Virus record (IMG/VR): IMGVR_UViG_3300023215_003041
Reading direction: 5' to 3' (one strand)
Source: a virus
DNA length: 64,000 nt
The notes beneath the pieces are model-generated. The model worked only from the letters and a program-made list of their open reading frames with translations, was not told the origin of the DNA and made no database searches. Both the position numbers and the translations under genes were made by a program. Each line of letters starts with the position of its first letter. The first letter of the stretch is position 1. Of the stretch, positions 1 to 64,000 are shown piece by piece.

Positions 1-53
1 TGTCTAAGGTACACCAGTGTTTTCCAATCAAGTAAGAGAATGGAGCAGGTAAG

Positions 54-257
54 TTATTTCCGGTAGTTGGGGTCATTTTTATCTCTCAGTAAAGGATGCT
101 GGGGGTTTATTTCCCTCAGCGCATTTTCTAACAAAAGCACCCGTTCTATCTGGCTACTAATCTGTGTGATAAGCCGAGACTTATCACACAGGGAGCCACA
201 ACAGAATTCAGCTTCGGGTGTGTGTTGAACAATAACCCCAGGAATATGCGAACTCAT
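54..257 (-). CDS. hypothetical protein (67 aa)
   Basis: ORF overlapping the DNA polymerase stop (ATGA-type coupling); no recognisable motif. Confidence 0.5.
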   Translation of the reverse strand: MSSHIPGVIVQHTPEAEFCCGSLCDKSRLITQISSQIERVLLLENALREINPQHPLLRDKNDPNYRK

Positions 258-3121
258 GCTGCGGCCTCAACAGGATCATGTCCCATCAAATAAGCAACAA
301 CATTGTGCCGATACTCCACAGGGAGTTTCTTTCCTTCCATTGACTTAGGGACATACCCTTCAAGAGAAGGTGCTTCGTCCAACTCTATCTGTCCATAAGG
401 CGCGGTATCTGGATGGTAAGGTTCGAGTGTACGGCCTACTGAAACCGTTCCATCAAGCTTAAGCCAATTCACAAGGTCAGGGTGGTTACACATCACCTCG
501 AGAATGCGTTTGCCAAAGTCAATAGCTTGATCCCAACGAACACTAAACACTAATTCATCGTGAATAGGCATCAAGATATCGGCATCCCATTGTGTATCAG
601 GGGCGTTTATTTCATGCCAAAGTGTCAACATACTGCGTTTGGCGAGTGTAGCACAACCCCCTTGTATTTTAGCGTTTACGGCTTGGTTGAAGGCCCGTCT
701 TTGGATACGCTTCGCGATAGCCGCACCGAAACTAGAGAGTGTCGGGTCGTTGTACGCATTCCACTTCGCGGTAAAATTATAATACCAATCGTCGGTACCT
801 TCATATTTATAACGTCGGTGGCCATCGAAGATATCCACGTAACCTTGATAGCGTATCTCTTGCTGGGTGTTTATTCTCCACTGTTCCGCTACAGGGAACG
901 TTTGACGGTAGTTGTCTGTACCCTCCCACATTTGGTCTGAGGTCCAATTCAATTTATCTTGAACTGTCATTAACGACCCTGAGTACCAGTAGCCGAAGTT
1001 GGAAGGTTTACCCGCAGAGCCCCGCCACCATTTCGCGGCTTCATAGGGTTTTAGCTCTACGTTTTTTACAGGGTCCGTGAACACTTTCGAGTACTGTATC
1101 TTAAAGACCTCTAAGTCCTCACCTTCCAAATTCTTAACCGAACTAAGCATTTCTGCCGTAAACTCAGGGTAGTAAACGCGAAGTGCCGAGGTTGCTGCCC
1201 CTAAATGCAAATCGTCATAAGGTATCTGGCCATACGCTTTTTGGAAGTTAGGATCTTTACTTAACTCACCAATCAACACCAATTCAACCTGGGACCAATC
1301 CACAGCGACAATTAAATGGTCGTCTCTGTGAGGTAGAAAGAACCCACGAATATAAGTGGACTCGCCCCGTTTACTCAACTGCATCGGGTTAGGGTTCTCA
1401 GCGGCCATACGACGAGTGTTTAGCCTAGAACTGATTATTGGGTACATTCTCCCCGTCTCAGGGTCCGTCAATAGCAGGTAGTTAGTAATATATAACTTCA
1501 TGCGTTGTTCGGTCTGGGCTAATGCGTTTATCGCTTTTATTACCCGCTGTGCGGTTTCAACGGGGTACTCTTTAGCACAGTTCTCCGCTAACTCCTGCAA
1601 AACTTCTATAGGCAACTCGGTGAGTTGACCATAACGTTTCCACTCCTTGATCCACAACGCCGGTTCTGACCCTAATCGCTCCGCTAACTCCAGTAACTTA
1701 CCTCGAGCCTCCGCGTCGGTTTTAATATCACCTTTGATATAAACGAAAGGCAGCATCAATAAATCATGGAACAAGGTTCGCATCACCATGTAATGGGAGA
1801 AGTTCCCCCGCAAGTCGAGTTCCTTCTTCTTTAGCTTGAACTTTTCTTCTTCCATCCAAGGCAGCGACACCGGCCCCGCCGTAAGTGTGGCGAAATCGAA
1901 GTCCTCGACCGGCGCATCATAATGATCTAAGGCGTCGATATACTCAGCATACCCGTTCTTTAGAAACAAAATCTTGTCACGGTAGCGCTGATACGAAATC
2001 CCTTCTTTACCCACATACCATTTTGGTTGCTTCTGGTAGAGTCGGGGACTAGGGTCGTTAGAGAATTCAAGCTCTTGAAGAAGCTCACCCAGTTCTTTGA
2101 TACCCTCCACATAGTTTTTCCGCTCAACTTCCCGTCGGCTTAGAATGGCTTCTGTATTTACCCGCCAACCTTTTACCCAGCAATCCGAATAGATATAACA
2201 CATCGGGTTCTCTTGCTCGAAGAAGGTACGGATAACGGCGGGGTTCGTGTTCTGCATAAACTGACACAACCAATCATAAACCCGTACACACCAATAAGCA
2301 TCGTCGGCGCCATAGTGAAGAACTTCCTCGCCGGTTAACTGACCCATGTGTGCTCGGCCTAACAGCGCGTCTTTAAATGTCGTTTGTTTGTACCCGAAGA
2401 TACGCTCGGTTATCTGCTTAAGGTTGTACCCGTAGTTCAAAGACTTCACAAACCCGTTATAACTATGGTCGGCTTTTGACTCTTTACCCAAGACCTTTTG
2501 TATTAATTCCTGCTGGGCGGTGTCTAATTGCCTAAAGTCATTTACCCCCGCAAAGGTTCTGCGAATCTCAGGGATAAGCTTTTTTATCCCCATCAAATCC
2601 GATTGCCTGAACAAGTTAATGTCGTACTGGTCGGAATTGTACGCAGATACCGCCATTTGAAGGGTATCTACATAGTTCCAACCCAAGTCAATCCCCAGGC
2701 TCTTAAGACACATCGTTCTTTCAAACGGATAGTTGTGAATTATTTTAAGCGGGTTATCTGCAAGGAACTGAATAAAGTCCCTTGCTAACTCTGGTGCTAA
2801 TCGGTTTTCTTCGTCTGCATGGGCCATGTTGGCATAGTAGACGGTAGTCTCCCCTCGGATATACAACGAAAAGCCCGTGACGGTCGTTCTGTTAATATCA
2901 AAGACCAGTTTCTTAGGGTTCTTATAATCCTCGGCGTCTTTATTCAGTTTCATAAACTGATTCAATCCATCGTGCCGGTCCGCATCATGGGTTTCGATAT
3001 CGAAACCCACGGGTTGGTTCATCTGGTGAATTTTGGCTTTGATTTCCTCAAGAACGTGGGCGTTTCGAGCATCCACCAATTGCTCGACTAACCCCGTTCT
3101 CTCGTTAATTTGCGAGTACAT
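254..3121 (-). CDS. family A DNA polymerase with N-terminal 3'-5' exonuclease
   Basis: Exo motifs FDIET, HNYPFE, YGADDA; polymerase motif A VDWSQVE, motif B GKPSNFGYWY, motif C IHDELVF. Confidence 0.95.
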   Translation of the reverse strand: MYSQINERTGLVEQLVDARNAHVLEEIKAKIHQMNQPVGFDIETHDADRHDGLNQFMKLNKDAEDYKNPKKLVFDINRTTVTGFSLYIRGETTVYYANMAHADEENRLAPELARDFIQFLADNPLKIIHNYPFERTMCLKSLGIDLGWNYVDTLQMAVSAYNSDQYDINLFRQSDLMGIKKLIPEIRRTFAGVNDFRQLDTAQQELIQKVLGKESKADHSYNGFVKSLNYGYNLKQITERIFGYKQTTFKDALLGRAHMGQLTGEEVLHYGADDAYWCVRVYDWLCQFMQNTNPAVIRTFFEQENPMCYIYSDCWVKGWRVNTEAILSRREVERKNYVEGIKELGELLQELEFSNDPSPRLYQKQPKWYVGKEGISYQRYRDKILFLKNGYAEYIDALDHYDAPVEDFDFATLTAGPVSLPWMEEEKFKLKKKELDLRGNFSHYMVMRTLFHDLLMLPFVYIKGDIKTDAEARGKLLELAERLGSEPALWIKEWKRYGQLTELPIEVLQELAENCAKEYPVETAQRVIKAINALAQTEQRMKLYITNYLLLTDPETGRMYPIISSRLNTRRMAAENPNPMQLSKRGESTYIRGFFLPHRDDHLIVAVDWSQVELVLIGELSKDPNFQKAYGQIPYDDLHLGAATSALRVYYPEFTAEMLSSVKNLEGEDLEVFKIQYSKVFTDPVKNVELKPYEAAKWWRGSAGKPSNFGYWYSGSLMTVQDKLNWTSDQMWEGTDNYRQTFPVAEQWRINTQQEIRYQGYVDIFDGHRRYKYEGTDDWYYNFTAKWNAYNDPTLSSFGAAIAKRIQRRAFNQAVNAKIQGGCATLAKRSMLTLWHEINAPDTQWDADILMPIHDELVFSVRWDQAIDFGKRILEVMCNHPDLVNWLKLDGTVSVGRTLEPYHPDTAPYGQIELDEAPSLEGYVPKSMEGKKLPVEYRHNVVAYLMGHDPVEAAA

Positions 3122-3634
3122 TTACTCACCCTTTTTAGGCGGCAAAACGTAATCACCCTCTGCAAAGCTACCCGAGAGCTTAGTGACGGTAGGTGGTATT
3201 TTTTGGTTTGGCGGACCCACCGGTTTATCACGCGTCTCTACCTTAGATTCGGCGGCAGGTATCGGTTCATCAAATAGACGGGACAACTCCCCAAGTAGCC
3301 GCTGAATGCCGCCCTCGTTGCCCTTTACCGCGAGGTACGCGTCTTTCAACGGGAGTAGCCTTTCAGGGCTTATGTACCCCATCTTGTATAAGGCGTTCTT
3401 AACCCCTTCGTCTTGGAGAAAAACTATCCGCTTAGTGATTCCCGCAAACAGCGATTCTTGTTCAGGGGTAATGACTTGCTGTTCGATAATGTCTTTGTTG
3501 AACGAGGTTTTGACTCTAATGGCGTTACGGTAGTTATCCGACTCCGCTGCGGGTTTACATTCAGGCATCGAGGTGTCTGTACTCGCTTTAGGTAAAACTT
3601 CATCAACTTTTTGCATGGGTGGTACAAATGGCAT
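3122..3634 (-). CDS. hypothetical protein
   Basis: ORF; start moved to the ATG at 3634 that follows the conserved leader AGGAGATTGACG. Confidence 0.7.
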   Translation of the reverse strand: MPFVPPMQKVDEVLPKASTDTSMPECKPAAESDNYRNAIRVKTSFNKDIIEQQVITPEQESLFAGITKRIVFLQDEGVKNALYKMGYISPERLLPLKDAYLAVKGNEGGIQRLLGELSRLFDEPIPAAESKVETRDKPVGPPNQKIPPTVTKLSGSFAEGDYVLPPKKGE

Positions 3635-3645
3635 CGTCAATCTCC

Positions 3646-4761
3646 TTACATTAAAACTTCACGGTGACCATATGAGTTTAGGGCGCTAACTACACCTTCA
3701 TGCTCTAAAGCCTCTACTAACCTTGCTGCACGGCTGTAACCGATACGAAACTTACGTTGAAGGGTGGATACGTTGGCCTTACGCGTTTCAATTACAAAGG
3801 CTTTTGCTTCTTCGTAAAAAACGTCTTCGGGTTCGGGTTCGGGGTCGCAGGGTAGTTTAATTTCATGAGATAGCACTTCATCATCATCTAAATGAAAGGC
3901 TTCTTTTAGGCTCAGCGCTAAGGATAGAAGCCCATTAGCTCCGAGAAATATTTCTGACTCGAGACGGGCTTCCTGTTGGTCCTTAGGGATATCAGCGCTT
4001 TCTTCAATCAAGCGGTCAGAATACTTAATACGCTTAACCGAGCCATCTTCAACAAGCACCGCGGTTAACTGTTCGTCATAACTAACAGCAAGTTTCTGAA
4101 CGAGCTTGCCTGAGTCTAAACACAATTGAATTTCTTCTGAGTTTAGTTCCTGGTTCTTGGCTCTGATAACCGCCTTGGTTTCATCTGTGGCTTGAAGCTC
4201 AGTTTCTTCGAGTAATTCAAATTGGGTCGGGTGTCCATTCACAAGCCAGCTTGTTAGGTCTGAGGCTAGAGAGCGTCTTGCGAATGGGACAATAGGTAAA
4301 CTGCCTAAGGCTTTACGCAGCACGGCAAGAAAGATTTCAGCTTCACCATCACTCGACGCGTTTACGATTATTAGCTTGTGGCTCGGGATAATTGTTCCCA
4401 TTGTTGCAGTCTGGTCGGTAAAGGCTCGAGGTAAGAGCTGCGAGACAACTTGTTCTTTTAGGTCTGCCCGAGCTTTCTTACCTAACGGTGCGCCGGTTTC
4501 AGCTTCAAGTATCTTGGCACGGACTTCTACTTCACGGGCCACAACCCGCGCTGGGATTATCTTACTTTCTTTAAGTAGCTTGACCGTATAGAAGCCATTA
4601 ACCTCGTGGACCAACAACGAACCAATAACGGGAGAGAAACCTAAGGTCGCCATCGTGTGATCACCGCAAGGGTGGAAAGGGATATTTTCTAGGGCCTGGG
4701 TTAAGCCTGAGAAATCTACGTGCTTGGTTAGTAAATAAAATTTTGCGTTTTTAAAATACAT
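3646..4761 (-). CDS. rdgC: recombination-associated protein RdgC with C-terminal FtsK-gamma-like winged helix
   Basis: RdgC-type N-terminus (YFKNAKFY, FHPCG, TLGF, KIIPARVV, QLLPRAF, VQKLA); C-terminal YEEAKAFVIETRKANVSTLQRKFRIGYSRAARLVEALE resembles FtsK gamma; leader before ATG 4761. Confidence 0.9.
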   Translation of the reverse strand: MYFKNAKFYLLTKHVDFSGLTQALENIPFHPCGDHTMATLGFSPVIGSLLVHEVNGFYTVKLLKESKIIPARVVAREVEVRAKILEAETGAPLGKKARADLKEQVVSQLLPRAFTDQTATMGTIIPSHKLIIVNASSDGEAEIFLAVLRKALGSLPIVPFARRSLASDLTSWLVNGHPTQFELLEETELQATDETKAVIRAKNQELNSEEIQLCLDSGKLVQKLAVSYDEQLTAVLVEDGSVKRIKYSDRLIEESADIPKDQQEARLESEIFLGANGLLSLALSLKEAFHLDDDEVLSHEIKLPCDPEPEPEDVFYEEAKAFVIETRKANVSTLQRKFRIGYSRAARLVEALEHEGVVSALNSYGHREVLM

Positions 4762-4801
4762 CGTCAATTTCCTAGTTGTTTAGTTAGTTTCTTTGTAAAG
4801 A

Positions 4802-5014
4802 TTATTTCTTTTGTTTCGGGTTTTTTGCTCTAATATCACGAACCACAACATAAGCTAAGATGGCGGTATCTAGGACTGCGCCAATCGCCAGCCCTAGAAC
4901 TAAAGACTTCTCAAAGCCTAAATCCGTATAAAATTGAAGTGGGATAATCAAAGCTCCCGCCGTTAAGTACACCACTAAAACCATCGATAAAAGCTCTAAG
5001 ATTATATTTTTCAC
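4802..5014 (-). CDS. small membrane protein (two hydrophobic segments)
   Basis: 70-aa ORF with two hydrophobic stretches and a basic C-terminus. Confidence 0.6.
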   Translation of the reverse strand: MKNIILELLSMVLVVYLTAGALIIPLQFYTDLGFEKSLVLGLAIGAVLDTAILAYVVVRDIRAKNPKQKK

Positions 5015-5505
5015 TTTTCTTGCTCCTTACGTAGTTGTTCTATTTCCTCGTCTATACGGGTTTTCATGCAAAACTCAGGGTATTGCCTGTTGTATGTGAG
5101 AGGTGCAGAAAGCTTGTCAAGAACCTCAATCTTCTTCTCTATGGCGAATTTGTTTACATATTTATGGAATTCGTCACCACCACAGAAAAGCGTAAATAAA
5201 TCACTAAGCAAGTCCGTATACTCTTTTGAGTTGACTTCCATTTCATCTAAATCAAGAAACATGTTTCTAGCTACATCTATAAACTCTTTAAATTCCTTAA
5301 CATTAAGCTGTAACCTAGCAATACGCTTATTAGCCTTTGCTAAATCCTCTTTTACACACAAAAGGTCTTCGTGCAAGTTGTATGCTACTGAGCTGCTATC
5401 GCTTTCTGCTAAATTTTGAATTTCTTCGTTTGTTTTACCGTCTGACCACAAAGTCATTTTTTCCTGATCCTTGCCGTACGTTTTATCTACTTTAAAAACA
5501 ATCAC
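5011..5505 (-). CDS. hypothetical protein (coiled coil; C-terminus shared with neighbour)
   Basis: C-terminal NKFAIEKK..LRKEQ shared with 5502..5855. Confidence 0.65.
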   Translation of the reverse strand: MIVFKVDKTYGKDQEKMTLWSDGKTNEEIQNLAESDSSSVAYNLHEDLLCVKEDLAKANKRIARLQLNVKEFKEFIDVARNMFLDLDEMEVNSKEYTDLLSDLFTLFCGGDEFHKYVNKFAIEKKIEVLDKLSAPLTYNRQYPEFCMKTRIDEEIEQLRKEQEK

Positions 5506-5855
5506 TTTTTTTGCTCCTTGCGTAGTTGTTCGGCATACAGATTCATTGCTATTGCCATATGCATATCTATCGAAGTATTGGAGCGAAGCCAGTCTAGCGC
5601 CTCAACCTTCTTCTCTATTGCGAATTTGTTTAGTGCATCGACTGAAGACCCTTCTACAAAAGATTCATAAATATCGTCCGCCAGATGACACCTTGCATAA
5701 AGCTCACCGTCTTCTTGCATATCCAAAAGCGGCTCAATTCGCTTTGTGAGTAATTGATGTTGAAACTCCAGTTCAGCAACACGCTGTTCTAATTTCTCGT
5801 ATTCTTCATAATCTACATACGAACCCTCAGGGCTTTCTTCTAAACCACGACACAT
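5502..5855 (-). CDS. hypothetical protein, mosaic of neighbouring paralogs
   Basis: N-terminus identical to an internal segment of 6036..6842 through the 144-bp duplication. Confidence 0.55.
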   Translation of the reverse strand: MCRGLEESPEGSYVDYEEYEKLEQRVAELEFQHQLLTKRIEPLLDMQEDGELYARCHLADDIYESFVEGSSVDALNKFAIEKKVEALDWLRSNTSIDMHMAIAMNLYAEQLRKEQKK

Positions 5856-6413
5856 AGGGCTTCTATGGCAGATGCACTCTTGAGAGTGATTAGGATCGTA
5901 CTTTTCTTCATAGCGAATTACCTTCGGTCTGCTCTTGTTCAGACATCGTACCCCACTGCTCTTTGGTTACGTCTAAATCGGTACTACAAGTTGAACCCTC
6001 AGCATTTGTGCTAACAAAGAAGTGCATTGTTTTCATCACTCTTGCCCCTTGCGTAGTTGTTTTACTTTATGTTTAAGCTCCGCTACTTCTCTTACAAGCT
6101 TGTTGTTCCTATCGATAACAGACACGTTTTGACGCATACGAACGTGAGCTCTTTCGCATAAGCCATGTATCTCTGTGTTATCGGTTAAAAGTTTAACTCG
6201 AATAAACTCATCGAGTAGAAGATCGTTCTGGTCAGTTGATAAAGTAAGTTCTTTTTCCAACTCCGCACAACGCTGTTCTAATTTCTCGTATTCTTCATAA
6301 TCTACATACGAACCCTCAGGGCTTTCTTCTAAACCACGACACATAGGGCTTCTATGGCAGATGCACTCTTGAGAGTGATTAGGATCGTACTTTTCTTCAT
6401 AGCGAATTACCTT
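5781..6413. repeat. exact 144-bp direct repeat (5781-5924 and 6270-6413)
   Basis: Identical sequence ACGCTGTTCTAATTTCTCG...GCGAATTACCTT read at both positions. Confidence 0.95.
5908..6036 (-). CDS. small ORF (42 aa), possibly truncated by the duplication
   Basis: ATG overlaps the upstream TGA (TGATG); MKTMHFFVSTNAEGSTCSTDLDVTKEQWGTMSEQEQTEGNSL; stop lies inside the duplicated segment. Confidence 0.4.
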   Translation of the reverse strand: MKTMHFFVSTNAEGSTCSTDLDVTKEQWGTMSEQEQTEGNSL

Positions 6414-6842
6414 AATGTCGTGTGACTCATCAAGAGCGACACGGTAGCATCGTGTGAGTTCTTCAATACAAGCGTTAACCCCCTCATCATGTTTCTCTAA
6501 GGCGAATTTATTTTTATCTGACAAGTAGCTATCCAAGTTACTTAGAGTCCATTCCAACTCCTTCACTCGTTGCGTGAGCGCTTTATGAGAGTCAATAAAC
6601 GCCCCTACAAAACTCTGCCCTAAGGAGCCGATTTTTTCTTTGTCACAGTATTCCGTCATAGGGAGAAAAACTTGAACCCATTCGTCTTTAACTCGAGTAC
6701 TGTCCTGGACCTTGGCTTGTTGTTTTTTCAGGATTTCTATAGCCTTGTCCGCGGGTATTACAAAATCGTTCTCCCCCCATGCGATAGAATTTACTGGTAT
6801 AGCCGCTGCGTTTAATTCGAAATCTAATTCTTTTTCAGTCAT
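6036..6842 (-). CDS. hypothetical protein (coiled coil)
   Basis: 268-aa ORF with overlapping stop/start coupling. Confidence 0.7.
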   Translation of the reverse strand: MTEKELDFELNAAAIPVNSIAWGENDFVIPADKAIEILKKQQAKVQDSTRVKDEWVQVFLPMTEYCDKEKIGSLGQSFVGAFIDSHKALTQRVKELEWTLSNLDSYLSDKNKFALEKHDEGVNACIEELTRCYRVALDESHDIKVIRYEEKYDPNHSQECICHRSPMCRGLEESPEGSYVDYEEYEKLEQRCAELEKELTLSTDQNDLLLDEFIRVKLLTDNTEIHGLCERAHVRMRQNVSVIDRNNKLVREVAELKHKVKQLRKGQE

Positions 6843-7194
6843 TATCTTTTACCTTGGTAAGAACAACATCCCAGTCGTCAACCATTCCTGATTCATAATC
6901 CCGACTAATGTTCGTGGCTGTTAATTCATAAACCCCATCAGGCACTTCAAGAAAATTAATGGGGAGTTCTTCTGAGATATCATCGATAATATCCCTGACC
7001 CCAAGTTCACTCTTTCTTTTCAAAACTCTAAAGGTTTTGGAAAAAGCGAACCCATGTTTAGTTTCATACATATAAGTGGCTACACGGCCAATACAACGTG
7101 CTATCGGCTTCGGGTTATTTAGCCTTTGGGTAATACCTAAAAAATTTATTGAACTCACGCTACTTTCTCCTTCTCTAGTTGGTCGCTCTCCCAC
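6835..7194 (-). CDS. hypothetical protein (start uncertain)
   Basis: ORF in operon context. Confidence 0.55.
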   Translation of the reverse strand: MGERPTREGESSVSSINFLGITQRLNNPKPIARCIGRVATYMYETKHGFAFSKTFRVLKRKSELGVRDIIDDISEELPINFLEVPDGVYELTATNISRDYESGMVDDWDVVLTKVKDND

Positions 7195-7673
7195 TTCGAG
7201 AGGTAATCAAAGGCCCCGAGTTGTTCGTATATTTTTCCAAGGGTCTCTAAATCTAAGTCCTCAGTCTCATCGATAACGGGAATCGCCACCCAGGCCATAG
7301 TGACTACATGGAGGGGATTCTGCTTTTCTTTAAAGGCGACATGGGCTTCGTTGAGATAGTCATTCAATCGCTTGTCGGACTGGCGGTATCTCGATTTGAA
7401 ATAGTGGGGCTCACTAACCACGTATTCTTTTCCTGTCGGATCACGACAGACTACAGAACATTCGTAGTACCAGTTGAAACACCCCTTAGCGACACTCTCA
7501 GCAACGTCCTGTGAGACGTTGATTTCTTTACAAGTCTTGTAATCAATCAAGGTGAAGTACTTCGACTCACCCAGCACCATAGCGATAGCAAAATTCTTAA
7601 TTTTCTCGCGTACTACAATCTCTTGATACTTACGAGGGTTGTACTTCTTATTCCGTTTGGCTTTCTTTTTCAT
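7155..7673 (-). CDS. hypothetical phage protein with basic N-terminus
   Basis: 172-aa ORF starting MKKKAKRNKKYNPRK. Confidence 0.7.
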   Translation of the reverse strand: MKKKAKRNKKYNPRKYQEIVVREKIKNFAIAMVLGESKYFTLIDYKTCKEINVSQDVAESVAKGCFNWYYECSVVCRDPTGKEYVVSEPHYFKSRYRQSDKRLNDYLNEAHVAFKEKQNPLHVVTMAWVAIPVIDETEDLDLETLGKIYEQLGAFDYLSKWESDQLEKEKVA

Positions 7674-8280
7674 CAGTCAATTTCCGTTCTTTTACCTTCT
7701 TACTTCTGCGTCTAGTAGGTTTATCCCAGTTAAGGCGCCCGACGTTCGAGTCCACAAGCAAAATTCCAGCGGGGTCCCAACAGAACCAGGCATACTCGCA
7801 GCTATCACCCCCGCCACCACTAAAATCGGGTCTTGGTACCGCGACAACAATTTTGTCTGGAGGATTATCGGCCCAGAACTGTTCTCTTTTCTTGGTCCCT
7901 AACGCGTTAATACGCATTAGGAAGCATACGAACCCATGAGACTCAGCCTCGCTTCGTGCTTTAGTGACGAAGGCCTCGAATAGAGAGAAAGGGGGGTTGG
8001 TTACGATAATATCGAACTTAATCGCACTAAGGTCTGTCTCTAGGTAATTCAAACCTTCCTGAATTTCGCAGTAATACTTTTCGAAGTCCTGCGGTACCAA
8101 ATCGTAGATATTTCGTTTAGTGCCACGACACGGCTCTAGGAACCGTGCGGGGCGATTGTCATAAGACGCAAAGTGTCTAAGTGCATCCCAGTCGATATGC
8201 TTGAATAAAGCCTCAACAAGCGGTCTTGGGGTGGGGTAATCTTCGAACTCAGCGACCTTTTTATTTGTACTGCTCATCAT
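7648..8280 (-). CDS. DNA amino (N6-adenine-type) methyltransferase
   Basis: Motif I-like FLEPCRG, motif IV DIIVTNPPF, N-terminal EDYPTP. Confidence 0.85.
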   Translation of the reverse strand: MMSSTNKKVAEFEDYPTPRPLVEALFKHIDWDALRHFASYDNRPARFLEPCRGTKRNIYDLVPQDFEKYYCEIQEGLNYLETDLSAIKFDIIVTNPPFSLFEAFVTKARSEAESHGFVCFLMRINALGTKKREQFWADNPPDKIVVAVPRPDFSGGGGDSCEYAWFCWDPAGILLVDSNVGRLNWDKPTRRRSKKVKERKLTDEKESQTE

Positions 8281-8315
8281 CGTTCCTCAAAGGCGGGGCA
8301 AAAAGCCCCTACTAA

Positions 8316-9116
8316 CTAACCAATCGGGATCGCAAGTTCGCGGAAGATTTCATTCGCGGCAGCGGTATTCCTAACCCCTTTAATGGCTCCAGCGTTGAGC
8401 TCACCTTGAGGGACATGGAAGAAACCGATAATGCGCCAGAACTTATTTAGTTCGTCTCGAGACTGGATAAGCCGTTCGGCCATTGCCTTGCTAAAGCCCA
8501 GTTTAGTTTGAGCTTGTTCAACGGTGAGGTCTGTTTCCAGTTCGATAAATTCCTCAAGCAAACATTTCTGAGCATCATTCAGTTTTAGATAGGTGCCGTG
8601 GCCAAACCGAGATAATCCGGCTATGGAGTCTGACTTATCGCCAACCAGTGTTTTGTAGAGACGCATATCATCGGGTTTTAAGTCTTTAAGCGTTTCACTT
8701 ATATAGTCCATCGTTACCGTGTCGCTAAGAAGTTGTCGGTAATCTTGGTCGTTACTATCAATGAAGATTTGCGTTTCAGGATCTTTCGTTCTAACCAACT
8801 CCGCTATCACATCATCCGCTTCACGACCCTCACAGCGAATTTGCAAACAGTTGGAATGGGTGAGTAGTTCACGGAACTTATCCATAAACAAATAGAATTC
8901 ATCCGTAGAATCAGACTTAGCCTTGTAGTCAGGGTGTATGTCTTGGCGAGGCTTCTTGGCACCCTCACCATCCCAGACCCAAATAAGGACCCCGTTTGGT
9001 GGGTTCTCTACACAGGCTTGAATATAGGCGTGTATGGCCCATGCTGGACCTTCACTTTCGAACTTACGGCGGAGCAGGTTATTACCGTCGCAAAGGTGTA
9101 GTTTTTTGGTTGTCAT
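8316..9116 (-). CDS. 5'-3' exonuclease / flap endonuclease (PolI N-terminal or T5 D15 family)
   Basis: LCDGNNLL, EADDVIA, SNDQDYRQL, LVGDKSDSIAG motifs. Confidence 0.9.
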   Translation of the reverse strand: MTTKKLHLCDGNNLLRRKFESEGPAWAIHAYIQACVENPPNGVLIWVWDGEGAKKPRQDIHPDYKAKSDSTDEFYLFMDKFRELLTHSNCLQIRCEGREADDVIAELVRTKDPETQIFIDSNDQDYRQLLSDTVTMDYISETLKDLKPDDMRLYKTLVGDKSDSIAGLSRFGHGTYLKLNDAQKCLLEEFIELETDLTVEQAQTKLGFSKAMAERLIQSRDELNKFWRIIGFFHVPQGELNAGAIKGVRNTAAANEIFRELAIPIG

Positions 9117-9136
9117 ATCGTCAATTTCCAGAGGTT

Positions 9137-9163
9137 AAAAAGGTCGGCTTTAGCCGACCTTTT
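9137..9163. terminator. bidirectional intrinsic terminator
   Basis: AAAAAGGTCGGCT-TT-AGCCGACCTTTT. Confidence 0.7.
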
Positions 9164-9181
9164 AGAGTTAATTACAAGGTT

Positions 9182-10252
9182 TTACTGCGCTGGACCGATT
9201 AATTCGAATTCCAACACACCCCACGTAAAGCTAAGGTTCTTAGGCGCTACTGCTTGGTTTTTCACTTTAACAAGTACCCGTTGACCTAGAAGTCCGGCTT
9301 GTTTAACCTGGCTGTGGAACTCCTGCCAGTTATGCCAGCCGGTTTTCGCCGTGGTGTGGCCCAACATAATACCCGCTTGAGCAATCGTGGTGACTTGCCC
9401 ATCGGGTGCGGTGGCCACAATATCCTGGGTCAACTTCATAGGAAGTTGTACCGAGGGGTACGGGACGTTAGGTTTTTTCGGGTCTGTTGTGGTCCGGTAA
9501 GCGGTCATAACAGCATTTGCCCAAGGCTGGCCATCTGAACCCATTTCACCATCGTAGGTGTGAACGTAGTTAGTTTGGTCACCCGTTGGGGAAGCCACTA
9601 CCCAGCGAACCATTTGGCAAAGCATGTAACCAGAGTTCTCCGTCATATCAATTTCAACTTGAAAGGGTTGAAGAATTGATTGTGGAGCGCTACCCAACGT
9701 CATACCGTGATAGGAAGTCTTAACCCAGTCCTGAACCAATAGGTCTGAACTGCCCATGGTTTCCATTGTCATTTCTCGAGCACCTAAGTACTTAGCTAGC
9801 TCGGGAGGTAGATTCGCTGGAATATCCATGGCCGTGTTACCTTGCGGGTTTACTGCCATGGGTGTGTGTTGCTGAACGTGGTTTTGCGGTTGCTGAACGT
9901 GGTTTTGCGGTTGCTGAACGTGGTTTTGCGCTTGCTGAACGTGGTTTTGCGGTTGCTGGTAACCTTCTTGGTTCTGTGTTTGCTGAACGTGGTTTTGCGG
10001 TTGCTGAACGTGGTTTTGCGCTTGCTGAACGTGGTTTTGCGGTTGCTGGTAACCTTCTTGGTTCTGTGTTTGCTGAACCTGAGGGTTAGCTTGCTGCTGG
10101 TAACCTTCTTGGTTATTAACCACCTGAGGGTTAGCTTGCTGCTGGTAACCTTCTTGGTTGTTAACTACCTGAGGGTTAGCTTGTTGGTGTTGTTGAGTCG
10201 CATTAGCGTTGTTTTGTGCTTCTGCGATCATTTGATCAATTTTATTACTCAT
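9182..10252 (-). CDS. hypothetical protein with Q/N-rich tandem-repeat N-terminus
   Basis: Repeats QQANPQVVNNQEGY and QQPQNHV; start at ATG 10252 after the leader; lies between exonuclease and helicase genes. Confidence 0.75.
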   Translation of the reverse strand: MSNKIDQMIAEAQNNANATQQHQQANPQVVNNQEGYQQQANPQVVNNQEGYQQQANPQVQQTQNQEGYQQPQNHVQQAQNHVQQPQNHVQQTQNQEGYQQPQNHVQQAQNHVQQPQNHVQQPQNHVQQHTPMAVNPQGNTAMDIPANLPPELAKYLGAREMTMETMGSSDLLVQDWVKTSYHGMTLGSAPQSILQPFQVEIDMTENSGYMLCQMVRWVVASPTGDQTNYVHTYDGEMGSDGQPWANAVMTAYRTTTDPKKPNVPYPSVQLPMKLTQDIVATAPDGQVTTIAQAGIMLGHTTAKTGWHNWQEFHSQVKQAGLLGQRVLVKVKNQAVAPKNLSFTWGVLEFELIGPAQ

Positions 10253-10390
10253 ATCGTCGATATCCAAATTGTTAGATTATTGATTATTGATTAATTACTG
10301 TTTGTTTGGCTTTCGCCCCTCGCTTTTCTCCGAGGTCATATATACCAAGCCTTTGAGGCGGTATAGATGATAACCTTAGGCTAAAATTGG

Positions 10391-10669
10391 TTAGCTGTCA
10401 AGTAAACCAGCTTCCCGTGTCTCAATTTCTTTTTTAGCCCGTTGGATTAGGTTCTCTAATTTCTCCACCGTGTCTTTTGCCTGTGTCAAAGCCCTACGCT
10501 TTTCACTATCAGTTTCTGAATTATAACTCTGAATCATTTTCAGTAGTGCGTATTCTGTGACCAGTTCTTCTTGGGTTTCAGCATTGGCGAAGCTTTTCTC
10601 TATAAGCTCGAGATTTGCTTCCAGAATAAACAGCACAAAAGGGAGTAAGTCGTCTTTATTTGTCAGCAT
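10391..10669 (-). CDS. hypothetical protein
   Basis: ORF; start at 10669 has a GGAG SD. Confidence 0.6.
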   Translation of the reverse strand: MLTNKDDLLPFVLFILEANLELIEKSFANAETQEELVTEYALLKMIQSYNSETDSEKRRALTQAKDTVEKLENLIQRAKKEIETREAGLLDS

Positions 10670-10759
10670 TTTGTCTCTCCTGTACGGTAGCAAAATACTG
10701 GCCACTCTCTAAGGCATAGTGAATAGCAACAGCGAGTCTTGTTAGTTTCATAAAAATCC

Positions 10760-12244
10760 TTATGCGGCTTGCATGATAGGGGTTACTAAGTCAACCGTTA
10801 CACCATTTTCAACTTGGGTTCGGTCATTCGATTTGTTTAATAGCTTTTTAGCAACGTGCAATTCCAGTCCACCTCGATACACAAGCAATGTGATCTTAAC
10901 GGGCTTTTCACGAACACCCCGTAAAGCTCGACGGTAGTTCTGAATAAAGGTGGTATCTTGCCAGTCAAAAGACATAAAAATAATGTGGTCTACATGCCCC
11001 CAGTTGAAACCCACTCCGGCCACCTCAGGGCTACAAATCAACACATCAATTTCACCGTTACGAAATCTATGGTCGATTTCACCACGACGAGACACAATAC
11101 TACCGTTAATAAACTCGGCCTTAAGCCCCAACCTTTCACAAATTTTCTTATATCGAGCGTGGGCCGTAACCACGACTTCAAAAATAATTAAAGGTTCTCC
11201 AGTGAACTTATGTGTCTCAAGATGCTGTATTAAGTGTGCGTCCTTACCATCCGACTCATTCTGGGCCAACCCGTATTCGTCAGGGGATTGCATAATTTTA
11301 AAGCACCGCTGCAGAGCCACAGCCTCGTTCTCAGCTTCCAAGAAATCATCGTCCAGCTCAGTTATGCCGCGTTGTTTAATCTCCGTAAACGCTTTGGCCT
11401 GAGAGGGCGACATAGTACACATTTCCGCATGGATTGATTTCTTTTCTTTCCCATACGCATCTTCATAGGTAATACGGCGGCTGTGACGGTCAATCAGCAT
11501 TTTCAACCGGTCATGGTTCTTCCACATAAACGGGTTCCCATACTCGTCTAACATGGCATGCCATAACATAAAGTTGTTGTAGGTGGGATAATACAGTGGA
11601 TTAATCAGTTTCAATCCTGGGTAAGCCGAACTTAACCGGCCATTGATATAGGTCCCCGTTAATACTAATAAATCCCCACCTCGAGCCATATACTGATACA
11701 TATTGTGGGTTCGTCGAGGCCCGTTGAACTCCCCAGGTTTATTGTATTTAGGCTCACCGTGGGTACTGAATCCTAAATGCCATTCATCCCCGCATAGATG
11801 GTAGGTGTCGGGATAGCGCTTAATGATCTCGTTATAGTTATTTGCAAACGAGTCAAACCCCATCATAAAGACTTTCGTTTCACGATTAGCAAACTGCTTT
11901 TCTCTTTGCTTAGGGGTACCATCTATAATAATAACTTGGTGAGGCTCGAGGTTAGACCACAACAATAACTCGTGGTAGTTCTTTACCAGTAGTGATTTAG
12001 GCATTGTCCAAATCACACGCCCTTCTTGTGTGTGATGGTAAACCCAGAGACAACCAACAGGTGTTTTACCGGTGCCGGCTTCTGAAAGATTCAGGCTACG
12101 TTTCTCAGCTAATGAGAAACCCAGATGGTCTATTTGATAATCACGTAAGGAGAGCGAACCCCGCTTATCATAAACATCATTCATATCAAACCAAGTGGCA
12201 TTAGCTGGCTGTTTTGGTATTGTCGCGTGCTTCATTCTGGCCAT
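10760..12244 (-). CDS. superfamily 2 (SNF2-like) helicase
   Basis: Walker A EAGTGKT, Walker B GDEWH, motif III LTGT, motif V AGVGFN, motif VI QNYRRALR. Confidence 0.85.
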   Translation of the reverse strand: MARMKHATIPKQPANATWFDMNDVYDKRGSLSLRDYQIDHLGFSLAEKRSLNLSEAGTGKTPVGCLWVYHHTQEGRVIWTMPKSLLVKNYHELLLWSNLEPHQVIIIDGTPKQREKQFANRETKVFMMGFDSFANNYNEIIKRYPDTYHLCGDEWHLGFSTHGEPKYNKPGEFNGPRRTHNMYQYMARGGDLLVLTGTYINGRLSSAYPGLKLINPLYYPTYNNFMLWHAMLDEYGNPFMWKNHDRLKMLIDRHSRRITYEDAYGKEKKSIHAEMCTMSPSQAKAFTEIKQRGITELDDDFLEAENEAVALQRCFKIMQSPDEYGLAQNESDGKDAHLIQHLETHKFTGEPLIIFEVVVTAHARYKKICERLGLKAEFINGSIVSRRGEIDHRFRNGEIDVLICSPEVAGVGFNWGHVDHIIFMSFDWQDTTFIQNYRRALRGVREKPVKITLLVYRGGLELHVAKKLLNKSNDRTQVENGVTVDLVTPIMQAA

Positions 12245-12548
12245 GGTTGTAAGTTAACCTAAGTAAATTTAACAAGTTAATTGTCGCCTCTTGATTTTCT
12301 CCTTTTTCAAGCAAGCCGATAATCTCGGAGAGTTGTTCCTTAATGTCTGGGAACACTTGGTCTAATGGGTAATCGGCCTCTTTCAATACTTGAAGTAGAA
12401 AAACCATCGACGTTTCTTTAGATCCTGAAAGGGTGTTAGAGATTGTCGAGGGGCTACACTTGAGTTTCTTAGCCAACGTTTCTTGACGAATCCCTTTTTC
12501 GCGTAGTGAGTGCTTCAACAACGCGAGACGCTGTGCAAAATTCAACAT
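12201..12548 (-). CDS. XRE/Cro-type HTH regulator
   Basis: LREKGIRQETLAKKLKCSPSTISNTLSG. Confidence 0.75.
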   Translation of the reverse strand: MLNFAQRLALLKHSLREKGIRQETLAKKLKCSPSTISNTLSGSKETSMVFLLQVLKEADYPLDQVFPDIKEQLSEIIGLLEKGENQEATINLLNLLRLTYNHGQNEARDNTKTAS

Positions 12549-12582
12549 ATATTTTTTCTCTTTTTGTCAAATCCGAAGGAGG

Positions 12583-13275
12583 TTAGGCTACTTTTTCGAA
12601 GGAACGAGTTCCTTTGCAGTATTTCGACAGCACGTAACTGCCTAGATGCTCTAAAGGCAAACTAATTAAGTCCTGCAACGTCGTAAGACTACTGAGATTC
12701 GTTTCCAATCGTTCGATATGTTTGGGGATAACAATTTTAGGATCACCGCAAAAAATAACGGTTCTCGGGGAAGTTTTCGCAATTGTAGCTAGCCTCAATA
12801 CCGTATCGCTATCGTGAGGCGTTAAGTCTACAAACACCATCGGGTGAATATTCGTCATACCGAGGTGCTTGGCCGCATGGCCTTTGTTAACAGCAAACAA
12901 AGGTTTTACCCAAGTATGTAGAGGAGAGTTTAAACGCTCTAAACAAGCCAGCCAGTTCGCCGCCTCCGGCAGCTTAGTTTCATCCAAGAAATAAGTTTTA
13001 CCATTAGGAATAGGTAGCATCGTTTGAACCAGCGGGTCAGTGACCACGCGGTTAAATTTGCGTAAATGGATTTTGCTTAGTTCTCGAGTGGCAAGATTAA
13101 CATTGATATTGTGTGAGCACTGGTTCTTAAGGTGCTTAACCGTGAGGTTTGATTTACGGTTTAACCCTATAAATTCCCAGCCATAAGGGCAAACGTCTTG
13201 ATAAAGATAGGAGACACCATCGTCGTCGTGGATACCATAGTACCCGAGTGGCGCTCCCTGAGTTAGCATTGTCAT
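12583..13275 (-). CDS. hypothetical protein
   Basis: 230-aa ORF with the conserved leader. Confidence 0.7.
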   Translation of the reverse strand: MTMLTQGAPLGYYGIHDDDGVSYLYQDVCPYGWEFIGLNRKSNLTVKHLKNQCSHNINVNLATRELSKIHLRKFNRVVTDPLVQTMLPIPNGKTYFLDETKLPEAANWLACLERLNSPLHTWVKPLFAVNKGHAAKHLGMTNIHPMVFVDLTPHDSDTVLRLATIAKTSPRTVIFCGDPKIVIPKHIERLETNLSSLTTLQDLISLPLEHLGSYVLSKYCKGTRSFEKVA

Positions 13276-13300
13276 CGTCGATATTCCAATTTGTAGGTAA

Positions 13301-13597
13301 TTAAAAATTAATTTTGAGAATATTTATTACCGTTGTGTTAAAAAATTTTGCCAGAATTTGTAAGTCTGTCAAGGTAATTTCTTTTGTTCCTCGGCGTAGT
13401 CGGCTAAAGCTACTTTCAGCCATCCCCAACTTTTGTCTAAGGGTCTCACCTTTATCTGAAAGGTTGAACGTTACATGAAAGTCTATCCGCATTGCGATAG
13501 CCTTGTGTTGTTCTGAAATAACCTCGAGCTGGAGCGAACAAGGCTCCAGCTCGGGGGCCTTACGGTCCTGTGAACTCACTTGTAAGACTCGGTGCAT
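13301..13597 (-). CDS. HTH-like protein (start uncertain)
   Basis: LRQKLGMAESSFSRLRRGTKEITL...LAKFF resembles XRE HTH. Confidence 0.5.
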   Translation of the reverse strand: MHRVLQVSSQDRKAPELEPCSLQLEVISEQHKAIAMRIDFHVTFNLSDKGETLRQKLGMAESSFSRLRRGTKEITLTDLQILAKFFNTTVINILKINF

Positions 13598-13829
13598 CTA
13601 ACCCTGTTTTGTAGTAGTAATCTAAGCGTTTTTGCATAGCGGTGATTTCCTCAATAAGTTTAGCGGGGAAGGGGGTTGGATAAGAATACTCTTTAGCAGC
13701 CTTATTGCACTTTTCTATATCTGATAAGAGTTTTTCTAAATCCGCTTTACCATTAAGGTTGTTTAGCTTATTCAGCTCAGCTTGGACTTTTTTGAGTAAC
13801 CCCAAATAATCGTCCTTAGCAGTAATCAT
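13560..13829 (-). CDS. hypothetical protein
   Basis: 89-aa ORF with GGAG SD. Confidence 0.6.
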   Translation of the reverse strand: MITAKDDYLGLLKKVQAELNKLNNLNGKADLEKLLSDIEKCNKAAKEYSYPTPFPAKLIEEITAMQKRLDYYYKTGLDAPSLTSEFTGP

Positions 13830-13849
13830 AATTGTCTCCAGTGGTTTTA

Positions 13850-14524
13850 CTAATCGATAGACAGTATCGTTTGCAAATCTCTATGCCTTGCTTGTACCCG
13901 AGAGCCCGTTACTGATGAAAAGTGATCCTTTGGTAGTTTGTATTTCCTTGTAAAGTACCGACAGTATTCCTCTCGTTTTACAATATAGTGATGATAGTTA
14001 TTCGACTTAATATCCTCAGGATTACGTTCACCATAAACCGTTTCAAAATAAGTATAAACCGAGTCAGGCAGATGCCAGAAACGCGAAGGGTAATGGTACA
14101 TTGGGTTTGCCCAATTTCGCGCCTCAGCATCCATTGTTTTTTGTTTTCCTGGGGGCCAAGTTGGATACGTTATTAATAAATAGTCTGGGTAAACTAAACA
14201 CCACATTAATTTACTTAAAGTGATAAAAACTTTATGCCCTTTTATATTTAATAAGACCCTAGCCCCATCTATTTCAGTATTTAAAGGCCCCCAATTTACT
14301 ACGTGAGAAAAATCTTCACGAGCCAAACGTAGCTCTTTCTCCCAATTAAACTCGGGGAACTTATTCTCAATATAAGCGTACAGCTTCTTATAAATGAGGT
14401 TTACAAAAGGGGCGTCGAACGACTTGTCCCAATAGAATAAACTACGTTGCAACCGGAAGATATTTTCTCTACGCAGTTGGGCCACTATAAATCCTCGCGA
14501 ATCCGAGAGTTTGTAATATGGCAC
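13850..14524 (-). CDS. hypothetical protein
   Basis: 224-aa ORF, aromatic-rich. Confidence 0.6.
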   Translation of the reverse strand: MPYYKLSDSRGFIVAQLRRENIFRLQRSLFYWDKSFDAPFVNLIYKKLYAYIENKFPEFNWEKELRLAREDFSHVVNWGPLNTEIDGARVLLNIKGHKVFITLSKLMWCLVYPDYLLITYPTWPPGKQKTMDAEARNWANPMYHYPSRFWHLPDSVYTYFETVYGERNPEDIKSNNYHHYIVKREEYCRYFTRKYKLPKDHFSSVTGSRVQARHRDLQTILSID

Positions 14525-15660
14525 GGCTTACCTTCTTTGGTGTAGCCAAAAGAGAAAACCGTTAGCTTTTTGCCAATATTCTGATGGCCGTTTACTGCAT
14601 GGTGGTGTTTCTCTTTAGCATCCCCTGGCGCCGTAACATCAAACAACTTACCATCGAGCGTCTTACAAATATAGATACCTACTTCGGTACCTAGGCGCTT
14701 GTTAGGCTTACCTTTGCGAACCCCAACAATTTCAAACTCGGCATCTTTCTCGTCTTTTCTTTTCATCAGAGAAGAACTTCGCTTGTCGGTTTCGTAGTGG
14801 GCATGGCCATGGCGGATCATCGTCCCTTCATAACCATTTTGAGTCCAAGCCGCGTGATATCGGTCTATCCCAGCTTGGTCTATGACTTGGTAACAAGCCG
14901 TTAGACAGAGCGTAGGGTACTCACCTTCGGTAATAAGTTCATCTAGAACATCAAAGCGGACTCCATAAGGTGCCTCTAAAACGATATCGTAGATATTGTA
15001 TGAGAGATACTTACTGTCCTGCTGGGGTTTCTTTATCAGGCTGGATATATTTTCAAAGGCCTTACCATGGCAATACAACTCACCATCCAAAGTTTCACCA
15101 CCCCAGCGACCACTATCCGCAAGCTTCTGCAGCGCTGCCATAATATGGTGAACGATTATCGGTTTTCCACCTCTAGAATAGAGAAACACTTTCCCGTCTT
15201 GAAGTGTGGCGAGGCAACGATGCCCATCCATCTTCGGTTGAACATGTACTGGGAATTGCCAGTTCTTAACTTTCTCGACCGGCTGGGCCAACATAGGTTT
15301 CACTAACCCTAATGCGTTAGTTACGTTGGCCCCTTCTTCCGGTTTTTCTTCAACGTAGCCTTTATCAAGCTGTTTCTTAACCTTGCTCTGAGCTTCAAAC
15401 ACAGCTTGCATAATAGGGGTTGTTTCATTACTGCGGCCAATATTTTTACCCTCGGTGTATTCCGTGAGGGTTTCAACACCTTTACCACCCAAAACTTTAC
15501 ATGCCGTAACAAGCATGGTGGCTGTTGCATCAGGGTTGAGGGTTACGGAGATATGCCAAGAGCCAATTTTGCCCGTGGAATGTACTTTATAGAGTAGTTG
15601 TTCAAAGCGAACATCAGCGTCACAAGGGGTATTTACTGCGGTTTTCGCGGGGATATTCAT
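14485..15660 (-). CDS. ATP-dependent DNA ligase
   Basis: Motif I QPKMDGHR, motif III LDGELY, motif IV EGTMIR, motif V LMKRK; start at ATG 15660 after the leader. Confidence 0.92.
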   Translation of the reverse strand: MNIPAKTAVNTPCDADVRFEQLLYKVHSTGKIGSWHISVTLNPDATATMLVTACKVLGGKGVETLTEYTEGKNIGRSNETTPIMQAVFEAQSKVKKQLDKGYVEEKPEEGANVTNALGLVKPMLAQPVEKVKNWQFPVHVQPKMDGHRCLATLQDGKVFLYSRGGKPIIVHHIMAALQKLADSGRWGGETLDGELYCHGKAFENISSLIKKPQQDSKYLSYNIYDIVLEAPYGVRFDVLDELITEGEYPTLCLTACYQVIDQAGIDRYHAAWTQNGYEGTMIRHGHAHYETDKRSSSLMKRKDEKDAEFEIVGVRKGKPNKRLGTEVGIYICKTLDGKLFDVTAPGDAKEKHHHAVNGHQNIGKKLTVFSFGYTKEGKPCHITNSRIREDL

Positions 15661-15887
15661 ATCGTCAATTTCCAAATTTTAAGTTAAGCCCAGTGGGCAA
15701 GTAATAAGCTACGCCTACAACTAAATAAATTCAAGTCGAAAACGTAACAGAAGGATAAAATATTTAGTTTTAAGTAACTATTTATTCGCTATTAAAAATA
15801 TTCTTTAAATACTTTAACTTTTACATTACACTAAATTCGACCTTGGAGGTCACTATCTATAAGAATAAGTAAAATGGCTGATAAATA

Positions 15888-16220
15888 ATGGAGTATGCCA
15901 TGTTAAGAAGATACGATGAAACTATTGAGCTTGATTGGGAATTAGAACGCCGCCGAACTACAGCACGAAAATTTAAAAGTATGCGGCGACGTTACGCATT
16001 AACTCAAGAAGAACTCGCCCTTGCTGCTGACGTTCATAAAAATACTATTTCTAACGCCGAACGCTACGGTCGAATATCCCCCGAAGAATTCTATCGATAC
16101 CAACAAATCGCAAAGCAAGCACATAAGGATAAATCCGAGGGTGTCTTACTCAACAAAATTATCTTATCGGATATTTCCTTCGCCGATTTCAAGGAATTTC
16201 TCGCGACCTTCTTAGATTGA
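15888..16220 (+). CDS. XRE-family HTH transcriptional regulator
   Basis: MRRRYALTQEELALAADVHKNTISNAER; the only clear rightward gene in 1-37945. Confidence 0.8.
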   Translation: MEYAMLRRYDETIELDWELERRRTTARKFKSMRRRYALTQEELALAADVHKNTISNAERYGRISPEEFYRYQQIAKQAHKDKSEGVLLNKIILSDISFADFKEFLATFLD

Positions 16221-16222
16221 CC

Positions 16223-17068
16223 TTAATAGAGAACTGGTAACGTTGTTACCAGTTCATTTCTTTTCAGAAGTGGGACTTGGTTTTTGACCCAAACTTTGAT
16301 CTTCTCTAAACGTTCCGCTACCCGTGTTTTCTTATGCGCTACAACTTCGGATAGCGCCTGTTCAAGCGCCCAACCTTCACCCTCAGGACCGTAGAAACCC
16401 CAACAAGAATCATCGATATCTCCGGTGGCACTTTCGATAACATAACCATACACATTCCCCTCGAGAGCCGAGGCATAGGTTTCCACTTCCCCCTCAAGAT
16501 ACTTATAGCATTGCTGGATACGCTTTTCAGTGAGTCGCTTGAAGCCATATTCCTTACGGGCTTTTTCTTTACTGACATAGATAAAACCCACTTGGCCAGA
16601 GTCCCAGGCACAAGAGAAACCACCCGTATTCATCGTGATACCTGAATGGTCGTATAGGTAGAGGGGAAGCATCAGAAAGTACTTTTCCAATCGAGACTCG
16701 ATTTTAGCTTGTACTTGCTGGTTAAAATCGGCTAAGCCTTCGGCATTGCAACGGGTCTTAGGCCACTGGTTCTCAAAGCGTTCGAGAATTTCTTCAAAAC
16801 CAGGTTCGACTTCTTCAATCATCCCTATTTGATATTCCTGAGGGGTGATACTGGGTTGCTCATCCCCTAGATTATAGTTGCGGTGCCAGCAAACCATCGT
16901 GCCTACGTTATCCCACTCGCGGGGACTTTCATAGTGATCGTCTCGCTCTATCTTGATAACGATATCTTTGATGTGAGTCTCAGACTCACCAATAGTATCT
17001 AGGTTTGAGAAGGGGATATTTAAAGCTTTGCAGTGCTTTTCTAAAGCATTTTTCAGTTCAGTATTCAT
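16223..17068 (-). CDS. conserved hypothetical phage/MGE protein
   Basis: LPLYLYDHSGITM...WDSGQVGFIY...SCWGFYG; conserved leader. Confidence 0.75.
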   Translation of the reverse strand: MNTELKNALEKHCKALNIPFSNLDTIGESETHIKDIVIKIERDDHYESPREWDNVGTMVCWHRNYNLGDEQPSITPQEYQIGMIEEVEPGFEEILERFENQWPKTRCNAEGLADFNQQVQAKIESRLEKYFLMLPLYLYDHSGITMNTGGFSCAWDSGQVGFIYVSKEKARKEYGFKRLTEKRIQQCYKYLEGEVETYASALEGNVYGYVIESATGDIDDSCWGFYGPEGEGWALEQALSEVVAHKKTRVAERLEKIKVWVKNQVPLLKRNELVTTLPVLY

Positions 17069-17146
17069 CGTCGATTTCCAAATTGTAAGTTAATTACCGT
17101 GGTGGGGTATTCCCCACCAAGAAAATAGCCTAGTATTTATTCTCTC

Positions 17147-17359
17147 TTACTGTCCTTTGAAGGACTCATTAAGAAGATTCTCCCAGGTTAGGGTTAAGTT
17201 GTTTTGATAAAGAATTTTGTGTTGGATACCACTTTCAATTTCATAGCAAGCCGCACCGTTAATTGTGCCGACGGTTTTGCTTCGTCTAAAAGTAAGTCCT
17301 TGGTCTTTTGCCAGTTTACGGCACTCCTTTATAACTTCATTAGATGATAATTTTTGCAT
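17147..17359 (-). CDS. hypothetical protein (70 aa), separated from its SD by the insertion
   Basis: ATG 17359; the reconstructed empty site restores AAGGAAAATAAGATG. Confidence 0.65.
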   Translation of the reverse strand: MQKLSSNEVIKECRKLAKDQGLTFRRSKTVGTINGAACYEIESGIQHKILYQNNLTLTWENLLNESFKGQ

Positions 17360-17401
17360 CTTATTTTCGGGTATTCGGAAAAGAGTGTGTATTGACAAAA
17401 A

Positions 17402-17425
17402 TAGGCATTAGCTAAACTAATGCCT
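17402..17425 (-). terminator. hairpin downstream of aca2 (probable terminator)
   Basis: AGGCATTAG-CTAAA-CTAATGCCT followed on the minus strand by ATTTTT. Confidence 0.6.
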
Positions 17426-17432
17426 TGCTATA

Positions 17433-17792
17433 TCAAGATATAGTTTCCTCTTCACGCCACTTATCAGCCTCACTTTCGCAAAGCAAAGCGGTAGCCACTG
17501 ACTGAGCCAAGCGCCATTTTAATTCGTTCCCCGTACCGCCAGCGGTTTTATATTCATAAAATGAGTCAAAGTAGCAATAATTAGGATCGGCTTTATCAAA
17601 CTCTATTTGCAAGCGCTCTAAGCGAGTAAGGGCGAGCATTTGGATTACCCTAGAAACATCGTTTGGTATAGATCTATCACCCTTTTCCCATCGTTGCCAC
17701 GTTCTTGGCTCACACTCACCAATGAGTTGAGCTGCTTCACTCACTTCGAGGAACAATAAGCGTCTAAGCTGTTTTAGTTCGTTATTTGTCAT
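17433..17792 (-). CDS. aca2: anti-CRISPR-associated repressor Aca2 (HTH, DUF1870-like)
   Basis: MTNNELKQLRRLLFLEVSEAAQLIG...WQRWEKG...WRLAQSVA closely matches Aca2 as recalled; lies directly downstream of acrIF9. Confidence 0.88.
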   Translation of the reverse strand: MTNNELKQLRRLLFLEVSEAAQLIGECEPRTWQRWEKGDRSIPNDVSRVIQMLALTRLERLQIEFDKADPNYCYFDSFYEYKTAGGTGNELKWRLAQSVATALLCESEADKWREEETIS

Positions 17793-17835
17793 AATAAAAC
17801 TCCAAAATAAAAGGGGCTTATTAGCCCCAAGAAAA

Positions 17836-18042
17836 TTACTGGCAATCAACCCAGCGCTTGCCGTCCTCTTTATAAGCCAACCACAATCCATTTACTGTTT
17901 CTATACGCATTACAGTACCATGGAAACACTGATTTTTTGATGCAATACGCTTAGCTTGAGATAGTGAAGTTGTCTCGATTTGAGTGCCTTCACGTTCTGA
18001 ATTGATGTTTTGAACTTCTTTGATGATGTATGCAGTTTTCAT
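17836..18042 (-). CDS. acrIF9: type I-F anti-CRISPR protein AcrIF9 (68 aa)
   Basis: MKTAYIIKEVQNINSEREGTQIETTSLSQAKRIASKNQCFHGTVMRIETVNGLWLAYKEDGKRWVDCQ is near-identical to the Vibrio AcrIF9 sequence as recalled; acr-aca2 gene order. Confidence 0.9.
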   Translation of the reverse strand: MKTAYIIKEVQNINSEREGTQIETTSLSQAKRIASKNQCFHGTVMRIETVNGLWLAYKEDGKRWVDCQ

Positions 18043-18094
18043 ATGTATCTCACTTTCTTGAGTTGATTCGAACCAGTTCCGAACCGTTGAATAT

Positions 18095-18123
18095 ATTATG
18101 GTCGGATTCGCGACCGATTGCAA
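18095..18123 (-). promoter_or_regulatory. sigma70 promoter of acrIF9-aca2 with an inverted-repeat operator in the spacer
   Basis: TTGCAA-17 nt-CATAAT; spacer holds GGTCG-CGAATC-CGACC (18100-18115). Confidence 0.8.
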
Positions 18124-18248
18124 GTGTTAATTTGAAATTATTTTAACTTATCCGATACACACTCTTTTCCGAATACCCTTATTTTCCTTTTAAGTTAAAT
18201 TCTTTTCTAGCCGACGATCGTGGCCCGTGTTGGGGTGTTAGTTATTGA

Positions 18249-18695
18249 TTAATACTGAACTTCGATATCGTACTCATGAATATGAGCAACAGAACCGTCT
18301 GCAAATGTGATATTGATAGCGTCATTCTTGCCGCCCTCACTATCCTCCCAAACAATACCCTCCACCTTTACAACAGTTACATTATTACGAGTTGCAATGG
18401 CTTTGATTATGTCCTTATTCTTATCGCTCATTTCATGTGATAAGCCCGAAGCTAGAAAAGTATCGTTACCTTCATCTTTCTTAAAAGATACCGCTTGAGG
18501 CTGTTCACCCTCTGGGACCCCAGCGTATGAAAGAGCAATATCACTTAGTTCATCCAAATCCGTTTCAGAGTAAATTGCATTGTTAACTGCGTTAGATGCG
18601 GCTTTTTGTTCTTGCTCATCTGTATACACAAATTTATCAACGATTTGCTCAATAATGTCAGTAGTTACAGTGTTTCCGTTTACGATATTAGTCAT
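18249..18695 (-). CDS. acidic hypothetical protein (anti-defence candidate)
   Basis: 148 aa, D/E-rich; SD AAGGAAATC. Confidence 0.7.
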   Translation of the reverse strand: MTNIVNGNTVTTDIIEQIVDKFVYTDEQEQKAASNAVNNAIYSETDLDELSDIALSYAGVPEGEQPQAVSFKKDEGNDTFLASGLSHEMSDKNKDIIKAIATRNNVTVVKVEGIVWEDSEGGKNDAINITFADGSVAHIHEYDIEVQY

Positions 18696-18779
18696 TTTGA
18701 TTTCCTTTTTTTAAGTTAAATTCCTTTATGGCCAATTCACCGGCCATAAAGGCTATAATGTGTTACTCAGATAGTTTTA

Positions 18780-19133
18780 TCAATCCTGCGTTACTTCCTG
18801 CGTCGCCTCCCAAGCCTCAAGCACTCTCAGGCGCAGCGCTTCTGGTATCTCTATCTTACGACTACAGCTCGTGATATATGTAAGTGGAATCATATTTTCG
18901 GTAAATACGAATAGAGCGTTTTCTCCACGGCGGCGAGCCATAGCAGCACCAGCCATATCCTTCGGGGTATCGATAAATACCACCTCCGCATCGATATCCT
19001 TTAAGTGTGCTTTTAAAAACACCACCAAGCTAGGGTTCAGCAAACTTATGTAGGCTCGAACGCAATGAGGTTCGAACGTGTTATTGATTTTTCTTACAAT
19101 TGCTTTTTTGTCCTTGTCTGAAATATTCATCAC
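18780..19133 (-). CDS. hypothetical protein
   Basis: ORF coupled to the upstream gene. Confidence 0.65.
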   Translation of the reverse strand: MMNISDKDKKAIVRKINNTFEPHCVRAYISLLNPSLVVFLKAHLKDIDAEVVFIDTPKDMAGAAMARRRGENALFVFTENMIPLTYITSCSRKIEIPEALRLRVLEAWEATQEVTQD

Positions 19134-19567
19134 TCACCATCCCATGCCCAGTTACGTGCCTCGGGGCACACTTCTTCACGGGATACGGCATTGTCGGTGT
19201 AATTGCTAAACCATTCGGTCAGCGCATCTTCGTCCAGTTCGGCTAGCGCGTCCCAGTCATAGACTGTGGTGCTGTGGTGCTCCAAATAGTACCCGTGTTC
19301 GGCAATATACTCTTTACAGTGGTCAATCCATTCTTCCCAGTCTGAAATCCAGTCCATTTCTTCAAACCCTATACCCCAGCTACCTACGGGGTTCCCATCT
19401 ATACTGTGCAACGTGTCATTAAGCCCTTCAATGGGGGCGCCGGATTCAAGACTACCAATTACTTCTTTAAGTAATCTTACAATTTCCCAAGTGGCATTCT
19501 CGGTTGTATCAAAAGCCGCATCACCACTCTCGATATTTAATTCAAATTCTGCATTTGCTATTCGCAT
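19130..19567 (-). CDS. acidic hypothetical protein
   Basis: ATG 19567 after the leader; D/E/W-rich. Confidence 0.7.
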   Translation of the reverse strand: MRIANAEFELNIESGDAAFDTTENATWEIVRLLKEVIGSLESGAPIEGLNDTLHSIDGNPVGSWGIGFEEMDWISDWEEWIDHCKEYIAEHGYYLEHHSTTVYDWDALAELDEDALTEWFSNYTDNAVSREEVCPEARNWAWDGE

Positions 19568-19623
19568 CGTCAATCTCCAAATTTTAGTTAATTAAAAAGT
19601 GGTGGGGTGTTCCCCACCAAAGG

Positions 19624-20241
19624 TTAAGCTACATACCGAACAATTTTTGTGTAAACCTTACACGTGTTAAAGGTGTCACTAGGTAACGTCTCTACTTCCT
19701 CATAGCTTGGGTGGTCGAAAGACGTTGGTACCACTGCAACTAGAACCCCTGTGAATCGGAGTAACTTGCGTGCCGCCTCCATATGCGCTTTTACCTTTTT
19801 GAAAGGCGGGTTCATTATGATTTTTTCATAGCGATACCCGTTGTTGTAACGCGCCTCGGCCCAGCTTAGAAAATCTTCGTGGAAGATACGCGGGGTAACC
19901 CCTTCACAATCCCCCATAGCAAAACGAGACAGCAACGATTGAACTAAGGAATTGTCTTGTTCCACAACGGTTATTAGGTCCGCGTCGTGACCCCCAGCTT
20001 TTACCGCTTGAACCAAATTCCCAGTCCCCGCCGAAGGCTCAAGAACCTGATCGTCCGGTTCAAGCTCTAAGAGTTCCACCATACGTTCGGCCACCGCACT
20101 TGGGGTAACGTGACATTCCGTTGAGGCATGCACAATTACCGGTTTCGGGGTGTCCGTAAACTCGATAGGCTCGAGCTCGACTTTCGAGGGAGGTGCTACG
20201 AATTTAGGCTTGTTGGGACGGATATAAATTGACTTATCCAT
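19624..20241 (-). CDS. N6-adenine-type methyltransferase (small domain)
   Basis: VLEPSAGTG motif I, IIMNPPF motif IV. Confidence 0.85.
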   Translation of the reverse strand: MDKSIYIRPNKPKFVAPPSKVELEPIEFTDTPKPVIVHASTECHVTPSAVAERMVELLELEPDDQVLEPSAGTGNLVQAVKAGGHDADLITVVEQDNSLVQSLLSRFAMGDCEGVTPRIFHEDFLSWAEARYNNGYRYEKIIMNPPFKKVKAHMEAARKLLRFTGVLVAVVPTSFDHPSYEEVETLPSDTFNTCKVYTKIVRYVA

Positions 20242-21632
20242 TAGGCGTTCTCCACTTCCTTAGTCACATACTCAATCGAGGTTGAGTTCGGCAACGCATG
20301 ACGTTTCGAATCGGTGAGATAAACCGCCACCCATTCACCCTTCCAATAGTCCGCACCCTCGGGGACAATTCGACAAACCTTAGCTCGGAACTGGCCACAT
20401 ATACTAGGCCTAACACCACGCTGCTCGCTGTGCATTGCTGAATATTCCGCTTTCGTCATTGAGGTAATAGGATACTTATTAACATTACCCCACATTTTCA
20501 CCGTTATGCTTTTTACTTCTTCCGGTGACAGGTTAAGAATTGGCGGGGCCTTTGGCTTAGGCGCCGGAACTTCATACCCAACGTTATACATCAAGTCGCG
20601 CCAGTCTTTCGTATCCATTTCGAGCGTTGACCCAGTGCCAATATGAATCGGTAAGTCGTTCTCACACTCGACAATCCAACCAAAGTCGGACTTCGTGGCT
20701 TTGGGTTTATCCGCGCCATGGGTTCTAAGGAACGTCTGTAATACGGGGCCCGTGACTTTACCGGTGTAGTAATCGACTTCACCTAATTGAGCCCGTTCGT
20801 AAGTAAGACGGTTCAAGATATGGTTTATCTTGCGGTGTAACTTCGGGTCATTCTTACGCTTCTGGCCCAGCGCGATATTATCGTCGATAATTTCAGCCAG
20901 CGGTTTACTCTCGTTACGAATATGGTCTAACGTATCTGGAACACAAATATCCCAACGAAAGTTCGCGATTTTGAAAGCGAAAGCCCGTTGGCGTTCCGCA
21001 TCCTCGAAACCCTTACAGCGTTCCCAAAGCGAAAGACAATCCCCCGCGGCATGTAATTCTCGTTGCTTCTTACGCAAGTCCGTCAGTAGGGTTTTAATAC
21101 GTCGCTCGATAACATCAGGGCGGTTTTTGTGATTAGCATGTGCAACGGTACCCATCATCTTCCAGTTCCAATAACGAACCGCTGAACTCGCTTCCTTGGC
21201 GCGTTCCTCGTTACGCTCTTGCGCTTTCTGGGTCTTTTCCATTTTCCGCTGGCTGTGGTGGCCTAATAGAATAGGTTGATCACCAAACGACATATTGTTC
21301 GCCGCCGCACTGAAACCCCGCGCTTCATCCGCTCGCTTCTCAGCCAACGCTTTTAGTCGCTCAGCTTTGGCCTCGGCACGTTCCGCCATCGTGGTATCTT
21401 CGGGCTCGATCGTACCAGCCAAACGAATACATAAATCTTCGGCTTCGGGGGACCACGAGGGTTTAACAAACAGCTCTTGCTTAGGCGCCCAACCAAAACC
21501 TTGAGCTTTCAGCTCGTCGTAGAGGTCTTTGTCTAGGCGATTGAGGGGGTAGATACGCAACTTGTTGTCCTCAGGGGAGTAAGTGGCGCGTTCGATATCT
21601 TCGTGCTTTGCCGCAATAGTTTGATTAGTCAT
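20241..21632 (-). CDS. DUF3560-domain protein
   Basis: MAERAEAKAERL...GDQPILLGHHSQRK; typically paired with a methyltransferase on phages and plasmids; ATG 21632 after the leader. Confidence 0.75.
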   Translation of the reverse strand: MTNQTIAAKHEDIERATYSPEDNKLRIYPLNRLDKDLYDELKAQGFGWAPKQELFVKPSWSPEAEDLCIRLAGTIEPEDTTMAERAEAKAERLKALAEKRADEARGFSAAANNMSFGDQPILLGHHSQRKMEKTQKAQERNEERAKEASSAVRYWNWKMMGTVAHANHKNRPDVIERRIKTLLTDLRKKQRELHAAGDCLSLWERCKGFEDAERQRAFAFKIANFRWDICVPDTLDHIRNESKPLAEIIDDNIALGQKRKNDPKLHRKINHILNRLTYERAQLGEVDYYTGKVTGPVLQTFLRTHGADKPKATKSDFGWIVECENDLPIHIGTGSTLEMDTKDWRDLMYNVGYEVPAPKPKAPPILNLSPEEVKSITVKMWGNVNKYPITSMTKAEYSAMHSEQRGVRPSICGQFRAKVCRIVPEGADYWKGEWVAVYLTDSKRHALPNSTSIEYVTKEVENA

Positions 21633-21688
21633 ATCGTCAATTTCCAAATTGTAAAGTTAATTAAAAGCGGTGGGGGACTCCCCACCGG

Positions 21689-21916
21689 TTAGTTCTCGTC
21701 TATAAAGTCATCAGGGTCAGCAGTCACTTTCAACTGCACTTCAACACGCTTACCTTTGTGTTCGATTGTGGCTAACAAAACTTCAACGTCCACGCCATTT
21801 TCGTCGATATAGTCTTCGGTTAACTCACCAACAAGATTGTTAAAATGCTCGGACTCCGAACAAATTATTTGTCCGGCACTCACATCGTATCCAGGGTTTT
21901 CACAATGGTTTTTCAT
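21689..21916 (-). CDS. small acidic hypothetical protein
   Basis: 75-aa ORF. Confidence 0.6.
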   Translation of the reverse strand: MKNHCENPGYDVSAGQIICSESEHFNNLVGELTEDYIDENGVDVEVLLATIEHKGKRVEVQLKVTADPDDFIDEN

Positions 21917-22716
21917 GCCGCCACCTGTTTAGTTCTGCCATACGTTTTATGGCGGAGTTCTCGATACCCGCTACTAACCAAAATATTCTTAGTCTCGGAA
22001 GTGATAGACCACGTAGAACAGAACTCGGTGCGTAACCCGATACCCTGATAGTCTTTACGTGGAGCCCCAGCATTTATCATCCGGTCAACCACGAGCAAGT
22101 CGTGGGGGTAGCCTTTAACGAACCATTCGATTTTATTGCCAAATTCGGTCAATATATCTTCGAAAAACAACATGCCGGTATCTCTGGCCAGCGTGTCTTT
22201 AGCAATGACAAAACTGTATAGCGAAGCCAGGAATACATCCGCGTTTGCAATATCGCCACCCCAGCGCCAGTCGTTGTCTGGGTGTCGAGGGTCACGGGAC
22301 TGGCTTAAAATTGCTCTGTGAGGGTTAGCACTCAACATTAAGTCGGTTAAAGCTTTCGGTAGACTGACACCTCGGGGGACAATAAATTTCTTACTGCTTT
22401 GATGGAGCTTTACGCGCCACTTGCGAGCCGTGCGGTGGGCTAAGTCAATAAGCTTTTCACTCATCATTTGTAGCTTTTCTTCCCAGCTTAAAACTAAATA
22501 CTGGTCGGAGAATACGCTAACGGCTTGTTTGAGCTGGAAGTCAAAATCGTGTCTTAGCTTGTCGTGAAGGTCTTCAACGGTACCGGTACCATCTGAACCA
22601 AATCGGGAGGTGTTATCTTCTAAGAACTTCACAAAGCGGGGTTGCGTAATCGCGTCAGCAATTACAAATAGCATCGTGGCCGTAGCCTGTTTGTTGATAC
22701 GTTTAATATCCGTCAT
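21913..22716 (-). CDS. hypothetical protein
   Basis: ATG 22716 after the leader. Confidence 0.7.
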   Translation of the reverse strand: MTDIKRINKQATATMLFVIADAITQPRFVKFLEDNTSRFGSDGTGTVEDLHDKLRHDFDFQLKQAVSVFSDQYLVLSWEEKLQMMSEKLIDLAHRTARKWRVKLHQSSKKFIVPRGVSLPKALTDLMLSANPHRAILSQSRDPRHPDNDWRWGGDIANADVFLASLYSFVIAKDTLARDTGMLFFEDILTEFGNKIEWFVKGYPHDLLVVDRMINAGAPRKDYQGIGLRTEFCSTWSITSETKNILVSSGYRELRHKTYGRTKQVAA

Positions 22717-22775
22717 ATCGTCAATTTCCAAATTTTAAGTTAATTAAAAGTGGTGGGGAACACCCCACCATTACA

Positions 22776-23054
22776 CTACGCTTTTTCAGGGCGATCGAAC
22801 TTCTCACCGCAATAACAGCAATGGCTCGCAAGTATAGTGATAGAATCTTTCTTAAGATTCTTTTGCGGCGTACCGTCACGCTTCAAAGGACGGTAAGAAT
22901 ACTCAATCTTTGGGCTGGTTGGGGCGTATTCACCTTTGGCCAGCATATACGCTCGGCCTTGCCAGTCGGCTTCAAAGTCTTGAACGTTGTCCGGCAATTG
23001 CTCTTTAACATGCTCGGTTACTTTTTCCATTGTTTCTTCAAAACAGTTACACAT
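22776..23054 (-). CDS. hypothetical protein with Cys motifs (CNC...CCYC)
   Basis: 92-aa ORF with the leader. Confidence 0.7.
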   Translation of the reverse strand: MCNCFEETMEKVTEHVKEQLPDNVQDFEADWQGRAYMLAKGEYAPTSPKIEYSYRPLKRDGTPQKNLKKDSITILASHCCYCGEKFDRPEKA

Positions 23055-23072
23055 ATCGTCAATTTCCTAATT

Positions 23073-23324
23073 TTAGTTGTTTGCCATAGCGACTTGATCG
23101 CTATCATAAGTCGTAGACTCGTACCAAGCGTAATGCTTGAAACAATCGCTACTATAATCACGCTGCCAAACCCGACCGTTAGCATCTTTAATTAAGTACG
23201 GTATTCGACGACGTTTACACATAGCATCAGCGTGTTCTTGCGCTTTTTCTATCGACGGAGCGAAGAAATAGCTAGAACGCTGAACACCATTGTATTTATC
23301 AGGGTAACGTAGTTCGTATTTCAT
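23073..23324 (-). CDS. hypothetical protein
   Basis: 83-aa coupled ORF. Confidence 0.6.
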   Translation of the reverse strand: MKYELRYPDKYNGVQRSSYFFAPSIEKAQEHADAMCKRRRIPYLIKDANGRVWQRDYSSDCFKHYAWYESTTYDSDQVAMANN

Positions 23325-23653
23325 CCCACTACCTCACTTAACCCCAATTCCTCAGACGTTACCGTCTCTACCCAACCATCATCGTAATCAAGGAACCCGA
23401 TTTTGAATTCTGTGCCACCTGAACTCTGGTAACTAACCGTACCTTTTGGGTCTAACTTTCGTAGGGTGTCCGCCAACGAACTTAAAGACAGACCGCCAAA
23501 ATTTGGGGCCGGTCGGTATATCCCAATTTCGTCTAAACCTACCGTTAAAAGTACACCCTCGAAAGTTTCGATTGGACTCACCGAGCCCAGATGCGCATTG
23601 TTAAAAACACACTCCTGACTCGCCACAATGTCTAACAGTTCTTCAACTTTCAT
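23321..23653 (-). CDS. hypothetical protein
   Basis: 110-aa coupled ORF. Confidence 0.6.
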   Translation of the reverse strand: MKVEELLDIVASQECVFNNAHLGSVSPIETFEGVLLTVGLDEIGIYRPAPNFGGLSLSSLADTLRKLDPKGTVSYQSSGGTEFKIGFLDYDDGWVETVTSEELGLSEVVG

Positions 23654-24547
23654 TTACGCCACCAATTTTTTACTTTGTTGAAAATAGCGGTACAACTCAC
23701 CACCAACCCATTCGCTTTTCGGCACTGACACACCATTCCCAATCTGGCGATACGCCGCCGTTGAAGATACGGGGAAGGTAAACCAATCTGGAACACCTTG
23801 AAGCCTCGCATACTCTCGAACCGAGTAAGGCCGGACACCTCGAGGGAATCGCTTATCCGCCACTAAGCGGGTCGATTTATCTTTGGCGTAATGGGCTATA
23901 CACGTTGGCGCTAAATCACCTTTCGTGGGGTCGCTGATAATCGGAAGGTCACGATATTTACCCGTCATTCGCGCCTCGATAGCGCTAGGTAAGGTGACGT
24001 CGGGGTCCTGTTCCACTATCTCGGCTAACGTCACTGGCCGACAGTGCTTAGGAGGGCGAACTTCAAATCGATTACGCGTCCCAAAGATAATCAGTCGGTC
24101 CCTTCGCTGGGGGAGCCAATGCTGGGACTGAACCGGACAAAATACGTGAACATAATAGTCCGGCAATTTCGTCATGGCCTCCATCACCAGCGGGAACGCT
24201 CGCATTCCTGGCACATTCTCTACCACATAAGCATCGGGCTTTCTTATCGCTAAGTGGCGTAAAGCGTGAAGGAATAAATCGTCACCGGTTCTAACCCCGT
24301 GGATATCCCCAATCGTTGAATACTTGGTGCAAGGGTAGGTGAATACCATTGCATCACATTCCTCTTGGTTTAATACCAGTTCTTCGGTCAAGTCACATTG
24401 CTGAACATGATTGCCAATATTGGCGCGGTAAGTTTTCACCGCGTCTTTATCAATCTCAAACGCTTGATTGATAGTAAGACCAGCATTAATCAGCCCAATA
24501 TCCATCAGGCCAGCACCACAAAAATAACTGTTTACGTTAATTTGCAT
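23654..24547 (-). CDS. C5-cytosine DNA methyltransferase
   Basis: YFCGAG motif I, TYPC catalytic PC, ENVPG, QRRDRLI, RQIGNGV. Confidence 0.92.
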   Translation of the reverse strand: MQINVNSYFCGAGLMDIGLINAGLTINQAFEIDKDAVKTYRANIGNHVQQCDLTEELVLNQEECDAMVFTYPCTKYSTIGDIHGVRTGDDLFLHALRHLAIRKPDAYVVENVPGMRAFPLVMEAMTKLPDYYVHVFCPVQSQHWLPQRRDRLIIFGTRNRFEVRPPKHCRPVTLAEIVEQDPDVTLPSAIEARMTGKYRDLPIISDPTKGDLAPTCIAHYAKDKSTRLVADKRFPRGVRPYSVREYARLQGVPDWFTFPVSSTAAYRQIGNGVSVPKSEWVGGELYRYFQQSKKLVA

Positions 24548-24569
24548 CGTCAATTTCCAAATTTAAGAG

Positions 24570-25115
24570 TTAATTTTCTAAACTACTTTCGCGATTCCTA
24601 CGGCGCTTTCTCTCCTCGTACATATACTTCTTGGCTTGTTTGTCGCAGAACTCATTTACCGCTGAACGTTTATTGCCATACCCACTATGACCTTTAACCC
24701 ACTTCCACTTTATGTACTTAAGTTTCAAGTGTTTTAAGTTCTTACCCATAACAGGTTTTAGTTTTCTGATTGCTCCTTGGCAATCCGACTGGATTACTAG
24801 AACTTTTCCCTCCCAGTTAAAATCCGTGTTAAACCACTTACTGTTTTGTGCGTGGGTTAATGTATAGATAACGGCACAAATCTCAGCTTCTTCCGCGTTA
24901 TTACATTGGTCAAGAACCCCCCCTACGCGAAAGGTTCTAGGAGGGAATCCAAATTTCACCCAACCGCCAAAACCTCCAGCTTTTGTTTTGGGGCAGAAAC
25001 TAGCATCACAGAACAATGTAATAAATAAATCTCTATTGTCAGGTTTAGTTCCCGAGTGAGTAACAATAGGTGTTCTTTCAGTTACATCCCAAGGAGGGGT
25101 ATCCGATTCAATCAT
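24570..25115 (-). CDS. ribonuclease HI-like protein
   Basis: LFCDAS, NNAEEAE, IQSDCQ, KWVKGH, NEFCDKQAK catalytic pattern. Confidence 0.85.
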   Translation of the reverse strand: MIESDTPPWDVTERTPIVTHSGTKPDNRDLFITLFCDASFCPKTKAGGFGGWVKFGFPPRTFRVGGVLDQCNNAEEAEICAVIYTLTHAQNSKWFNTDFNWEGKVLVIQSDCQGAIRKLKPVMGKNLKHLKLKYIKWKWVKGHSGYGNKRSAVNEFCDKQAKKYMYEERKRRRNRESSLEN

Positions 25116-25135
25116 CGTCAATTTCCTAAGTTAAT

Positions 25136-26158
25136 TTAATCGTCTCTAAGTAAGTCAGAAACTTGTTTTACCTTTCTGGCATAATTAGCATAGTGCTCAA
25201 GACTTGGGACCTGTGCAATCGGCTCAAGCGACATTACCTCAGCCAGCGTATCGCTATTTTTTCGAAGCCAATCCAAAAGAACCTCACGCTTTCGAGCATC
25301 TGTAGCCGCTTTTGTTACACTTGGCGTCATTAAGAGAGGTAAATCATCTACGTTAAGCTTTTCTAATACGTTATTCTCTTTCGCTATACTCATAACGTGT
25401 CCCAGTGTGTTAGCAATAGCCTCCACACTATCTTCATCTAAGGGGCCGACCTTGAATTGCGGGGTAACACGATATTCACCCTCGGGTATCAACAGACAGA
25501 ACTCATCCCAAATTTCGAGAAACTGCTTATCTAGCAGAGCTACACGCTCATCGGCAGTGAACGCACTGGCCTGTTGAGGACCTGCCTGTTGAGGACCTGC
25601 CTGTTGAGGACCTGCCTGTTGAGGACCTGCCTGTTGAGGACCTGCCTGTTGAGGACCTGCCTGTTGAGGACCTGCCTGTTGAGGATATTGCTTCGGTTCC
25701 GAACGACGTTTGTGGAAACTAAGATCTTTACCGTTAATCACAAATATTTCACTACGAACCATTGAAAGAATATCTAAATATGATTCGGCAAAATCATACC
25801 CACTAAAAGCTACAGGTAGCGTGTCCTTGTGTTCTTGGTGGGCATGGTAAATGTAGAAACCTAGTTCAACATCCGCCTCGTTGGTGAATGCTTGAATAAT
25901 TGCATTCGCTGTCTCAGGACAAGTGATAGGGATCTCCGTTGATAACCGGTACTGTGTTATTTCTTCTACCGCTAACAGAGTTTCGTAACTGCCAGTTGTT
26001 GCAACAGTGGGTTTCTCAGCAAGTACCTTCTTCAACCATTCCTCGTGAGAAACAGTTAAATTTTTGAGCGCACTCTCAAGTTTTTCCTTGTTCCAAATAA
26101 TAATTTTGGCCGCAACAACCGCGCCATTTCCTAATTTCAGACCTTTTTTCATAGTCAT
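25136..26158 (-). CDS. hypothetical protein with PQQAG repeat linker
   Basis: ATG 26158 after the leader. Confidence 0.7.
   Translation of the reverse strand: MTMKKGLKLGNGAVVAAKIIIWNKEKLESALKNLTVSHEEWLKKVLAEKPTVATTGSYETLLAVEEITQYRLSTEIPITCPETANAIIQAFTNEADVELGFYIYHAHQEHKDTLPVAFSGYDFAESYLDILSMVRSEIFVINGKDLSFHKRRSEPKQYPQQAGPQQAGPQQAGPQQAGPQQAGPQQAGPQQAGPQQASAFTADERVALLDKQFLEIWDEFCLLIPEGEYRVTPQFKVGPLDEDSVEAIANTLGHVMSIAKENNVLEKLNVDDLPLLMTPSVTKAATDARKREVLLDWLRKNSDTLAEVMSLEPIAQVPSLEHYANYARKVKQVSDLLRDD
25569..25685. repeat. 15-bp tandem repeat (about 8 copies, GCCTGTTGAGGACCT)
   Basis: Perfect units, in frame (GPQQA). Confidence 0.95.
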
Positions 26159-26203
26159 CGTCAATTTCCTAAGTTAATTGAAAGGGGGGGGGAATTCCTC
26201 CCC

Positions 26204-26455
26204 CTAGAATAAGTTACTTTTAACCGCTTCACGGTTATGACAGTCAGAGCAAACCTTCTTGCTCGTACCCATCAACTCCAGCTCGGACTTAATTGCCCGT
26301 AGTCGAGAGTCGCTAATCTTCGACTGGCATTTAGCACAATAAAAATCATTGTTTTTCGGGACGAGTTTTGAGGTTGATGCTAACTCTTTAAGCATGCTAT
26401 TCATCGTGCAAATCCCTTTGAAAGTCCAAACGCCCAGAGCGAATTTCAACTTCAA
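26204..26455 (-). CDS. small Zn-finger-like protein (CxxC...CxxC; start uncertain)
   Basis: CAKC and CSDC motifs. Confidence 0.5.
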   Translation of the reverse strand: MKLKFALGVWTFKGICTMNSMLKELASTSKLVPKNNDFYCAKCQSKISDSRLRAIKSELELMGTSKKVCSDCHNREAVKSNLF

Positions 26456-26594
26456 CCGTGACCGAAAACTTTTCAGCTAAAGAGGTTCCAAAGTTCTCCG
26501 CTTGGTGAACGTTAGAGGCCATACACTCAGCGGCACAATGATTCACGCGCTTACCGCGTCGTTCATCGAATATAACTATTGTGTAATATTGCAT
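26397..26594 (-). CDS. hypothetical protein
   Basis: Start moved to ATG 26594, which has a GGAG SD. Confidence 0.5.
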   Translation of the reverse strand: MQYYTIVIFDERRGKRVNHCAAECMASNVHQAENFGTSLAEKFSVTVEVEIRSGRLDFQRDLHDE

Positions 26595-26604
26595 GTGCCG
26601 CTCC

Positions 26605-26832
26605 CTATTTCTTCGAACGCGCTCGAAACGCTTTACGTTTCTTTGCCGCTCGACGTTGGATAGCTGCACTCCCTTTAGGCTTTTTACGCCCTGCATAGTC
26701 TACCTTTGGGGCATACTTCTTAGCTAGGTTGATAGACTCGAGGTGTAAGGATTTTACTTTCTCACCCCACGCCCCTGAGACTGACCCCCCAAGTCCCATT
26801 ATACTCGCCGCTAGTAATAGAGTTTTGTTCAC
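26605..26832 (-). CDS. small basic hypothetical protein
   Basis: GTG start with AAGGAG SD. Confidence 0.6.
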   Translation of the reverse strand: MNKTLLLAASIMGLGGSVSGAWGEKVKSLHLESINLAKKYAPKVDYAGRKKPKGSAAIQRRAAKKRKAFRARSKK

Positions 26833-26857
26833 AGGTGTTTCTCCTTCTTATCGTCGA

Positions 26858-27118
26858 TTAATCGTTAGGTTCTAGGTCTAAATACAACTGCCAGCGGAAG
26901 CCGGCCGAGGTTACAAAAAACAACAGTTGGCCCGTTTGGTCGCAATAAGCCTCATCGGTGCAGGGCTTGAAATCACAACCCCGAAAATAAATCTTTTCAA
27001 ACTCGGCTATTGCCGTAACCCTGTCGTGATAAATCTTCAGGGGCCAGAAACTAAGAGCCTCATTATCCGGTCTACGACACACAATCATATGTACGTTCTT
27101 ATTCTTCTTCTTAGGCAT
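26858..27118 (-). CDS. hypothetical protein
   Basis: 86-aa ORF. Confidence 0.55.
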   Translation of the reverse strand: MPKKKNKNVHMIVCRRPDNEALSFWPLKIYHDRVTAIAEFEKIYFRGCDFKPCTDEAYCDQTGQLLFFVTSAGFRWQLYLDLEPND

Positions 27119-27986
27119 CCGAGTAATCCTCCAATCGTTCGTTCCAGTCCTCGGTGTAAAGCGAAAAGCAGATTGCTTGTAAGGCCGTATCGTCAGACAG
27201 ACTCACAGCTTTACCAGCCCCACCACAATCGGCATCGAGTGCTCGACTCAATTCATCAGCATCACGGATAGTCAGAACCGCAATAAACGCGGGTTCCTCA
27301 GGATCATCAGGCTCAACCCAAGTCAGATTTCCCATGATGTAGTCGTGAATAGTGTATTTACCTTTTACGAAGTTCATCCAACCCCATTCCGCATCATCTA
27401 ACACGTACTCAATAGGGGTACCCGAGCTTAACTTCTCGGGTATCTCATAGAACGCGATATCTTTATCCGCCAATATCTGCGGTGAGGTGTATCGGTGAGG
27501 TTGTGGCTGTCTTCTTTCTTTTACTCCCACGCGGCCATTTAACAACAGGTCGAGCATATGCTTCATAAACGCCAAAGCGTCGGCCGCGGCAGGTTCCACC
27601 TCTAGTAGATGATTGAACCGTTGGGATTCAGGAGGAAGATACGTTTCTGCCGCCGCGTGTCTTAGAAAGCGTGACCCCGCGACAATCGCATCCGCGACCT
27701 TGCCTATTTCATGGTGTAAAGCCCAATAAACACGCTCCGCCGCCATTCTCGAGCAGAATTCCTCGGTGTCGATACCTATGAAATTCTGAATTTCTGGTGT
27801 TACGGCCCCATAGCCAACGACACAAGCCGGAGTACCGCAGGTGTGAATATCTTTCGCGTCATTAGCTACCATTTCACTGTCAAAATAAACAACCATATTC
27901 AAAGGCAACTCAGCCTTAACCACTTCCTCCATGGTTTCTATTAAGAGTTGAAGCAGTGGAAAAGGGTTTTTCTGTTCAGTTTTCAT
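27111..27986 (-). CDS. hypothetical protein (paralog of 29884..30357)
   Basis: Shared IHTCGTPACVVGYGAV motif; leader. Confidence 0.7.
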   Translation of the reverse strand: MKTEQKNPFPLLQLLIETMEEVVKAELPLNMVVYFDSEMVANDAKDIHTCGTPACVVGYGAVTPEIQNFIGIDTEEFCSRMAAERVYWALHHEIGKVADAIVAGSRFLRHAAAETYLPPESQRFNHLLEVEPAAADALAFMKHMLDLLLNGRVGVKERRQPQPHRYTSPQILADKDIAFYEIPEKLSSGTPIEYVLDDAEWGWMNFVKGKYTIHDYIMGNLTWVEPDDPEEPAFIAVLTIRDADELSRALDADCGGAGKAVSLSDDTALQAICFSLYTEDWNERLEDYSDA

Positions 27987-28029
27987 ATCGTCAATTCCCA
28001 AATTTTAGTGGTGGGGAACTCCCCACCAG

Positions 28030-28593
28030 TTAGTAAAAGCCCAGTTCACCCTCGCTATCGTCAATCAACCAACGACGCATCGGGAACGTGATATAAATAC
28101 CGCGATTCGCACCGGCGCTTTCACCCCAGAACCAATAGTTCGCGTCAACAAACCCGTCGGGTTTTAACTCGATAGAATCAAGCTTCTCGTGCCAATGGAA
28201 GTAGCCCCCAGACACACTCATACTTAATGCGCCAGTCTCACCCACCTTAGGCCGGTGAAGGTGAGGCCCAGCGTTCATACAAATCGCTCGACTTGACCCA
28301 TACTCACGGCAGATAAGCGCCTTTTCGTAAACCCGCCCATTCTTACAAATAACCCGAACACGATGCCCAGGTATTGCACGGGCATTTACGTTGCTGCAAG
28401 TCTGCAACGCTTGGCGATACATATACCAGTTATCCAGAACCGCTCGGTTGAAAGAGCCAACATAGGTAAGGTTTGAGCGTACAATCTTGAATAGGTCGCA
28501 CAACTCGGTAAACCCAAAACTACCCCTTGGCACACGATAGCTATTCAAAATACGCCCCGTCTCATCTACCGCGATATCGTGAAAAAGACTCAT
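28030..28593 (-). CDS. hypothetical protein, possibly DUF4121-like
   Basis: SVSGGYF...YWFWGESAGANRG; family assignment tentative. Confidence 0.6.
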   Translation of the reverse strand: MSLFHDIAVDETGRILNSYRVPRGSFGFTELCDLFKIVRSNLTYVGSFNRAVLDNWYMYRQALQTCSNVNARAIPGHRVRVICKNGRVYEKALICREYGSSRAICMNAGPHLHRPKVGETGALSMSVSGGYFHWHEKLDSIELKPDGFVDANYWFWGESAGANRGIYITFPMRRWLIDDSEGELGFY

Positions 28594-29078
28594 ACGTCCA
28601 CAGCCTCCGCCCACGCTTTTTCGAACTCGGCTTTCGAATAGCCGCGAAGGCCACCAAAATCGTAACGATGTAAAATCTCGTCTTTAGTGAACTCGCAATC
28701 GTTGATTTGATAGCAAAGCCGACGGGTAACGTCATACATCAACACACCTCGTCGCGCCCCTCCCGAGAGGGCAATATACTCATACTCGACAGCACGGATA
28801 ATCTGACCCTCCGGCCCGTAGTGACGACCCGTGTTCCACTCCATACGGCGCATTTTTTCAGGTTCGGGTTTCACTTCCTCGGGCCAGCAAGACCACGATG
28901 TTTCCGTCGGGCCGTAACCCTTCTGTCGGTCTATCTCACACGTAGGCATATCCGCAGCAACATGATTGCCATAGGCTTCTGCAATCTCATAATCACAGGC
29001 CTTCACGTTGGGTAAAACAAGCTGTCGGCCCGTGTCGCTTTCTTCAAGCACGATTTTAAATTCTTTCAAATCATTCAT
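28590..29078 (-). CDS. hypothetical protein
   Basis: ATG 29078 after the leader. Confidence 0.65.
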   Translation of the reverse strand: MNDLKEFKIVLEESDTGRQLVLPNVKACDYEIAEAYGNHVAADMPTCEIDRQKGYGPTETSWSCWPEEVKPEPEKMRRMEWNTGRHYGPEGQIIRAVEYEYIALSGGARRGVLMYDVTRRLCYQINDCEFTKDEILHRYDFGGLRGYSKAEFEKAWAEAVDV

Positions 29079-29138
29079 CGTCAATTTCCAAGTTTTAAGT
29101 TAATTTCAGTGGTGGGGAACTCCCCACCAGTTTCGCCG

Positions 29139-29327
29139 CTACTTCATTCGGGCTTTTGACGCACGTTCAGCCTCGATACGCTGCTGTATTTCCTCGCGGT
29201 GTACAGAAACTTCTCGGGGAGCATTAACACCCACGCGAACTTGATTCCCATGTACCCCCAGGATAGACACCGTAACATTGTCACCAATAACAACAGCTTC
29301 ACCGATACGTCTGGTTAGTATTAACAT
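29139..29327 (-). CDS. csrA: carbon storage regulator CsrA/RsmA homolog
   Basis: [47 protein letters not shown] is the canonical CsrA signature. Confidence 0.95.
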
Positions 29328-29352
29328 TTACTTATTCCTTTTAAGTTAAGAT

Positions 29353-29541
29353 TTACTGGTTTTTATTCGATGATTTCGGCTCGTCAGACTCAACAAAGTC
29401 ACAATAAACCGGCCCTTCATCGGAGGCCATAAAATCAATTTCAGGGTCGGTTGCAAACTCGCAGTGCTCAACGCTTTTGTAACCATCCCCGAGCAGAGTC
29501 CCGCCACACTTTTTACAAACGGGACGGTGGGATTCAAGCAT
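29353..29541 (-). CDS. small Cys-containing hypothetical protein
   Basis: ATG 29541 with GAGG SD; CKKC motif. Confidence 0.55.
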   Translation of the reverse strand: MLESHRPVCKKCGGTLLGDGYKSVEHCEFATDPEIDFMASDEGPVYCDFVESDEPKSSNKNQ

Positions 29542-29887
29542 GTTCCACCTCGCATTCTTCGTCGTTAGGGATAGGCCAATACCCAAAATCAGAACCATCC
29601 CCCTCGTTAGCACCAAAGTAATAACCCTCCGGCGCTTGGTGTTCTAAAATATCGAACAGTTCTTCAAGCTTGTACCCCGCTTCTTCACTGTCCCACCATT
29701 CGCTCTCGTCGCCCTCATCCACCACCCAAGCGGGGATAAAACCGAAAGGCCCCAAAATCAATTGGGTATACTCAGCATCCGCATATCGACGGACAGCCTC
29801 GAGGAACGCGGGGATTAAATCTTGGCGGCGGTGGGTAGCCTGAATAAGCGTACCCAGTTCAATATCAATATCTTGGTCGTTTTTCAT
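29534..29887 (-). CDS. acidic hypothetical phage protein
   Basis: QDLIPAF...GYYFGANEGDGSDFGYW. Confidence 0.7.
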   Translation of the reverse strand: MKNDQDIDIELGTLIQATHRRQDLIPAFLEAVRRYADAEYTQLILGPFGFIPAWVVDEGDESEWWDSEEAGYKLEELFDILEHQAPEGYYFGANEGDGSDFGYWPIPNDEECEVEHA

Positions 29888-30357
29888 ACGTTTTGTTCCT
29901 CCGCCTCAAGTTCACGAACCTTAAACGCCAGCACATGCTTCATGTACTTCAATGTCTCCGCTGGAGAAGGTTCATCCTTGTGAAGATGCTCAAAATCCAG
30001 GTCGGTCTCTGGTAGTTCGTCCGCCGCATGTAGGTGTCTTTCGTAAGCTATGCTACAAAAGATTGAATATCCCAAATCGCCAAGTTCATCTAGCAAAATC
30101 TCCGCAATATCCTCAGCGGTTTCGGCAGCACGAAAATGGAGGATATCAACCTTTAGGTGTTTTTGAATTTTAGGATCTACCGCACCATAACCAACGACAC
30201 AGGCAGGGGTCCCGCAAGTGTGGATATCCTCCGCTTGGTCTGCGATTCCATAGTCGTAGTAGAAGTCCTTCATATGGAACGGCAACTCAAACGAAACCAC
30301 TTCTTCCATCGTGTCAATCAAGAGACACAATAAAGGGAATTTTTCAGACGCGTTCAT
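29884..30357 (-). CDS. hypothetical protein (paralog of 27111..27986)
   Basis: FPLL.LLI.TMEEVV...IHTCGTPACVVGYGAV. Confidence 0.65.
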   Translation of the reverse strand: MNASEKFPLLCLLIDTMEEVVSFELPFHMKDFYYDYGIADQAEDIHTCGTPACVVGYGAVDPKIQKHLKVDILHFRAAETAEDIAEILLDELGDLGYSIFCSIAYERHLHAADELPETDLDFEHLHKDEPSPAETLKYMKHVLAFKVRELEAEEQNV

Positions 30358-30842
30358 AGCAACCCCCGTTGAGCCATGGATACACAAGGGCAACCCTGAC
30401 CATTGCCCACGACAACATGGTCGAGTAACGCCACATTGATAACCGTCAGCGCTTCTCGGATTTCTCGGGTAATAGCAATATCAGCCTGACTCGGGGTAGG
30501 TTCGCCTGAGAGGTGGTTGTGCGCCAAGATTACCGCCGCAGCATTGTACTCAAAAACCTTGCGGATAATCTCGCGAGGATAGACCGCCGACGAATTAATC
30601 GTCCCCTCAAACAGAATTTCACTGCCCAACACACCATGCTGAGTGTCAAGAAAGATACACAAGAAACGTTCACGCTCACGCCCCACCAATTGCAAGGCGC
30701 AATAATCCATCGCCGCCCCCGAGTCGTTTAACTGTTTACGGCTGTAGAAGTTGGGTTGTTTCTCACGAAGGATATTTAATGCACGAGTGATAGCCCGTTT
30801 TTCGGCAGGGCTGTAAGTGCCACAAGCGGTTAGATTAGTCAT
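30354..30842 (-). CDS. radC: RadC-family JAB/MPN protein
   Basis: ERFLCIFLDTQH, GTINSSAVYPREI, ILAHNHLSG, SQADIAIT, LLDHVVVG. Confidence 0.9.
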   Translation of the reverse strand: MTNLTACGTYSPAEKRAITRALNILREKQPNFYSRKQLNDSGAAMDYCALQLVGRERERFLCIFLDTQHGVLGSEILFEGTINSSAVYPREIIRKVFEYNAAAVILAHNHLSGEPTPSQADIAITREIREALTVINVALLDHVVVGNGQGCPCVSMAQRGLL

Positions 30843-30966
30843 ACGTCAATTTCCAAATTTTAAGTTAATTTCCTAAAAAACTGCGTTACGAGTCGTAAAT
30901 ACACATCAAGAGTGTCGATTCTCGCAACGCAGCGCAACACAGCGAAGACTTCTCGCTTAATTAGTC

Positions 30967-31362
30967 CTAACCTATAGCCTTCTCCATTGCACCGGCTGAG
31001 GATGCGATAGAGGACGCGCAAGAAATCCCGCAATTGAACCCAAATTCCGCAATGGTTTGCACCAGTTGAAACGAGATATCCAGTTCCACCGCAAGGCGTT
31101 CCATTCGACGATGCATTTCGCCAAGGTCGGCGGTGCCAGGCAATGCCTCAGGTTTACGATACAACCCGATTAACATTTCGATTTGTTTGGCTTTCATGCC
31201 CATCACGGTATCCATGACGACACGTTGCGTTTTCGCGAGGCTATCGCCAAGCGGGGTGTTCACGGCTCGAGGGGTGGGGTTAGAGTCAGTACCGGCAGTA
31301 GGCTCATGGGGTATTGCGTCGGGTGAGGTGTGTTCGGTTGAACGGTTAGCGTTCGAGTTCAT
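30967..31362 (-). CDS. hypothetical protein
   Basis: ATG 31362 after a leader variant. Confidence 0.65.
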   Translation of the reverse strand: MNSNANRSTEHTSPDAIPHEPTAGTDSNPTPRAVNTPLGDSLAKTQRVVMDTVMGMKAKQIEMLIGLYRKPEALPGTADLGEMHRRMERLAVELDISFQLVQTIAEFGFNCGISCASSIASSAGAMEKAIG

Positions 31363-31410
31363 AGCGTCGATTTCCTTCAAGTTAATTTCAAGGGTTGCCC
31401 CTTAAGTCGA

Positions 31411-31440
31411 GTTATACGGTGGGGAGTTCCCCACCGTCAA
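31411..31440 (-). promoter_or_regulatory. sigma70 promoter whose spacer is the 18-bp palindrome
   Basis: TTGACG-GTGGGGAACTCCCCACCG-TATAAC. Confidence 0.7.
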
Positions 31441-31923
31441 GTAAAAATTCAATTTCACCTGAAAAATCACATTTACCCTGTGTCTCCAAGTGTTTTTCGT
31501 AAACCGGTCGCGACAGTGGTGCACTGTCCAAAATCCAAATTTCTCCACACGCAAAAGTCGTTTGGTGGATCACTGCGCCTTGCAGCAAAGAGCAAGGAGG
31601 ATTTCGCTTAATACTTTTATTTAAACCTTAAGTATGTTTTAAAAAGTAACGAAGCTTTTTAAAAGTTTAAGTTAGTATTTTTGTTCCCAGTAAAATATAT
31701 AAATGTACATTATATAACGATAGTTTGTGGGAACATTTTTTGAAATAGGGTCGTAGCCCAATAAACCTACGGCATTGCGACTGGGTGCCGCGGTTACCTC
31801 GGTTACGCGTAACTGTACAAAATTTGCACAGCTACAGGCCGCATTCTTCCGTTTCGAGATTTGCGAAAAATGGCCAAGAAAGTTTATGGGAACAGAAAGT
31901 CTAAGTATTTGTATTTTAGTTAT

Positions 31924-32226
31924 TTATTTTAGTCTTAATCTTTCTTTTGAGGCTTTCGTGTTAGTTCTGTCAAAAAGTTTATGGGAACACGCGTTAACTG
32001 GGCTTGGATTCGCCCTTTGAGTGTCTGTTTTTGCTTTTCTAAGTAGAGTGGCGGCCTCACAAACTAGTAGGATGTTATGCTGCTCAGGGTAGGTTTCAGG
32101 GTCTAGGTTTGAGAGTTGTTCTAGCGTAATACCACCCATTTCAGGTAACCCAATGATGTAGTTTAACCCCCCGTATTCGAGTTCAAATAACCCCGTCGTT
32201 TTCTGATAATTTACACGTAATGCCAT
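31924..32226 (-). CDS. hypothetical protein
   Basis: Conserved leader before ATG 32226. Confidence 0.6.
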   Translation of the reverse strand: MALRVNYQKTTGLFELEYGGLNYIIGLPEMGGITLEQLSNLDPETYPEQHNILLVCEAATLLRKAKTDTQRANPSPVNACSHKLFDRTNTKASKERLRLK

Positions 32227-32499
32227 CGTCGATTCTCCAGTTTTTTGCCTCTTGTGGTGGGGAGTTCCCTACCACTTAGGCGGTTAAATGTGCCACCCTG
32301 TAAGCCTGAAAATGCTTTACAAGGTTTGGCACGGGTTCTATATTCTCATGCGAGAAGCTTGGATAGAGGGTTTATATTTGAAATCGGCGCTGCTCCAATT
32401 TCCGCAATGTCAAACCTCAAGCCGAATTTTTCGTTCTTTTTCTTAGAACGATAATCCACCCGCAAGCCCAAATCATTCTACTAATTAGAATGTTCAAGC

Positions 32500-32712
32500 C
32501 TACTTTTCGTTACCTGGGACTTTTTTCGCGGCTTCACGATTGGCTTTAGCGCCAAAAACCACCAGCAAAAGCAGTGGCACCCCTGCAAAGCTAGACACAT
32601 CCACCAGCGCCATCATTTCACGGCCATAAACCACCAGCGCGAGACCCGCCACCAGCAAAAACAGGTGAATAAACGCCCCCAGTACCATTACTATTTTTCT
32701 ACCTAATTCCAT
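32500..32712 (-). CDS. small membrane protein
   Basis: Two hydrophobic segments; ATG 32712 after the leader. Confidence 0.65.
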   Translation of the reverse strand: MELGRKIVMVLGAFIHLFLLVAGLALVVYGREMMALVDVSSFAGVPLLLLVVFGAKANREAAKKVPGNEK

Positions 32713-33132
32713 CGTCAATTTCCTTCTCGTTTCACGTTTCTCGTTTCTTGGTTTGCGGGTTGGTGGGGAGTTCCCCACCAGCAACCCTTTAGTGTAATCT
32801 CGCTAAAATTTCTTGAACACGCGGATCTTCTAATACCCCTTCCATTTCCACGTTATACATAGTTGTTACCCCAAGGTGTTCCTGGGGGGAGCCCCAGTTA
32901 AACCGAGCGATACAACGAAGGTTATGCTCCCAGAATCGCTTAAGTTGCGCCGTAGTCCCAACCACTTCGGTTTGTTTTCGACCTTCACCAGCGGCACTAC
33001 CATAAAGAGTTTGCTTTATAAAAAAGCCCTTACTTTGTCGAGCTAAATTCTTAGGTATTTTCATCGTCAATTTCCTTCTCGTTTCACGTTTCTTGGTTTG
33101 CGGGTTGGTGGGGAGTTCCCCACCAGCAACCC
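32710..33132. repeat. 78/71-bp direct repeats (32710-32787, 33062-33132) bracketing one gene
   Basis: Identical apart from one 7-bp unit; each contains palindrome plus leader. Confidence 0.92.
32789..33064 (-). CDS. hypothetical protein (91 aa)
   Basis: ATG 33064 after the leader (MKIPKNLARQ...). Confidence 0.65.
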   Translation of the reverse strand: MKIPKNLARQSKGFFIKQTLYGSAAGEGRKQTEVVGTTAQLKRFWEHNLRCIARFNWGSPQEHLGVTTMYNVEMEGVLEDPRVQEILARLH

Positions 33133-33261
33133 CGCGACAGTGAGCCGTACCGCGTGACTCAAATTCTCTTTGCGCGCAAATTACCCCACGTGCTAACCCC
33201 TCAACCCTAGAGCCAAGAGCCACACCGCACACGTTATAAAAAAAAAAACCTACGTACATGT

Positions 33262-33299
33262 ACACACACACACACACACATACACACACACACACACAC
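33262..33299. repeat. (AC)n dinucleotide microsatellite next to an A-run
   Basis: About 19 AC units with one T interruption, preceded by A11 at 33238-33248. Confidence 0.95.
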
Positions 33300-33360
33300 C
33301 CACGCCTATACGCGGCTATACTGGTTTTTCCTAGCTGTCAACAAAAATTTTGCAAAATTA

Positions 33361-33398
33361 AAAAAGCGATTAAACCCCGTAAGGCTTAATCGTTTTTT
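33361..33398. terminator. bidirectional intrinsic terminator
   Basis: AAAAAGCGATTAAACCCC-GTAA-GGCTTAATCGTTTTTT. Confidence 0.7.
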
Positions 33399-33437
33399 CA
33401 ATTTGTAATGGTGGGGAACACCCCACCACCTACCCGC

Positions 33438-34265
33438 TTACTTTTCCATCTGTGCTAGGATATCGGCGCGGACTGATTCAGCGAGCTTGTGCATTTCACC
33501 CCCCACCATAGCGCGGTATTTTTTCGGTAGACCACCGGCGTCCAGTTGTTCCATGTGATCATTCACTAGCGCTTTCACATGGCTTTCAACTTTTGCAAGC
33601 ATTTGGGTTAATGCCTTGTGCACGTTGGTATCTGCGGCGCGTTGTGCCTCGCCCTTGTCGGCATTATCCTTAGCATTGGCCGTTGTGCTTTTTGGCGTTT
33701 CAGCCTTGGTTTCAGCCTTGGTTTCTGCCTTGGTTTCATCCTTGGTTTCAGCCTTGGTTTCAGCCTTGGTTTCTGCCTTGGTTTCATCCTTAGGCAAATA
33801 ACCCCCTAAAAATTCGAGCCATTCTTTTCTGTTAACAGGTGCGCCCATCTCGCCGTATATATCAGCGTCCAAAATGCGATCGGCTAGCTGTGCAAAAGTG
33901 CCTTTAAATTCCAGCGCCTTAAGGCTGTCAAAAAACTTGGTGAAATATTGGCGATTCTCGCTTACATATTTTGCGTAGTCCTTCCAGAAACCTTTCGCCT
34001 GTTGATATAAGCGACTAGTGTCACGGTTGGTACGGGTGCGCTGGTTAGCCGGTACGCCGTATAAATCTAAACAGGTGGCGGTATCAATTCCTTTTTCCAT
34101 GTTGTGCGCCGTAGCAATGCAAGCAATAGCCATTTTCACAGCGGGGACGCGTTTAGCGTTTTTATCCGCCGTAGTTAACACGGTAGCGAATTGGTTTAAG
34201 TCGAATGCCTTAGGTGCAGTGGTGGCAGTGGTGTTTTTTGGTGCTGGTTTGGTTGATGTAGTCAT
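33438..34265 (-). CDS. hypothetical early protein with ETKA repeat linker
   Basis: 275 aa; 12-bp tandem repeats about 33698-33793; first gene after the 34960-34320 noncoding region. Confidence 0.75.
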   Translation of the reverse strand: MTTSTKPAPKNTTATTAPKAFDLNQFATVLTTADKNAKRVPAVKMAIACIATAHNMEKGIDTATCLDLYGVPANQRTRTNRDTSRLYQQAKGFWKDYAKYVSENRQYFTKFFDSLKALEFKGTFAQLADRILDADIYGEMGAPVNRKEWLEFLGGYLPKDETKAETKAETKAETKDETKAETKAETKAETPKSTTANAKDNADKGEAQRAADTNVHKALTQMLAKVESHVKALVNDHMEQLDAGGLPKKYRAMVGGEMHKLAESVRADILAQMEK

Positions 34266-34458
34266 TTGTCGATTTCCTTAAAAGTTAATTGTTAGTGGTG
34301 GGGACTTCCCCACCGGTTAGAGCAGTAAAACGGGTGTTGCTCGAACGTGATTCACTATATAAGGGGGGGTGGTTTTTATGCAAGAAAATGGCTTGATATA
34401 GTGGGGTTGCCCCAACACTCCACCTGAAAAATTTTTGGGATTTTGGGAGGTAGTATCT

Positions 34459-34520
34459 AAACCCTCAATCCTAGAAACTAGAAACTCAACCCTAGAAACT
34501 CAACCCTAGAAACTAGAAAC
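34459..34520. repeat. heptamer array CTAGAAA x5 (spacing 7, 14, 14, 7)
   Basis: Copies at 34471, 34478, 34492, 34506, 34513 interleaved with CTCAACC. Confidence 0.85.
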
Positions 34521-34559
34521 AAAAGTGAGGAACGCGGGACTGGGGTGGTGGCCTAAAAG

Positions 34560-34590
34560 AAAACCCTCAGCTTTTTGAGCTGAGGGTTTG
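34560..34590 (-). terminator. intrinsic terminator
   Basis: AAACCCTCAGCT-CAAAA-AGCTGAGGGTTT followed by TCTTTT on the minus strand. Confidence 0.75.
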
Positions 34591-34735
34591 AGACAATTAT
34601 TTGCCTTAGGCGTTAATTGTAGATTTCCGAAACAATTAAACAACATGGTCAAGTGTCTTGGAACGTTCGTCGATTTCCTGATTGTGGTGCCTGATAAACC
34701 CCTGATTATTTTGGGGTCTCTCGGCGACGTAGACT

Positions 34736-34764
34736 AAAGTATAGGATTTGGTCTGGTTGGTCAA
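34736..34764 (-). promoter_or_regulatory. putative sigma70 promoter
   Basis: TTGACC followed by TATACT (15-nt spacer) or TACTTT (17-nt spacer). Confidence 0.5.
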
Positions 34765-34959
34765 CGGGGTAAAAAGCGCAAATAAGGTTCGGCCTATATT
34801 ACCAATACGTCAAATTGGACTGGGGGTAACACAGGAAAATTGTGCAAAGTAAAGAGAAAACATAGGCTACAGAGGGGGTGAGTGTAACCCAAAAAAGGCA
34901 AGAAAATTTTTTGTAAAAATGTGAACTTTTTTTCTTGCCTTTCAGTAGGTGTTTATTAA

Positions 34960-37455
34960 TTAGCCGTTCAAATTAACTTCCAAGCCGTAATATTGGATAA
35001 CTAATCTATTTTTTGAATCACGGCCTAAGACTTGAAGAAATTGATAGAGGTTACTGAGCTCTTTAGTTCTTCGATAAAAGTCGCCTTCGTCTACAGCGGC
35101 ACCGTTTTTAAATTCTTTAACGGAGGCACAATAAAGCGTATACAAATCTCGGCCGGAAATTGCGTTAAGTGTTTTTAGTTCCTCAAGCAACTCATCTTTT
35201 GGGAGTGACTTAAGTACCGCCATCATCGAATCGTCACTGAGAGAAATGTACCCTGAGGCCTCAAAGAAAAACCGGACATTGTTATTCATCTGGCCAAGCT
35301 GGCGCGTCAACTCCTGATGGGATTCGGGTAAGGTGTAATCTCTTTGGCTAATCAATCGGGGGTAGGCCTGAATTGCCCACGAGATAATTTTGTCTTTTTC
35401 AGCCGAGACGATTTTATTGCCGATATCTAGCACCCTTTGCTCTTGAGGGATAGGGTGTTTCATATCCAATATTAACCATCTACGGGTGAACCCTTCTGAG
35501 AAATCTTTGGTTTTTGGTAGATGGTTAGACGCGAACCAGTGGGTCGCTTGCGGGTGTAGCGTCACATGTTGGCTGGCGGTTTTCTTTAAGGTTATCTCCG
35601 TGCCATCAACGATATCTTTGAAACGTTGGCTATTTATTTTTTCGTCTTCTGAAAGTTCCCCACACAAGTTAAGTAATTTATTAGTGAGCGCGGCCAAAGA
35701 GTCGTTATCGTGCCATTTGTTAGGGGGCAGTGATACGCGTTTTTGTACAGGGATGAGTCCCCGTATGATGTTCAGGATTTGGCTTTTGCCTGACTTTGGG
35801 GTGCCATGTAGCAATATGGCTCGTTGAAAAAGGGTACCGGTATTGAAGAACGTGGAGGCCATGGCTTCTTGCAGCGCTAAAATACTGTCTTCATCATGTG
35901 GCCACAATTGATTTAAAAATCGGCCAAAGCGTTTTGGCGGATTAAGCTGTTCTGGGTCAAACGTGAATGGCAACGTATAGGTTAATCCCATATCTGGATC
36001 ATGCGGAAGCAATTGTAGACTAGGGCTAACAAACCCGTTGTTGAAGTTAACTCCGGTGGAGCTGACACGACGCAGGGGTAGGGCAAGTTTGTTTTTCACT
36101 GCCGTAAGAATGGCATTCATGTTTCGAGTCCCTTTAAGCGTGAAGCTTGACGGGAAGTAGGTGTTTATGATGTTAGTAATTTCATAATCTTCTAAAGGGC
36201 GCCAGTGTGTTCCCTCCCAGCGAAACAAATGCTGGGCATCTACCCCCGAATCGAATCGATGTTCGGTTTGACTGGTGAGAAAATTAACAACGTTGTGAAC
36301 GATGGCCGGCAGATTAACAACCCCTTTCGCTTGGAGTCGCAATTTGTTTATTTGGCTCTCCATTTTGCTCATGTTCAGTTTCATTCCCGACTGTCGAGAG
36401 ATATATCGCTTAAGCTGGTCGGACTCGAGTTTAGTGATGGTGAACGAACGGGCGATTTCTTCCATAGCACGTTGGCATGCAGCAAGCATTTTGGTCTCAT
36501 CCCCGATAGCCTCGGACATTTGTTCGAAAACATACTCTTGTAACTGGCTATAATTTAATTGTGCGTCCTTTTTGGTGAACGGAATCGCGTACTTTTCCTT
36601 CAAGGTACTACCTATTTGCTTGTCCCAAGCGGGAGGGAGCTTAAGGTTGTAAGTAATACGCATTTGATAGATAAGTGAGAAAAAAGCTTGAAAATAGGCC
36701 TGTTTTTGATGATTTGGCGGGATTTCGTCAAAATTTTGACAAAAACTATCATAAAGTGCATCAATCTCTTGCAAAATGGGCAAAAGTGTCGTGTTTTCTT
36801 CACAATTGAATAAAAAATCGAAGCAAAAATGTGTGAGGTAGCTACGTATTTTTACGTCCAACTGTGTGAGAGTGTGTAATTGTTCGTTGGATTCAGCTTT
36901 ATAGGGCTCTTTTTGAACCTCAATGTTGGGTAGAATATCTTCAACCAGCGTCACAATATCACTCGGGTTATATACCGGTAAGTTATCCACCATTTCTTGG
37001 GTCGGTATCTGCGTATGATTATTTAGTACGATACAAGTATCTTCGGCGAGAAACGAAAGTAACGACCCGTCGTGGCCGGTGCCAAAGAGGGTGAAGGAAG
37101 CTATATCATTTAGGGTTGCATCCGAGGGGATCTTAAAAATTAAATAGTGCATGTTCGCGGATGAAACTACCCAGCAATTGGAGGGCATGCTTTGAGTTAA
37201 CGCCAATTTCAAGTCACTTTGCTGTTGCGTTAAGGCCAGCGCCCCCAGGGCATGTTCGGGTTGTTTTTCTAAAGGCAGGCCTAAAAGAATACCGCAGAGT
37301 TTATCTGCGTGAACCGATTGCCAATTCTTTTGATGTAGTGACTGGGTGGCAAGGGCAATTTTATCTTGAGGTATGGCCGGAAGTTTTGAGCGTTTGAATA
37401 ACGGGATAGTTGGGACACCTACCGTAAATAGTGATTTAGATAGTGATGTGTACAT
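34960..37455 (-). CDS. primase-helicase (P4/D5-like SF3 helicase with N-terminal primase-like domain)
   Basis: Walker A LLHGTPKSGKS, KLLNLCGEL, HWFASNHLP, GFTRRWLIL; D5_N-like region LLPHDPDMGLT. Confidence 0.85.
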   Translation of the reverse strand: MYTSLSKSLFTVGVPTIPLFKRSKLPAIPQDKIALATQSLHQKNWQSVHADKLCGILLGLPLEKQPEHALGALALTQQQSDLKLALTQSMPSNCWVVSSANMHYLIFKIPSDATLNDIASFTLFGTGHDGSLLSFLAEDTCIVLNNHTQIPTQEMVDNLPVYNPSDIVTLVEDILPNIEVQKEPYKAESNEQLHTLTQLDVKIRSYLTHFCFDFLFNCEENTTLLPILQEIDALYDSFCQNFDEIPPNHQKQAYFQAFFSLIYQMRITYNLKLPPAWDKQIGSTLKEKYAIPFTKKDAQLNYSQLQEYVFEQMSEAIGDETKMLAACQRAMEEIARSFTITKLESDQLKRYISRQSGMKLNMSKMESQINKLRLQAKGVVNLPAIVHNVVNFLTSQTEHRFDSGVDAQHLFRWEGTHWRPLEDYEITNIINTYFPSSFTLKGTRNMNAILTAVKNKLALPLRRVSSTGVNFNNGFVSPSLQLLPHDPDMGLTYTLPFTFDPEQLNPPKRFGRFLNQLWPHDEDSILALQEAMASTFFNTGTLFQRAILLHGTPKSGKSQILNIIRGLIPVQKRVSLPPNKWHDNDSLAALTNKLLNLCGELSEDEKINSQRFKDIVDGTEITLKKTASQHVTLHPQATHWFASNHLPKTKDFSEGFTRRWLILDMKHPIPQEQRVLDIGNKIVSAEKDKIISWAIQAYPRLISQRDYTLPESHQELTRQLGQMNNNVRFFFEASGYISLSDDSMMAVLKSLPKDELLEELKTLNAISGRDLYTLYCASVKEFKNGAAVDEGDFYRRTKELSNLYQFLQVLGRDSKNRLVIQYYGLEVNLNG

Positions 37456-37459
37456 TTGG

Positions 37460-37945
37460 CTACTCCTGATTAAGCTTCAATTTCATTTCGTCCACGAACT
37501 CGGAAAGCTGAGACGGGTCTAGGTAGCGCTCCATCATGTCGAGAATAAATGTTTTGAATACACCGAACTGCTTAATACCTGAGGCCCTTTCCTGTACGTC
37601 GAGTATTTTCTCCATTAGTGACACCATGGTTCTAAAGGTGCTTGTCATTTCACTGGTATCACGGGCGTTTAAGTCCGACTTAAAATTTTTCATATCTCGA
37701 TAAAGTTGAAGCGCTTCAATCTCGAAGTCCGGCACCTCGTTAGGGTCCTCAACGTCCGAAGCGGTTACGGAGGTTGCTTTTGGTGCTGATTCAAAGAGGC
37801 TTTTTAGAAGGTCAATATCGGGGCCAGAGTATGGACAATCTTCATCGTTGAGATATTCGGGGTCTGACTCAATGAGCTTTTTCCACGTGTTAAGTGTGGT
37901 ACGTAGAGCAGGGGATAATTCAGGATAAAATTTTGGCTGTTGCAT
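37460..37945 (-). CDS. hypothetical protein, possible terminase small subunit
   Basis: 161 aa, helical, divergent from terL; conserved leader; function inferred from position only. Confidence 0.55.
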   Translation of the reverse strand: MQQPKFYPELSPALRTTLNTWKKLIESDPEYLNDEDCPYSGPDIDLLKSLFESAPKATSVTASDVEDPNEVPDFEIEALQLYRDMKNFKSDLNARDTSEMTSTFRTMVSLMEKILDVQERASGIKQFGVFKTFILDMMERYLDPSQLSEFVDEMKLKLNQE

Positions 37946-37989
37946 CGTCGATTCCTCTTTAATTATAGGTTAAATATCATACCGCAATA

Positions 37990-38018
37990 TTGCCTGTATA
38001 GTCCGTAAAGCGTATTCT
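37990..38018 (+). promoter_or_regulatory. sigma70 promoter for terL
   Basis: TTGCCT-17 nt-TATTCT. Confidence 0.6.
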
Positions 38019-38057
38019 TTAGCGAAAATAGACTAATTGACGATAATTGAGGTGGCC

Positions 38058-39845
38058 GTGGCTAACCAATTCCTCTTGGATTTGTATTCGACCGCTGAGG
38101 GGCGATATAACCGTGACTCTGCGGATATGACTCACGGCGAATGGATGTGTGCTAATACGTCCTTGAACAAACGCCCCTTTAGTTTCGACCGATACCCCTT
38201 CCAGAAACAAATTGCCGATGATATGCACCCTAGTTTGGATTGTATTAAGCCCTCACAGGTTGGCCTAACAGAAATCCAGATACGTAAAGCGCTTGCGATA
38301 TTGAGCCGAATTCCCAATACGTCACTTATCTATACGATGCCCAACGAGAGAATGTTTAAACGTATCTCAAAGGCCCGTATTCAACCATTGATAAATTTCG
38401 ATAAAGCGTTTCGTCAAGAAAGCGGGGATAAGACCAAGCAATCAATGGACTTAATGCGCGTGGGCACCAGTTTTTTGTATGTGACCGGTTCAGCGGAGGC
38501 CGATGCCACGAGTATCAATGCGGATTTTGTTTTTAACGATGAAATCGATTTAACCGACCCTGCTATGCTCTCGTTGTTTAACTCTCGTCTGCAGGGTTCA
38601 GACCATCGTATTAATCAGCGGTTTAGCACCCCCACTTATGAAGGGGTTGGGGTTGATCGAGGTTACAAGCGAAGTGACCAACATGAATACGTGATTAAGT
38701 GCCGGTGCTGCAACCATTACCAGATACCCGTTTTCAGTCGGGCTTTTGTAGCGGTGGATGGGTTGCCGGATGATTTAGAGAAGTTTGAAGATATCAGCGA
38801 TGCGTTAATCGATTCGGGCCAGATTGATATTCTATCGGCCAAAGTCGTGTGTGAGAAATGTCGTAAGCCCTTAAATCTTGCGGACTATGAAAACCGTGAA
38901 TGGGTAGCGAAATATCCCTCTCGAGTCTTAAACCGTGGTTATAGAGTCCGAACGTTTTCTACTCACCGATTAGATCCTCAGTATTGTTTTGCGCAGCTCT
39001 TAGACTACAAAGCGAACGATAATTTAAAAGGCTTTTACAATACGGTAAAGGGAGAACCGTACAATAACGAGGACCAAAAGTTATCCTTAAGCCAGATAAA
39101 GATGGTGATGGGAAGTCCTGCGATACCTAAACCACGGTCAGGGGAACCTCACTTTATAGGAATTGATGTGGGTGTCACATGTCATATCGTTGTTGGTAGT
39201 GGCGTAGAACCTAGAAAGATGCGAATTATTTTAGCCACATCCTGCCATATCGATCAATTAAACGGGCTTGTGAAAAAGCTTGATGAACAATACAACTTTG
39301 TTGGGGGTGGGGTAGATAGATATCCTTACACGCCCACCAGTAACGGGCTACGGGAAGGTAGCTTTGGTCGTATTATGCCTGTGCATTATCATGGTAGTAA
39401 GGAAGTTGTCGAGGATAAGAACGCGTTAGGTGATGTGGATTATATCAAGGTTAATCGAACGGATATGTTAGACCATGTGGCCACAGGTATTAGAAACCTT
39501 ACGTGGTCTATTGAGGGTTATACCAGCAACAAAGAAAAAATAGAATCGCACCTTCAAGATATGATACGCGAGGAAGTGGAAGAAGCTCAAGCCGTATGGG
39601 TGAAGCTTTCAGGGAAAGATCACTTTTTTCATGCAATGGCGTATCTTTGTGCCGGTGTCTCTTACAAAATTATTAAAGATGGCCTAGAAGGTTGGACCAA
39701 CGTGAATACTGATATATCAGGCGTCACTCAAGGGGGCGGCGGGGTCCTTTTAGGCAACACGGAAATGGATATTTTTGGCACAACCAATTTAATCGGGTAT
39801 TCTGGGGCGAATGCGCGAGATAAGATAATTCGCCGACATAAATAA
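38058..39845 (+). CDS. terL: terminase large subunit (GpA-like)
   Basis: KPSQVGLTE Walker A, FNDEID Walker B, STPT, Zn-ribbon CxxC pairs, GIDVG nuclease, DHFFHA; GTG 38058 with GAGG SD. Confidence 0.88.
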   Translation: MANQFLLDLYSTAEGRYNRDSADMTHGEWMCANTSLNKRPFSFDRYPFQKQIADDMHPSLDCIKPSQVGLTEIQIRKALAILSRIPNTSLIYTMPNERMFKRISKARIQPLINFDKAFRQESGDKTKQSMDLMRVGTSFLYVTGSAEADATSINADFVFNDEIDLTDPAMLSLFNSRLQGSDHRINQRFSTPTYEGVGVDRGYKRSDQHEYVIKCRCCNHYQIPVFSRAFVAVDGLPDDLEKFEDISDALIDSGQIDILSAKVVCEKCRKPLNLADYENREWVAKYPSRVLNRGYRVRTFSTHRLDPQYCFAQLLDYKANDNLKGFYNTVKGEPYNNEDQKLSLSQIKMVMGSPAIPKPRSGEPHFIGIDVGVTCHIVVGSGVEPRKMRIILATSCHIDQLNGLVKKLDEQYNFVGGGVDRYPYTPTSNGLREGSFGRIMPVHYHGSKEVVEDKNALGDVDYIKVNRTDMLDHVATGIRNLTWSIEGYTSNKEKIESHLQDMIREEVEEAQAVWVKLSGKDHFFHAMAYLCAGVSYKIIKDGLEGWTNVNTDISGVTQGGGGVLLGNTEMDIFGTTNLIGYSGANARDKIIRRHK

Positions 39846-39860
39846 TTTGGGAAATCGACG

Positions 39861-41321
39861 ATGGCCGAAACAATTTTAAATAAGTTGAAAGTAATAGTAC
39901 CTAATCGGTTTAAGCCGAAGGGGAATACTCAAACGGCGACATATAACGCCGAAAACAACACCGAAGTCCTATCGCTCCCAGATTATCGAGAACACCTAGA
40001 GGACCTTATTTCTACGCGGACGGAAAAAACGTCGCAAGAATTAGTGTTGAATTTGGTTAAGTCAGACCCCGATGCCTCGGCGGCGCTAGGCGCGTATCTT
40101 ACCACCGCGGGGAGCTCTACCCCTTATCTTATCGTCCGTGACCCCGATGGCGCTATTGACCGTGACGGGGCTAAAATCGTGAATGAATTAATCGAGGCCT
40201 TGGAAACGCGTCGAGATTATTCAAAAGGTTATATACGTAAAAAGACGCTCCGAGAACTTGCCGAAGAATTCCGCTATATGTTGTTGGCCCGTGGGGGTAT
40301 TGGGTGTGAAACGGTGTTTGGCGACCAGTTAGAATTAACCGAACTTAGGCAAGTTGATATGGGGAGTATCCGCTGGCAAGAGAAAGAGCCTGGGAAGATG
40401 ATACCTTGGCAAGATCAAGGGGGTGGTGACCCGATAAAAATGGATATCCCAACATTCTTCATTGCATGGTACCGGAAACCGCCTACGGAAGCTTACGGCC
40501 ATAGCCCCTTTATCAGTGCGATTAATACCATGGCAGCACGACAACAGGTGATTAACGACTTATACCGTATCATGCAGGTAACAGGCTTTCCTCGTATTAC
40601 CATTAAGGTTTTAGAAGAAGTCCTTGTTAGAAATGCCCCCGCGGATGCGCGAGCGGATATTAGTAAGATGCGTCAGTATATCTCGCAGAGCCGACAAAGT
40701 ATTGCCACTCAGTTCGCATCAATTCGCCCAGACCAACCAATAGCCCACACGGACAGTTCTGAAATTGGTATGCTGAATGAAAAGAACCCCGCCACAGGAC
40801 TCAAGATACAAGAAGTTATCGACACGTTGAACGCGCAGAATCAAGCGGGATTAAAAACTATGGCCACGGTATTAGGTCGCGGGGAATCTGGGGTTAATAC
40901 GGCAACGGTTGAAGCGAACCTGTTTGCGAAGAATGCTGACAGCTTAAATGAGCCTATCGGTGAAATACTCGGAAGTATGCTAACCATGGCCTTACGGCTA
41001 CAAGGGTCAGAAAGTCGAGTTATCGTTCGCTACCCGAATATCGATTTGCGTTCGGAACTAGAGCTCGAAGCGCAATTAAATCTAAAAGCGAACCGGTTAA
41101 GAGTCGATTTAAGTGACGGGTTAATTACCGACGACGACTATCATATTGCAATGTACCGACGTATTCGACCGGATGCGGTACCAGAGTTAACGGGTACCGG
41201 TTTTGCGAATATAAAAATGGACGTAGATGAGGAAAAAGTTTCCCCGAATTCTGACCCCGCAGGTCGCTCCGTAAGTAGAGCCTCAGATAAGAGCAGCAAG
41301 TCTAAAGCAAACCAGAGTTAA
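39861..41321 (+). CDS. portal protein
   Basis: 486 aa, directly after terL; inferred from size and synteny. Confidence 0.7.
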   Translation: MAETILNKLKVIVPNRFKPKGNTQTATYNAENNTEVLSLPDYREHLEDLISTRTEKTSQELVLNLVKSDPDASAALGAYLTTAGSSTPYLIVRDPDGAIDRDGAKIVNELIEALETRRDYSKGYIRKKTLRELAEEFRYMLLARGGIGCETVFGDQLELTELRQVDMGSIRWQEKEPGKMIPWQDQGGGDPIKMDIPTFFIAWYRKPPTEAYGHSPFISAINTMAARQQVINDLYRIMQVTGFPRITIKVLEEVLVRNAPADARADISKMRQYISQSRQSIATQFASIRPDQPIAHTDSSEIGMLNEKNPATGLKIQEVIDTLNAQNQAGLKTMATVLGRGESGVNTATVEANLFAKNADSLNEPIGEILGSMLTMALRLQGSESRVIVRYPNIDLRSELELEAQLNLKANRLRVDLSDGLITDDDYHIAMYRRIRPDAVPELTGTGFANIKMDVDEEKVSPNSDPAGRSVSRASDKSSKSKANQS

Positions 41322-41340
41322 GGTTAATTTTTAATCGGAC

Positions 41341-41369
41341 TTGGCAACGTGATTAAAAAGTCCTAATAT
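41341..41369 (+). promoter_or_regulatory. sigma70-type promoter for head genes
   Basis: TTGGCA-17 nt-TAATAT. Confidence 0.55.
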
Positions 41370-41396
41370 AATCGAAAATATGGATGGAAATCGACG

Positions 41397-42566
41397 ATGG
41401 CTAAACGGCTAACTCTCACCGAGCGTATCAAAGCGCTAATCACCGAAGCAGCGGGTGATGAAATAGACTTTTCTCAAATTGCAGCGTATGAATCCGTTGC
41501 GGCTTCCACTCGCCCGATTAACCAACCCCATACAGCTTACCATGGCGCAATAATGACAGAAGGATTTCTGTCTCAGATGGCCACCGCCTACAAAGAAGAA
41601 AGTGTTCCTATTCAGGTAATGCACAACGGCCAGATGCTTCCGGTAGGTAAAGTATTTGCCGCTGAGACGTTTTCTGCCGACGAGGGGCATACCGACTTAA
41701 ACGTATTATTCTATGTCGATGCTAATAGTCAGTATGCGCGGGATATTGATCTCGCTATTCTTGATGAAGTTTCCATCGGCGCGGCTTCCACCCACGCTTA
41801 TTGTTCCGAGTGTAGTTTCGACTACATGGAAGAAGGTAACGAAATGAGTTTTTGGTACCGTGAATGTGACAACGGACACCAAATAGGTAAAGACGGGGTT
41901 CATTTACGTCTTACGGAATTACGCGCATGGAAAGAATTATCGCTGGTCAATAAAGGGGCCAGCAATAAACCGAAGATACTTGGCTCTGCCAAGCAACGTT
42001 TGGGCAAAGACGCATATAACCAGCTTGCCGCTTCACATAGTAACCCCGAAGCGGTTCAGTTTAGTTATTTGGCTTGCTCACCTACTCAAAGTGAAACAAC
42101 AGGTGAAACTATGGATTTATCAGCACTAAGTAATCAAGTTTCTACGTTGTCCGCAGCTAATGGCAAGCTGGAATTAAAACTGGAAACGGCTGAATCGGCG
42201 TTAGAAGCGTCTCAGACGGAAGTTGCCAAGCTCAAAGGACAAATAGAAACTTTAGAAGCACAAGTCGAAGCCGGTTCAGACTCGAAGTTAAAAACTGAGC
42301 TTACGGAAGCGAAAACAAGCCTTGAGGCCGCGAAAAAAATCGTTGGTTGTTTTGACGAACAACTTAAGGTTGCCGCAGTGGCCGCAGGGTTGGAATTCTC
42401 TGAGGATGCTACGGCGGACGAGAAAATAGAGCTTTTGAAAAAGGCTCAAATTAAACTGGCAGCTATTCCTCGCGGTGGCGTCTCTCAAGGTGCTGGCGCA
42501 CCGGAAGACGACAATATTCGTGTTGTATCTGCCGCGCATAACAGTGCGTTTGTTTCTAATCGATAA
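41397..42566 (+). CDS. prohead protease-scaffold protein
   Basis: N-terminal QVMH...PVGK, DEVSIG, ELSLV..GA protease-like motifs; C-terminal coiled coil. Confidence 0.7.
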   Translation: MAKRLTLTERIKALITEAAGDEIDFSQIAAYESVAASTRPINQPHTAYHGAIMTEGFLSQMATAYKEESVPIQVMHNGQMLPVGKVFAAETFSADEGHTDLNVLFYVDANSQYARDIDLAILDEVSIGAASTHAYCSECSFDYMEEGNEMSFWYRECDNGHQIGKDGVHLRLTELRAWKELSLVNKGASNKPKILGSAKQRLGKDAYNQLAASHSNPEAVQFSYLACSPTQSETTGETMDLSALSNQVSTLSAANGKLELKLETAESALEASQTEVAKLKGQIETLEAQVEAGSDSKLKTELTEAKTSLEAAKKIVGCFDEQLKVAAVAAGLEFSEDATADEKIELLKKAQIKLAAIPRGGVSQGAGAPEDDNIRVVSAAHNSAFVSNR

Positions 42567-42577
42567 GGGGAAAAGTC

Positions 42578-42970
42578 ATGCAAATTGGCCAATTACAACA
42601 TAAGGGTATCCGTACTGAATCCGCGGCAGCATCATTCTATCTGGATACGAGTATTACAGGGTATTCCGACATTGGTAAACCCGTGAGTATTACGGATGAT
42701 TTTACCGTAGGCTTTGGTGCCGACGGTGCTGAAATTATAGGTTACCTCGAGTCTTATGAAGATCGTATTACCGAGACTGTAAAGATGGGGGGGGTTAATT
42801 GGCATATGTGCGCGGAGTTCACGTACACCGGAACAGACCCCACAGCAGGTTCCCATGTGGTTGCGGATGGCGCGGGTAACGTAAAACTTGCGGGAGCTGG
42901 CGCAGGTTTAAATACTCTTGTGTGTGCTGTAGACACCACGAACAAAGTGGTTTCAATAATTTTCCGTTAA
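42578..42970 (+). CDS. head decoration / cement protein
   Basis: 130 aa, beta-rich, between protease and major capsid. Confidence 0.6.
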   Translation: MQIGQLQHKGIRTESAAASFYLDTSITGYSDIGKPVSITDDFTVGFGADGAEIIGYLESYEDRITETVKMGGVNWHMCAEFTYTGTDPTAGSHVVADGAGNVKLAGAGAGLNTLVCAVDTTNKVVSIIFR

Positions 42971-43021
42971 GTCGGGAATGATTGAACCAACTCTTTAGAA
43001 TTTACAATTTGGAGATCGACG

Positions 43022-44233
43022 ATGCAGGCACAAAACCTAAGTCAGATTAAACGCGCCCCTTTAGCGGTAGTACTAAATGGAATTGACAGCGACGACCAAG
43101 AAGTCTCTCGCCGTGCAGGGGTAAGGCTAGTTCAAGAAGCCAAAAAGTACGGCATCAATGTCCGTGATTACTTAAACCTTTCGGTTGATGTACACGCGTC
43201 TAACGATGAGAAAGCTGGTAAGCATTTCCGTCTAGGTAACGGTCAATATATGACTGGCTATCAAGCGGCTATTGTGGACCTTAACCTCCCGTTTAAAAAC
43301 GCGTTTGAAGAAGGTATCACCCTCCAAGCCGCGGCGGATACTTTTAGTGCTCGCCCTGGGTCCCGAGCGCTATTCCCCGAAGTTATCGACGATATGCTTC
43401 AATGGAATAGTCGCCAAGATATGTTTGAGTCTACGGCCCCGATGGTTGCCCAAACCCGAACTATTTCAGGTACCGAACTTATCACTACGGCTATTTTTGA
43501 CGACCAAGGCGAGTTGAATACGTCGCCTCTAGCAGAATTAGCCAACATTCCGATGCAGACTATCACCAGCTCTGATAAATCCGTCCGATTCTTCAAGCAT
43601 GGTTCAGGTATTCGTACTTCGTATGAATTTGAGCGTCGTGTCAGCCTTGATATCTTAACCCCTTATGCGGCTCGTATTGCGCGTAATAAAGAAATCAGCA
43701 AAGTGAAAATGGCGACCAACCTGTTAATTAACGGGGATGGTGTACATGGTGCTGCCGAGGTTGTTGCCGCGTCAGATTATAAGAACTGGGACGTAACAGG
43801 GGGTAAATCGCTTAAAGACAACTATGTTGCTTTAGCCGATTTCTTTGCTCGTCGTGCGCGTAAAGGTACCCCTGTAGACATTATCGTGGGCAACTACGAT
43901 ATGTGGCTAGAAATGTTCTTAATGTTCTTGCCAACGCAACCTAACGGTAAGTCAACGGCGGAAGTCCTACAAGAAAGAGGTGGCCCTAAGGTTGCCTTGA
44001 TGATGGATTTCCTTAACGGCGTGAACTTCCATATTTCGAGCTCTGCGCCAACCGGAAAACTTATCTGCTATTCAAAAGCGGATACGTTAGAAGAATTGAT
44101 CGAAGCAGGGTCGGTTCTGTCTGAGTCTGAAACCGCGATTAAGAACCAGTCAATTACTTACGTGAAAACTGAAAACTCCGGTTATCGCCTCGTTTACGGC
44201 GACACACGTGTCGTTTTCGACACCCTGGCATAA
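43022..44233 (+). CDS. major capsid protein
   Basis: 403 aa, synteny, best-matching leader, followed by a terminator. Confidence 0.78.
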   Translation: MQAQNLSQIKRAPLAVVLNGIDSDDQEVSRRAGVRLVQEAKKYGINVRDYLNLSVDVHASNDEKAGKHFRLGNGQYMTGYQAAIVDLNLPFKNAFEEGITLQAAADTFSARPGSRALFPEVIDDMLQWNSRQDMFESTAPMVAQTRTISGTELITTAIFDDQGELNTSPLAELANIPMQTITSSDKSVRFFKHGSGIRTSYEFERRVSLDILTPYAARIARNKEISKVKMATNLLINGDGVHGAAEVVAASDYKNWDVTGGKSLKDNYVALADFFARRARKGTPVDIIVGNYDMWLEMFLMFLPTQPNGKSTAEVLQERGGPKVALMMDFLNGVNFHISSSAPTGKLICYSKADTLEELIEAGSVLSESETAIKNQSITYVKTENSGYRLVYGDTRVVFDTLA

Positions 44234-44242
44234 CCAACGATG

Positions 44243-44263
44243 GCGCCCTTCGGGGCGCTTTTT
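44243..44263 (+). terminator. intrinsic terminator after the major capsid gene
   Basis: GCGCCC-TTCG-GGGCGC-TTTTT. Confidence 0.9.
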
Positions 44264-44274
44264 AGGAGACTAGA

Positions 44275-44727
44275 ATGAAAAATATACTCGTAGAAACCAC
44301 GGGCGCCTTTATGCTGATGACACGTTTTGGGGAAGTGAGCGCATTTCGCCCTAGTGTGATAAAGCATTCTCAAGAGATAAACCAGTTTGTTTCTCAAGAC
44401 CAAATCAAGGTTTTGCACAAGGAGCTCCCTGAGAATGCGGACGATGCAGGGTTTTATTCCTTTTATAAAGCCCATGATAAGGACTGGGAAGCGGCCCTAG
44501 AGAACTATATCCATTCGTTAGAAGGTACTGGCGAAGATAGTTTGGACTATGCCACTAAGGACGGTGCTACTAAGGACGATGCCACTAAGGACGGTGCTAC
44601 TAAGGACGATGCTACTAAGGACGGTGCTACTAAGGACGATGCCACCAAGGACGGTGCCACCAAGGACGGTGCTACTAAGCCAACCACTAGGAAAACTGGG
44701 ACTCAAGCCACTAAAGCTCAGTCTTAA
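44275..44727 (+). CDS. hypothetical virion-associated protein with ATKD(G/D) repeats
   Basis: AGGAG SD; 15-bp tandem repeats 44551-44679. Confidence 0.7.
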   Translation: MKNILVETTGAFMLMTRFGEVSAFRPSVIKHSQEINQFVSQDQIKVLHKELPENADDAGFYSFYKAHDKDWEAALENYIHSLEGTGEDSLDYATKDGATKDDATKDGATKDDATKDGATKDDATKDGATKDGATKPTTRKTGTQATKAQS

Positions 44728-44736
44728 GGTGTAACC

Positions 44737-45423
44737 ATGATAACAGTCTCAAATAATGATCCTTTACCGCTGTCTGAGTTTCAAATAGGGGATTACATTT
44801 TTACGCCGGACTTTGGGACTGTAGATATTCGCATCACGGATAGTAAGGGTGTAGTAGTTCATGAAACGAGTGTGTCCTTCGATGCTGATTTTAGCATCCC
44901 TCAAGACCTCCTGACAGTCAGCGGCAGTGAGGTTTTGAGTTTTTTTAAGCTTACCGTAAAGTTTAGTAGTGAAAATAGATTACGTATTCTCACAGATATT
45001 ATTCGTGTTTATACGGAGATACTTATTACCGTACAACCCTCACAGGTTAGGACGTTGTTAGGGTTATTCTCAGAAGAACTTCCTGATGAAGAAATAGATT
45101 TTATTGGCTCCTACAGTGAGTTGGTAGAAGATATTGGTGAAACGTTCTTAGAAGACACCAGCGCAAGAATAAATAAATTAATACTATTGCATGAAGCTAT
45201 GCGTCACGCCGTATCCCTCGAGTTAAAAACGTTGAAGTCTAACGAGCTAGACGACACGAAGAAATCACGTCTCTCGAGCATCAACATCCCCGCATTGCAG
45301 AAAAAAATAGAATCTCAATATTGGGCCCATAAGCTAACGTTTGAGGGTGTAGACCCGCTACCAGAAGAAAACCTTATTGAGTTCATTACTCGAACAGACC
45401 CGTTCACGGGTGAAGACTCATGA
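44737..45423 (+). CDS. putative head-tail adaptor
   Basis: Synteny only. Confidence 0.5.
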   Translation: MITVSNNDPLPLSEFQIGDYIFTPDFGTVDIRITDSKGVVVHETSVSFDADFSIPQDLLTVSGSEVLSFFKLTVKFSSENRLRILTDIIRVYTEILITVQPSQVRTLLGLFSEELPDEEIDFIGSYSELVEDIGETFLEDTSARINKLILLHEAMRHAVSLELKTLKSNELDDTKKSRLSSINIPALQKKIESQYWAHKLTFEGVDPLPEENLIEFITRTDPFTGEDS

Positions 45424-45903
45424 ATATCTTTACCAAGTATCGTTGTGGCAATCGAGTGGTGGAAGCGAAAGCGACTTCTCCTTCTGATAAACTTTACACT
45501 TTGGTCCCCACCCGAGCACTCATTCATATCCCCAAGCGTTACGGTTTAAAGGGGGGGGGATGTAATAAGCAAACCCGAGGGACGTTCTTGGTTGCTGGCC
45601 GAGCATCATAGCTATGGCCATAATGATGTTTTTGTGGGTTTAGCCATAAATTATAGTGTTAAGGTTGTTTATTCAATACGTTTAAAACATCCAGTGACCG
45701 GTCTGGAGACAAATGGTTTTTCTCCAAAAGCTAAGACCTACGACTGTGTTAAAGAAGTTCAAACTCCCGAAGAAGTGAAAGGGTTAACAGTAAGTAAAGA
45801 AGTTTATTACTTTGCGGCCCCCATCCCAAAAGATTGCAAAATAGACGGTAAGCCAGTATTAAAAGTAATTTTTTCCTCCGGCATCTATCGCGTTGAGGTG
45901 TAA
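45420..45903 (+). CDS. putative head-closure protein split by a frameshift at a G9 run
   Basis: ORFs 45420..45611 and 45592..45903 join into one frame if the G9 at 45551-45559 is G8. Confidence 0.6.
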
Positions 45904-45905
45904 TC

Positions 45906-46823
45906 ATGTCGGTTACGGCGGATTTTCAAGCCCAGTTCGAAGCCCTTGTTACAGGATTAACCGAAGGGGAAACGGCCTTTGTTCGAAGTGAAATAGAGAC
46001 TGCAACAGTCGAATTCTTAAAGAATGTCTTTACCTCCCTCGCCGGAGTGTTAAATAGTATGTCGAAAACCGCCAAGGTAATTCAATACCCTCCGAATGCC
46101 TTTGGGTATGGTGGTAAAAGTTCACCTATTAGCCCACGGTGGCAGATTAGGAAAAACAAGGATTTTAATAAACCCCCCTTAACCGATGAGCCCTATCTGT
46201 TTCGATGGCAGAATGAGATTGATGGTCCTAGAAAAGAAACCTCGTTGGTGAATTTACTTACCCGCTTGGGGGGAGATGATGATGTAGGCGCGGAACTTTA
46301 CACGGGTTTAGGTGGCTTGACACTATCACCCATTGCGTCGGGCGCTAAGTCCTTAAAGTCGGGGCTTAGAGTTTCAGGATGGACGGGAAAAGCTTACAAC
46401 CCTAAGACCAAAGAATATGTCTCATGGAAAGATGCCGTAGACCCTGCGGTAAATCATTACCTTCGGCAAGGAGCTTTACAGGCCAAGAACGGGGTGAAAA
46501 TACGTACGGATAACCGTGTAACGGTTGAGGGTCGAAGCGGCTGGATATCGATACAAAGGGCCGTAGTTGAAGGTTTAGTAAGTGCGGGGATCTCGGTTTC
46601 CTATCTTGCCAAACTTAATACTTTTACAGGGGCTAATTCCACCTATGACGATTTAGCGGATTTGATGGGAGAATTAGGCATACTTACCGAAAAAGAAAAT
46701 TTTAAGATTGGTTTCCTTCACAAATATAACCACGCGATATTGTTACCATATTTCGGTGGGTTGCTGGCCGGAACGGGTAAAGATTCGCTTACCGGTTATC
46801 TACAACGAGAGGGTGTCCTTTAA
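45906..46823 (+). CDS. putative neck / tail-completion protein
   Basis: 305 aa; synteny. Confidence 0.5.
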   Translation: MSVTADFQAQFEALVTGLTEGETAFVRSEIETATVEFLKNVFTSLAGVLNSMSKTAKVIQYPPNAFGYGGKSSPISPRWQIRKNKDFNKPPLTDEPYLFRWQNEIDGPRKETSLVNLLTRLGGDDDVGAELYTGLGGLTLSPIASGAKSLKSGLRVSGWTGKAYNPKTKEYVSWKDAVDPAVNHYLRQGALQAKNGVKIRTDNRVTVEGRSGWISIQRAVVEGLVSAGISVSYLAKLNTFTGANSTYDDLADLMGELGILTEKENFKIGFLHKYNHAILLPYFGGLLAGTGKDSLTGYLQREGVL

Positions 46824-47282
46824 ATGGCCCAATATATAAATATACAAAGCTCAGTACTGCGATTTTGCAAAGATAGTGCGGGTATTTTGAAAACACTTAC
46901 AGGGAGTAATTTCGAGAGCTTAAACCTTGACGCGTTTTCTAACGAGGATGATTTACCCGACGGTGATCTTATTGGGATAGAGAACTTGGCAATGCAATCA
47001 GCGTCGGATTCCTCACCTTTGGACTCGTTATCCGCATCCGTAACCCTAAGTACAGTTTCGGACATAAACAATATGCGCTTAAGTAAAGCCATAGATTATA
47101 TCTATGAATGCTTAAGACCCACAAAATCCTTTATTCTTTATGATGAATCAACCGCCGCTAGGCTGGGCCAAATTACGTGTGTAAGAATGACCCAGATACT
47201 ACCAGTACAGGACGGGAAGAATGGAAGGGTGTTTCAATCAGTTATTTTTCAAGCGTCCGCGCTGGATGAGTCACAAAACTGA
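46824..47282 (+). CDS. putative tail terminator protein
   Basis: 152 aa just upstream of the tail tube gene. Confidence 0.5.
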   Translation: MAQYINIQSSVLRFCKDSAGILKTLTGSNFESLNLDAFSNEDDLPDGDLIGIENLAMQSASDSSPLDSLSASVTLSTVSDINNMRLSKAIDYIYECLRPTKSFILYDESTAARLGQITCVRMTQILPVQDGKNGRVFQSVIFQASALDESQN

Positions 47283-47590
47283 GTTAAACCTAAATGTCTA
47301 AGACTTGTACAAACAGCAATTTGAAAAGCCTGTGGACGGGTGTATAGTGTTCTTTGGCAGTACTTATCCAGACGTTCCAGTGATTTTTTCTGGAGTCTTA
47401 AAGTAAAGCTTTTAGATGATTCCGACATAGGGACAGACCGCATATCTATAGGACTTAAGTTATTGTCCAAAAAGTGGTCTAATAAAGCCCTTAATTTATC
47501 AGCGCTCGATTCTCCATCAATAGGAGCTTGAGCGGCGGTAATTAAAATGTTCGTGGGTGTGATGATTGTTATTGGTGTTAATTTTGCCAT
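47249..47590 (-). CDS. putative ribbon-helix-helix DNA-binding protein, antisense within the tail operon
   Basis: Strong SD GAAGGAGG; KSFTLRLQKKSLERLDKYCQ...RPQAFQIAV is RHH-like. Confidence 0.6.
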   Translation of the reverse strand: MAKLTPITIITPTNILITAAQAPIDGESSADKLRALLDHFLDNNLSPIDMRSVPMSESSKSFTLRLQKKSLERLDKYCQRTLYTRPQAFQIAVCTSLRHLGLTQFCDSSSADA

Positions 47591-47645
47591 GATTCATCCT
47601 CCTTCAACAAGGTATCAATAGTAACCTAAAATTTGGAGATTGACG

Positions 47646-48476
47646 ATGGCTGGTGAAGCTAAAACCACTAATTTTATGTTGGGTACTGCCACAGTAATGA
47701 TTGGTAAACCCGAAGAATTATACGACCTTAACCCAGAACAACATTCGGTTGGTCTAGTTAAGAATTTCACAATCGAATCGCAAAAAGAAAGTACCGACCT
47801 TCCTCAAGGCCGTACTAACGAGATTGCGTTCTCTATTACCACGGGATCTACTACCCGAGGTACCTTTGAAATGTACGAATACACCGAGCAAAACTTAGCC
47901 TATGCGTTAGGTTTAGACGGTGGTGAGCTGGTTGAAGTTACCGGCGATGCCCATGTGCTATCGGCTGAGGCTTCATTTGCTTCGGGGACTGCAACCCTAC
48001 AGCTTATTGACGGTGTTGGCCAAAATGTGGAAGTCGGTAATACGGTAAGTGTTCGTGATGAAGTATCTGAAAATATTGTTATTGCGAAGGTTACGGACGT
48101 TACTGGTATTTCGGAGGGTACCGCGACAACGGCCACGATTGAACTAACAATCCCTGATAGCGATTCTACTCAGACCTTAGCCGCGGGTTCTTATGTCTCG
48201 GTAGTTAATGTCCTGGACTTAGGCTCAACCTCCGACGAGCTTCGTTACGCAGCAAAAGTTATCGGGCAGCTCGCTAATGGTATTTGGGTTACCTTCCTTA
48301 TCCCTAAATTCCGTGTGAGTTCTGGACTAACGATGGCCTTTGGTACGGACAACTTCGGGAATATCCCTTTTGAGTTCACGCCGATTCGTGTTAACCCTAC
48401 AGACCCGTACTATGCGGAGTTTAAAGGTAAAACGGGTAAAATGCTTAAAGATTCGGTTAAGGCCCCTCTAAGCTAG
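47646..48476 (+). CDS. major tail tube protein
   Basis: LGTATVMIG...VGLVKNFTIE...FEMYEYT; followed by a terminator and chaperone genes. Confidence 0.75.
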   Translation: MAGEAKTTNFMLGTATVMIGKPEELYDLNPEQHSVGLVKNFTIESQKESTDLPQGRTNEIAFSITTGSTTRGTFEMYEYTEQNLAYALGLDGGELVEVTGDAHVLSAEASFASGTATLQLIDGVGQNVEVGNTVSVRDEVSENIVIAKVTDVTGISEGTATTATIELTIPDSDSTQTLAAGSYVSVVNVLDLGSTSDELRYAAKVIGQLANGIWVTFLIPKFRVSSGLTMAFGTDNFGNIPFEFTPIRVNPTDPYYAEFKGKTGKMLKDSVKAPLS

Positions 48477-48500
48477 GTCTATTGGGCCAATAATATAACT

Positions 48501-48522
48501 AAGGCCCTTCGGGGCCTTTTTT
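48501..48522 (+). terminator. intrinsic terminator
   Basis: AAGGCCC-TTCG-GGGCC-TTTTTT. Confidence 0.9.
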
Positions 48523-48535
48523 AAGGAAATCGACG

Positions 48536-48892
48536 ATGAGTGACGCACTGAAAACCACTTTTATTATCAAGATTAATGATAGTGAAAAAGAAGTATTTAT
48601 GAGCTTTGCCCTCTTAAATACTATTACAGGTTATTTCGAAAACCCTGAACAATTGAGTGAAATTTTTCTTAACCCCCAGGTTAGGGAAAGTATCTTGGTT
48701 GAACTCTTGTCTGAACGAAACCCCACGGGGCGGATAACTAAGCAACTTAATACGTCAAGCTTACTTATTGACCCTAACGACGTATTGGATTTGCTTGAAT
48801 GGGTGGCGGAGCACGTTGAAAATTTTTTTACTCAGGCCTTCAAGAAGGCCAATCAAAGATTGAAAGCGAAGATGAAAGCCCCGAATGCTTAG
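48536..48892 (+). CDS. tail assembly chaperone (gpG-like)
   Basis: Between tail tube and tape measure; in-phase T TTT TTT at 48823-48829. Confidence 0.75.
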   Translation: MSDALKTTFIIKINDSEKEVFMSFALLNTITGYFENPEQLSEIFLNPQVRESILVELLSERNPTGRITKQLNTSSLLIDPNDVLDLLEWVAEHVENFFTQAFKKANQRLKAKMKAPNA

Positions 48893-49197
48893 AAATCTTC
48901 AATAGTTGGTACTTGAAATTAAGTTTCGAAGAACGTTTGTGTTTCGTTTTTGAAACGGCACCTAGCCGGTTGCCTGAAATATTTTGGAGCTATACCGACC
49001 ACGATATAAAAACCCAAACAAAACTCAAACTCGGGTTACGGGTCGTCACTATGACACAAGAATATGTGACGTTATTAAATGCTGCGGGAGCTATTTTCGG
49101 GGGCGGCAATTCGAAAGGAACTAAGGCCACACCCAAAGGTCGCATACCAAAAGACGAAAATGAGGCTATGGCTCTGGCTCAAGCAGTGTTCAGCTAA
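48536..49197 (+). CDS. frameshifted tail chaperone (gpGT-like, -1 PRF)
   Basis: The -1 frame is open from 48829 through 49197. Confidence 0.7.
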
Positions 49198-49215
49198 CAA
49201 TCAGGGGAATCGACG

Positions 49216-52200
49216 ATGGCTAAAGGTAGCTCCGCATCTAATACTATCCGTAAAACACTTCTAAACTTCACCATTGACGGTAACTCACAAAAGCAAATCG
49301 AATCGCTAGTTAAGGAATTTGAAAAACTCGAGCGGGTGACGAAAAGCTCGAGTAAGCAGTTGCAGGGGTATTTGGCTCAGATCCCCGATACTCCCGCGGG
49401 TCGTGAAAAGCTTGCTTCAAATGCTAAGAACGAAGTCAACACCCAGCGTAAAATTCTCCAAGAAAATGAGAAGAATGCTAAGGCGATACTTGACCAACTG
49501 GCCCTCACTATTGGTAAAGGGTTAAATCCTCAGCAACAGCAACAGTTGTTAAAAGGGCTAAATACGGCAATGGGTGAAATCACCGGCCGATTTACGAAAC
49601 AAGCCCAAGAGCAAGCTAAAAAAATGGCTGCGTCTCTGGATACTTATTACAAGAAACAATTTGATAGCAACCCCACGATTAAGCGTCGCCGCCAGATTGA
49701 CCCTAATGCGGTTCGTGATTACAACCAGCGAGATTTAGCGAATGCTTTGGCCAGTCAGCGTATTTTTAGAAAAGGGGCGAGTGAGGCTTTAAAAGATGCG
49801 CAACGGTTGGGTGACACCGAGGCCATCGCGAGATTCAAAAAGAAATTACAGAGTTTGGACGCGGGTCTTACTGCGGCTGAAAAGCAGTTAAAGAAATTTG
49901 AAACTACCGCCAGCGAGGCCGCTAAACAATCAACCAAGGTACGTAAAGAGGCGGAGCGTAAAACGCTTGCTGACTACCGTAGGGAGGCGCTACGCCTTGA
50001 CCCCACGGTTCCTAAGACAGATCCATTACGAAAAGACGCCTTACGGTCGCTAACTCGGGACCAAATCCAAGTTGAGATAGATAAGAATAAGGTTTTAAAA
50101 CGCGCTGCGGACTCGGCTTTAAAACAAGGGTTGACGGCAGGTGACACCTCTTTAATACGGGATAGTAGCAAAGCCTTAAAAGAACTTAAGCATAGTACCA
50201 AAGAAGCTAAAGAACAGCTTTCCCAGCTAACTATTGAGAGTCGTAAAGCGGCAGATGCCGAGAAAAAAGCTCAGCAAAAAGCGGCGTCTCTGGATACCTA
50301 TTACAAGAAACAATTTGATAGCAATCCCGCGATTAAGCGTCGCCGCCAGATTGACCCTAATGCGGTTCGTGATTACAACCAGCGAGATTTAGCGAATGCT
50401 TTGGCCAGTCAGCGTATTTTTAGAAAAGGGGCGAGTGATGCTTTAAAAGACGCGCAACGGTTGGGTGATACGGACGCTATCCCTAAATTCAAAAAGAACT
50501 TACTACGTTTAGATGCCGGTATTGCTGCGGCTGAAAAGCAGTTAAAGAAATTTGAAGATACGACCAGAGAGGCCGCTAAACAATCAAACAAGGCACGTAA
50601 CGAGGCGGAGCGTAAAACTCTTGCGGACTACCGTAGGGAGGCGCTACGTCTTGATCCCACTGTCCCTAAGACAGACCCGTTGAGAGGGGGTAGTTTACGC
50701 TCTCTCACTCGAGATCAAATCCAAGTTGAGCTGGATAAAAATAAAGTCTTAAAAGGTGCGGCAGATAAAGCTTTAAAGCAAGGGTTGGACACAGGTAACA
50801 CAGCATTAGTAAGGGATAGTAGCAAAGCCTTAAAAGAACTTAAGAAAAGTACCAACGAAGCTAAAGAACAACTTAAGGCCCTTACCAGACAAAGCCGTGA
50901 AGCCGAACAGCTAGAACGGGAGAAAATTAAGGGAGCTAAAGCTAAGGCCCCTGTCACTGAGCAGCAACGCGTAAACCGAAGAATTGAACAGATACAGCAA
51001 GCGAGAACAAACCAACGTCTCGATGGGGGTGCTCAGTTATTTCGAAACCAAGGGCAACTTCTACGTAACTATGCGGTTATGGGTGCGGGTATCGGAGGGA
51101 TTACGACCTCGGCGATATTCTCCACCGAGCTTGACCGGCAGTTTAAGCAGCTCCAGTCGATAGTTAACCTTACCAATGTGGAAATGGAAGAACTTTCGAC
51201 AAATCTTATTGATGTGTCGGAGAAAACGAAGTTTACGGCTACCGAGGTTGCGGATGCGGCGATTACACTGGGTCAGGCCGGTTTAGGTCAAAAGGATATT
51301 CAAAATGCGATAGAGGGCGTTACACTCTTTGCTACCGCCGTAGGTTCAGATTTAAAAAGCGCCGTAGACCTCGCCACGTCCACGCTGGGGGTATTTAATA
51401 AAGATAGTTCTCAGATGCTTAATATCGTGGACAAAATGACGACCGCGGTAAACAACTCGAAACTAAACCTCGACAAACTGACTTTAGGTTTGCAGTACTC
51501 GGGTAACCTTGCGGCTCAGTCGAATGTGACCTTTGAAGAAACAGTCTCGGCGTTAGGTGCAATGGCCAACTCAGGGATTAGAGCGGGTTCAACGTTGGGC
51601 ACAGGTTTACGTCAAATAATTATTTCGTTACAGAAGCCCTCAGACACATTTATACGAACGGTTCAGGCCTTAGGTATTTCAATGTCTGATCTTGATATCA
51701 CTGCCCATGGTTTAATCCCTGTGATGCGAACTCTCGCAGAGCGAGGGTTTACCGTTCGTGACGCCATGGAGAGTATGGAAGTTCGGGCAGCATCAGCCTA
51801 CGGGGCCTTTGCCAACAACATTGAAGTTGCGGAGGAATTAAGCGAACAAATGCGTATTGGTGGTTCTTCGGCGCGAGCGAACGAAACCCAGATGGGTGCG
51901 TTGTCTAACCAGTTAGCGCGATTAAGCTCTATCAGTAAGTCGATTGTTTATGAGTCTCTTGAACCCCTCTTAGATGTTATAACCGGTTTAACTGAAACCA
52001 CGGCGGACTTTTTATCCGTGGTACGTGATTTAGGCCCCGCGCTAAGTGTGCTGGCGGTTCCTGCGTCAATCTTCGGTAGCTTACTGGCTTCACGTAGCGT
52101 ACTGAGTCTTGGTGCGGGTTTGTTGGGTGGGGTGGAAATGCTCACAGGGGGCGGCAAAAAGGGAAAATCTAAAGGTAATATTTTCTCTCGTCTTATCAAT

Positions 52201-55200
52201 GTCGCGAAAGGCCGTGGTGTAGGCCGTGCTGTAGGTTTAGCAGCCCGTGCTATACCTGGGGTGGGTACTGCTACCCTGTTAGGTACTGGTGCCGTGTATG
52301 GGTACCAATACTTAGATGGTCGTCAACGAGCAAATGATCGTGTTGATAATACTCAGGCGAGGCTTAATCAAGGCCAAGCTGAAACAAAAGCCTACCAAGA
52401 CCAACTTAAGAAAGTTGGTGGGACGATTGACACACTTATACTTAAGCAACATAACCTCGCGGATAATGATGCTCTGCAGCGTGAGATTCGTCGGTTAAAT
52501 GATGAATTCCGCCAGCAAGGTCTCTATATCGATTCCTCGGTGGATAGCTACGATAAACTCATTGCGAAAATGCTTGAGTTCGAAACGTCTACGCGCAACG
52601 GTGTTAATTATCTGCAGAAAAATAACCGTCGCTTTTACCTAGAAAACAGTGAAGCTAAGCGTTCTGAGATTTTTTCAACAGGGTGGTTTGATTCTGATGC
52701 CGAGCGATTACTTACTGGACAAACAAACCCTTTGGCCAATGGCCAGAACTCCCAGCGTAATGCTGCAACGTCAAGACGCCGAGGACAAAATGCGGGGGTT
52801 TCTAATTTTTACAATAAAATAATTGCTTCGGTACTGCCTACGTTCTTTGAGGATTTGCAGGAAATTAATGATGAAATAAAGAATGTTGATTTGACAAAGG
52901 AAGGGGCGCTGTCGCAAGTAAAAAAGGCGAGAAGTAAAACGCGGGAACTTGAAGGTGAGCTCACCCGTATCCTAAACCAATCGCCGGAGCAGTTAGATGC
53001 CCTTATGGGGCAGTTTAAGCTTGAGGGTAAGGCGCGAGAAAACGCCGAGAAATATATCGAGGACCTTGCAGCGGCCATGCTATCTCGGGCCAATGTTCTT
53101 TTGGATATAGAAACGAATCAAAAAGAGTGGGATAGCTTAGATCCTGAGAAGATAGAAGGCGACCGCGAACTGTCGGAGTTTATATTAACGAGGCGTCGTG
53201 ACGGGCTCAATGGGATTGCTGATATTTCTCAGGATATCGAAGGGTTATTTAAGGAAGATGAAAACCACGAGACGAGTGATTATTTAGACACGTTCAAAAA
53301 GGTACGAGATATCGTAAGAGACCGTCTTACCCAGCTTGTAGAGCATGAAGCTGAGACGATTTCCGAGTTAACCGAACGGGGTGTGGCTAATCCTCGTCTG
53401 GTTCTTCAAGAGCAAGGATACTTTCAGGCTCAAGGGAATGCTCGGGGCCGGTTAGAAAAGTACTTACAATCTGCGGCACTTTCGGCGAGACCGGATGCTA
53501 ACCTAACGTACCCCGCTCGGTTAGCTGAATTGGATAAAGAAATTGAGGTTTTGAAAGAACGGCTGCGTCAAGTTACCGACCGAGATACGTCCGACGAAAT
53601 AAAGAACAAGCTTAAAACACTGAACACAGAACGCGAAACGGTTGCGAATGAGCAAGACACTTTATTTGCAGCCATCGATGGCAATTCTCCGGTTTCGGTA
53701 GCCCAGCGTGATAGAGAATTAAAGGCCCGTATCAAATTCGCTAATGAGCAGTTTGATGCCCTTCAAGAAAAGACCCTAATTAGGGAGAGCTTTGAACAAT
53801 CACTCTTAGCAAAAGAGAACATCGACCCTCGCCAGTTTAGGCTTTTAGGGGATGATGATGAATTGTCTCGGTTGTTGTCTGATGTGGTTAATGAACAACG
53901 CACCAGTATTTCTAACCAGTTAAAAGAGGTGCGCCTTTCGGCGGAGGAACTTCGTAGGCTCTCGGAGGATAAGCTGCGTGAGTCAAATGAGTATGTTGCT
54001 ATTGCTGAAAATGACGGGTATACCGACGAGACGCGGGAAAGGGCCTCAGGGATTGCGAACGAACTTAAGACCCAAGCCACGGAGCTCGAGCGCTCGGCAA
54101 TTGAGTTAGAAGAACAAGGGGTACTAACAGCCAAAGAGGCGCTTGCGGATTTTGCGGAGTATCTTAAAAGAACGATTATTGACAACCCTGATTTAACAGG
54201 GGGCCGGAGTTCGATAAAGGCCACGAAGGCGGTCGAGAGCATTGAGTCTGAAACCTTGTCGCTAGACTCAAATCTTATTGATTTGTCCCAAGCCTCGAAA
54301 GATGCAGATTTAAGCCTACGCGACTTCCGTATGAAAATGGAGGACGTCACTCGAGCTATATCTATGAGTCCTTATGAGACGGACAAATACAATAAAGTTG
54401 GGGCTGCGATATATGGTCGTTCTTATAGACCATTAAACGGTACCGGTGTAGATGAAAACTATGCCGGAGCCAACGAAGGGTCTCTAGGGTCTAGCTTGAG
54501 TAACGCGGGGCAGTACGTTGTTGATGATGTAAATAAGCATTATCGAAGCTACGATATGCTTAAGCAAATGACCCTAGAGGCGACCGAGGCCGCTAAAGGG
54601 TTAGGACAGGCATTTGGTGATACCTTCACGGATTTAGTTACAGGGGCACAAAGTGGTGAAAATGCTATTCGTAGTTTAGGCGCCAGTATCTTAACCCAGA
54701 TGGCCAATATTGCTTCACAAGCTGTTGCGAACCAACTGATCAGTTCAATATTTTCTATGATAGGTTTGGGTGGTGGTGCCGCGAACGTAGGAGGGATGGC
54801 TTCAACGGGGGCGGTAGGTAACTTGGCGGGGCTTCGCTTTACAGGGGGGCCAATCCTTGCGGGTTCTTATAAGGTTGGTGGTTTGATTACGGCGGGGATG
54901 GATACCCGAGATTCCACTTATGCGAAAGTGAGCCGAGGTGAGTTTATTTTACGTAAACCCTCGGTGGATGCCCTAGGGATTGAAAACGTTCGGGCGCTTA
55001 ACTCGGTGGACAAATCCACGATTAAACAAAAAGAAGCGTCCACACTTAAAGCGAAAGAAACTATTTCCCAAATAAGTTCCACGGAATCGGGGGAGGTAAA
55101 TGTGTATGTTATGTCGGAGAAAGCACAACCCCAGTTAGGCCCGAATGACGTTAAAGTAATTATTGGCGACGACATTGCTAGAGACGGGGAAATCGCCACG

Positions 55201-55236
55201 TTAATAGCATCAATTCCTAGAGGTAAGAACAAATGA
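49216..55236 (+). CDS. tape measure protein (2006 aa)
   Basis: Long helical protein; TP901-type segment (SEKTKFTATEVADAAITLGQAG, LGAMANSGIRAGSTLGTGLRQ). Confidence 0.9.
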   Translation: MAKGSSASNTIRKTLLNFTIDGNSQKQIESLVKEFEKLERVTKSSSKQLQGYLAQIPDTPAGREKLASNAKNEVNTQRKILQENEKNAKAILDQLALTIGKGLNPQQQQQLLKGLNTAMGEITGRFTKQAQEQAKKMAASLDTYYKKQFDSNPTIKRRRQIDPNAVRDYNQRDLANALASQRIFRKGASEALKDAQRLGDTEAIARFKKKLQSLDAGLTAAEKQLKKFETTASEAAKQSTKVRKEAERKTLADYRREALRLDPTVPKTDPLRKDALRSLTRDQIQVEIDKNKVLKRAADSALKQGLTAGDTSLIRDSSKALKELKHSTKEAKEQLSQLTIESRKAADAEKKAQQKAASLDTYYKKQFDSNPAIKRRRQIDPNAVRDYNQRDLANALASQRIFRKGASDALKDAQRLGDTDAIPKFKKNLLRLDAGIAAAEKQLKKFEDTTREAAKQSNKARNEAERKTLADYRREALRLDPTVPKTDPLRGGSLRSLTRDQIQVELDKNKVLKGAADKALKQGLDTGNTALVRDSSKALKELKKSTNEAKEQLKALTRQSREAEQLEREKIKGAKAKAPVTEQQRVNRRIEQIQQARTNQRLDGGAQLFRNQGQLLRNYAVMGAGIGGITTSAIFSTELDRQFKQLQSIVNLTNVEMEELSTNLIDVSEKTKFTATEVADAAITLGQAGLGQKDIQNAIEGVTLFATAVGSDLKSAVDLATSTLGVFNKDSSQMLNIVDKMTTAVNNSKLNLDKLTLGLQYSGNLAAQSNVTFEETVSALGAMANSGIRAGSTLGTGLRQIIISLQKPSDTFIRTVQALGISMSDLDITAHGLIPVMRTLAERGFTVRDAMESMEVRAASAYGAFANNIEVAEELSEQMRIGGSSARANETQMGALSNQLARLSSISKSIVYESLEPLLDVITGLTETTADFLSVVRDLGPALSVLAVPASIFGSLLASRSVLSLGAGLLGGVEMLTGGGKKGKSKGNIFSRLINVAKGRGVGRAVGLAARAIPGVGTATLLGTGAVYGYQYLDGRQRANDRVDNTQARLNQGQAETKAYQDQLKKVGGTIDTLILKQHNLADNDALQREIRRLNDEFRQQGLYIDSSVDSYDKLIAKMLEFETSTRNGVNYLQKNNRRFYLENSEAKRSEIFSTGWFDSDAERLLTGQTNPLANGQNSQRNAATSRRRGQNAGVSNFYNKIIASVLPTFFEDLQEINDEIKNVDLTKEGALSQVKKARSKTRELEGELTRILNQSPEQLDALMGQFKLEGKARENAEKYIEDLAAAMLSRANVLLDIETNQKEWDSLDPEKIEGDRELSEFILTRRRDGLNGIADISQDIEGLFKEDENHETSDYLDTFKKVRDIVRDRLTQLVEHEAETISELTERGVANPRLVLQEQGYFQAQGNARGRLEKYLQSAALSARPDANLTYPARLAELDKEIEVLKERLRQVTDRDTSDEIKNKLKTLNTERETVANEQDTLFAAIDGNSPVSVAQRDRELKARIKFANEQFDALQEKTLIRESFEQSLLAKENIDPRQFRLLGDDDELSRLLSDVVNEQRTSISNQLKEVRLSAEELRRLSEDKLRESNEYVAIAENDGYTDETRERASGIANELKTQATELERSAIELEEQGVLTAKEALADFAEYLKRTIIDNPDLTGGRSSIKATKAVESIESETLSLDSNLIDLSQASKDADLSLRDFRMKMEDVTRAISMSPYETDKYNKVGAAIYGRSYRPLNGTGVDENYAGANEGSLGSSLSNAGQYVVDDVNKHYRSYDMLKQMTLEATEAAKGLGQAFGDTFTDLVTGAQSGENAIRSLGASILTQMANIASQAVANQLISSIFSMIGLGGGAANVGGMASTGAVGNLAGLRFTGGPILAGSYKVGGLITAGMDTRDSTYAKVSRGEFILRKPSVDALGIENVRALNSVDKSTIKQKEASTLKAKETISQISSTESGEVNVYVMSEKAQPQLGPNDVKVIIGDDIARDGEIATLIASIPRGKNK
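49627..50874 (+). repeat. internal tandem duplication in the tape measure gene (594-bp units, 654-bp period)
   Basis: 49627-50220 vs 50281-50874; both encode AASLDTYYKKQFDSNP...AKEQL. Confidence 0.9.
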
Positions 55237-55619
55237 GCTTAGAAGTTTTTGACTTTCCGTATCACAAGGTTTCTTATTCGTATCGTGAACGTTCCTCTAG
55301 GATCACGCTCGGTAATGATTGGGAGTATGTAACCAAGCCCTCAACGCCAGTATCTCGATTATTTAAGCTGTCGTTTGAAGCTATGAAATCTTTTGAAACA
55401 CCTCAAACTTTATCGCCGATGGAACGTAGATATAGTATTGATCACTTAGATGATTTTTACCAAAGACATGAACTTTGGAGTGAATTTTTATACAACCATC
55501 ATAGGTTTGGAAATGTCGTGGTTCGTTTTGATTCACCGTTACAAGTCCCTGAGGGCTATACCGAAGGTGATGGGGTATCACTCCCTTTTATTGTCACATT
55601 AAGAGAGATTCCACTTTAG
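55233..55619 (+). CDS. distal tail protein (lambda gpM-like)
   Basis: 128 aa directly after the tape measure gene. Confidence 0.6.
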   Translation: MSLEVFDFPYHKVSYSYRERSSRITLGNDWEYVTKPSTPVSRLFKLSFEAMKSFETPQTLSPMERRYSIDHLDDFYQRHELWSEFLYNHHRFGNVVVRFDSPLQVPEGYTEGDGVSLPFIVTLREIPL

Positions 55620-55655
55620 TCTTTAGTATAAAATTTATTTTTCGATATATTTTTA

Positions 55656-55684
55656 TTGACAAGTGAATCAAAAACACCTAATCT
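55656..55684 (+). promoter_or_regulatory. sigma70 promoter of the small RNA
   Basis: TTGACA-17 nt-TAATCT with an AT-rich upstream element. Confidence 0.75.
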
Positions 55685-55690
55685 TGAAGT

Positions 55691-55770
55691 CGGTTAGCAG
55701 CCCACGTGGCTCCTAATTATCGTCGATTTCCAAATTAACGCCCTAGCTTTTAGCTAGGGTGTTCTATTTT
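55691..55770 (+). ncRNA. candidate trans-acting antisense sRNA complementary to the conserved leader
   Basis: 5' hairpin 55692-55718, single-stranded AUCGUCGAUUUCCAAAUUA 55719-55737, terminator hairpin 55738-55762 plus U-rich tail; no ORF. Confidence 0.72.
55738..55770 (+). terminator. intrinsic terminator of the sRNA
   Basis: ACGCCCTAGCT-TTT-AGCTAGGGTGT-TCTATTTT. Confidence 0.7.
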
Positions 55771-55838
55771 GGCGCTTGAAAAATATTCAATCCTTTATTG
55801 TTTTCGGTATACTGAGGCAAATTTAAAGGAAATCGACG

Positions 55839-56327
55839 ATGAAAGAACTCTCTAACGAGGTGCGGTCTCAACGACATTCTTTGACCCCCGACGAACTAAC
55901 TACCTACCTACAATTAGAGATAGATGATCCTGATGGCGCTCCCGTCGTTATCCGACTTACGGATAAGAAAACCACCGACTGGAATGGAGTTACATGGGTT
56001 AAATCACCTTTCCAGCTTTCAGGGGTTTCTAAAAATTCAAGCAGCGAACGAAATCGGCCAAGTCTAACGTTACCGAATGAAGGCGGCATTTATAGTTACT
56101 ATATAAATCGAAGCTTGCTGGAAGATGCAATTGTAACTCGTTATAAAGCTATGCCCCATGAGTCGGCCAGTTCCCTTGTTTCTAAGCACGTATATTACGT
56201 ATCTCACCCGAGTAATATCGCGGGGGACCTACTTACTCTGCAATTGCGCCGGTTATCGGATGCCAACAAATATCAAATCCCCCCGAACCGGTATACTCAA
56301 CCCGAGTTTAGTACGGTGATAGTATGA
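55839..56327 (+). CDS. minor tail protein (gpL-like)
   Basis: RPSLTL...LEDAIVTRY; synteny. Confidence 0.6.
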   Translation: MKELSNEVRSQRHSLTPDELTTYLQLEIDDPDGAPVVIRLTDKKTTDWNGVTWVKSPFQLSGVSKNSSSERNRPSLTLPNEGGIYSYYINRSLLEDAIVTRYKAMPHESASSLVSKHVYYVSHPSNIAGDLLTLQLRRLSDANKYQIPPNRYTQPEFSTVIV

Positions 56328-56809
56328 TGAATGACTTAACCCCTTATCTTGGTCGCCCTTATGAGCAAGGTATTGTTGATTGCTTTACCGTGGTGCAAGA
56401 CTTTTATAAAGACAAGTATCAAATATTGGTGCGCAACTACGCACGTCCGGCCAATTGGGCAGGGGTCCCAGGCCTCGACTTCTTTACCGATAAGTTTGAA
56501 GCCGAAGGTTTCGAGGATACGGGTAACTCCGCACATCGTGTTCGTTATGGTGACGTTCTTATGATGCGTATCGCTGGAAGCGAGGTTGTAAATCATGTGG
56601 CGATATATGTGGGACGTCAAAAGATCCTACACCATTTGGAAGGTCGTTTAAGTGAGGTTGTTGATTATAGTCCCCGCTGGCGTAACCGTGTAGTGAAAGT
56701 AGTCCGTCATAATCAGATAGAAACGATGCTAACTGCCGAAGTATTTCGTAATCTTCATAAAGGACTCCCTGCCCACTTAAAAGCGAAGCTAAGGGGTAAA
56801 ACGATATGA
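56324..56809 (+). CDS. NlpC/P60 tail-tip protein (gpK C-terminal-like)
   Basis: GRPYEQGIVDCF, GDVLMM, NHVAIYVG, ILHHL. Confidence 0.85.
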   Translation: MMNDLTPYLGRPYEQGIVDCFTVVQDFYKDKYQILVRNYARPANWAGVPGLDFFTDKFEAEGFEDTGNSAHRVRYGDVLMMRIAGSEVVNHVAIYVGRQKILHHLEGRLSEVVDYSPRWRNRVVKVVRHNQIETMLTAEVFRNLHKGLPAHLKAKLRGKTI

Positions 56810-57141
56810 AGGAACTGAAACAATATTGGGGCTCTGAGTTCGAGCGTTGTGGTTTCATCTTAAAATCAGGGGAGATTGTCGAGGTTACTAATATCGCTAA
56901 CAACCCTGAAAAAGAATTTCAGGTCTCAGATGAGGACTTCGAAAAATATTACGCCGACACTGTGGCGTCATGGCACACTCACACGGATACTTTTTCAAAT
57001 CTAAGCTTGTCGGATTATTATACTTTTTTAGCTCTACCTGAATGGAAGCATTGGATAGTCTCTCAACATAAAACCGTTCAATTTTATGTCGAGGGTAAAG
57101 ACGTATTTGTAGGGGAGGTTATCCCACATGGTGACGATTAA
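56806..57141 (+). CDS. JAB/MPN tail-tip protein (gpK N-terminal-like)
   Basis: ERCGFI, WHTHT...SLSD. Confidence 0.8.
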   Translation: MKELKQYWGSEFERCGFILKSGEIVEVTNIANNPEKEFQVSDEDFEKYYADTVASWHTHTDTFSNLSLSDYYTFLALPEWKHWIVSQHKTVQFYVEGKDVFVGEVIPHGDD

Positions 57142-57907
57142 ATTAGTAGGTTTTAATAAGAAAATCCCTCAAGAGATAAAAACCGAAGCTACGAGCTATC
57201 GTGAAGCTTTAGAGGCTTTAAAGATGCAAGAAGGTTTTAACCCTAGAACGTCTAAAGTTCGTTACGTGTGTGAAATCCCTGAGGTAAAATCAATTATTGA
57301 CTTAGATGAACCTGTAGCTAATGGCCTATTAACCTTGAAGCGAAAGCAAACCCTCAATACGTTGCGGGGCTTTCAAGGTAGTGGTGAAAGTAACGGATGG
57401 GTTAAAGTGATTGTAGGCGTCGTTTTAATTGCCGTGGCTGTTTATATGCCCACGGTTTCAGCGGGGTTCGCTGCGCTAGGTTCTGCTGGGATGGTAAATC
57501 TTAATCTTCTTATAGGAAGCGTAGGGCTAGCGTTTATTTCTGGGGGTATTGCGCAAGAATTATTACCGGAAGTAGGTGGGGGTAGTGAAACCGAGGACTC
57601 GAGTAACACGGCCACGTCTTATCCCAACACCGTAGCCTCAGGGACTACAAGGGCAATGATATTTGGGAAGCACCGCTTTGGCGGACATTTATTTCAATTC
57701 AATATTGAGAGCGTTCGAGGAAATTCCGCTACCATCCGAGAGTTTACGGATGTAATATGGGATGATATTAGTGAGAATAAGCGTGATTCGTGGCTAACTC
57801 TTTATTACAACAGTGAATCAAATCAAGTTGGCCAAACATATTACACAGGGGCGCAAACGGTTTATAAGGATGGAATTCGTTCTCCTAATAATCCAAATAA
57901 CCCTTAA
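57128..57907 (+). CDS. tail assembly protein (gpI-like)
   Basis: Ubiquitin-like N-terminus, central hydrophobic Gly/Ala stretch, GTTRAMIFG. Confidence 0.7.
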   Translation: MVTIKLVGFNKKIPQEIKTEATSYREALEALKMQEGFNPRTSKVRYVCEIPEVKSIIDLDEPVANGLLTLKRKQTLNTLRGFQGSGESNGWVKVIVGVVLIAVAVYMPTVSAGFAALGSAGMVNLNLLIGSVGLAFISGGIAQELLPEVGGGSETEDSSNTATSYPNTVASGTTRAMIFGKHRFGGHLFQFNIESVRGNSATIREFTDVIWDDISENKRDSWLTLYYNSESNQVGQTYYTGAQTVYKDGIRSPNNPNNP

Positions 57908-57948
57908 GCCTTAAATAATTTAATTTATCGACGATATTAGGAACTTAA

Positions 57949-60900
57949 GTGGCTAATAACCAATTTAAGGGAACCGGTGGTGGTGGCGGAAGTAGCGCCT
58001 CTAACCAAGAAGATAATCTCTTTTCTACAGACGCTTTTGAATTTGTCCTAGGGATTTCCGAGGGGCCTATTGGTGGTATTGTCGGGGATACCCCTGAGGA
58101 AAAGTTACAAAATATATTTGTCGATGATGTACCGGTTTTTAATAGCATAAATGAGTCTAATTTCGATAACTCGAGTCTGATGATTCGTTTTGAAAATGGC
58201 ACTCCACTTAGCGCTAAAGAGGATGCCGAGGAAGGTCAGACTCCTATTTGGTTTTGCTTAGGTGGGCAAAATATTACGCAGCAAGTTTCCAGCAATCTCG
58301 CCTATGCCAGCCCCGTAACAAGAACTACCGTCCCAACTACGAAAGGTTTTGATGAGATAGAGCTGCGTTTTATCGTTTCTCAACTCGTTAAATATACGGA
58401 TGAAGGGTCGAAGAATAATACTTTATCTCTCGAGATAGCTTACAAAAATATTTTAGATAGTGAATGGACGATCAAAAACGTCTCTTTTACAGGTAAAACC
58501 ACGATTAGCCCTTTTGTAAAAGTGCATAATATCGTGATGCCTCGCACAAAACCTGAGGACCAGTTTGAAATACGTGTTAAGCGATTATCTCAAGATTCAA
58601 CAGATGAAGACATTGCCGAAGTTAACTGGGCCTCCTATGAATTACTCACGAAGACAGGGGACGCTTACACCGATAATGGTGTTGAGTATGACGACCCAGA
58701 CCTTGAGTACCACCCAGGGCTTTCGATGCTGCATGTTGCGGGAGTTTTAGGCCAGCAACTTACATCCATCCCCACCGTAAATGCTAATTACTATGGGCTT
58801 GAGTGCGCTATCCCGAGCAATTACGATCCCATCACTAAAACCTATGACGAAACAGAGGTTTGGAATGGCCAATTTAAAGCAAAGAAACATTGGACAGATA
58901 ACCCTTTTTGGATTGCTTATGAATTGGTGACTAATCTCGACTGGGGTATGGTTCGTTACAACCCTCGAGTGAAGATAAATCGCTATTCGGTTTATCGTAT
59001 GGCTAAGTACGCTGACGGTTACGACCTTCACACAGATGAAAAGAATTTAACTAACCCGATAACGGGTGAGCAACAGGCCGCACGTTATACCTTCAATATT
59101 GTGTTAACCAGCCCAAAAAACGGATGGGATATCCTACGGTATGTGTTGGGAAGTGCTTTTGCTCGACCGATAGAAACAGACTTAGGGGAAATAAAATTTC
59201 TTGCGGATTTACCCGAAGCCCCTGTGGCCACAATCACCCCCGAAATGTGTGTGTCTTCCTCAGGGGGGAGTCCTTACAATTACAATTTCTCGGCGATATC
59301 TGAAAGACACAACGCGCTAACCTCAAGTTACATTGATGCGTCGATGGATTATCAAGAGCAGTATGTCTCAGAGATAAGAGACGAGGACTCAATCAATAAA
59401 TACGGGCTTAACCCTTACGAATTTGAAGCCGTAGGCGCTACTGATATTTGGGAAGTTAAGCGTCGTATGACTTTTTATCTTTCCTCCGTCACCACAGAAA
59501 CGCGAACGATATCTTTTAGTAGTACTTTACAAGGTATGGCGTTTGAGCCCATGGATATTATCAACATCGTTGATCCTGTTGCTGGATACGCATATTCCGG
59601 TCGAGCGGTGAAGCTGGAGACTAAAGCTATAACACTACGTGACCCTGTGTATTTTGATGAGGCTGGGGTTTACAACGTTACGGTTATGGGGACTAGCGAG
59701 GACTATAGTTACACCACGCAAATTTCTTCCTCAAACCTAGATCAACCTATTTACCGGTTAAAAATACAAGGCTTTTTACCCGATTTATCACAGTTCAATC
59801 GCTATCCTCCCGTGGTTATTTCCGCGTCGGAAGAAGGTCAGATAATTGGTCTTCCTAAACCTTATCGGATATTAAAATGCAGTGAAAATACGTCGATAAA
59901 AGGGGTATATGATTTTGTTTGCCAAGAGGTGAATCTTAATAAACACGTCGATGCGGATAACCTGATAATTTCGGAAGCGCCCCAACACTCATTTCTATTA
60001 AAGCCTCAAGTTCGTAAAGTAACGAATTTACGGATTGTTGATGAAGAACATTTACAGTTGCGTGGATTAGAGCAAATAAATTTATGGGTTGCTTGGGATA
60101 TCGTTGCACCTTTACCGCCTGGGGGTTACTTCGAGATTAAGATTAAAGAGGAATCTACGAATGGTCGCGAGTATATTTCTAAAACCGTTAACCAATACTT
60201 TGAAATACAGAACGTAAAAATTGGGGACGTCCGTATTGAGGTTCGCAGTGTGCAGGGAGATACCCAGAGCGCATGGACAACCTTAGACTGGGTGACCACG
60301 ATGGTACTGTCTGCAGATATGAAAGACCAAGGGGTATCCCCTGAAATCAGTATTAAATACGAGAACTACACCCTTACGATAGAAAGCAAGGTTATGTATC
60401 AGTTTGGGGAACTGGATATTCAACAGATAGACCTCTTAGAAACCAGTAGCGTTCAAGGTATACAGTTCAACATCCACAATGATTTAGACCCTGAGAATAG
60501 GCCTTTATTATTTACCAAAATAGGTAAATCTACGCTTCAAGTTACCAAAAGTGATTTTGAAATTGCGGTCTCCGGCGGGGAACTTCCTAGTAATTTATAT
60601 ATAACGGCTAGGGTTATTGACCTTGCAGGGGGAACTTACCCTAATTTATTAGAAAGTCCTCTATCATTTCTGGTTAGTACCCCTGTGGCGGCGATTACGA
60701 ATCTTAGCTACGAGTATGTTGATTCAGATGAAACACCGCACTTATTGACGTGGGACGATAACAATTACGCCTATCAAGTAATAATCTATAAGCCTGATGG
60801 GCGCACGATACAGGATTCTTACCAGACTTATTCAGCTAGCCAAGCCTTCGGGTTTCTTAAGGCTGAGACTGGCTATGTGGCGTCCGTGGCGGGGGTATCT

Positions 60901-62679
60901 TCAACATTGAAGTATGGGACACCTACAAAAATAACTTTTAATGTTAGTGCGCCCCCAACCCCAGAGGACGACCCGACGATCCTTAATCAAGAAGGGGTAA
61001 TAACTCTTACCCCACCTAAGGTCTCGGTAAACACGTCTTACTATGAATTCAAATATCATTCTGAGAATGTCATTAGTGATGCGGCGGATTACTCGAATGG
61101 TGACTCAATAACCTTATATGCCCAACGCGCCGGACAATCATTCCATATCTGGTATAGGTTATCCTCTCGGGAGGGATTCGGAATTTGGCGCCATCATAAT
61201 GTAATAGCGGAAAAAGCCTTCACGCCGGATGTTGACGAGATATTTGATGGTATTGTTAATAAAGAAGATACCCCTTGGGGAGCTTCGCTAAGCCAGAGAT
61301 TATCGACTATTGCTGCGGACCTTGAGGTATGGAGTGAACAACAGGGCGAACTTGGACAAAATTATTCTACGTTGCAATACAACGTTTCGGGCCTAGTTTC
61401 AGAAAACCAATTACGTGCGCTCGATATACTAGCGATTAAGGAAAAAGTTGGGGATACGAGTGTTCAAGCTCAGATAACGGAATTTAAAAATGTCCAGATA
61501 GGCTACGAAGATGCGCAAGGAAATTGGGTTGAAGGTGCGGCCTTTGCCCAAGCTTTTAGTGAAGCAAAAATTCTTAATAGTTCAGGTGATTACGTAACCG
61601 CGTTCTCATACTTCCATGCGATTGAAGATGCTTTAGGAGAGTTATCGGGACGCATTGAATTTGCGATAGATGCTAATGGGCATGTGACCGGTATATTTAT
61701 TGACGGTAGTGAGTCAGCATCAAGAATAACATTTCAATCTCAAAATACTTCTTGGGTCGATCTGCAAGGCAATATCGTCTTAGGTGTTAATTCCTCTACC
61801 AACGAGCTTGAATTCCATGGGAGCGGGACCTTTTCAGGGGCCTTAAAATCCCCAACATATGAAATGATTGGTGATGAATATATGAAAGTGGAGAGAGCAG
61901 CCCCTTTCGGGCCGGATAACCTACGATTATGGAAGGGGCCTGTTATTTTAGGACCAAATAATGAACCCGACTACGCCAATCTCACTAAATCTAATGGTGT
62001 TGCTTGGGAAGATGAGGATGGCTTTGAATTCAAAGGTGGTGGTCTTACTTTATCTGGAGTGCTGGAAACCAGCGCCCTTCGGGTAGGTTCAGGGTTAATG
62101 ATTTCAGACGCCAATAAGACCGCCCCAATCATTGTTATGAGTATGGCTAATTCACGCTCGAACGCACAAGTATTTAGGTCGCTAACAAGTAATAAATTTG
62201 TGGGTCCTACATATGAGCGTGAAGAAGGGCAGATATACGACAACTGGCGGTTAGTTAACTATAAAAGTGATTTGTGGTTAAAGGTGTTGTGCGTTAAACA
62301 TGCTGGAAATAACAAGCCGATGACCGTTGAAGTAAAAACTTTTTACACAATGGTAGATACAGCACATCCGGCCCACAATACGTGGGAAACCATAAGTAGC
62401 ATTTCGGTTGACTATTCATACGATTACGGGACGTTATACATGCCATATGTTTACACAACGCGAGAGGAGCCGTGGGAAACCCTCAGTGTTCAAGTAACGG
62501 CGAACAGTACGGATAGCGCAGGGAAACCCTTGTCTTTGTCGCTAGAAATTCAAGCGTTTAATAACGTTTCAAGCCCTAGAACAGAACACACAATTACAGG
62601 GGACACATACGAACCCGAAGACACCCAGCCAACAGTGCCAGGGATACCGTGGTGGAAAACTGGCCATCCAGGGCCGTAG
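57949..62679 (+). CDS. central tail fibre / host-specificity protein (gpJ-like)
   Basis: GISEGPIGG, WTDNPFW, RYTFN, FEAVGAT; FN3-like middle; 1576 aa. Confidence 0.88.
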   Translation: MANNQFKGTGGGGGSSASNQEDNLFSTDAFEFVLGISEGPIGGIVGDTPEEKLQNIFVDDVPVFNSINESNFDNSSLMIRFENGTPLSAKEDAEEGQTPIWFCLGGQNITQQVSSNLAYASPVTRTTVPTTKGFDEIELRFIVSQLVKYTDEGSKNNTLSLEIAYKNILDSEWTIKNVSFTGKTTISPFVKVHNIVMPRTKPEDQFEIRVKRLSQDSTDEDIAEVNWASYELLTKTGDAYTDNGVEYDDPDLEYHPGLSMLHVAGVLGQQLTSIPTVNANYYGLECAIPSNYDPITKTYDETEVWNGQFKAKKHWTDNPFWIAYELVTNLDWGMVRYNPRVKINRYSVYRMAKYADGYDLHTDEKNLTNPITGEQQAARYTFNIVLTSPKNGWDILRYVLGSAFARPIETDLGEIKFLADLPEAPVATITPEMCVSSSGGSPYNYNFSAISERHNALTSSYIDASMDYQEQYVSEIRDEDSINKYGLNPYEFEAVGATDIWEVKRRMTFYLSSVTTETRTISFSSTLQGMAFEPMDIINIVDPVAGYAYSGRAVKLETKAITLRDPVYFDEAGVYNVTVMGTSEDYSYTTQISSSNLDQPIYRLKIQGFLPDLSQFNRYPPVVISASEEGQIIGLPKPYRILKCSENTSIKGVYDFVCQEVNLNKHVDADNLIISEAPQHSFLLKPQVRKVTNLRIVDEEHLQLRGLEQINLWVAWDIVAPLPPGGYFEIKIKEESTNGREYISKTVNQYFEIQNVKIGDVRIEVRSVQGDTQSAWTTLDWVTTMVLSADMKDQGVSPEISIKYENYTLTIESKVMYQFGELDIQQIDLLETSSVQGIQFNIHNDLDPENRPLLFTKIGKSTLQVTKSDFEIAVSGGELPSNLYITARVIDLAGGTYPNLLESPLSFLVSTPVAAITNLSYEYVDSDETPHLLTWDDNNYAYQVIIYKPDGRTIQDSYQTYSASQAFGFLKAETGYVASVAGVSSTLKYGTPTKITFNVSAPPTPEDDPTILNQEGVITLTPPKVSVNTSYYEFKYHSENVISDAADYSNGDSITLYAQRAGQSFHIWYRLSSREGFGIWRHHNVIAEKAFTPDVDEIFDGIVNKEDTPWGASLSQRLSTIAADLEVWSEQQGELGQNYSTLQYNVSGLVSENQLRALDILAIKEKVGDTSVQAQITEFKNVQIGYEDAQGNWVEGAAFAQAFSEAKILNSSGDYVTAFSYFHAIEDALGELSGRIEFAIDANGHVTGIFIDGSESASRITFQSQNTSWVDLQGNIVLGVNSSTNELEFHGSGTFSGALKSPTYEMIGDEYMKVERAAPFGPDNLRLWKGPVILGPNNEPDYANLTKSNGVAWEDEDGFEFKGGGLTLSGVLETSALRVGSGLMISDANKTAPIIVMSMANSRSNAQVFRSLTSNKFVGPTYEREEGQIYDNWRLVNYKSDLWLKVLCVKHAGNNKPMTVEVKTFYTMVDTAHPAHNTWETISSISVDYSYDYGTLYMPYVYTTREEPWETLSVQVTANSTDSAGKPLSLSLEIQAFNNVSSPRTEHTITGDTYEPEDTQPTVPGIPWWKTGHPGP

Positions 62680-62692
62680 GGAGGGGTAATCA

Positions 62693-64000
62693 ATGAGTGC
62701 ATATGAATTTTTCTTAACAGACGTAACCTTTACCGAGGGTGACGCAGTAGCACAAATAAATAACGCCGAGAGTGCTTTTGGTGCTATTGAAGGTAGTCAG
62801 GTATTTGTTGCCGGTGTAGATATACCGGAAACGTTGGTTACAGTGAATAACACTGCTAGGACGATTACGCTTAGCCGACCATGGCCGCGTGACAATGCGC
62901 AAAATGTAGAAGTAAAGATAAGCCCCGTTGCCAGTGCCGCGGCGCAAATGAGTGCCTTAACCGCGAATCGAGAACTATTTAACTCCTTTAACGAAAGCGC
63001 TGTAGATTTAGTTGAAACCTATGAAAATGCGGTAGCAACAATAACAGCGCAACCCAGTGTTCGGGCATTTGAAGGGTACGTTGACACTGGGGATTTTTCT
63101 GCGGGTACTTATGCAACAAAGGATATTGTTAAAAGCGCAAATGGTAAAACGTATATCTGTATAGACGGTTACACTGCTGACTCAAATAGCCCACAACCTG
63201 AAAACGACACGGTGCATTGGTTTACGTGGCAAGGGGTTACGTTTGACCGCTTAAATTACGTAGACTTCGGGCTGTTTGGACACAAGGATGTAGGGGGGAT
63301 AGTAAGTTATTTCTTTGGTACTCTACCTTCGGAAAAAATAGATAACCAAGCAGCATTTGAAAAGTGTAGAGATTTCGCTATTGCGATTGGCTGTAAGACA
63401 ATCTATATCCCCGAAGGTTGTTGGTATTTCAATATTGATAATAATCCTATTGAAATATTTACTACGCTCAACATTGTTGGAGCGGGGCGCGAGTTAACGC
63501 AGCTATTTGCGAATTTCTCTAATCACCCGTGGCCGATTGACCAGCGAACCGCGTTATTTCATTTCTCAGGGTGTAGGGGTAGCATTAAAGAATTCCACAT
63601 ACGTTCTAACTCATATTTTGGAGTCGGGCTATTGTTTACCGGTACAGTAGGCGATAACCAAAAAATGTGGCTGCATCGTGTCGCTGTGTATTCGTGCCGC
63701 TGGGGGGTTAACGTGCCAGAGGGTGAGTGCATTAACCAAATGTCGATAGAGGAATGTCGATTCGATGGTAACTATTTTTCTGGTTGGCGGTTGGTGTCGT
63801 TTGGTAACGGGCAGGCATACGCGCACCATGCACCCATTCATTTCCGCAACGTTATATTAAACGGTAATGGCCCAACAGCATTCGCAAGATCTGCGGTTTA
63901 TACTAATGACGCAGGTGAACAAATACCCGTTGCTACCGCTGAAAATCAGACTGGCACCCAGATGCTATTCAAAGGCTTCGCTAACGTTCAATTTATTGGC
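62693..64000 (+). CDS. tail spike / fibre, partial (runs off the window)
   Basis: Frame open from ATG 62693 (absent from the supplied track because no stop); DNQAAFEKC...IYIPEGCWY...IVGAG beta-helix cap signature; CBM5/12-like segment KDIVKSANGKTYICIDGYT...HW. Confidence 0.8.
   Translation, partial: MSAYEFFLTDVTFTEGDAVAQINNAESAFGAIEGSQVFVAGVDIPETLVTVNNTARTITLSRPWPRDNAQNVEVKISPVASAAAQMSALTANRELFNSFNESAVDLVETYENAVATITAQPSVRAFEGYVDTGDFSAGTYATKDIVKSANGKTYICIDGYTADSNSPQPENDTVHWFTWQGVTFDRLNYVDFGLFGHKDVGGIVSYFFGTLPSEKIDNQAAFEKCRDFAIAIGCKTIYIPEGCWYFNIDNNPIEIFTTLNIVGAGRELTQLFANFSNHPWPIDQRTALFHFSGCRGSIKEFHIRSNSYFGVGLLFTGTVGDNQKMWLHRVAVYSCRWGVNVPEGECINQMSIEECRFDGNYFSGWRLVSFGNGQAYAHHAPIHFRNVILNGNGPTAFARSAVYTNDAGEQIPVATAENQTGTQMLFKGFANVQFIG

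Follow-up and report, generated by a model that had tools for sequence, protein, structure and literature searches.

A near-invariant translation-start leader and its matching candidate small RNA as a probable phage-wide RNA switch in a marine phage

Why should some thirty genes of a single phage begin with nearly the same 13 bases, conserved far beyond the extent of a Shine-Dalgarno (SD) sequence, and what reads them? The window analysed here (the whole 64,000-nucleotide stretch of IMG/VR record IMGVR_UViG_3300023215_003041) comes from a marine, temperate-type phage; signs of a temperate lifestyle include integrase and excisionase genes in the related clades A and B and provirus records among the relatives (G004, G005). 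The 13-base leader GGAAATYGACGAT has 27 matches in the window with at most one mismatch, compared with 0.21 expected from 100 dinucleotide shuffles (maximum in any shuffle 2). When degenerate copies are admitted, 31 leaders are found, with 3' ends at -2 to 0 from the ATG that opens the reading frame, so the near-invariant leader that the original prediction placed on about 30 genes is real. Its tally of 7 plus-strand genes holds, and its 23 minus-strand genes become 24 on recount. Of the 31 leaders, 30 come after a stretch of 15 nt or more between genes, whereas 28 of the 47 genes without a leader overlap or directly adjoin the preceding gene (Fisher p = 1.5e-7 for leadered versus leaderless placement). 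Ordinary SDs such as AGGAG or GGAGG serve leaderless genes, among them those for DNA polymerase, primase and csrA, which bears out the earlier reading that these genes rely on ordinary SDs or translational coupling. The leader at 48525 begins straight after a terminator T-run with no room for a promoter between them, which argues that the element works at the RNA level rather than as a promoter. The early intergenic regions have a modular build, with a hairpin (GGTGGGGA-N-TCCCCACC) followed by TTAATTAACTTAAAATTT and then the leader; Pseudoalteromonas phage KB12-38 has a similar layout of hairpin then leader, with a different hairpin sequence.

Twelve of the 24 minus-strand leaders match perfectly, with T at the single variable pyrimidine (Y). 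These lie at 4760-4772 (gene 3646-4761), 9117-9129 (8316-9116), 15661-15673 (14485-15660, with an ATP-dependent DNA ligase domain), 21633-21645 (20241-21632), 22717-22729 (21913-22716), 23055-23067 (22776-23054), 24546-24558 (23654-24547, a C5 DNA methylase), 25114-25126 (24570-25115), 26157-26169 (25136-26158), 29077-29089 (28590-29078), 32711-32723 (32500-32712) and 33063-33075 (32789-33064). The minus-strand copy at 17067-17079 (16223-17068) is perfect with C at Y, as are plus-strand copies at 39850-39862 (portal gene, 39861-41321), 41386-41398 (41397-42566), 48525-48537 (48536-48892, the copy behind the T-run) and 55828-55840 (minor tail gene, 55839-56327). GGAGAT variants sit where they had been reported, with 5' ends at 3645 and 19578 on the minus strand (GGAGATTGACGAT, 3633-3645 and 19566-19578; genes 3122-3634 and 19130-19567) and at 43011 and 47635 on the plus strand (GGAGATCGACGAT, 43011-43023, before the major head gene 43022-44233; GGAGATTGACGAT, 47635-47647, before gene 47646-48476). 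The GGGAAT variants likewise recur at 27999 (GGGAATTGACGAT, 27987-27999, minus strand; gene 27111-27986) and 49205 (GGGAATCGACGAT, 49205-49217, plus strand; tape-measure gene 49216-55236). The exceptions named earlier are also present on the minus strand: GGATATCGACGAT at 10253-10265 (gene 9182-10252; A-to-T at the copy starting at 10265), GAATATCGACGAT at 13274-13286 (12583-13275; G-to-A and A-to-T, 13286), GGAAATTGACGTA at 30842-30854 (30354-30842, RadC-like; 30854), GGAAATCGACGCT at 31363-31375 (30967-31362; A-to-C, 31375), GAGAATCGACGAT at 32225-32237 (31924-32226; 32237) and GGAAATCGACAAA at 34265-34277 (33438-34265; G-to-A, 34277). The changes in the copies starting at 10265, 13286, 31375 and 34277 are disruptive. 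Minus-strand copies also include AGGAATCGACGAT at 37944-37956 (37460-37945) and a degenerate GGAAATTGACTGA at 7673-7685 (7155-7673).

One copy of the motif stands apart. At 55719-55731 lies the sole copy oriented against the surrounding genes, with no start codon after it; read on the plus strand it is an anti-leader, ATCGTCGATTTCC, with complementarity spanning about 55714-55737. It falls within a promoter-to-terminator unit of about 80 nt, and in this way the small RNA (sRNA) that the original prediction had paired with the leaders was located. The candidate sRNA (55691-55773, plus strand) comprises a 5' hairpin, a single-stranded anti-leader seed and an intrinsic terminator with a U tail. 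A promoter read from the sequence (TTGACA, 17-nt spacer, TAATCT; 55657-55685, plus strand) precedes it, and its terminator hairpin and U tract (55737-55773, plus strand; 12 pairs, six of them G-C) were called by a terminator scan, as were the terminators of its counterparts in clade A and KB12-38. The promoter scan of the window did not call the sRNA promoter, whose -10 element matches at 3 of 6 positions; it did call the counterparts of this promoter in clade A (TTGACA-17-TAATAT) and KB12-38 (TTGACT-17-TACTAT), both in the same register. The predicted fold has an energy of -31.6 kcal/mol (z = -4.15) and leaves the seed unpaired between the 5' hairpin and the terminator. The consensus fold of eight sRNA homologues again leaves the seed unpaired, with compensatory double changes in 6 of 15 pairs. 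No Rfam family, c4 included, matched the sRNA. The stretch is present in metatranscriptome contigs, which as assemblies give neither strand nor local depth and are open to DNA carry-over. One such contig (run X16) starts at 55691, the predicted transcription start; its depth of 21.5, against 4.9 upstream of that position, is a weak hint in the same direction. Computed pairing of the seed reaches -20 kcal/mol or better with 29 of 81 start regions, and for many early genes complementarity adds 3-6 nt on each side of the leader, giving 13-20 bp at -20 to -29 kcal/mol.

Comparison with relatives reveals that leader and seed change together. Four lineages carry three different leader types, with the matching complement in each syntenic sRNA: leader GGAAATYGACGAT with seed AUCGUCGAUUUCC in the window, GGAAATTGACGAT with AUCGUCAAUUUCC in IMG/VR clade A, GGATTGACGAT with AUCGUCAAUCC in a clade C contig (G006), and GGATTGACA(AU) with AUUGUCAAUCC in KB12-38. 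Homologues of one pair of tail genes (55233-55619 and 55839-56327 in the window) flank the sRNA in every lineage, and in three of the four the best pairing partner of the sRNA is the lineage's own leader type. The seed is itself an inverted copy of the motif in DNA, so covariation alone would also be expected from concerted evolution of a repeat family. In KB12-38, the gene adjoining the sRNA carries leader GGATTGACT and the seed fits the majority form GGATTGACA; there the sRNA tracks the genome-wide leader consensus and not the neighbouring leader.

Leader variation was expected to favour changes that G-U wobble pairing with the sRNA tolerates. Among 29 high-confidence leaders in the window, 13 carry C at Y and 16 carry T, facing a G in the sRNA as originally described; in clade A genome G001, whose sRNA has A at that place, there are 0 C and 35 T (p = 5e-6). 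Both pyrimidines thus occur at Y only in the lineage with a G at that place in the sRNA, and among the matches listed for G001-G004 no copy with zero or one mismatch has C at Y. Spacer pyrimidines in the relatives show the same asymmetry, with C-to-T changes opposite sRNA G at 12 of 93 positions and T-to-C changes opposite A at 0 of 186 (p = 1.1e-6). This asymmetry in the spacer is free of the SD confound. Transitions in the relatives are mostly wobble-compatible (30 versus 7 incompatible, p = 2.5e-6; 24 versus 3 in the spacer alone). The window alone, with Y set aside, has 8 compatible and 4 incompatible transitions, a bias that is not significant (p = 0.19). The relatives thus supply the statistical case for wobble selection: the anticipated excess holds in them and not in the window. 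Six of the eight compatible window transitions fall in the SD part (GGAG, GGGA), and the earlier caution was apt: what A-to-G changes in GGAAAT do to pairing cannot be separated from what they do to SD strength. Counted over 122 leaders, 11 transitions are incompatible and a further 19 changes are transversions. The original proposal that selection acts on RNA-RNA pairing draws support from the covariation, the behaviour of Y, the pyrimidine asymmetry and the match of the KB12-38 seed to its consensus, and these sequence comparisons argue for selection on leader-sRNA pairing.

Further copies of the motif extend the possible target set. Partial leaders precede two plus-strand genes with GTG starts: TAATTGACGAT at 38034-38044, 14 nt upstream of the large terminase start, which together with the following AATTGAGG corresponds to the 5' side of the seed region in the sRNA (-18.8 kcal/mol), and ATCGACGAT at 57927-57935, upstream of a J-like tail gene (57949-62679; -21.2 kcal/mol) whose clade A counterpart has a similar arrangement. 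A second small promoter-to-terminator unit (34560-34764, minus strand), with a scan-called terminator and iteron-like repeats beside it, holds an orphan sense copy of the leader, GGAAATCGACGAA, at 34666-34678 without a start codon. This unit may serve the sRNA as an additional target or as a sponge, and its clade A counterpart carries a 19-nt complement to that clade's own sRNA.

The interpretation we favour, with fair though incomplete confidence, is that a FinO-type, trans-acting antisense sRNA blocks translation initiation on leader-bearing mRNAs. The 13-nt leader, a weak SD (GGAA or GGAG) and a fixed spacer running into the start codon, would be a common docking site for this phage-encoded RNA of about 80 nt, whose transcription would be driven by a sigma-70-type promoter of its own within the tail operon. 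Seed pairing in vivo would cover the SD and AUG of about 31 mRNAs and should thereby block 30S binding, perhaps triggering decay; the effect would be repression rather than activation. Genes with ordinary SDs (DNA polymerase, primase, csrA, acrIF9-aca2 and an XRE-type regulator at 15900-16220) would escape, as would translationally coupled downstream genes. A phage-encoded ProQ/FinO-domain protein is the probable chaperone, by comparison with FinP/FinO and RocR/RocC. Such a domain (PF04352, above the curated cut-off) is encoded by all five phages with the sRNA and by none of five relatives without it, a contrast of one clade with another that equals one evolutionary event. No ProQ gene falls within the window; synteny would place it about 5 kb past the left end.

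Three other explanations deserve weighing. It is possible, although unlikely, that leader uniformity has nothing to do with the sRNA: an efficient initiation cassette (AU-rich enhancer, weak SD and fixed spacer) may have been spread among intergenic modules and homogenised by recombination, with the anti-leader acting only locally by folding, in terminator read-through RNA, onto the leader at 55828-55840 and so tuning that tail gene alone. The modular early intergenic regions, with their KB12-38 parallel, suit this idea, as does the position of the anti-leader only about 100 nt upstream of a same-strand leader; since leaders are alike within a genome, matching a neighbour would also yield covariation. 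However, in each of the four lineages a conserved promoter and a strong terminator set the seed apart from the leader that follows, and the neighbouring leader of KB12-38 fails to match the seed at the base after GAC, whereas the consensus leader fits. Nor does homogenisation predict C-to-T changes only opposite sRNA G, the lack of T-to-C changes opposite A, or polymorphism at Y only where the sRNA has G. Less probable still is a protein reader, either an RNA-binding translational repressor or activator (in the style of T4 RegA, or a phage CsrA acting on the leader GGA) or a protein that binds DNA and would have an additional site in the inverted tail-operon copy. The motif is conserved far more strongly than an SD, several leader variants are not pairing-compatible, and the window encodes a CsrA homologue (PF02599, 77 bits) while the leader contains GGA; yet clades A, B and C all have the leader-sRNA system and lack CsrA. 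A protein that binds the single-stranded leader would not bind its complement, leaving the conserved, matched anti-leader unexplained, and a double-stranded DNA site needs no sense-strand, fixed-distance placement at 31 start codons. The strand-specific transition asymmetry is predicted by G-U pairing and is not an obvious outcome of protein recognition; a protein probably takes part too, but in the role of a ProQ/FinO-domain chaperone and not in that of motif reader.

The least probable of the three takes the orphan sense-leader RNA at 34560-34764 as the real partner of the sRNA, in control of replication, with gene-leader pairing secondary or incidental, on the model of plasmid antisense and FinO-type copy-number systems (Inc RNA with FopA or PcnR). 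Both the window and clade A retain a promoter-to-terminator unit whose sense copy lacks a start codon, this unit adjoins GTTTCTAG-type repeats and the primase gene, and the orphan copies of clades A and C fit the sRNA over 18-19 nt, including flanks that ordinary leaders lack; plasmid FinO-domain proteins often serve replication control (PMC9977716). Against this, the same target on about 30 genes per genome and the wobble-biased variation would be unexplained, and the window's orphan copy pairs over just 12 nt, fewer than most leaders. The antisense sRNA acting on leader-bearing mRNAs remains our preferred explanation.

Known systems share parts of this arrangement. FinP of F-like plasmids is a structured RNA with a terminator hairpin that blocks traJ translation by pairing across the ribosome binding site (RBS), aided by FinO, a FinO-domain protein that the same mobile element encodes (PMC3105414, PMC9977716). 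The phage system resembles it in having a structured sRNA with a terminator hairpin that would pair across the target RBS and relatives that encode a PF04352 protein; it differs in that FinP is cis-encoded with one target, whereas the phage RNA would be trans-encoded in the tail operon with about 31 standardised targets, and the gene for its probable chaperone lies outside the window. In Legionella pneumophila, the trans-acting sRNA RocR and the FinO-domain chaperone RocC reportedly repress several mRNAs at their RBSs; the targets there are four host competence mRNAs with imperfect sites, in contrast to about 31 near-identical sites of the phage's own that co-evolve with the seed. RocR/RocC is mentioned in PMC9977716. 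The c4 antisense RNA of phages P1 and P7 (immI) pairs around the RBS, and its sequence specificity sets immunity types (PMC12197685). It is likewise a phage-encoded small RNA that stops translation by pairing around the RBS, but at two sites in one operon (icd-ant) rather than on a genome-wide scale. The T4 RegA repressor and RegB endoribonuclease exert phage-wide control at the translation-initiation regions of many mRNAs. These are proteins with loosely defined sites, whereas the phage leader is a fixed 13-mer that is apparently read by an RNA. GcvB-like sRNAs use one seed on dozens of mRNAs at or near RBSs, and GcvB sponge RNAs are known (PMC4474525, PMC9299463); the target motifs of such sRNAs are short and degenerate, unlike the almost invariant phage cassette, which includes the SD-to-AUG spacer.

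Related phages with differing leaders, each matched by its own small RNA, make it probable that leader and sRNA together form a phage-wide RNA switch on protein synthesis. Such a switch could serve as a timing throttle in lytic growth. Titration of about 30 mRNAs by one sRNA would be demanding under those conditions and plausible for leaky transcripts in a lysogen. The purpose we prefer is a translational lock that would silence lytic genes in the lysogen and may also act on superinfecting kin.

The 64-kb window is phage throughout and belongs to a siphovirus with a genome of roughly 80 kb. Genes for replication and accessory functions occupy its minus-strand block (1-37,956); among them are those for DNA polymerase (254-3121), primase (34960-37455), a helicase, a ligase-domain protein, a C5 methylase, RadC, CsrA and Aca2. 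Late genes form the plus-strand block, with the portal, large terminase (38058-39845), major head protein (43022-44233), tape measure (49216-55236) and J-like tail protein (57949-62679). No near-identical record was found in the phage collection. Among named phages, Pseudoalteromonas phage KB12-38 has the most similar terminase protein (53% aa), and Achromobacter phage JWF, Caulobacter phage Seuss and Acinetobacter EAb13-type phages are farther off. Closer relatives in IMG/VR form clade A (about 70% aa and 72-83% nt to the window), among whose members are two proviruses as well as two complete genomes that have terminal repeats. Relative to the clade A genome G001, the window is circularly permuted and misses about 16-20 kb, which in G001 carries tail fibres, integrase, excisionase and a ProQ-like gene. 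The window phage was detected in many seawater metagenomes (2014 to 2024) and in some metatranscriptomes; scans of genome contigs and metagenomes for further lineages returned none that were new, and a tRNA scan of the window gave no match. An Aca2/YdiL-like protein (17433-17792, minus strand; PF08965, 57.7 bits) is consistent with the acrIF9-aca2 cassette that had been proposed; the 67-aa neighbour (17836-18042) has no Pfam match. Genes annotated as DndB-like and PAPS-reductase-like occur in the KB12-38 record (53735-55293, 47197-48036 and 50675-51676, in stretch L006), which suggests DNA modification in that phage.

The leader, a 13-nt motif abutting start codons (GGAAATYGACGAT), occurs 27 times in the window with at most one mismatch, against 0.21 occurrences expected. 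With degenerate copies included, the count of those whose 3' end lies at -2 to 0 relative to an ORF-opening ATG is 31 (24 on the minus and 7 on the plus strand), which bears out the original observation of a leader shared by some 30 genes. Because copies reach the start codon with either of two spacings (GACGATG and GACGATATG), that codon cannot be counted as a constant element of the motif. An intergenic gap precedes the leader-bearing gene in 30 of the 31 cases; genes that overlap or abut the preceding one, together with a set of special genes, have canonical Shine-Dalgarno (SD) sequences such as AGGAG or GGAGG without the leader, as had been anticipated for leaderless genes. An SD sequence of the ordinary kind is ruled out as the sole explanation, because the 13 conserved nucleotides include the whole spacer and are not a 4-6 nt core at variable spacing; the leader is thus conserved beyond what an SD needs, in the same genome that uses canonical SDs elsewhere. 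A promoter role was also rejected. The leader at 48525 starts immediately 3' of a terminator T-run, and late-gene leaders have neither a common upstream box nor a TAAAAT-like box, so the 13-mer acts in RNA. Many early leaders follow an upstream module, in which a hairpin GGTGGGGA-N(2-4)-TCCCCACC is succeeded by TTAATTAACTTAAAATTT or (T)TTTAATTAACTTAAAATTT and then by the leader; such modular intergenic regions lie within 17079-34340 (e.g., 19600-19625, 22750-22775 and 28020-28045). KB12-38 has the same intergenic layout with a different hairpin (CGGGGTAACGTTACCCCG). The AU-rich part TTAATTAACTTAAAATTT resembles the epsilon enhancer of T7 gene 10 (UUAACUUUA). A conserved stretch of 16S rRNA was also considered as a partner for the spacer and was dropped because the complementarity was not convincing.

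One motif copy (55719-55731) lies in the opposite orientation with no start codon behind it. It falls within a plus-strand unit that lacks an ORF and has four parts, namely a promoter-like TTGACA-17-TAATCT, a 5' hairpin, the seed AUCGUCGAUUUCC (complementary to the leader) and a 12-bp terminator with a U tail; the candidate sRNA would span about 80 nt (55691-55773). The terminator was called by a scan, and the promoter was read by eye; it escaped the scan tool because its -10 element matches at only 3 of 6 positions. The tool did call the equivalent promoters of clade A and KB12-38, both in the same register. Minimum-energy and centroid folds leave the seed unpaired, and so does the consensus fold of eight homologues, which shows compensatory double changes at 6 of its 15 stem pairs. 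Like the RNA ligands of FinO/ProQ-dependent riboregulation (FinOP, RocCR, FopA/Inc), the candidate sRNA has a terminator hairpin and U tail at its 3' end. Metatranscriptome contigs cover the locus, and one of them begins at the predicted start (55691) with a depth of 21.5, versus 4.9 for a contig ending at 55687, which is weak evidence for expression because assembled contigs give no strand, ends or local depth and DNA carry-over is possible. In another metatranscriptome (X15), a contig from 55741 has a depth of 82 versus 11.7 for one ending at 55405 (window 55741-56500, plus strand); this step suggests strong transcription of the minor tail genes from a promoter-like TTCAAT-16-TATACT just upstream of 55828. 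An Rfam scan of the whole window gave no family at gathering score, including the c4 antisense RNA (RF01695), and an exact seed search in IMG/VR gave no match, with relatives differing by one base.

The sRNA unit invariably lies between homologues of 55233-55619 and 55839-56327 in four lineages, and seed and leader covary among them. The window pairs leader GGAAATYGACGAT with seed AUCGUCGAUUUCC. Clade A has leader GGAAATTGACGAT (about 28 perfect copies per genome) and seed AUCGUCAAUUUCC, clade C (G006, 78.7 kb) has leader GGATTGACGAT (17 perfect copies) and seed AUCGUCAAUCC, and KB12-38 has leader GGATTGACA(AU) and seed AUUGUCAAUCC. There are, therefore, three leader types in four lineages, each with a matching seed, and the leader type of the same lineage is the best partner of the seed in three of the four. 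In JWF, a Burkholderia prophage, other high-GC relatives (L019-L029) and L021, the two tail genes abut and so leave no gap for the sRNA; a repeated leader was sought in JWF and none was found. In three genes of the clade C genome (4256, 8137 and 9954 in G006, plus strand), the leader is of the longer clade A type (GGAGATTGAC or GGAAATTGAC) and not GGATTGAC, which points to either cassette exchange between lineages or retention of an ancestral form.

Variation among leader copies is consistent with pairing to the sRNA. G pairs with both C and U, and A pairs with U only. At the Y position, C occurs in 0 of 35 leaders where the sRNA has A, versus 13 C and 16 T where it has G, as in the window (p = 5e-6), in line with the original observation of C or T facing a G at this position. 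Other clade A genomes have no C at Y among the copies with zero or one mismatch that were listed (88 further matches were unlisted). Transitions were scored in each lineage against its own sRNA as keeping pairing (A-to-G opposite U, C-to-T opposite G) or breaking it (G-to-A, T-to-C). In the relatives, 30 transitions keep and 7 break pairing (p = 2.5e-6), and the spacer alone gives 24 versus 3. Pyrimidines, which are free of the SD confound, changed from C to T at 12 of 93 sites and from T to C at 0 of 186 (p = 1.1e-6); even if mutation favoured C-to-T three-fold, about 8 T-to-C events would be expected. The excess of wobble-compatible substitutions therefore stands in the relatives and not in the window alone, which without Y gives 8 versus 4 (p = 0.19), six of the eight being GGAG/GGGA changes that also touch the SD. 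The caveat that GGAG improves the SD was thus justified for the window and is resolved by the relatives. Among 122 leaders, 11 transitions are incompatible with pairing and 19 changes are transversions, exceptions that are to be expected if a 13-20-bp duplex can bear one mismatch. Complementarity of 13-20 nt, from the SD through the AUG, is present on 31 genes, and 29 of 81 start regions pair with the seed at -20 kcal/mol or better. We prefer motif statistics to these energies because the shuffled-seed control is noisy (-15 kcal/mol or better in 9% of controls). Taken together, the Y contrast, the transition asymmetry and the seed-leader covariation in four lineages support selection on RNA-RNA pairing with the sRNA.

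A protein helper is probable. A ProQ/FinO-domain protein of 160-170 aa, above the Pfam cut-off (PF04352, 41.7-49.6 bits), is encoded in each of KB12-38, clade C and clade A. All 5 phages that have the sRNA encode the family, and none of the 5 related phages that lack it does (JWF, L019, L021, L022 and L027, in all of which it was sought), a co-occurrence that counts as one evolutionary event, not five. The gene was not found in the window; synteny would place it about 5 kb outside the left end, and ProQ, integrase and excisionase genes are shown in relatives only. FinO-domain proteins bind U-tailed terminator hairpins and promote antisense pairing at ribosome-binding sites (PMC9977716, PMC3105414). 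The best reading of the system is that the sRNA would be a trans-acting FinO-type antisense RNA that occludes the SD and AUG of leader-bearing mRNAs; repression and ProQ dependence, like the purpose, are inferred.

Other explanations are less probable. The leader could be a translation cassette homogenised by recombination, with the anti-leader having a local role in cis. The KB12-38 seed fits the consensus leader (GACA) and not that of the adjacent gene (GACT), which disfavours a purely cis fold-back role, and we regard this explanation as improbable. The leader could instead be an operator read by protein, for which CsrA was a candidate because the leader bears GGA and the window encodes an intact homologue (29139-29327, minus strand; PF02599, 77 bits). 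CsrA is, however, confined to the window lineage and absent from clades A, B and C, all of which keep the leader and sRNA, so it was rejected as the conserved reader, and recognition by a protein is distinctly unlikely. Slightly more doubtful still is replication control through an orphan RNA as the primary function. That RNA would come from a second small promoter-to-terminator unit (34764-34560, minus strand) in which the leader occurs as a sense copy lacking a start codon, adjacent to iteron-like GTTTCTAG-type repeats (34470-34545) downstream of the primase gene. Clade A keeps the unit (L030, about 9270-9500, minus strand), and the copy there matches the clade A sRNA over 19 nt; a sense copy without a start codon likewise occurs in clade C. 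Under the best reading, too, the unit is a possible further target of the sRNA, either as a sponge or in a link to replication. Partial leaders farther upstream of the terminase and J-like GTG starts, which are other possible targets, match the 5' side of the seed region.

If the sRNA is a trans-acting antisense RNA, its purpose could be to lock lytic genes at translation in the lysogen and to act on superinfecting kin as well, or to serve as a timing throttle in lytic growth. We favour the lock because the phage group is temperate: integrase and excisionase occur in clades A and B, two IMG/VR records of the group are proviruses, and the window has an XRE-type HTH gene (15900-16220, plus strand; PF01381, 26.2 bits). 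This gene is the sole plus-strand gene within the minus-strand early block, is divergent from the ligase-domain gene and has a GGAG SD without the leader; its product is a candidate CI/Cro-type regulator and would not come under sRNA control. The clade A orthologue has a 12-nt leader-like string, AAAATTGACGAT, within its first codons (L033 13092-13104, equivalent to G001 73092-73104, plus strand), which is kept in three clade A genomes and absent from the HTH gene of the window. A more speculative extension, which we consider possible but rather unlikely, is RNA-programmed immunity. Prophage sRNA and the phage FinO-type chaperone would keep about 40% of phage genes silent at translation and would silence incoming kin equally. 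Co-evolution of seed and leaders would produce specificity classes, with heteroimmunity written in a 13-nt code, and the orphan sense RNA, which lies beside the putative origin, would be a release valve (sponge) on induction. The window seed G pairs with both C- and U-type leaders, and C-type late-gene leaders of the window lose about 4 kcal/mol against the clade A sRNA, which would fit an ongoing arms race.

To our knowledge, phage and plasmid antisense RNAs (c4, FinP, OOP and sar) target one gene or a few, and multi-target sRNAs use short, degenerate sites. The c4 RNA of P1/P7 resembles the proposed lock, but the latter would be genome-wide. A 2025 review of phage sRNAs covers single- or few-target RNAs only, with c4 the nearest (PMC12197685), and a FinO/ProQ family review mentions phage-borne homologues and no such leader-sRNA system (PMC9977716); no account of it emerged from a literature search that extended to full-text queries for the motifs. 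We class the pair within a known kind, that of antisense RNAs that occlude ribosome-binding sites with a FinO-type helper. In this virus, about 31 genes appear to have acquired a uniform translation start region so as to let one small RNA address them all, and in four lineages seed and targets have changed in step. If confirmed, the system would be a sequence-programmable translation switch across a whole phage genome and would give phage-encoded ProQ/FinO proteins a first job. It would also be a natural model for co-evolution of a large sRNA regulon with its regulator, and would offer an orthogonal leader/sRNA pair ready for synthetic biology.

Follow-up and report, generated by a model that had tools for sequence, protein, structure and literature searches.

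The 64,000-nt stretch of DNA analysed here (the window) comes from a temperate, roughly 80-kb marine siphophage. Between 17101 and 34314 it holds a block of accessory genes on the minus strand, punctuated by a palindrome, GGTGGGG-N4-CCCCACC. An exact search of the whole window recovered 11 copies, against a chance expectation of 0.00 (100 shuffles), and a mismatch-tolerant search added one more with a single mismatch, at 32256–32273. The repeated palindrome described in a previous sequence-only reading is therefore confirmed, as 11 exact copies plus one imperfect copy rather than 12 exact ones. None of the 12 falls inside any plausible gene, and neither search found copies in the replication or structural modules, in agreement with the earlier statement that all are intergenic and restricted to 17.1–34.3 kb. 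Every copy either follows a stop codon or lies within a 5′ UTR, and a GGAAATYGACG leader with a start codon lies downstream of 11 of the 12 at 22–53 nt (median 32), which bears out the placement between a stop codon and the leader of the next gene. Read in the sense direction, the loops are AACT (n = 4), AGTT and TGTT (n = 2 each) and AACA, AATA, AGTC and AAGT (n = 1 each). As had been noted, the centres thus occur in both orientations (AACT/AGTT and AACA/TGTT), and in seven of the 12 copies the arms can be extended to 8 bp, leaving a 2-nt core. Two sites previously called degenerate forms, at about 26183 and 34401, differ from each other: the former is a palindrome of a different type and the latter a hairpin with a 5-bp stem. 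The features are listed below.

17101–17118, minus strand: palindrome copy 1 with sense loop AATA, flanked by a stop at 17147 and a start at 17068; predicted RNA fold with an 8-bp stem and a 4-nt loop
18723–18752, minus strand: unrelated 13-bp hairpin at an equivalent position (stop, hairpin, AATTTAACTT leader)
19601–19618, minus strand: palindrome copy 2, sense loop AACA, 5 nt past the stop at 19624, followed by CUUUUU and the leader
21669–21686, minus strand: palindrome copy 3, sense loop AGUC (search and RNA fold)
22717–22745, minus strand: example of the shared leader, AATTAACTT, AAAATTT, then GGAAATTGACGAT(AT)G; the substrate of observed crossovers
22752–22769, minus strand: palindrome copy 4, sense loop UGUU (search and RNA fold)
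26184–26204, minus strand: another type of palindrome (G5-A-GG-AATT-CC-C7), likewise placed between stop and leader
28010–28027, minus strand: palindrome copy 5, sense loop AGUU, with a short leader of 23 nt
29111–29128, minus strand: palindrome copy 6, sense loop AGUU, directly past a csrA-like gene
31418–31435, minus strand: palindrome copy 7, sense loop AACU, occupying the spacer of a sigma-70-like promoter
32256–32273, minus strand: palindrome copy 8, the imperfect one, mismatched A-C in the sense strand
32762–32779, minus strand: palindrome copy 9, within a direct repeat of about 75 bp (palindrome, GAAACG-type heptamers and leader)
33107–33124, minus strand: palindrome copy 10, in the second unit of the direct repeat of about 75 bp; in a 5′ UTR with no gene immediately upstream
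33341–33315, minus strand: TTGACA promoter-like site, downstream of the terminator at 33367–33392
33367–33392, minus strand: canonical intrinsic terminator, 11-bp stem and U6, 18 nt past the palindrome at 33410
33410–33427, minus strand: palindrome copy 11, past the stop of the gene at 33438–34265, followed by the canonical terminator and lacking the start leader
34297–34314, minus strand: palindrome copy 12, transcriptionally the first, 5′ of the first accessory gene, with no gene immediately upstream
34402–34414, minus strand: small degenerate hairpin, UGGGG-CAA-CCCCA with a 5-bp stem, upstream of the block

The leader represents a genome-wide start sequence, GGAAATYGACGATG, that occurs 26 times (up to three mismatches) against 2.8 expected; the sequence AATTAACTT (up to one mismatch) lies downstream of seven of the 12 copies. 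This start leader is not specific to the palindrome. It precedes about 25–30 genes on both strands, including those for the portal and major head proteins, and the motif is conserved across the phage clade. An inverted repeat with arms of 7–9 bp and a spacer of 0–4 nt is found upstream of about 10 of the 26 leaders. RNA folding predicted the same hairpin for all 12 copies, a 7–9-bp G-C stem closed by a 4-nt loop, with an energy of about −15 to −16 kcal/mol, and left the leader and start region unpaired.

Relatives of this phage, including the cultured Pseudoalteromonas phage KB12-38, lack the palindrome sequence of the window and bear palindromes of their own at equivalent places, often upstream of orthologous genes. 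The arms read GGGGGAA-YR-TTC(C/T)CCC in G001-5, GGGGGCA-YR-TGCCCCC in G006 and GTGGGGA-S-TCCCCAC in G007; KB12-38 carries a perfect 18-mer, CGGGGTAACGTTACCCCG, and further forms occur in L060 and L059. For eight of the 12 window copies, orthologues of the gene downstream are preceded by the relative's own palindrome, and at the junctions orthologous to copy 4 this holds in all five close relatives. The palindrome at 26184–26204 resembles the type used in related lineages, and the orthologous junction in G001 bears the G001-type palindrome; the genes adjoining the hairpin at 18723–18752 have no counterpart in relatives. Copies are alike inside each genome and the arms switch jointly between lineages, with the distance from G-run to C-run ranging from 3 to 8 nt. 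The stem is G-C-rich in all lineages, in genomes of 42–49% G+C. The clade is temperate, with an integrase in all five relatives searched, two of which are proviruses. In a distant relative, Achromobacter phage JWF, varied U-tract terminators are annotated in similar gaps.

Covariation between lineages accompanies this positional conservation. Over 56 sites, 82% of cells were paired compared with 67% after shuffling (a value reached in 0 of 500 shuffles), the percentage being inflated because the sites of the relatives were found with palindromic search patterns. The covariation score was 0.364, compared with 0.138 for shuffled and 0.08–0.15 for slid controls. Arm exchanges among the 56 sites include GC/UA and AU/CG/GC, and a copy in G007 carries a compensatory double change, GTGCGGA/TCCGCAC. 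The commonest arm defect in relatives is a sense-strand G-U (8 orthologous loci, compared with 2 for A-C), which occurs with either orientation of the centre. In one column pair, G-U was seen 12 times and other non-pairs 3 times, and two flank changes between copy 33410 and the near-identical variant L054 both yield G-U. Taken over all lineages, the excess of G-U amounts to no more than a trend (roughly 12 compared with 4–5), and gene conversion makes the copies non-independent. The imperfect copy at 32256–32273 is a perfect palindrome in L054. Complementarity often extends to within 0–2 nt of the centre, and the base pair formed by columns 11 and 14 is A-U in 50 of the 56 sites; symmetry so nearly complete is not needed by an RNA hairpin and speaks against an RNA reading.

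Near-identical variants from marine metagenomes reveal deletions, replacements and one insertion with joints at the hairpin–leader units. In variant X17 the unit at 21650–22712 is deleted, with a joint from 21627 to 22712 through 23 shared nucleotides of leader. Variants missing one unit of the repeat of about 75 bp have joints from 32709 to 33062 (32 shared nucleotides, in a natural variant) and from 32737 to 33076; a further joint runs from 17096 to 18222, and variant X11 carries an insertion of about 1 kb at 19586–19596, by copy 2. The gene shuffling proposed by the sequence-only reading is therefore real, but the crossovers map to the leader: the mapped joints share 10–32 nt of leader/start sequence and not the palindrome.

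We give an even chance to the reading in which the palindromes are transcribed RNA stem–loops that act as leaky attenuators or 3′-end barriers and as leader insulators, kept uniform by recombination through the leader. We infer a function at the RNA rather than the DNA level, as an attenuator or stabiliser. The palindromes would be the DNA form of stem–loops in long leftward early transcripts, each forming within a 5′ UTR or directly behind the stop codon of the gene upstream and followed by an unpaired A/U-rich leader and the shared start region GGAAATYGACGATG. Such a hairpin would serve as a structural punctuation mark, at most a leaky attenuator because most copies lack a U-tract, and mainly as a barrier capping the 3′ end of the upstream cistron after cleavage of the A/U-rich leader; it may also shield the next start region from upstream pairing. 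The hairpin-plus-leader units would recombine with one another, so that intervening genes are gained, lost or swapped and the copies stay alike, and a lineage would eventually substitute the hairpin sequence at all sites, with the arms changing in concert. The unrelated hairpins at 18723–18752 and 26184–26204 in equivalent gaps support a role for structure rather than sequence, as do the varied terminators of JWF and the attenuating stem–loops of T4-type PeSL cassettes. Because relatives keep the places of the hairpins, each lineage with its own sequence, the palindromes look like a promoter-less variant of known phage hairpin–leader gene cassettes and not like a protein operator. Of the explanations offered earlier, the alternative of weak terminators or RNA-stabilising stems comes closer to this evidence. 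One metatranscriptome contig of depth 88 ends at 17118, the border of copy 17101, and the gene downstream is covered to a depth of 7.4, in assembled contigs that may contain DNA and where the break at 17118 could be a strain branch; a DNA contig spans the site.

Ordinary rho-independent termination is quite improbable as the function of these sites. The G-C-rich stems would suit it, as would the terminators annotated in similar gaps of JWF and the CUUUU(U) that follows three of the 12 copies, all three of which pass a terminator scan. However, nine of the 12 have no U-tract, at least five T within 8 nt past the stem are found at only 0–25% of copies in nine genomes, and twelve efficient terminators in a 17-kb operon would silence the distal genes. 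At copy 33410 the hairpin is not a sufficient terminator, because a true one comes after it, an order also seen in relatives L002, L010 and L008; that this copy has a separate canonical terminator downstream also weighs against the RNA stem–loop reading. The palindrome itself serving as a recombination or cruciform site for cassette exchange is the least credible proposal, and we regard it as very improbable. HSP ends between relatives are enriched 2.5–5-fold within 40 nt of palindromes relative to the length expectation, and a loose end in variant X11 coincides with the border of copy 33410, but the enrichment disappears against the proper control: palindrome junctions are broken no more often than leader-bearing junctions without a palindrome. 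The shared sequence at the mapped joints likewise points away from the palindrome.

Other readings involve recognition by a protein. The palindromes could be double-stranded DNA sites for a lineage-specific dimeric phage protein, an operator or stoperator-like roadblock whose specificity co-evolves with its sites and possibly defines immunity types, which we consider rather unlikely. The extreme uniformity within a genome and the lineage-specific sequences at orthologous places would fit, and in Cluster A phages stoperator motifs and their repressors are reported to show the same uniform-within, lineage-specific pattern (PMC6550527). The temperate, integrase-bearing clade, the symmetry reaching almost to the centre and the several small HTH proteins encoded, at 15888 (plus strand), 13301 (minus), about 12201 (minus) and 17433 (minus), point the same way. 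So does copy 31418, which fills the 18-nt spacer between TTGACG (31440–31435) and TATAAC (31416–31411), hexamers with 10 of 12 matches, an arrangement retained in L054; its position exactly within a promoter spacer also tells against an RNA reading. Yet this is the sole promoter location among about 107 sites in nine genomes, the remaining window copies matching promoter hexamers at no more than 8 of 12 positions. Half-site spacing that varies from 3 to 8 nt among lineages would be unusual for homologous dimers, and a DNA-binding protein accounts poorly for G-C-rich stems in every lineage despite the base composition of the genomes, for unrelated hairpins in equivalent gaps, for a common arm defect with a fixed orientation relative to transcription, and for replication and structural modules devoid of sites. 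Nor does the divergent control region of the lone opposite-strand HTH gene (15888) contain such a palindrome; it has A/T-rich repeats only. Orientation-independent spacers, previously taken to favour a DNA site, do not discriminate, because a hairpin loop is free to vary or flip. Alternatively, an RNA-binding protein or endoribonuclease of the phage, specific to its lineage, could recognise the transcribed hairpin and either cut the polycistronic early RNA into units of one gene or control the translation of each unit, which we judge unlikely. This proposal shares with the preferred stem–loop reading the RNA-level evidence of covariation, folds and G-U bias, and the full set of sites shifts together between lineages. 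Moreover, copies 33410 and 32256 lack the standard leader and still keep exact arms, which counts against the RNA stem–loop reading: this is hard to explain by leader-driven conversion alone and hints at sequence-specific recognition. However, Pfam and PHROGs identified no RNA-binding nuclease in the block, the csrA-like gene is present in the window and not in the relatives, and the unrelated hairpins in equivalent gaps indicate that the sequence is not essential. More speculatively, each lineage might encode a protein that reads its own hairpin or palindrome. Such a protein might act in RNA processing or translation, or block the DNA in the manner of a stoperator, and its specificity would change in step with the dozen sites; we offer this as a tentative possibility. 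If true, the accessory block as a whole would bear an 'address code' particular to each lineage, perhaps with a link to immunity among related prophages.

Of the known systems, the T4-type PeSL cassettes and the mycobacteriophage SAS/ESAS elements come closest. PeSLs (promoter-early stem–loops) are cassettes found in T4-type myoviruses (Arbiol et al. 2010, PMC2839356; Comeau et al. 2014, PMC4122927), whose stem–loops, often polyG then polyC, were shown to attenuate transcription (PMC2839356). Like them, the units described here are repeated in the intergenic gaps of a variable block rich in accessory genes, combine a stable stem–loop (often polyG then polyC) with an A/T-rich stretch, a Shine–Dalgarno sequence and a start codon, and serve as sites of homologous exchange through which intervening genes are gained or lost. 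PeSLs differ in having a strong sigma-70-like early promoter, for which the median of 32 nt from hairpin to start leaves no room here and of which hexamers are found at only one of the 12 copies. Their hosts are lytic T4-type myoviruses rather than a temperate siphophage-like genome, and the hairpin here is uniform per genome and swapped between lineages at orthologous sites.

SAS/ESAS are start-associated sequences and extended inverted repeats of Cluster K mycobacteriophages (Pope et al. 2011, PMC3203893), whose function is left open in PMC12699233. Both systems have a conserved asymmetric motif, about 13 nt long and spanning the ribosome-binding site, at the starts of a subset of genes, an inverted repeat before about half of the motifs, a repeat consensus that differs by sub-lineage at positions conserved with gene families, and inverted repeats limited to the non-structural half of the genome. 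Here, however, the arms are 7–9 bp and 0–4 nt apart rather than imperfect, 17 bp and 4–13 nt apart, the hosts are Gammaproteobacteria, the start leader also precedes structural genes, and the sequences are unrelated. The stoperators of Cluster A mycobacteriophages are likewise many copies of one short site, set in short gaps close to the stop and start codons in a temperate phage genome, with a motif that varies between lineages. They are asymmetric 13-mers that share one orientation and bind a monomeric repressor, and they are distributed over both genome arms and the early promoter (PMC6550527, PMC9283540). The sites here are instead palindromic, with centres in both orientations, and confined to one block. 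Intercistronic hairpins and REP-type elements, such as the C(UUCG)G hairpins of T4 and the malE-malF REP of E. coli, protect the upstream mRNA. The palindromes resemble these in being stable stem–loops between cistrons, without a U-tract, of the kind associated with differential stability of the upstream message, and differ in forming one repeated sequence, a co-evolving set tied to a fixed translation leader.

The window covers most of a roughly 80-kb tailed-phage genome and encodes a terminase, portal, major head protein, primase, helicase, DNA polymerase and ligase, together with a 2006-aa protein of tape-measure size. Its closest cultured relative is Pseudoalteromonas phage KB12-38 (terminase identity 53%). 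Because a tyrosine integrase is present in all five IMG/VR relatives searched, two of which are proviruses, the clade is temperate. A 372-aa protein (3646–4767, minus strand) carries both a complete RdgC domain (E = 4e-81) and an FtsK gamma domain (E = 6e-23), a fusion unusual for a phage replication module; in bacteria, the latter is a winged-helix domain that recognizes KOPS. The palindromes occupy the accessory part of the leftward early region, whose genes include an Aca2/YdiL-type regulator, N6- and C5-DNA methylases, RNase H, a CsrA homologue, RadC and many unknowns.

The window holds 11 exact copies of GGTGGGG-N4-CCCCACC, against zero expected from 100 shuffles, and a mismatch-tolerant search recovered a twelfth at 32256 with one mismatch. 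The sequence-only reading had reported 12 copies of an intergenic palindrome confined to 17.1–34.3 kb, and this is confirmed as 11 exact copies and one with a mismatch. All lie between 17101 and 34314, none within a plausible gene and none in the replication or structural modules. Both degenerate forms that it had reported are also present:

Degenerate forms
26184–26204, minus strand: palindrome of another type
34402–34414, minus strand: small 5-bp stem

In the minus-strand sense, each unit runs from the upstream stop codon through 0–30 nt to the palindrome, then an A/U-rich stretch (AATTAACTT, AAAATTT; present in most copies) and a start region, GGAAATYGACGAT(AT)G, which follows 11 of the 12 copies. 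The stem lies a median of 32 nt from the start codon (range 22–53 nt). Copies 33107 and 34297, named like the others by start coordinate, sit in 5′ UTRs without a gene directly upstream. AATTAACTT presumably resembles the T7 gene 10 'epsilon' enhancer, a likeness for which a literature search yielded no usable support and to which we give no weight.

The start region is not specific to the palindromes, as it precedes about 25–30 genes on either strand, the portal and major head genes among them. In the form GGAAATYGACGATG it is near-invariant at about 26 sites (3632–55841) and is kept in three other lineages (G006, G007 and G009) with terminase identities of only 58–61%, a conservation that far exceeds the Shine–Dalgarno requirement. 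One leader copy (55719–55733, minus strand) falls within the tail operon of the plus strand and is not followed by a start codon. We rejected the leader's TAAAAT/TACAAT as a −10 box with the palindrome 3′ arm as −35, because the same leader stands upstream of genes located midway in the late operon (the major head gene, for example), such a transcript would lack its GGA ribosome-binding site, and the box is absent from G006. The GGA that forms the ribosome-binding core of this universal start leader is also the recognition core of CsrA, and the block encodes a 61-aa CsrA/RsmA homologue (29139–29327, minus strand; Pfam E = 1e-21) with no counterpart in the seven relatives compared.

A near-identity search of the palindrome block against 50,697 phage records gave no match, and a scan of IMG/VR for the exact palindrome plus leader found none; relatives were recovered through their terminase and primase proteins. 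The window palindrome is absent from all five close relatives (terminase 87–89% identical), each of which has a palindrome of its own, in 10–13 copies that occupy equivalent gaps. Further palindromes occur in more distant lineages and in other metagenome contigs.

Palindromes by lineage
Window: GGTGGGG-N4-CCCCACC
Five close relatives (G001–G005): GGGGGAA-YR-TTC(C/T)CCC
Other lineage G006: GGGGGCA-YR-TGCCCCC
Other lineage G007: GTGGGGA-S-TCCCCAC
Cultured phage KB12-38: CGGGGTAACGTTACCCCG
Other contig L060: GGGGGGGAAATCCCCCC
Other contig L059: CGGGGAATTCCCCG

For eight of the 12 window copies, the orthologues of the downstream gene in close relatives bear the relatives' own palindrome, so the place is conserved and both arms have been replaced together. 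Across 56 centred sites from the four lineages with even-length palindromes, 82% of cells were paired compared with 67% after shuffling (none of 500 shuffles reached the observed value), a percentage inflated by the palindromic patterns with which the relatives' sites were found. The dominant intergenic repeat of each lineage is nevertheless a palindrome, independently of that search. The covariation score at these sites was 0.364, compared with 0.138 for shuffled sites and 0.08–0.15 for slid partners, and GC/UA and AU/CG/GC exchanges were seen. Within the G007 genome, one copy shows a double compensatory change.

The sequence-only reading had offered weak terminators or RNA stems as an alternative to a DNA site. 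As an RNA stem, acting as a leaky attenuator or barrier, this alternative comes nearer to the favoured reading; plain terminators are very unlikely, because a U-run follows only three of the 12 copies and copy 33410 has a separate canonical terminator 18 nt downstream. Among nine genomes, 0–25% of copies have at least five T in the 8 nt after the stem. The order of palindrome then terminator is kept in three other lineages, and at copy 33410 a TTGACA promoter-like site comes next. Downstream of this site, a (TG)n tract of about 50 nt followed by T11 (33230–33300, minus strand) sits in the 5′ UTR that it shares with palindrome 33107; the place was flagged as a repeat with reads seemingly cut. 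A sigma-70 promoter inside the unit was rejected for all copies but 31418. N4-type hairpin promoters served by a T7-type RNA polymerase were likewise rejected, the polymerase being absent and the 831-aa protein being a primase.

One third of the sampled words from 27000–35000 are present in a marine metatranscriptome. Among its contigs over 16000–35000, one with a depth of 88 extends from 18699 to 17118, ending at the first base of copy 17101; the downstream-gene contig past this copy has a depth of 7.4, and a DNA contig from another sample spans the copy unbroken. This stop is suggestive only, as these are assembled contigs, the library may include DNA, and the break could stem from a strain branch. 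The deepest contig coverage in the same stretch (113, at 16000–16633) covers the 3′ portion of the HTH_3 gene on the opposite strand (15888–16220) and the convergent gene end; on these contigs it would be consistent with expression of a repressor-like gene from marine prophages.

The two orientations of the central nucleotides had been taken to favour a double-stranded DNA site, but they do not discriminate, because a hairpin loop may also vary or flip. Folding gives all 12 copies a stem of 7–9 bp and a loop of 4 nt, at about −15 to −16.5 kcal/mol, with the leader and start region left unpaired. In nine G001-type genomes, the commonest arm defect is a sense-strand G-U (eight orthologous loci, compared with two for A-C), found with either centre orientation, and the same locus switches repeatedly between G-C and G-U. 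Both changes that distinguish the flanks of copy 33410 from those of the near-identical variant L054 lead to G-U, and the outermost pair in G007 is G-C, G-U or A-U. Over all lineages the G-U tally of about 12 against 4–5, counted on non-independent copies, is a trend rather than proof. The fold and these defects point to the transcribed strand. Lineages differ in the distance from G-run to C-run (3 to 8 nt), and all of them keep a G-C-rich stem (genomes 42–49% G+C). Equivalent window gaps hold other hairpins (18723–18752, unrelated, and 26184–26204). A distant relative, Achromobacter phage JWF (NC_029075.1), has varied canonical U-tract terminators annotated between the genes of the corresponding leftward operon, unlike the uniform hairpins without a U-tract in such gaps of the marine clade. 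The varied spacing, retained stem, unrelated hairpins and JWF terminators argue for structure over sequence.

Other features point away from that reading. The arms are often complementary to within 0–2 nt of the centre, for which an RNA hairpin has no need; exact arms are retained in copies without the standard leader; and copy 31418 forms the 18-nt spacer of a TTGACG/TATAAC promoter, the sole case among about 107 sites, kept in L054. Recognition of the palindromes by a specific DNA-binding protein would be a more novel outcome, and we consider it unlikely. The lone HTH gene on the opposite strand (15888) has an A/T-rich control region in which no such palindrome occurs. The conserved first gene (33438–34265), which has palindromes on both sides in all lineages, gave nothing usable as a candidate binder in Pfam, PHROGs, a PDB sequence search or the Atlas. 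A specific RNA-binding protein that recognizes the hairpins, also a more novel outcome, seems less probable still. An Rfam search of the window returned no family match. The best reading, to which we give roughly an even chance, is that the palindromes are transcribed intercistronic stem–loops punctuating the early accessory operon. They would act there as leaky attenuators or 3′ barriers and might insulate the adjoining leader, recombination through which could keep the copies uniform.

Joints between the window and near-identical variants from three DNA metagenomes bear on the earlier proposal of cassette shuffling:

Variant joints
21627→22712: deletion; the 23 nt common to both sides are two leader copies
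32709→33062 and 32737→33076: deletions removing one palindrome-plus-leader tandem-repeat unit
17096→18222: replacement beginning 5 nt from copy 17101
19586–19596: insertion of about 1 kb adjoining copy 19601
22713, 24540, 25136, 30844 and 33410: loose ends

Several of these fall at leaders without a palindrome. In IMG/VR relatives, aligned-block ends are enriched near palindromes relative to sequence length, but a nucleotide-level test found palindrome junctions broken no more often than leader-only junctions. A gene-adjacency test was saturated, with crude ORF calls and nearly every junction broken in some relative. The proposal is therefore supported in part, for leader units, and palindromes as breakpoint markers were dropped. 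The exchange substrate is the conserved leader and start region with the palindrome carried along, which offers a simple explanation for the likeness of copies within a genome. At 32710–33132, one small gene lies between two direct repeats, each of about 75 bp and made up of a palindrome, GAAACG-type heptamers and a leader; three metagenome variants with the single-unit form make this an observed site of cassette gain or loss. Separately, an 818-bp segment with the Aca2/YdiL-type gene (17360–18177) is precisely absent from contigs of two samples, X4 (DNA) and X19 (RNA library), at a joint (17359→18178) with 9 shared nt. The absence fits a small non-autonomous mobile element with a natural empty site; the Aca2 domain is confirmed and the Acr identity putative.

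The same positions with at least six hairpin sequences, their arms changing together, constitute an unusually clean natural experiment, in which structure versus a specific binder, and the concerted change of about a dozen dispersed sites, become directly testable. One member of the clade, KB12-38, is available in culture, and two of the relatives reside as prophages in isolates with sequenced genomes. The hairpin–leader units also mark gene boundaries and true start codons, and flag an exchange block of anti-defence and host-control genes (the Aca2-type regulator, two DNA methylases, CsrA and RadC).

Among known systems, the promoter-early stem–loop (PeSL) cassettes of T4-type phages run from a stem–loop, often polyG and polyC in turn, through A/T-rich sequence and a sigma-70 promoter to a Shine–Dalgarno sequence and a start codon; they are transcription attenuators as well as mediators of gene shuffling (PMC2839356, PMC4122927). 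The window units have all these parts except a promoter, which would not fit in the space available. The start-associated sequences and extended inverted repeats (SAS/ESAS) of Cluster K mycobacteriophages, whose function is still unknown (PMC3203893, PMC12699233), likewise place a motif at gene starts, have an inverted repeat ahead of roughly half of these motifs, show a repeat consensus that differs by lineage and keep their positions with the gene families; the mycobacteriophage repeats have greater length and wider spacing. Stoperator sites are asymmetric, keep one orientation and are spread across the genome (PMC6550527). The general kind of element is already familiar, and the hairpin-plus-leader cassette idea of PeSL and SAS/ESAS is extended here to temperate marine siphophages of Gammaproteobacteria; what is new is the lack of a promoter and the way in which orthologous sites turn over in concert, with compensatory changes.

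What the first reader, a model, noticed from the sequence alone, without database searches (positions are those of the whole stretch)
17361..18186. acrIF9-aca2 carried on an 810-bp non-autonomous transposon (24-bp TIRs, 8-bp TSD)
Seen: perfect inverted repeats GGGTATTCGGAAAAGAGTGTGTAT at 17369-17392 and 18155-18178, flanked on both sides by TTATTTTC. Inside are only a promoter with operator, acrIF9, aca2 and a terminator; there is no transposase. Established: AcrIF9 inhibits type I-F Csy complexes, Aca2 autorepresses acr operons, and TIR plus TSD marks DDE-type transposition (8-bp TSDs occur in, for example, the IS1595, IS1 and IS6 families). Inference: a self-contained, mobilisable anti-CRISPR cassette moved in trans by a host IS transposase, which is a direct route for acr spread into phages.
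Basis: partly seen in the sequence, partly recalled or inferred. Interest (0 to 1): 0.86.

Follow-up and report, generated by a model that had tools for sequence, protein, structure and literature searches.

The report
Anti-CRISPR cassette on transposase-less ISL3 element
An 810-bp jumping-gene shell with no transposase of its own carries a complete, self-regulated anti-CRISPR operon (acrIF9-aca2). It is inserted in some copies of a marine phage and absent from others, which shows how anti-CRISPR genes can hop between phages, plasmids and conjugative elements.

Summary
Perfect 24-nt inverted repeats lie at 17369-17392 and 18155-18178, each flanked by TTATTTTC. Between them are only a promoter, acrIF9 (65/68 identical to solved AcrIF9), aca2 and terminators.

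It is a real transposition product. Sister-phage contigs carry the exact empty site with one copy of the 8-mer, and one marine metagenome contig skips exactly 818 nt.

The same acrIF9-aca2 unit, 87% identical, sits in a Vibrio conjugative element with a different 8-bp duplication. Related units with the same ends carry other cargo: an unknown ORF plus aca2, and an AcrIF11-like gene plus a small HTH. Further transposase-less units carry a ParE/Phd pair or no assigned cargo. Each has its own AT-rich duplication (the ParE/Phd unit's matches at 7 of 8).

A transposase-encoding ISL3 element (L215) has a left end identical at 23 of 24 positions and an 8-bp duplication. Vibrio and Shewanella ISL3 elements share the motif.

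The best description is an ISL3-derived mobile insertion cassette. Mobilisation in trans is inferred, not shown. No paper found links anti-CRISPRs to such cassettes.

The parts
17361..17368 (.). Left copy of the 8-bp target-site duplication, TTATTTTC
   Evidence: Read directly. It is present once in the empty allele L132.
17369..17392 (+). Terminal inverted repeat at the terminator-proximal end
   Evidence: It matches the left end of the ISL3 element L215 at 23/24 positions.
17403..17425 (-). Intrinsic-terminator-like hairpin with a T run after aca2
   Evidence: It is conserved in L002, L133 and L134.
17433..17792 (-). aca2, an HTH autorepressor of 119 aa
   Evidence: Pfam PF08965 3.7e-16; PDB Aca2 7ezy 7e-19.
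17813..17828 (-). GC-rich hairpin with a T run between acrIF9 and aca2
   Evidence: Its function was not tested.
17836..18042 (-). acrIF9, 68 aa
   Evidence: PDB 6vqv AcrF9, E 7e-41, 65/68 identical.
18065..18085 (-). Imperfect palindrome in the 5' leader, a possible second Aca2 site
   Evidence: Read directly. The RNA hairpin is not significant, z -1.26.
18095..18123 (-). Sigma-70-like promoter, TTGCAA-17-CATAAT
   Evidence: It is conserved in L002, L133 and L134.
18100..18115 (-). Palindrome GGTCGC-N4-(G/C)CGACC in the promoter spacer, the likely Aca2 operator
   Evidence: Read directly. The arms are perfect in L133, L134 and L002 at the same position. Binding was not tested.
18155..18178 (-). 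Terminal inverted repeat at the promoter-proximal end
18179..18186 (.). Right copy of the 8-bp target-site duplication, TTATTTTC
   Evidence: Read directly. Skipping 818 nt restores the empty site.
17147..17359 (-). Phage 70-aa gene downstream of the insertion. The insertion falls between its Shine-Dalgarno sequence and its ATG.
   Evidence: The empty allele reads AAAAG-GAAAATAA-GATG. The filled allele reads ...ACCC-GAAAATAA-GATG.

Best explanation
The 810-bp unit is a mobile insertion cassette derived from an ISL3-family insertion sequence. It has two identical copies of an ISL3-type left end and no transposase. Its cargo is a complete acr operon: a promoter with a palindromic operator, acrIF9, the autorepressor aca2 and a terminator. 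An ISL3 transposase supplied in trans, by a resident element in a co-infected cell, bound the two ends and inserted the cassette into an AT-rich 8-bp target, which it duplicated. The target lies in the leader of a small gene of a roughly 92-kb marine phage.

Once in the phage, the cassette should express AcrIF9 early from its own promoter and so block type I-F Csy complexes. Aca2 should then shut the promoter down.

Shown here: the anatomy, the insertion polymorphism, independent insertions elsewhere, and the kinship of the ends to ISL3 elements. Inferred: the source of the transposase, current mobility, anti-I-F activity of this variant and Aca2 control.
For: 1. Anatomy.

2. Empty site. L132 (a 60-kb ENA contig) has the same 148-aa and 70-aa genes with one GAAAATAA where the window has GAAAATAA, then 810 bp, then GAAAATAA. 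A contig from run X12 skips exactly 818 nt, 17359 to 18178. Filled alleles occur in L128-L130 and in runs X3, X7 and X8, from separate studies.

3. Independent insertions. The same acrIF9-aca2 unit, 808 bp and 87% identical end to end, lies in a Vibrio conjugative-element context with duplication GTTTTTAA. A P. leiognathi copy has decayed ends but keeps the duplication ATATTTTC.

4. Same ends, other cargo (duplication in brackets):
- L002, 1471 bp (AAAAATAC): an unknown 127-aa ORF, aca2 and a 180-aa ORF.
- L016, 755 bp (TTATATTT): an AcrIF11-like ORF and a small HTH.
- L159, 1642 bp: ParE/Phd plus an integrase-like ORF.
- L171, 671 bp (GGAATTAG).

5. ISL3 link. L215, 2199 bp, has a left end matching at 23/24, the duplication AAGTTAAG, a DNA methylase passenger and a 437-aa transposase with the DDE_Tnp_ISL3 (6e-57), Zn_ribbon_ISL3 and HTH_Tnp_ISL3 domains. 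Vibrio and Shewanella ISL3 elements L160, L161, L164 and L155 share the GGGTAT.CGG...AGTG.GTA. end motif, and each has a perfect 8-bp duplication.

6. Eleven duplications are 82% A+T.

7. In these autonomous elements the left and right ends differ from each other at 3 to 9 of 24 positions. The cassette's ends differ from L215's left end at only one.
Against: No transposase-encoding element with both ends identical to the cassette's was found.
- There were 0 hits in one genome per species with a 21-mer of the end.
- Only 2 of 401 Vibrionaceae genomes carry the end within 3 mismatches, and neither copy is next to a transposase.
- L215 comes from an unidentified metagenome organism, and its right end differs from the cassette's end at 5 positions.
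- The cassette has left-type ends on both sides, and it is untested whether an ISL3 transposase accepts that pairing.
- acrIF9-aca2 also occurs without recognisable ends on P. damselae plasmids and small RepC plasmids. The operon therefore also spreads by other routes, or the ends decay.
- No host and no I-F system were identified for this phage.
Confidence: 0.85

Rival explanations
1. The cassette is an immobile fossil. It is a once-mobile ISL3 derivative that now spreads only with its carrier, or by homologous recombination between related phages. The polymorphism would then reflect an old insertion plus recombination or loss.
For: Copies in Aliivibrio, P. leiognathi and the P2-like and lambdoid prophages have decayed ends. 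Copies at different sites are only 83-89% identical, so those transposition events are old. No cognate transposase was found in Vibrionaceae reference genomes.
Against: The two ends in the window are a perfect 24/24 match. In the 87%-identical Vibrio copy the ends are still 23/24 and identical to each other, which argues that selection maintains the ends. Both alleles coexist in natural phage populations. In run X3 the flanks carry 15 differences and the element carries none.
Confidence: 0.1
2. The cassette belongs to another 8-bp-duplicating family (IS1595, IS1 or IS6), or is moved by a phage-encoded recombinase or homing enzyme.
For: An 8-bp duplication alone does not identify the family. 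Only 64 kb of the roughly 92-kb phage is in the window.
Against: Every transposase-encoding element found with this end motif encodes an ISL3 transposase: L067, L155, L160, L161, L163, L164 and L215. Insertions lie in unrelated carriers, namely a phage, Mu-like and other proviruses, a conjugative element and a chromosome. A carrier-encoded enzyme is therefore unlikely.
Confidence: 0.03
3. The repeat pair and flanking 8-mers are regulatory or accidental palindromes of the acr locus, and not transposon ends.
For: acr-aca promoters are rich in palindromes.
Against: The exact empty site, the different duplications at different sites and the match to ISL3 ends all argue against it. Zero chance matches are expected.
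Confidence: 0.01

Closest known systems
Mobile insertion cassettes (MICs): transposase-less units bounded by IS ends that carry passenger genes. Examples are the IS231-derived MICs of the Bacillus cereus group and the Tn3-type MICs carrying TALE effectors in Xanthomonas.
   Same: The unit is bounded by IS-type inverted repeats, flanked by a target duplication, lacks a transposase, and carries passenger genes unrelated to transposition. It is expected to be activated by a cognate transposase in trans. This is the definition given in PMC3129680; the Xanthomonas example is PMC4337579.
   Different: The parent family is ISL3. The cargo is a self-regulated anti-CRISPR operon. The carrier is a phage in which filled and empty alleles coexist. 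No paper found describes an acr-carrying MIC.
ISPpu12-type ISL3 'transporter' insertion sequences: an ISL3 transposase plus passenger genes, with 24-bp ends and an 8-bp duplication
   Same: The 24-nt ends begin GGGTAT.CGG, the duplications are 8 bp and AT-rich, and passenger genes are habitual: a Bro-N ORF in L067, a methylase in L215, an ORF in L160. That ISPpu12 carries passengers is stated in PMC4133298. Records annotated as ISPpu12 family appear.
   Different: There is no transposase. Both ends are of the left-end type. The inner half of the end (AAAAGAGTGTGTA) marks a subgroup so far seen in marine and Vibrionaceae-related DNA.
acrIF9-aca2 operons of Vibrio and Photobacterium (AcrIF9 structures 6vqv, 7c78, 6w1x; Aca2 structures 7ezy, 7b5j)
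   Same: The gene pair, order and promoter with a palindromic operator are the same. AcrIF9 is 96% identical.
   Different: Here, and in the Vibrio conjugative element, the operon is packaged between intact transposon ends. On P. damselae plasmids the homology stops at the promoter and at the aca2 stop codon.
MITEs (miniature inverted-repeat transposable elements)
   Same: They are non-autonomous, bounded by inverted repeats with a duplication, and often built from two copies of one IS end.
   Different: MITEs are non-coding and usually shorter than 300 bp. This unit carries two genes with their own promoter and terminator.

Membership tests
ISL3-derived mobile insertion cassette | Terminal inverted repeats matching the ends of transposase-encoding ISL3 elements | tested here: met
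   23/24 to the left end of L215 and 19-20/24 to L160, L155 and L067. All of these flank genes matching PF01610.
ISL3-derived mobile insertion cassette | 8-bp direct target-site duplication | tested here: met
   TTATTTTC lies on both sides and occurs once in the empty allele. Each ISL3 relative has its own perfect 8-bp duplication.
ISL3-derived mobile insertion cassette | No transposase inside, only passenger genes | tested here: met
   Only acrIF9 and aca2 lie inside. tblastn with ISL3 transposases finds nothing in the window.
ISL3-derived mobile insertion cassette | Copies at different sites with different duplications | tested here: met
   L135/L137/L138, L134, L002, L016 and L171.
ISL3-derived mobile insertion cassette | Mobilised in trans by a cognate transposase | not testable with these tools
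   This needs a transposition assay. Only a candidate partner type, L215, was identified.
AcrIF9 | Sequence membership in the family with solved structures | tested here: met
   E 7e-41, 65/68 identical to 6vqv_A. It falls in the same 90% cluster as the P. damselae, V. parahaemolyticus and V. cholerae proteins.
AcrIF9 | Inhibits type I-F Csy complexes | not tested
   Known for the family: AcrIF9 is used as the positive I-F control in PMC7648647. This variant, with three substitutions, has not been assayed.
Aca2 | Aca2/YdiL-like HTH fold family | tested here: met
   PF08965 at 59.8 bits against a cut-off of 23.8. PDB Aca2 chains at 7e-19 to 6.5e-18.
Aca2 | Binds a palindromic operator in its own promoter | tested here: inconclusive
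   A GGTCGC-N4-GCGACC palindrome lies in the promoter spacer and is conserved across loci. One arm base is mismatched in the window. Binding was not tested.

The most novel reading that the evidence does not exclude
The ISL3-end cassettes form a dedicated shuttle for anti-defence genes. A constant chassis consists of the ends, an Aca-controlled promoter and a terminator. Its first gene is exchangeable: AcrIF9, an AcrIF11-like gene, or an unknown 127-aa ORF. Resident ISL3 transposases move it between lytic phages, prophages, conjugative elements and plasmids in marine Vibrionaceae. This would explain why the same acr-aca module turns up in unrelated mobile elements, and the ends would serve as a search handle for new anti-defence genes.
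Probability: 0.45. Interest if true: 0.85.

Novelty: new variant of a known kind. Interest (0 to 1): 0.74.

Why it matters
acr-aca modules are scattered across unrelated phages, plasmids and conjugative elements, and how they get there has mostly been put down to vague recombination. Here there is a concrete vehicle with a before-and-after picture in a natural phage population. An IS-derived, transposase-less cassette delivers a ready-to-run, self-limiting anti-CRISPR operon in one step.

The same ends bracket other cargo, so searching for these ends is a practical way to find new anti-defence genes. The 127-aa ORF of L002 is an immediate candidate.

It also extends the mobile-insertion-cassette concept to the ISL3 family and to phage genomes.

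Tried and rejected
- **GenBank phage collection.** The element has no match and the flanks have only trivial matches, so no sister phage is available there.
- **Nearest IMG/VR relative, L118 (66% aa identity).** It lacks the 148-aa gene, the cassette and the 70-aa gene altogether, so it is not a clean empty site.
- **The 148-aa flank gene.** It has no relatives in viral contigs.
- **First end-pattern scans.** Genome contigs and metagenome contigs both gave 0 hits. A looser 19-mer was needed.
- **The 15-mer scan of viral contigs.** It returned mostly unrelated recurring sequences. Only L002, L016 and L067 were relevant.
- **Whole genome.** None is held for the window. The Vibrio assemblies carrying L135, L137 and L138 are not held either, so co-occurrence with an ISL3 transposase could not be checked.
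- **IS1595, IS1 and IS6.** No element of these families was seen with these ends, and every encoded transposase found with them is ISL3.
- **L002 127-aa cargo.** No hit in Pfam, PHROGs, PDB or the ESM Atlas.
- **5' leader RNA hairpin.** Not better than shuffles, z -1.26. The seed-based repeat finder sees no palindrome in the promoter. The operator call therefore rests on reading the alignment.
- **L131.** This is a 1-kb contig whose two flanks are reverse complements of each other. I treat it as an assembly artefact at the inverted repeats.
- **The '21 similar places'.** These were not counted as empty alleles, because filled contigs have the same neighbouring genes.

Full report
**1. Observation**

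- A perfect 24-nt inverted repeat lies at 17369-17392 and 18155-18178.
- The 24-mer occurs nowhere else in the 64-kb window, even with 3 mismatches allowed, and never in 100 shuffles.
- Each arm is flanked on its outer side by TTATTTTC, at 17361-17368 and 18179-18186.
- The 810 bp between the outer ends hold two minus-strand genes and nothing else.

The first gene (18042..17836, 68 aa) is AcrIF9. It is 65/68 identical to the solved protein 6vqv, E 7e-41. It belongs to the same 90% cluster as proteins of Photobacterium damselae, Vibrio parahaemolyticus, V. cholerae and V. fortis.

The second gene (17792..17433, 119 aa) is Aca2, by Pfam PF08965 at 3.7e-16 and by solved Aca2 chains at about 1e-18.

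A sigma-70-like promoter (TTGCAA-17-CATAAT, 18123..18095) precedes acrIF9. A hairpin with a T run (17425..17403) follows aca2, and another (17828..17813) lies between the two genes. The promoter spacer holds a GGTCGC-N4-GCGACC-type palindrome (18100-18115). This palindrome is conserved, with perfect arms, in related loci.

**2. It is an insertion**

The 70-aa phage gene just downstream (17359..17147) occurs on many public contigs.
- **Empty allele, L132.** In this 60-kb ENA metagenome contig, the same 148-aa and 70-aa genes are adjacent and the junction reads ...AAAAG-GAAAATAA-GATG.... The window, in the same orientation, reads ...AAAAG-GAAAATAA-[810 bp]-GAAAATAA-GATG....
- **Empty allele, run X12.** Public runs laid on 16200-19200 show one contig from a 2015 marine metagenome that skips exactly 818 nt, from 17359 to 18178.
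- **Filled allele.** Contigs from three other studies (X3 at about 620-fold word depth, X7, X8) cross both junctions. Four assembled contigs (L128-L131) carry the identical filled allele.

Both alleles therefore exist in nature, and they differ by precisely the element plus one copy of the 8-mer.

The insertion falls between the Shine-Dalgarno sequence and the ATG of the 70-aa gene, and it replaces AAGGA with ACCCGA. Gene callers skipped that gene in two filled contigs.

**3. It has moved more than once, and the ends carry other cargo**

| Locus | Carrier | Size | Cargo | Duplication |
|---|---|---|---|---|
| L135, L137, L138 | Vibrio conjugative-element region (TraG, topoisomerase, ArdC, antirestriction) | 808 bp | acrIF9-aca2, 87% identical end to end | GTTTTTAA |
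| L134 | P. leiognathi | 801 bp | acrIF9-aca2, ends decayed by small deletions | ATATTTTC |
| L002 | Mu-like provirus | 1471 bp | unknown 127-aa ORF, aca2 homologue (74% aa), 180-aa ORF | AAAAATAC |
| L016 | provirus | 755 bp | 144-aa ORF matching PDB 8dwq (2e-11) and AcrIF11 6kyf (3e-4); 68-aa HTH matching 7xi5 (5e-12) | TTATATTT |
| L159 | Vibrionaceae chromosome | 1642 bp | ParE/Phd pair plus an integrase-like ORF | 7 of 8 match |
| L171 | metagenome | 671 bp | not assigned | GGAATTAG |
| L199, L210 | metagenome | about 364 bp | 62-aa ORF | CTAAATAG |

In the Vibrio copy, both ends carry the same change at position 3.

In L002, only the roughly 150-bp promoter end, the roughly 55-bp terminator end and aca2 align with the window. 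The chassis is therefore constant and the first gene is exchangeable.

An Aliivibrio prophage copy and the P2-like and lambdoid prophage copies keep only vestiges of the ends. P. damselae plasmids and small RepC plasmids have none.

**4. Family of the ends**

Every transposase-encoding element found with this end motif encodes an ISL3 transposase.

The closest is L215, from a JGI metagenome contig with a temperate-phage-like neighbourhood.
- It is 2199 bp long.
- Its left end matches the window's repeat at 23 of 24 positions, with only the last base differing.
- Its right end differs at 5 positions.
- Its duplication is AAGTTAAG.
- It carries an N6/N4 DNA methylase passenger.
- It carries a 437-aa transposase with the DDE_Tnp_ISL3 (6e-57), Zn_ribbon_ISL3 and HTH_Tnp_ISL3 domains.

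That transposase is 70.6% identical to one on V. anguillarum plasmid p292 (L160). L160 has a passenger ORF, ends matching at 19-20/24 and the duplication TATTTAAT.

Related copies share the motif GGGTAT.CGG...AGTG.GTA., and each has a perfect 8-bp duplication:
- a V. cyclitrophicus plasmid (L161, GTTATAGG)
- another Vibrionaceae chromosome (L164, GTCTATTT)
- Shewanella inventionis (L155, ATTTTTTG)
- a high-GC provirus (L067, GGAAATAC, with a Bro-N passenger)

Eleven duplications are 82% A+T.

Within single autonomous elements, the left and right ends differ from each other at 3 to 9 of 24 positions. A transposase of this group therefore tolerates more variation than separates the cassette from L215's left end.

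The cassette has the left-type end on both sides. It is thus not a simple internal deletion of such an element.

From my own knowledge of ISfinder, not checked here, ISL3 members have 15-39-bp ends starting with GG and make 8-bp duplications. ISPpu12 has 24-bp ends. That ISPpu12 carries passenger genes is stated in PMC4133298.

**5. What was not found**

- No transposase-encoding element with both ends equal to the cassette's was found.
- A 21-mer of the end gave no hit in one genome per species.
- Only 2 of 401 Vibrionaceae genomes carry the end within 3 mismatches (L156/L158, a solo end by umuDC, and L159), and neither is next to a transposase.
- The window holds no ISL3 transposase, and only 64 kb of a roughly 92-kb phage is visible (longest contig 91,745 bp).
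- The phage's host is unknown. The runs that hold it are marine water and sediment metagenomes.

**6. Mechanism**

- **Shown.** The unit is bounded by ISL3-type ends, lacks a transposase, was inserted with an 8-bp duplication, is polymorphic in the phage population, and has relatives at other sites with other cargo.
- **Inferred.** An ISL3 transposase from a resident element acted in trans on the two ends in a cell where the cassette's previous carrier and the phage DNA coexisted.
- **Inferred.** After insertion the cassette expresses AcrIF9 from its own promoter early in infection, and Aca2 then represses it through the spacer palindrome.

That AcrIF9 inhibits I-F systems is established for the family; it is used as the positive control in PMC7648647. 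Aca2 autorepression is established for other Aca2 proteins, from my own knowledge of the ZF40 work.

**7. Comparison and novelty**

The nearest concept is the mobile insertion cassette. This is an IS-end-bounded, transposase-less unit with passenger genes that a cognate transposase can activate (PMC3129680; Xanthomonas TALE cassettes, PMC4337579).

This is an ISL3-family version whose cargo is an anti-CRISPR operon and whose carrier is a phage.

Full-text searches found nothing describing such a thing. They paired anti-CRISPR with ISL3, mobile insertion cassette, MITE, and inverted repeats plus duplication, and paired AcrIF9 with Vibrio and transposition. Subscription-only papers are not covered by that library.

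The scan's own notes hold nothing on it.

I rate it a new variant of a known kind, and real, with interest about 0.74.

Noticed in passing
L002:4934-5317 (-) and L002:4050-4592 (-): In a cassette with the same ends and an aca2 homologue, the acr position holds a 127-aa ORF with no match in Pfam, PHROGs, PDB or the ESM Atlas. A further 180-aa ORF follows aca2. Both are candidate new anti-defence genes.
   Followed up: partly
L016:3080-3834: A 755-bp cassette with the same ends carries a 144-aa ORF resembling AcrIF11 (PDB 6kyf 3e-4; 8dwq 2e-11; phrog_11282). It also carries a 68-aa HTH resembling PDB 7xi5, behind a promoter with its own palindrome.
   Followed up: partly
L159:4001-5642: A transposase-less unit with related ends in a Vibrionaceae chromosome carries a ParE/Phd toxin-antitoxin pair and a 231-aa phage-integrase-family ORF. 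The ends are therefore not restricted to acr cargo.
   Followed up: partly
L215:2864-5062: An autonomous ISL3 element with a DNA methylase passenger is inserted in a temperate-phage-like immunity region. A sub-terminal copy of its right-end sequence lies just inside the left end (about 2923-2945).
   Followed up: partly
L199:1077-1440 and L210:3616 onward: A unit of about 364 bp with related ends lies in a phage-like metagenome contig and carries a single 62-aa ORF with two CxxC pairs.
   Followed up: no
window 17813-17828 (-): A terminator-like GC hairpin with a T run lies between acrIF9 and aca2. It might attenuate read-through into aca2.
   Followed up: no
window 16200-19200 against run X3: The X3 contig differs from the window at 15 positions in the flanks and at none in the 818 bp of the element and its duplication. 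The element may be younger than the split of these phage lineages, or it may have spread among them by recombination.
   Followed up: no
window 18188-18212 and 18709-18733; also 18134-18150: The insertion site lies in a leader sequence repeated upstream of neighbouring phage genes (88% direct repeat). The element's inner promoter-end flank is 82% complementary to that leader.
   Followed up: no
L172-L225 (metagenomes Ga0079226, Ga0209487 and others): An ISL3 element whose end matches the cassette's at 21/24 occurs at 16 or more different sites with different flanks. Its transposase, seen in L184, is about 39% identical to the Vibrio type. It appears to be a high-copy relative in an unidentified organism.
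   Followed up: no
L158:4001-4024: A solo end (22/24) lies next to umuDC in a Vibrionaceae genome, followed by two small ORFs. No second end was found within 8 kb.
   Followed up: partly
L135/L137/L138:4865-5672: Both ends of the Vibrio conjugative-element copy carry the same G-to-A change at position 3, so the two ends stay identical to each other although the element is 13% diverged from the window's.
   Followed up: no
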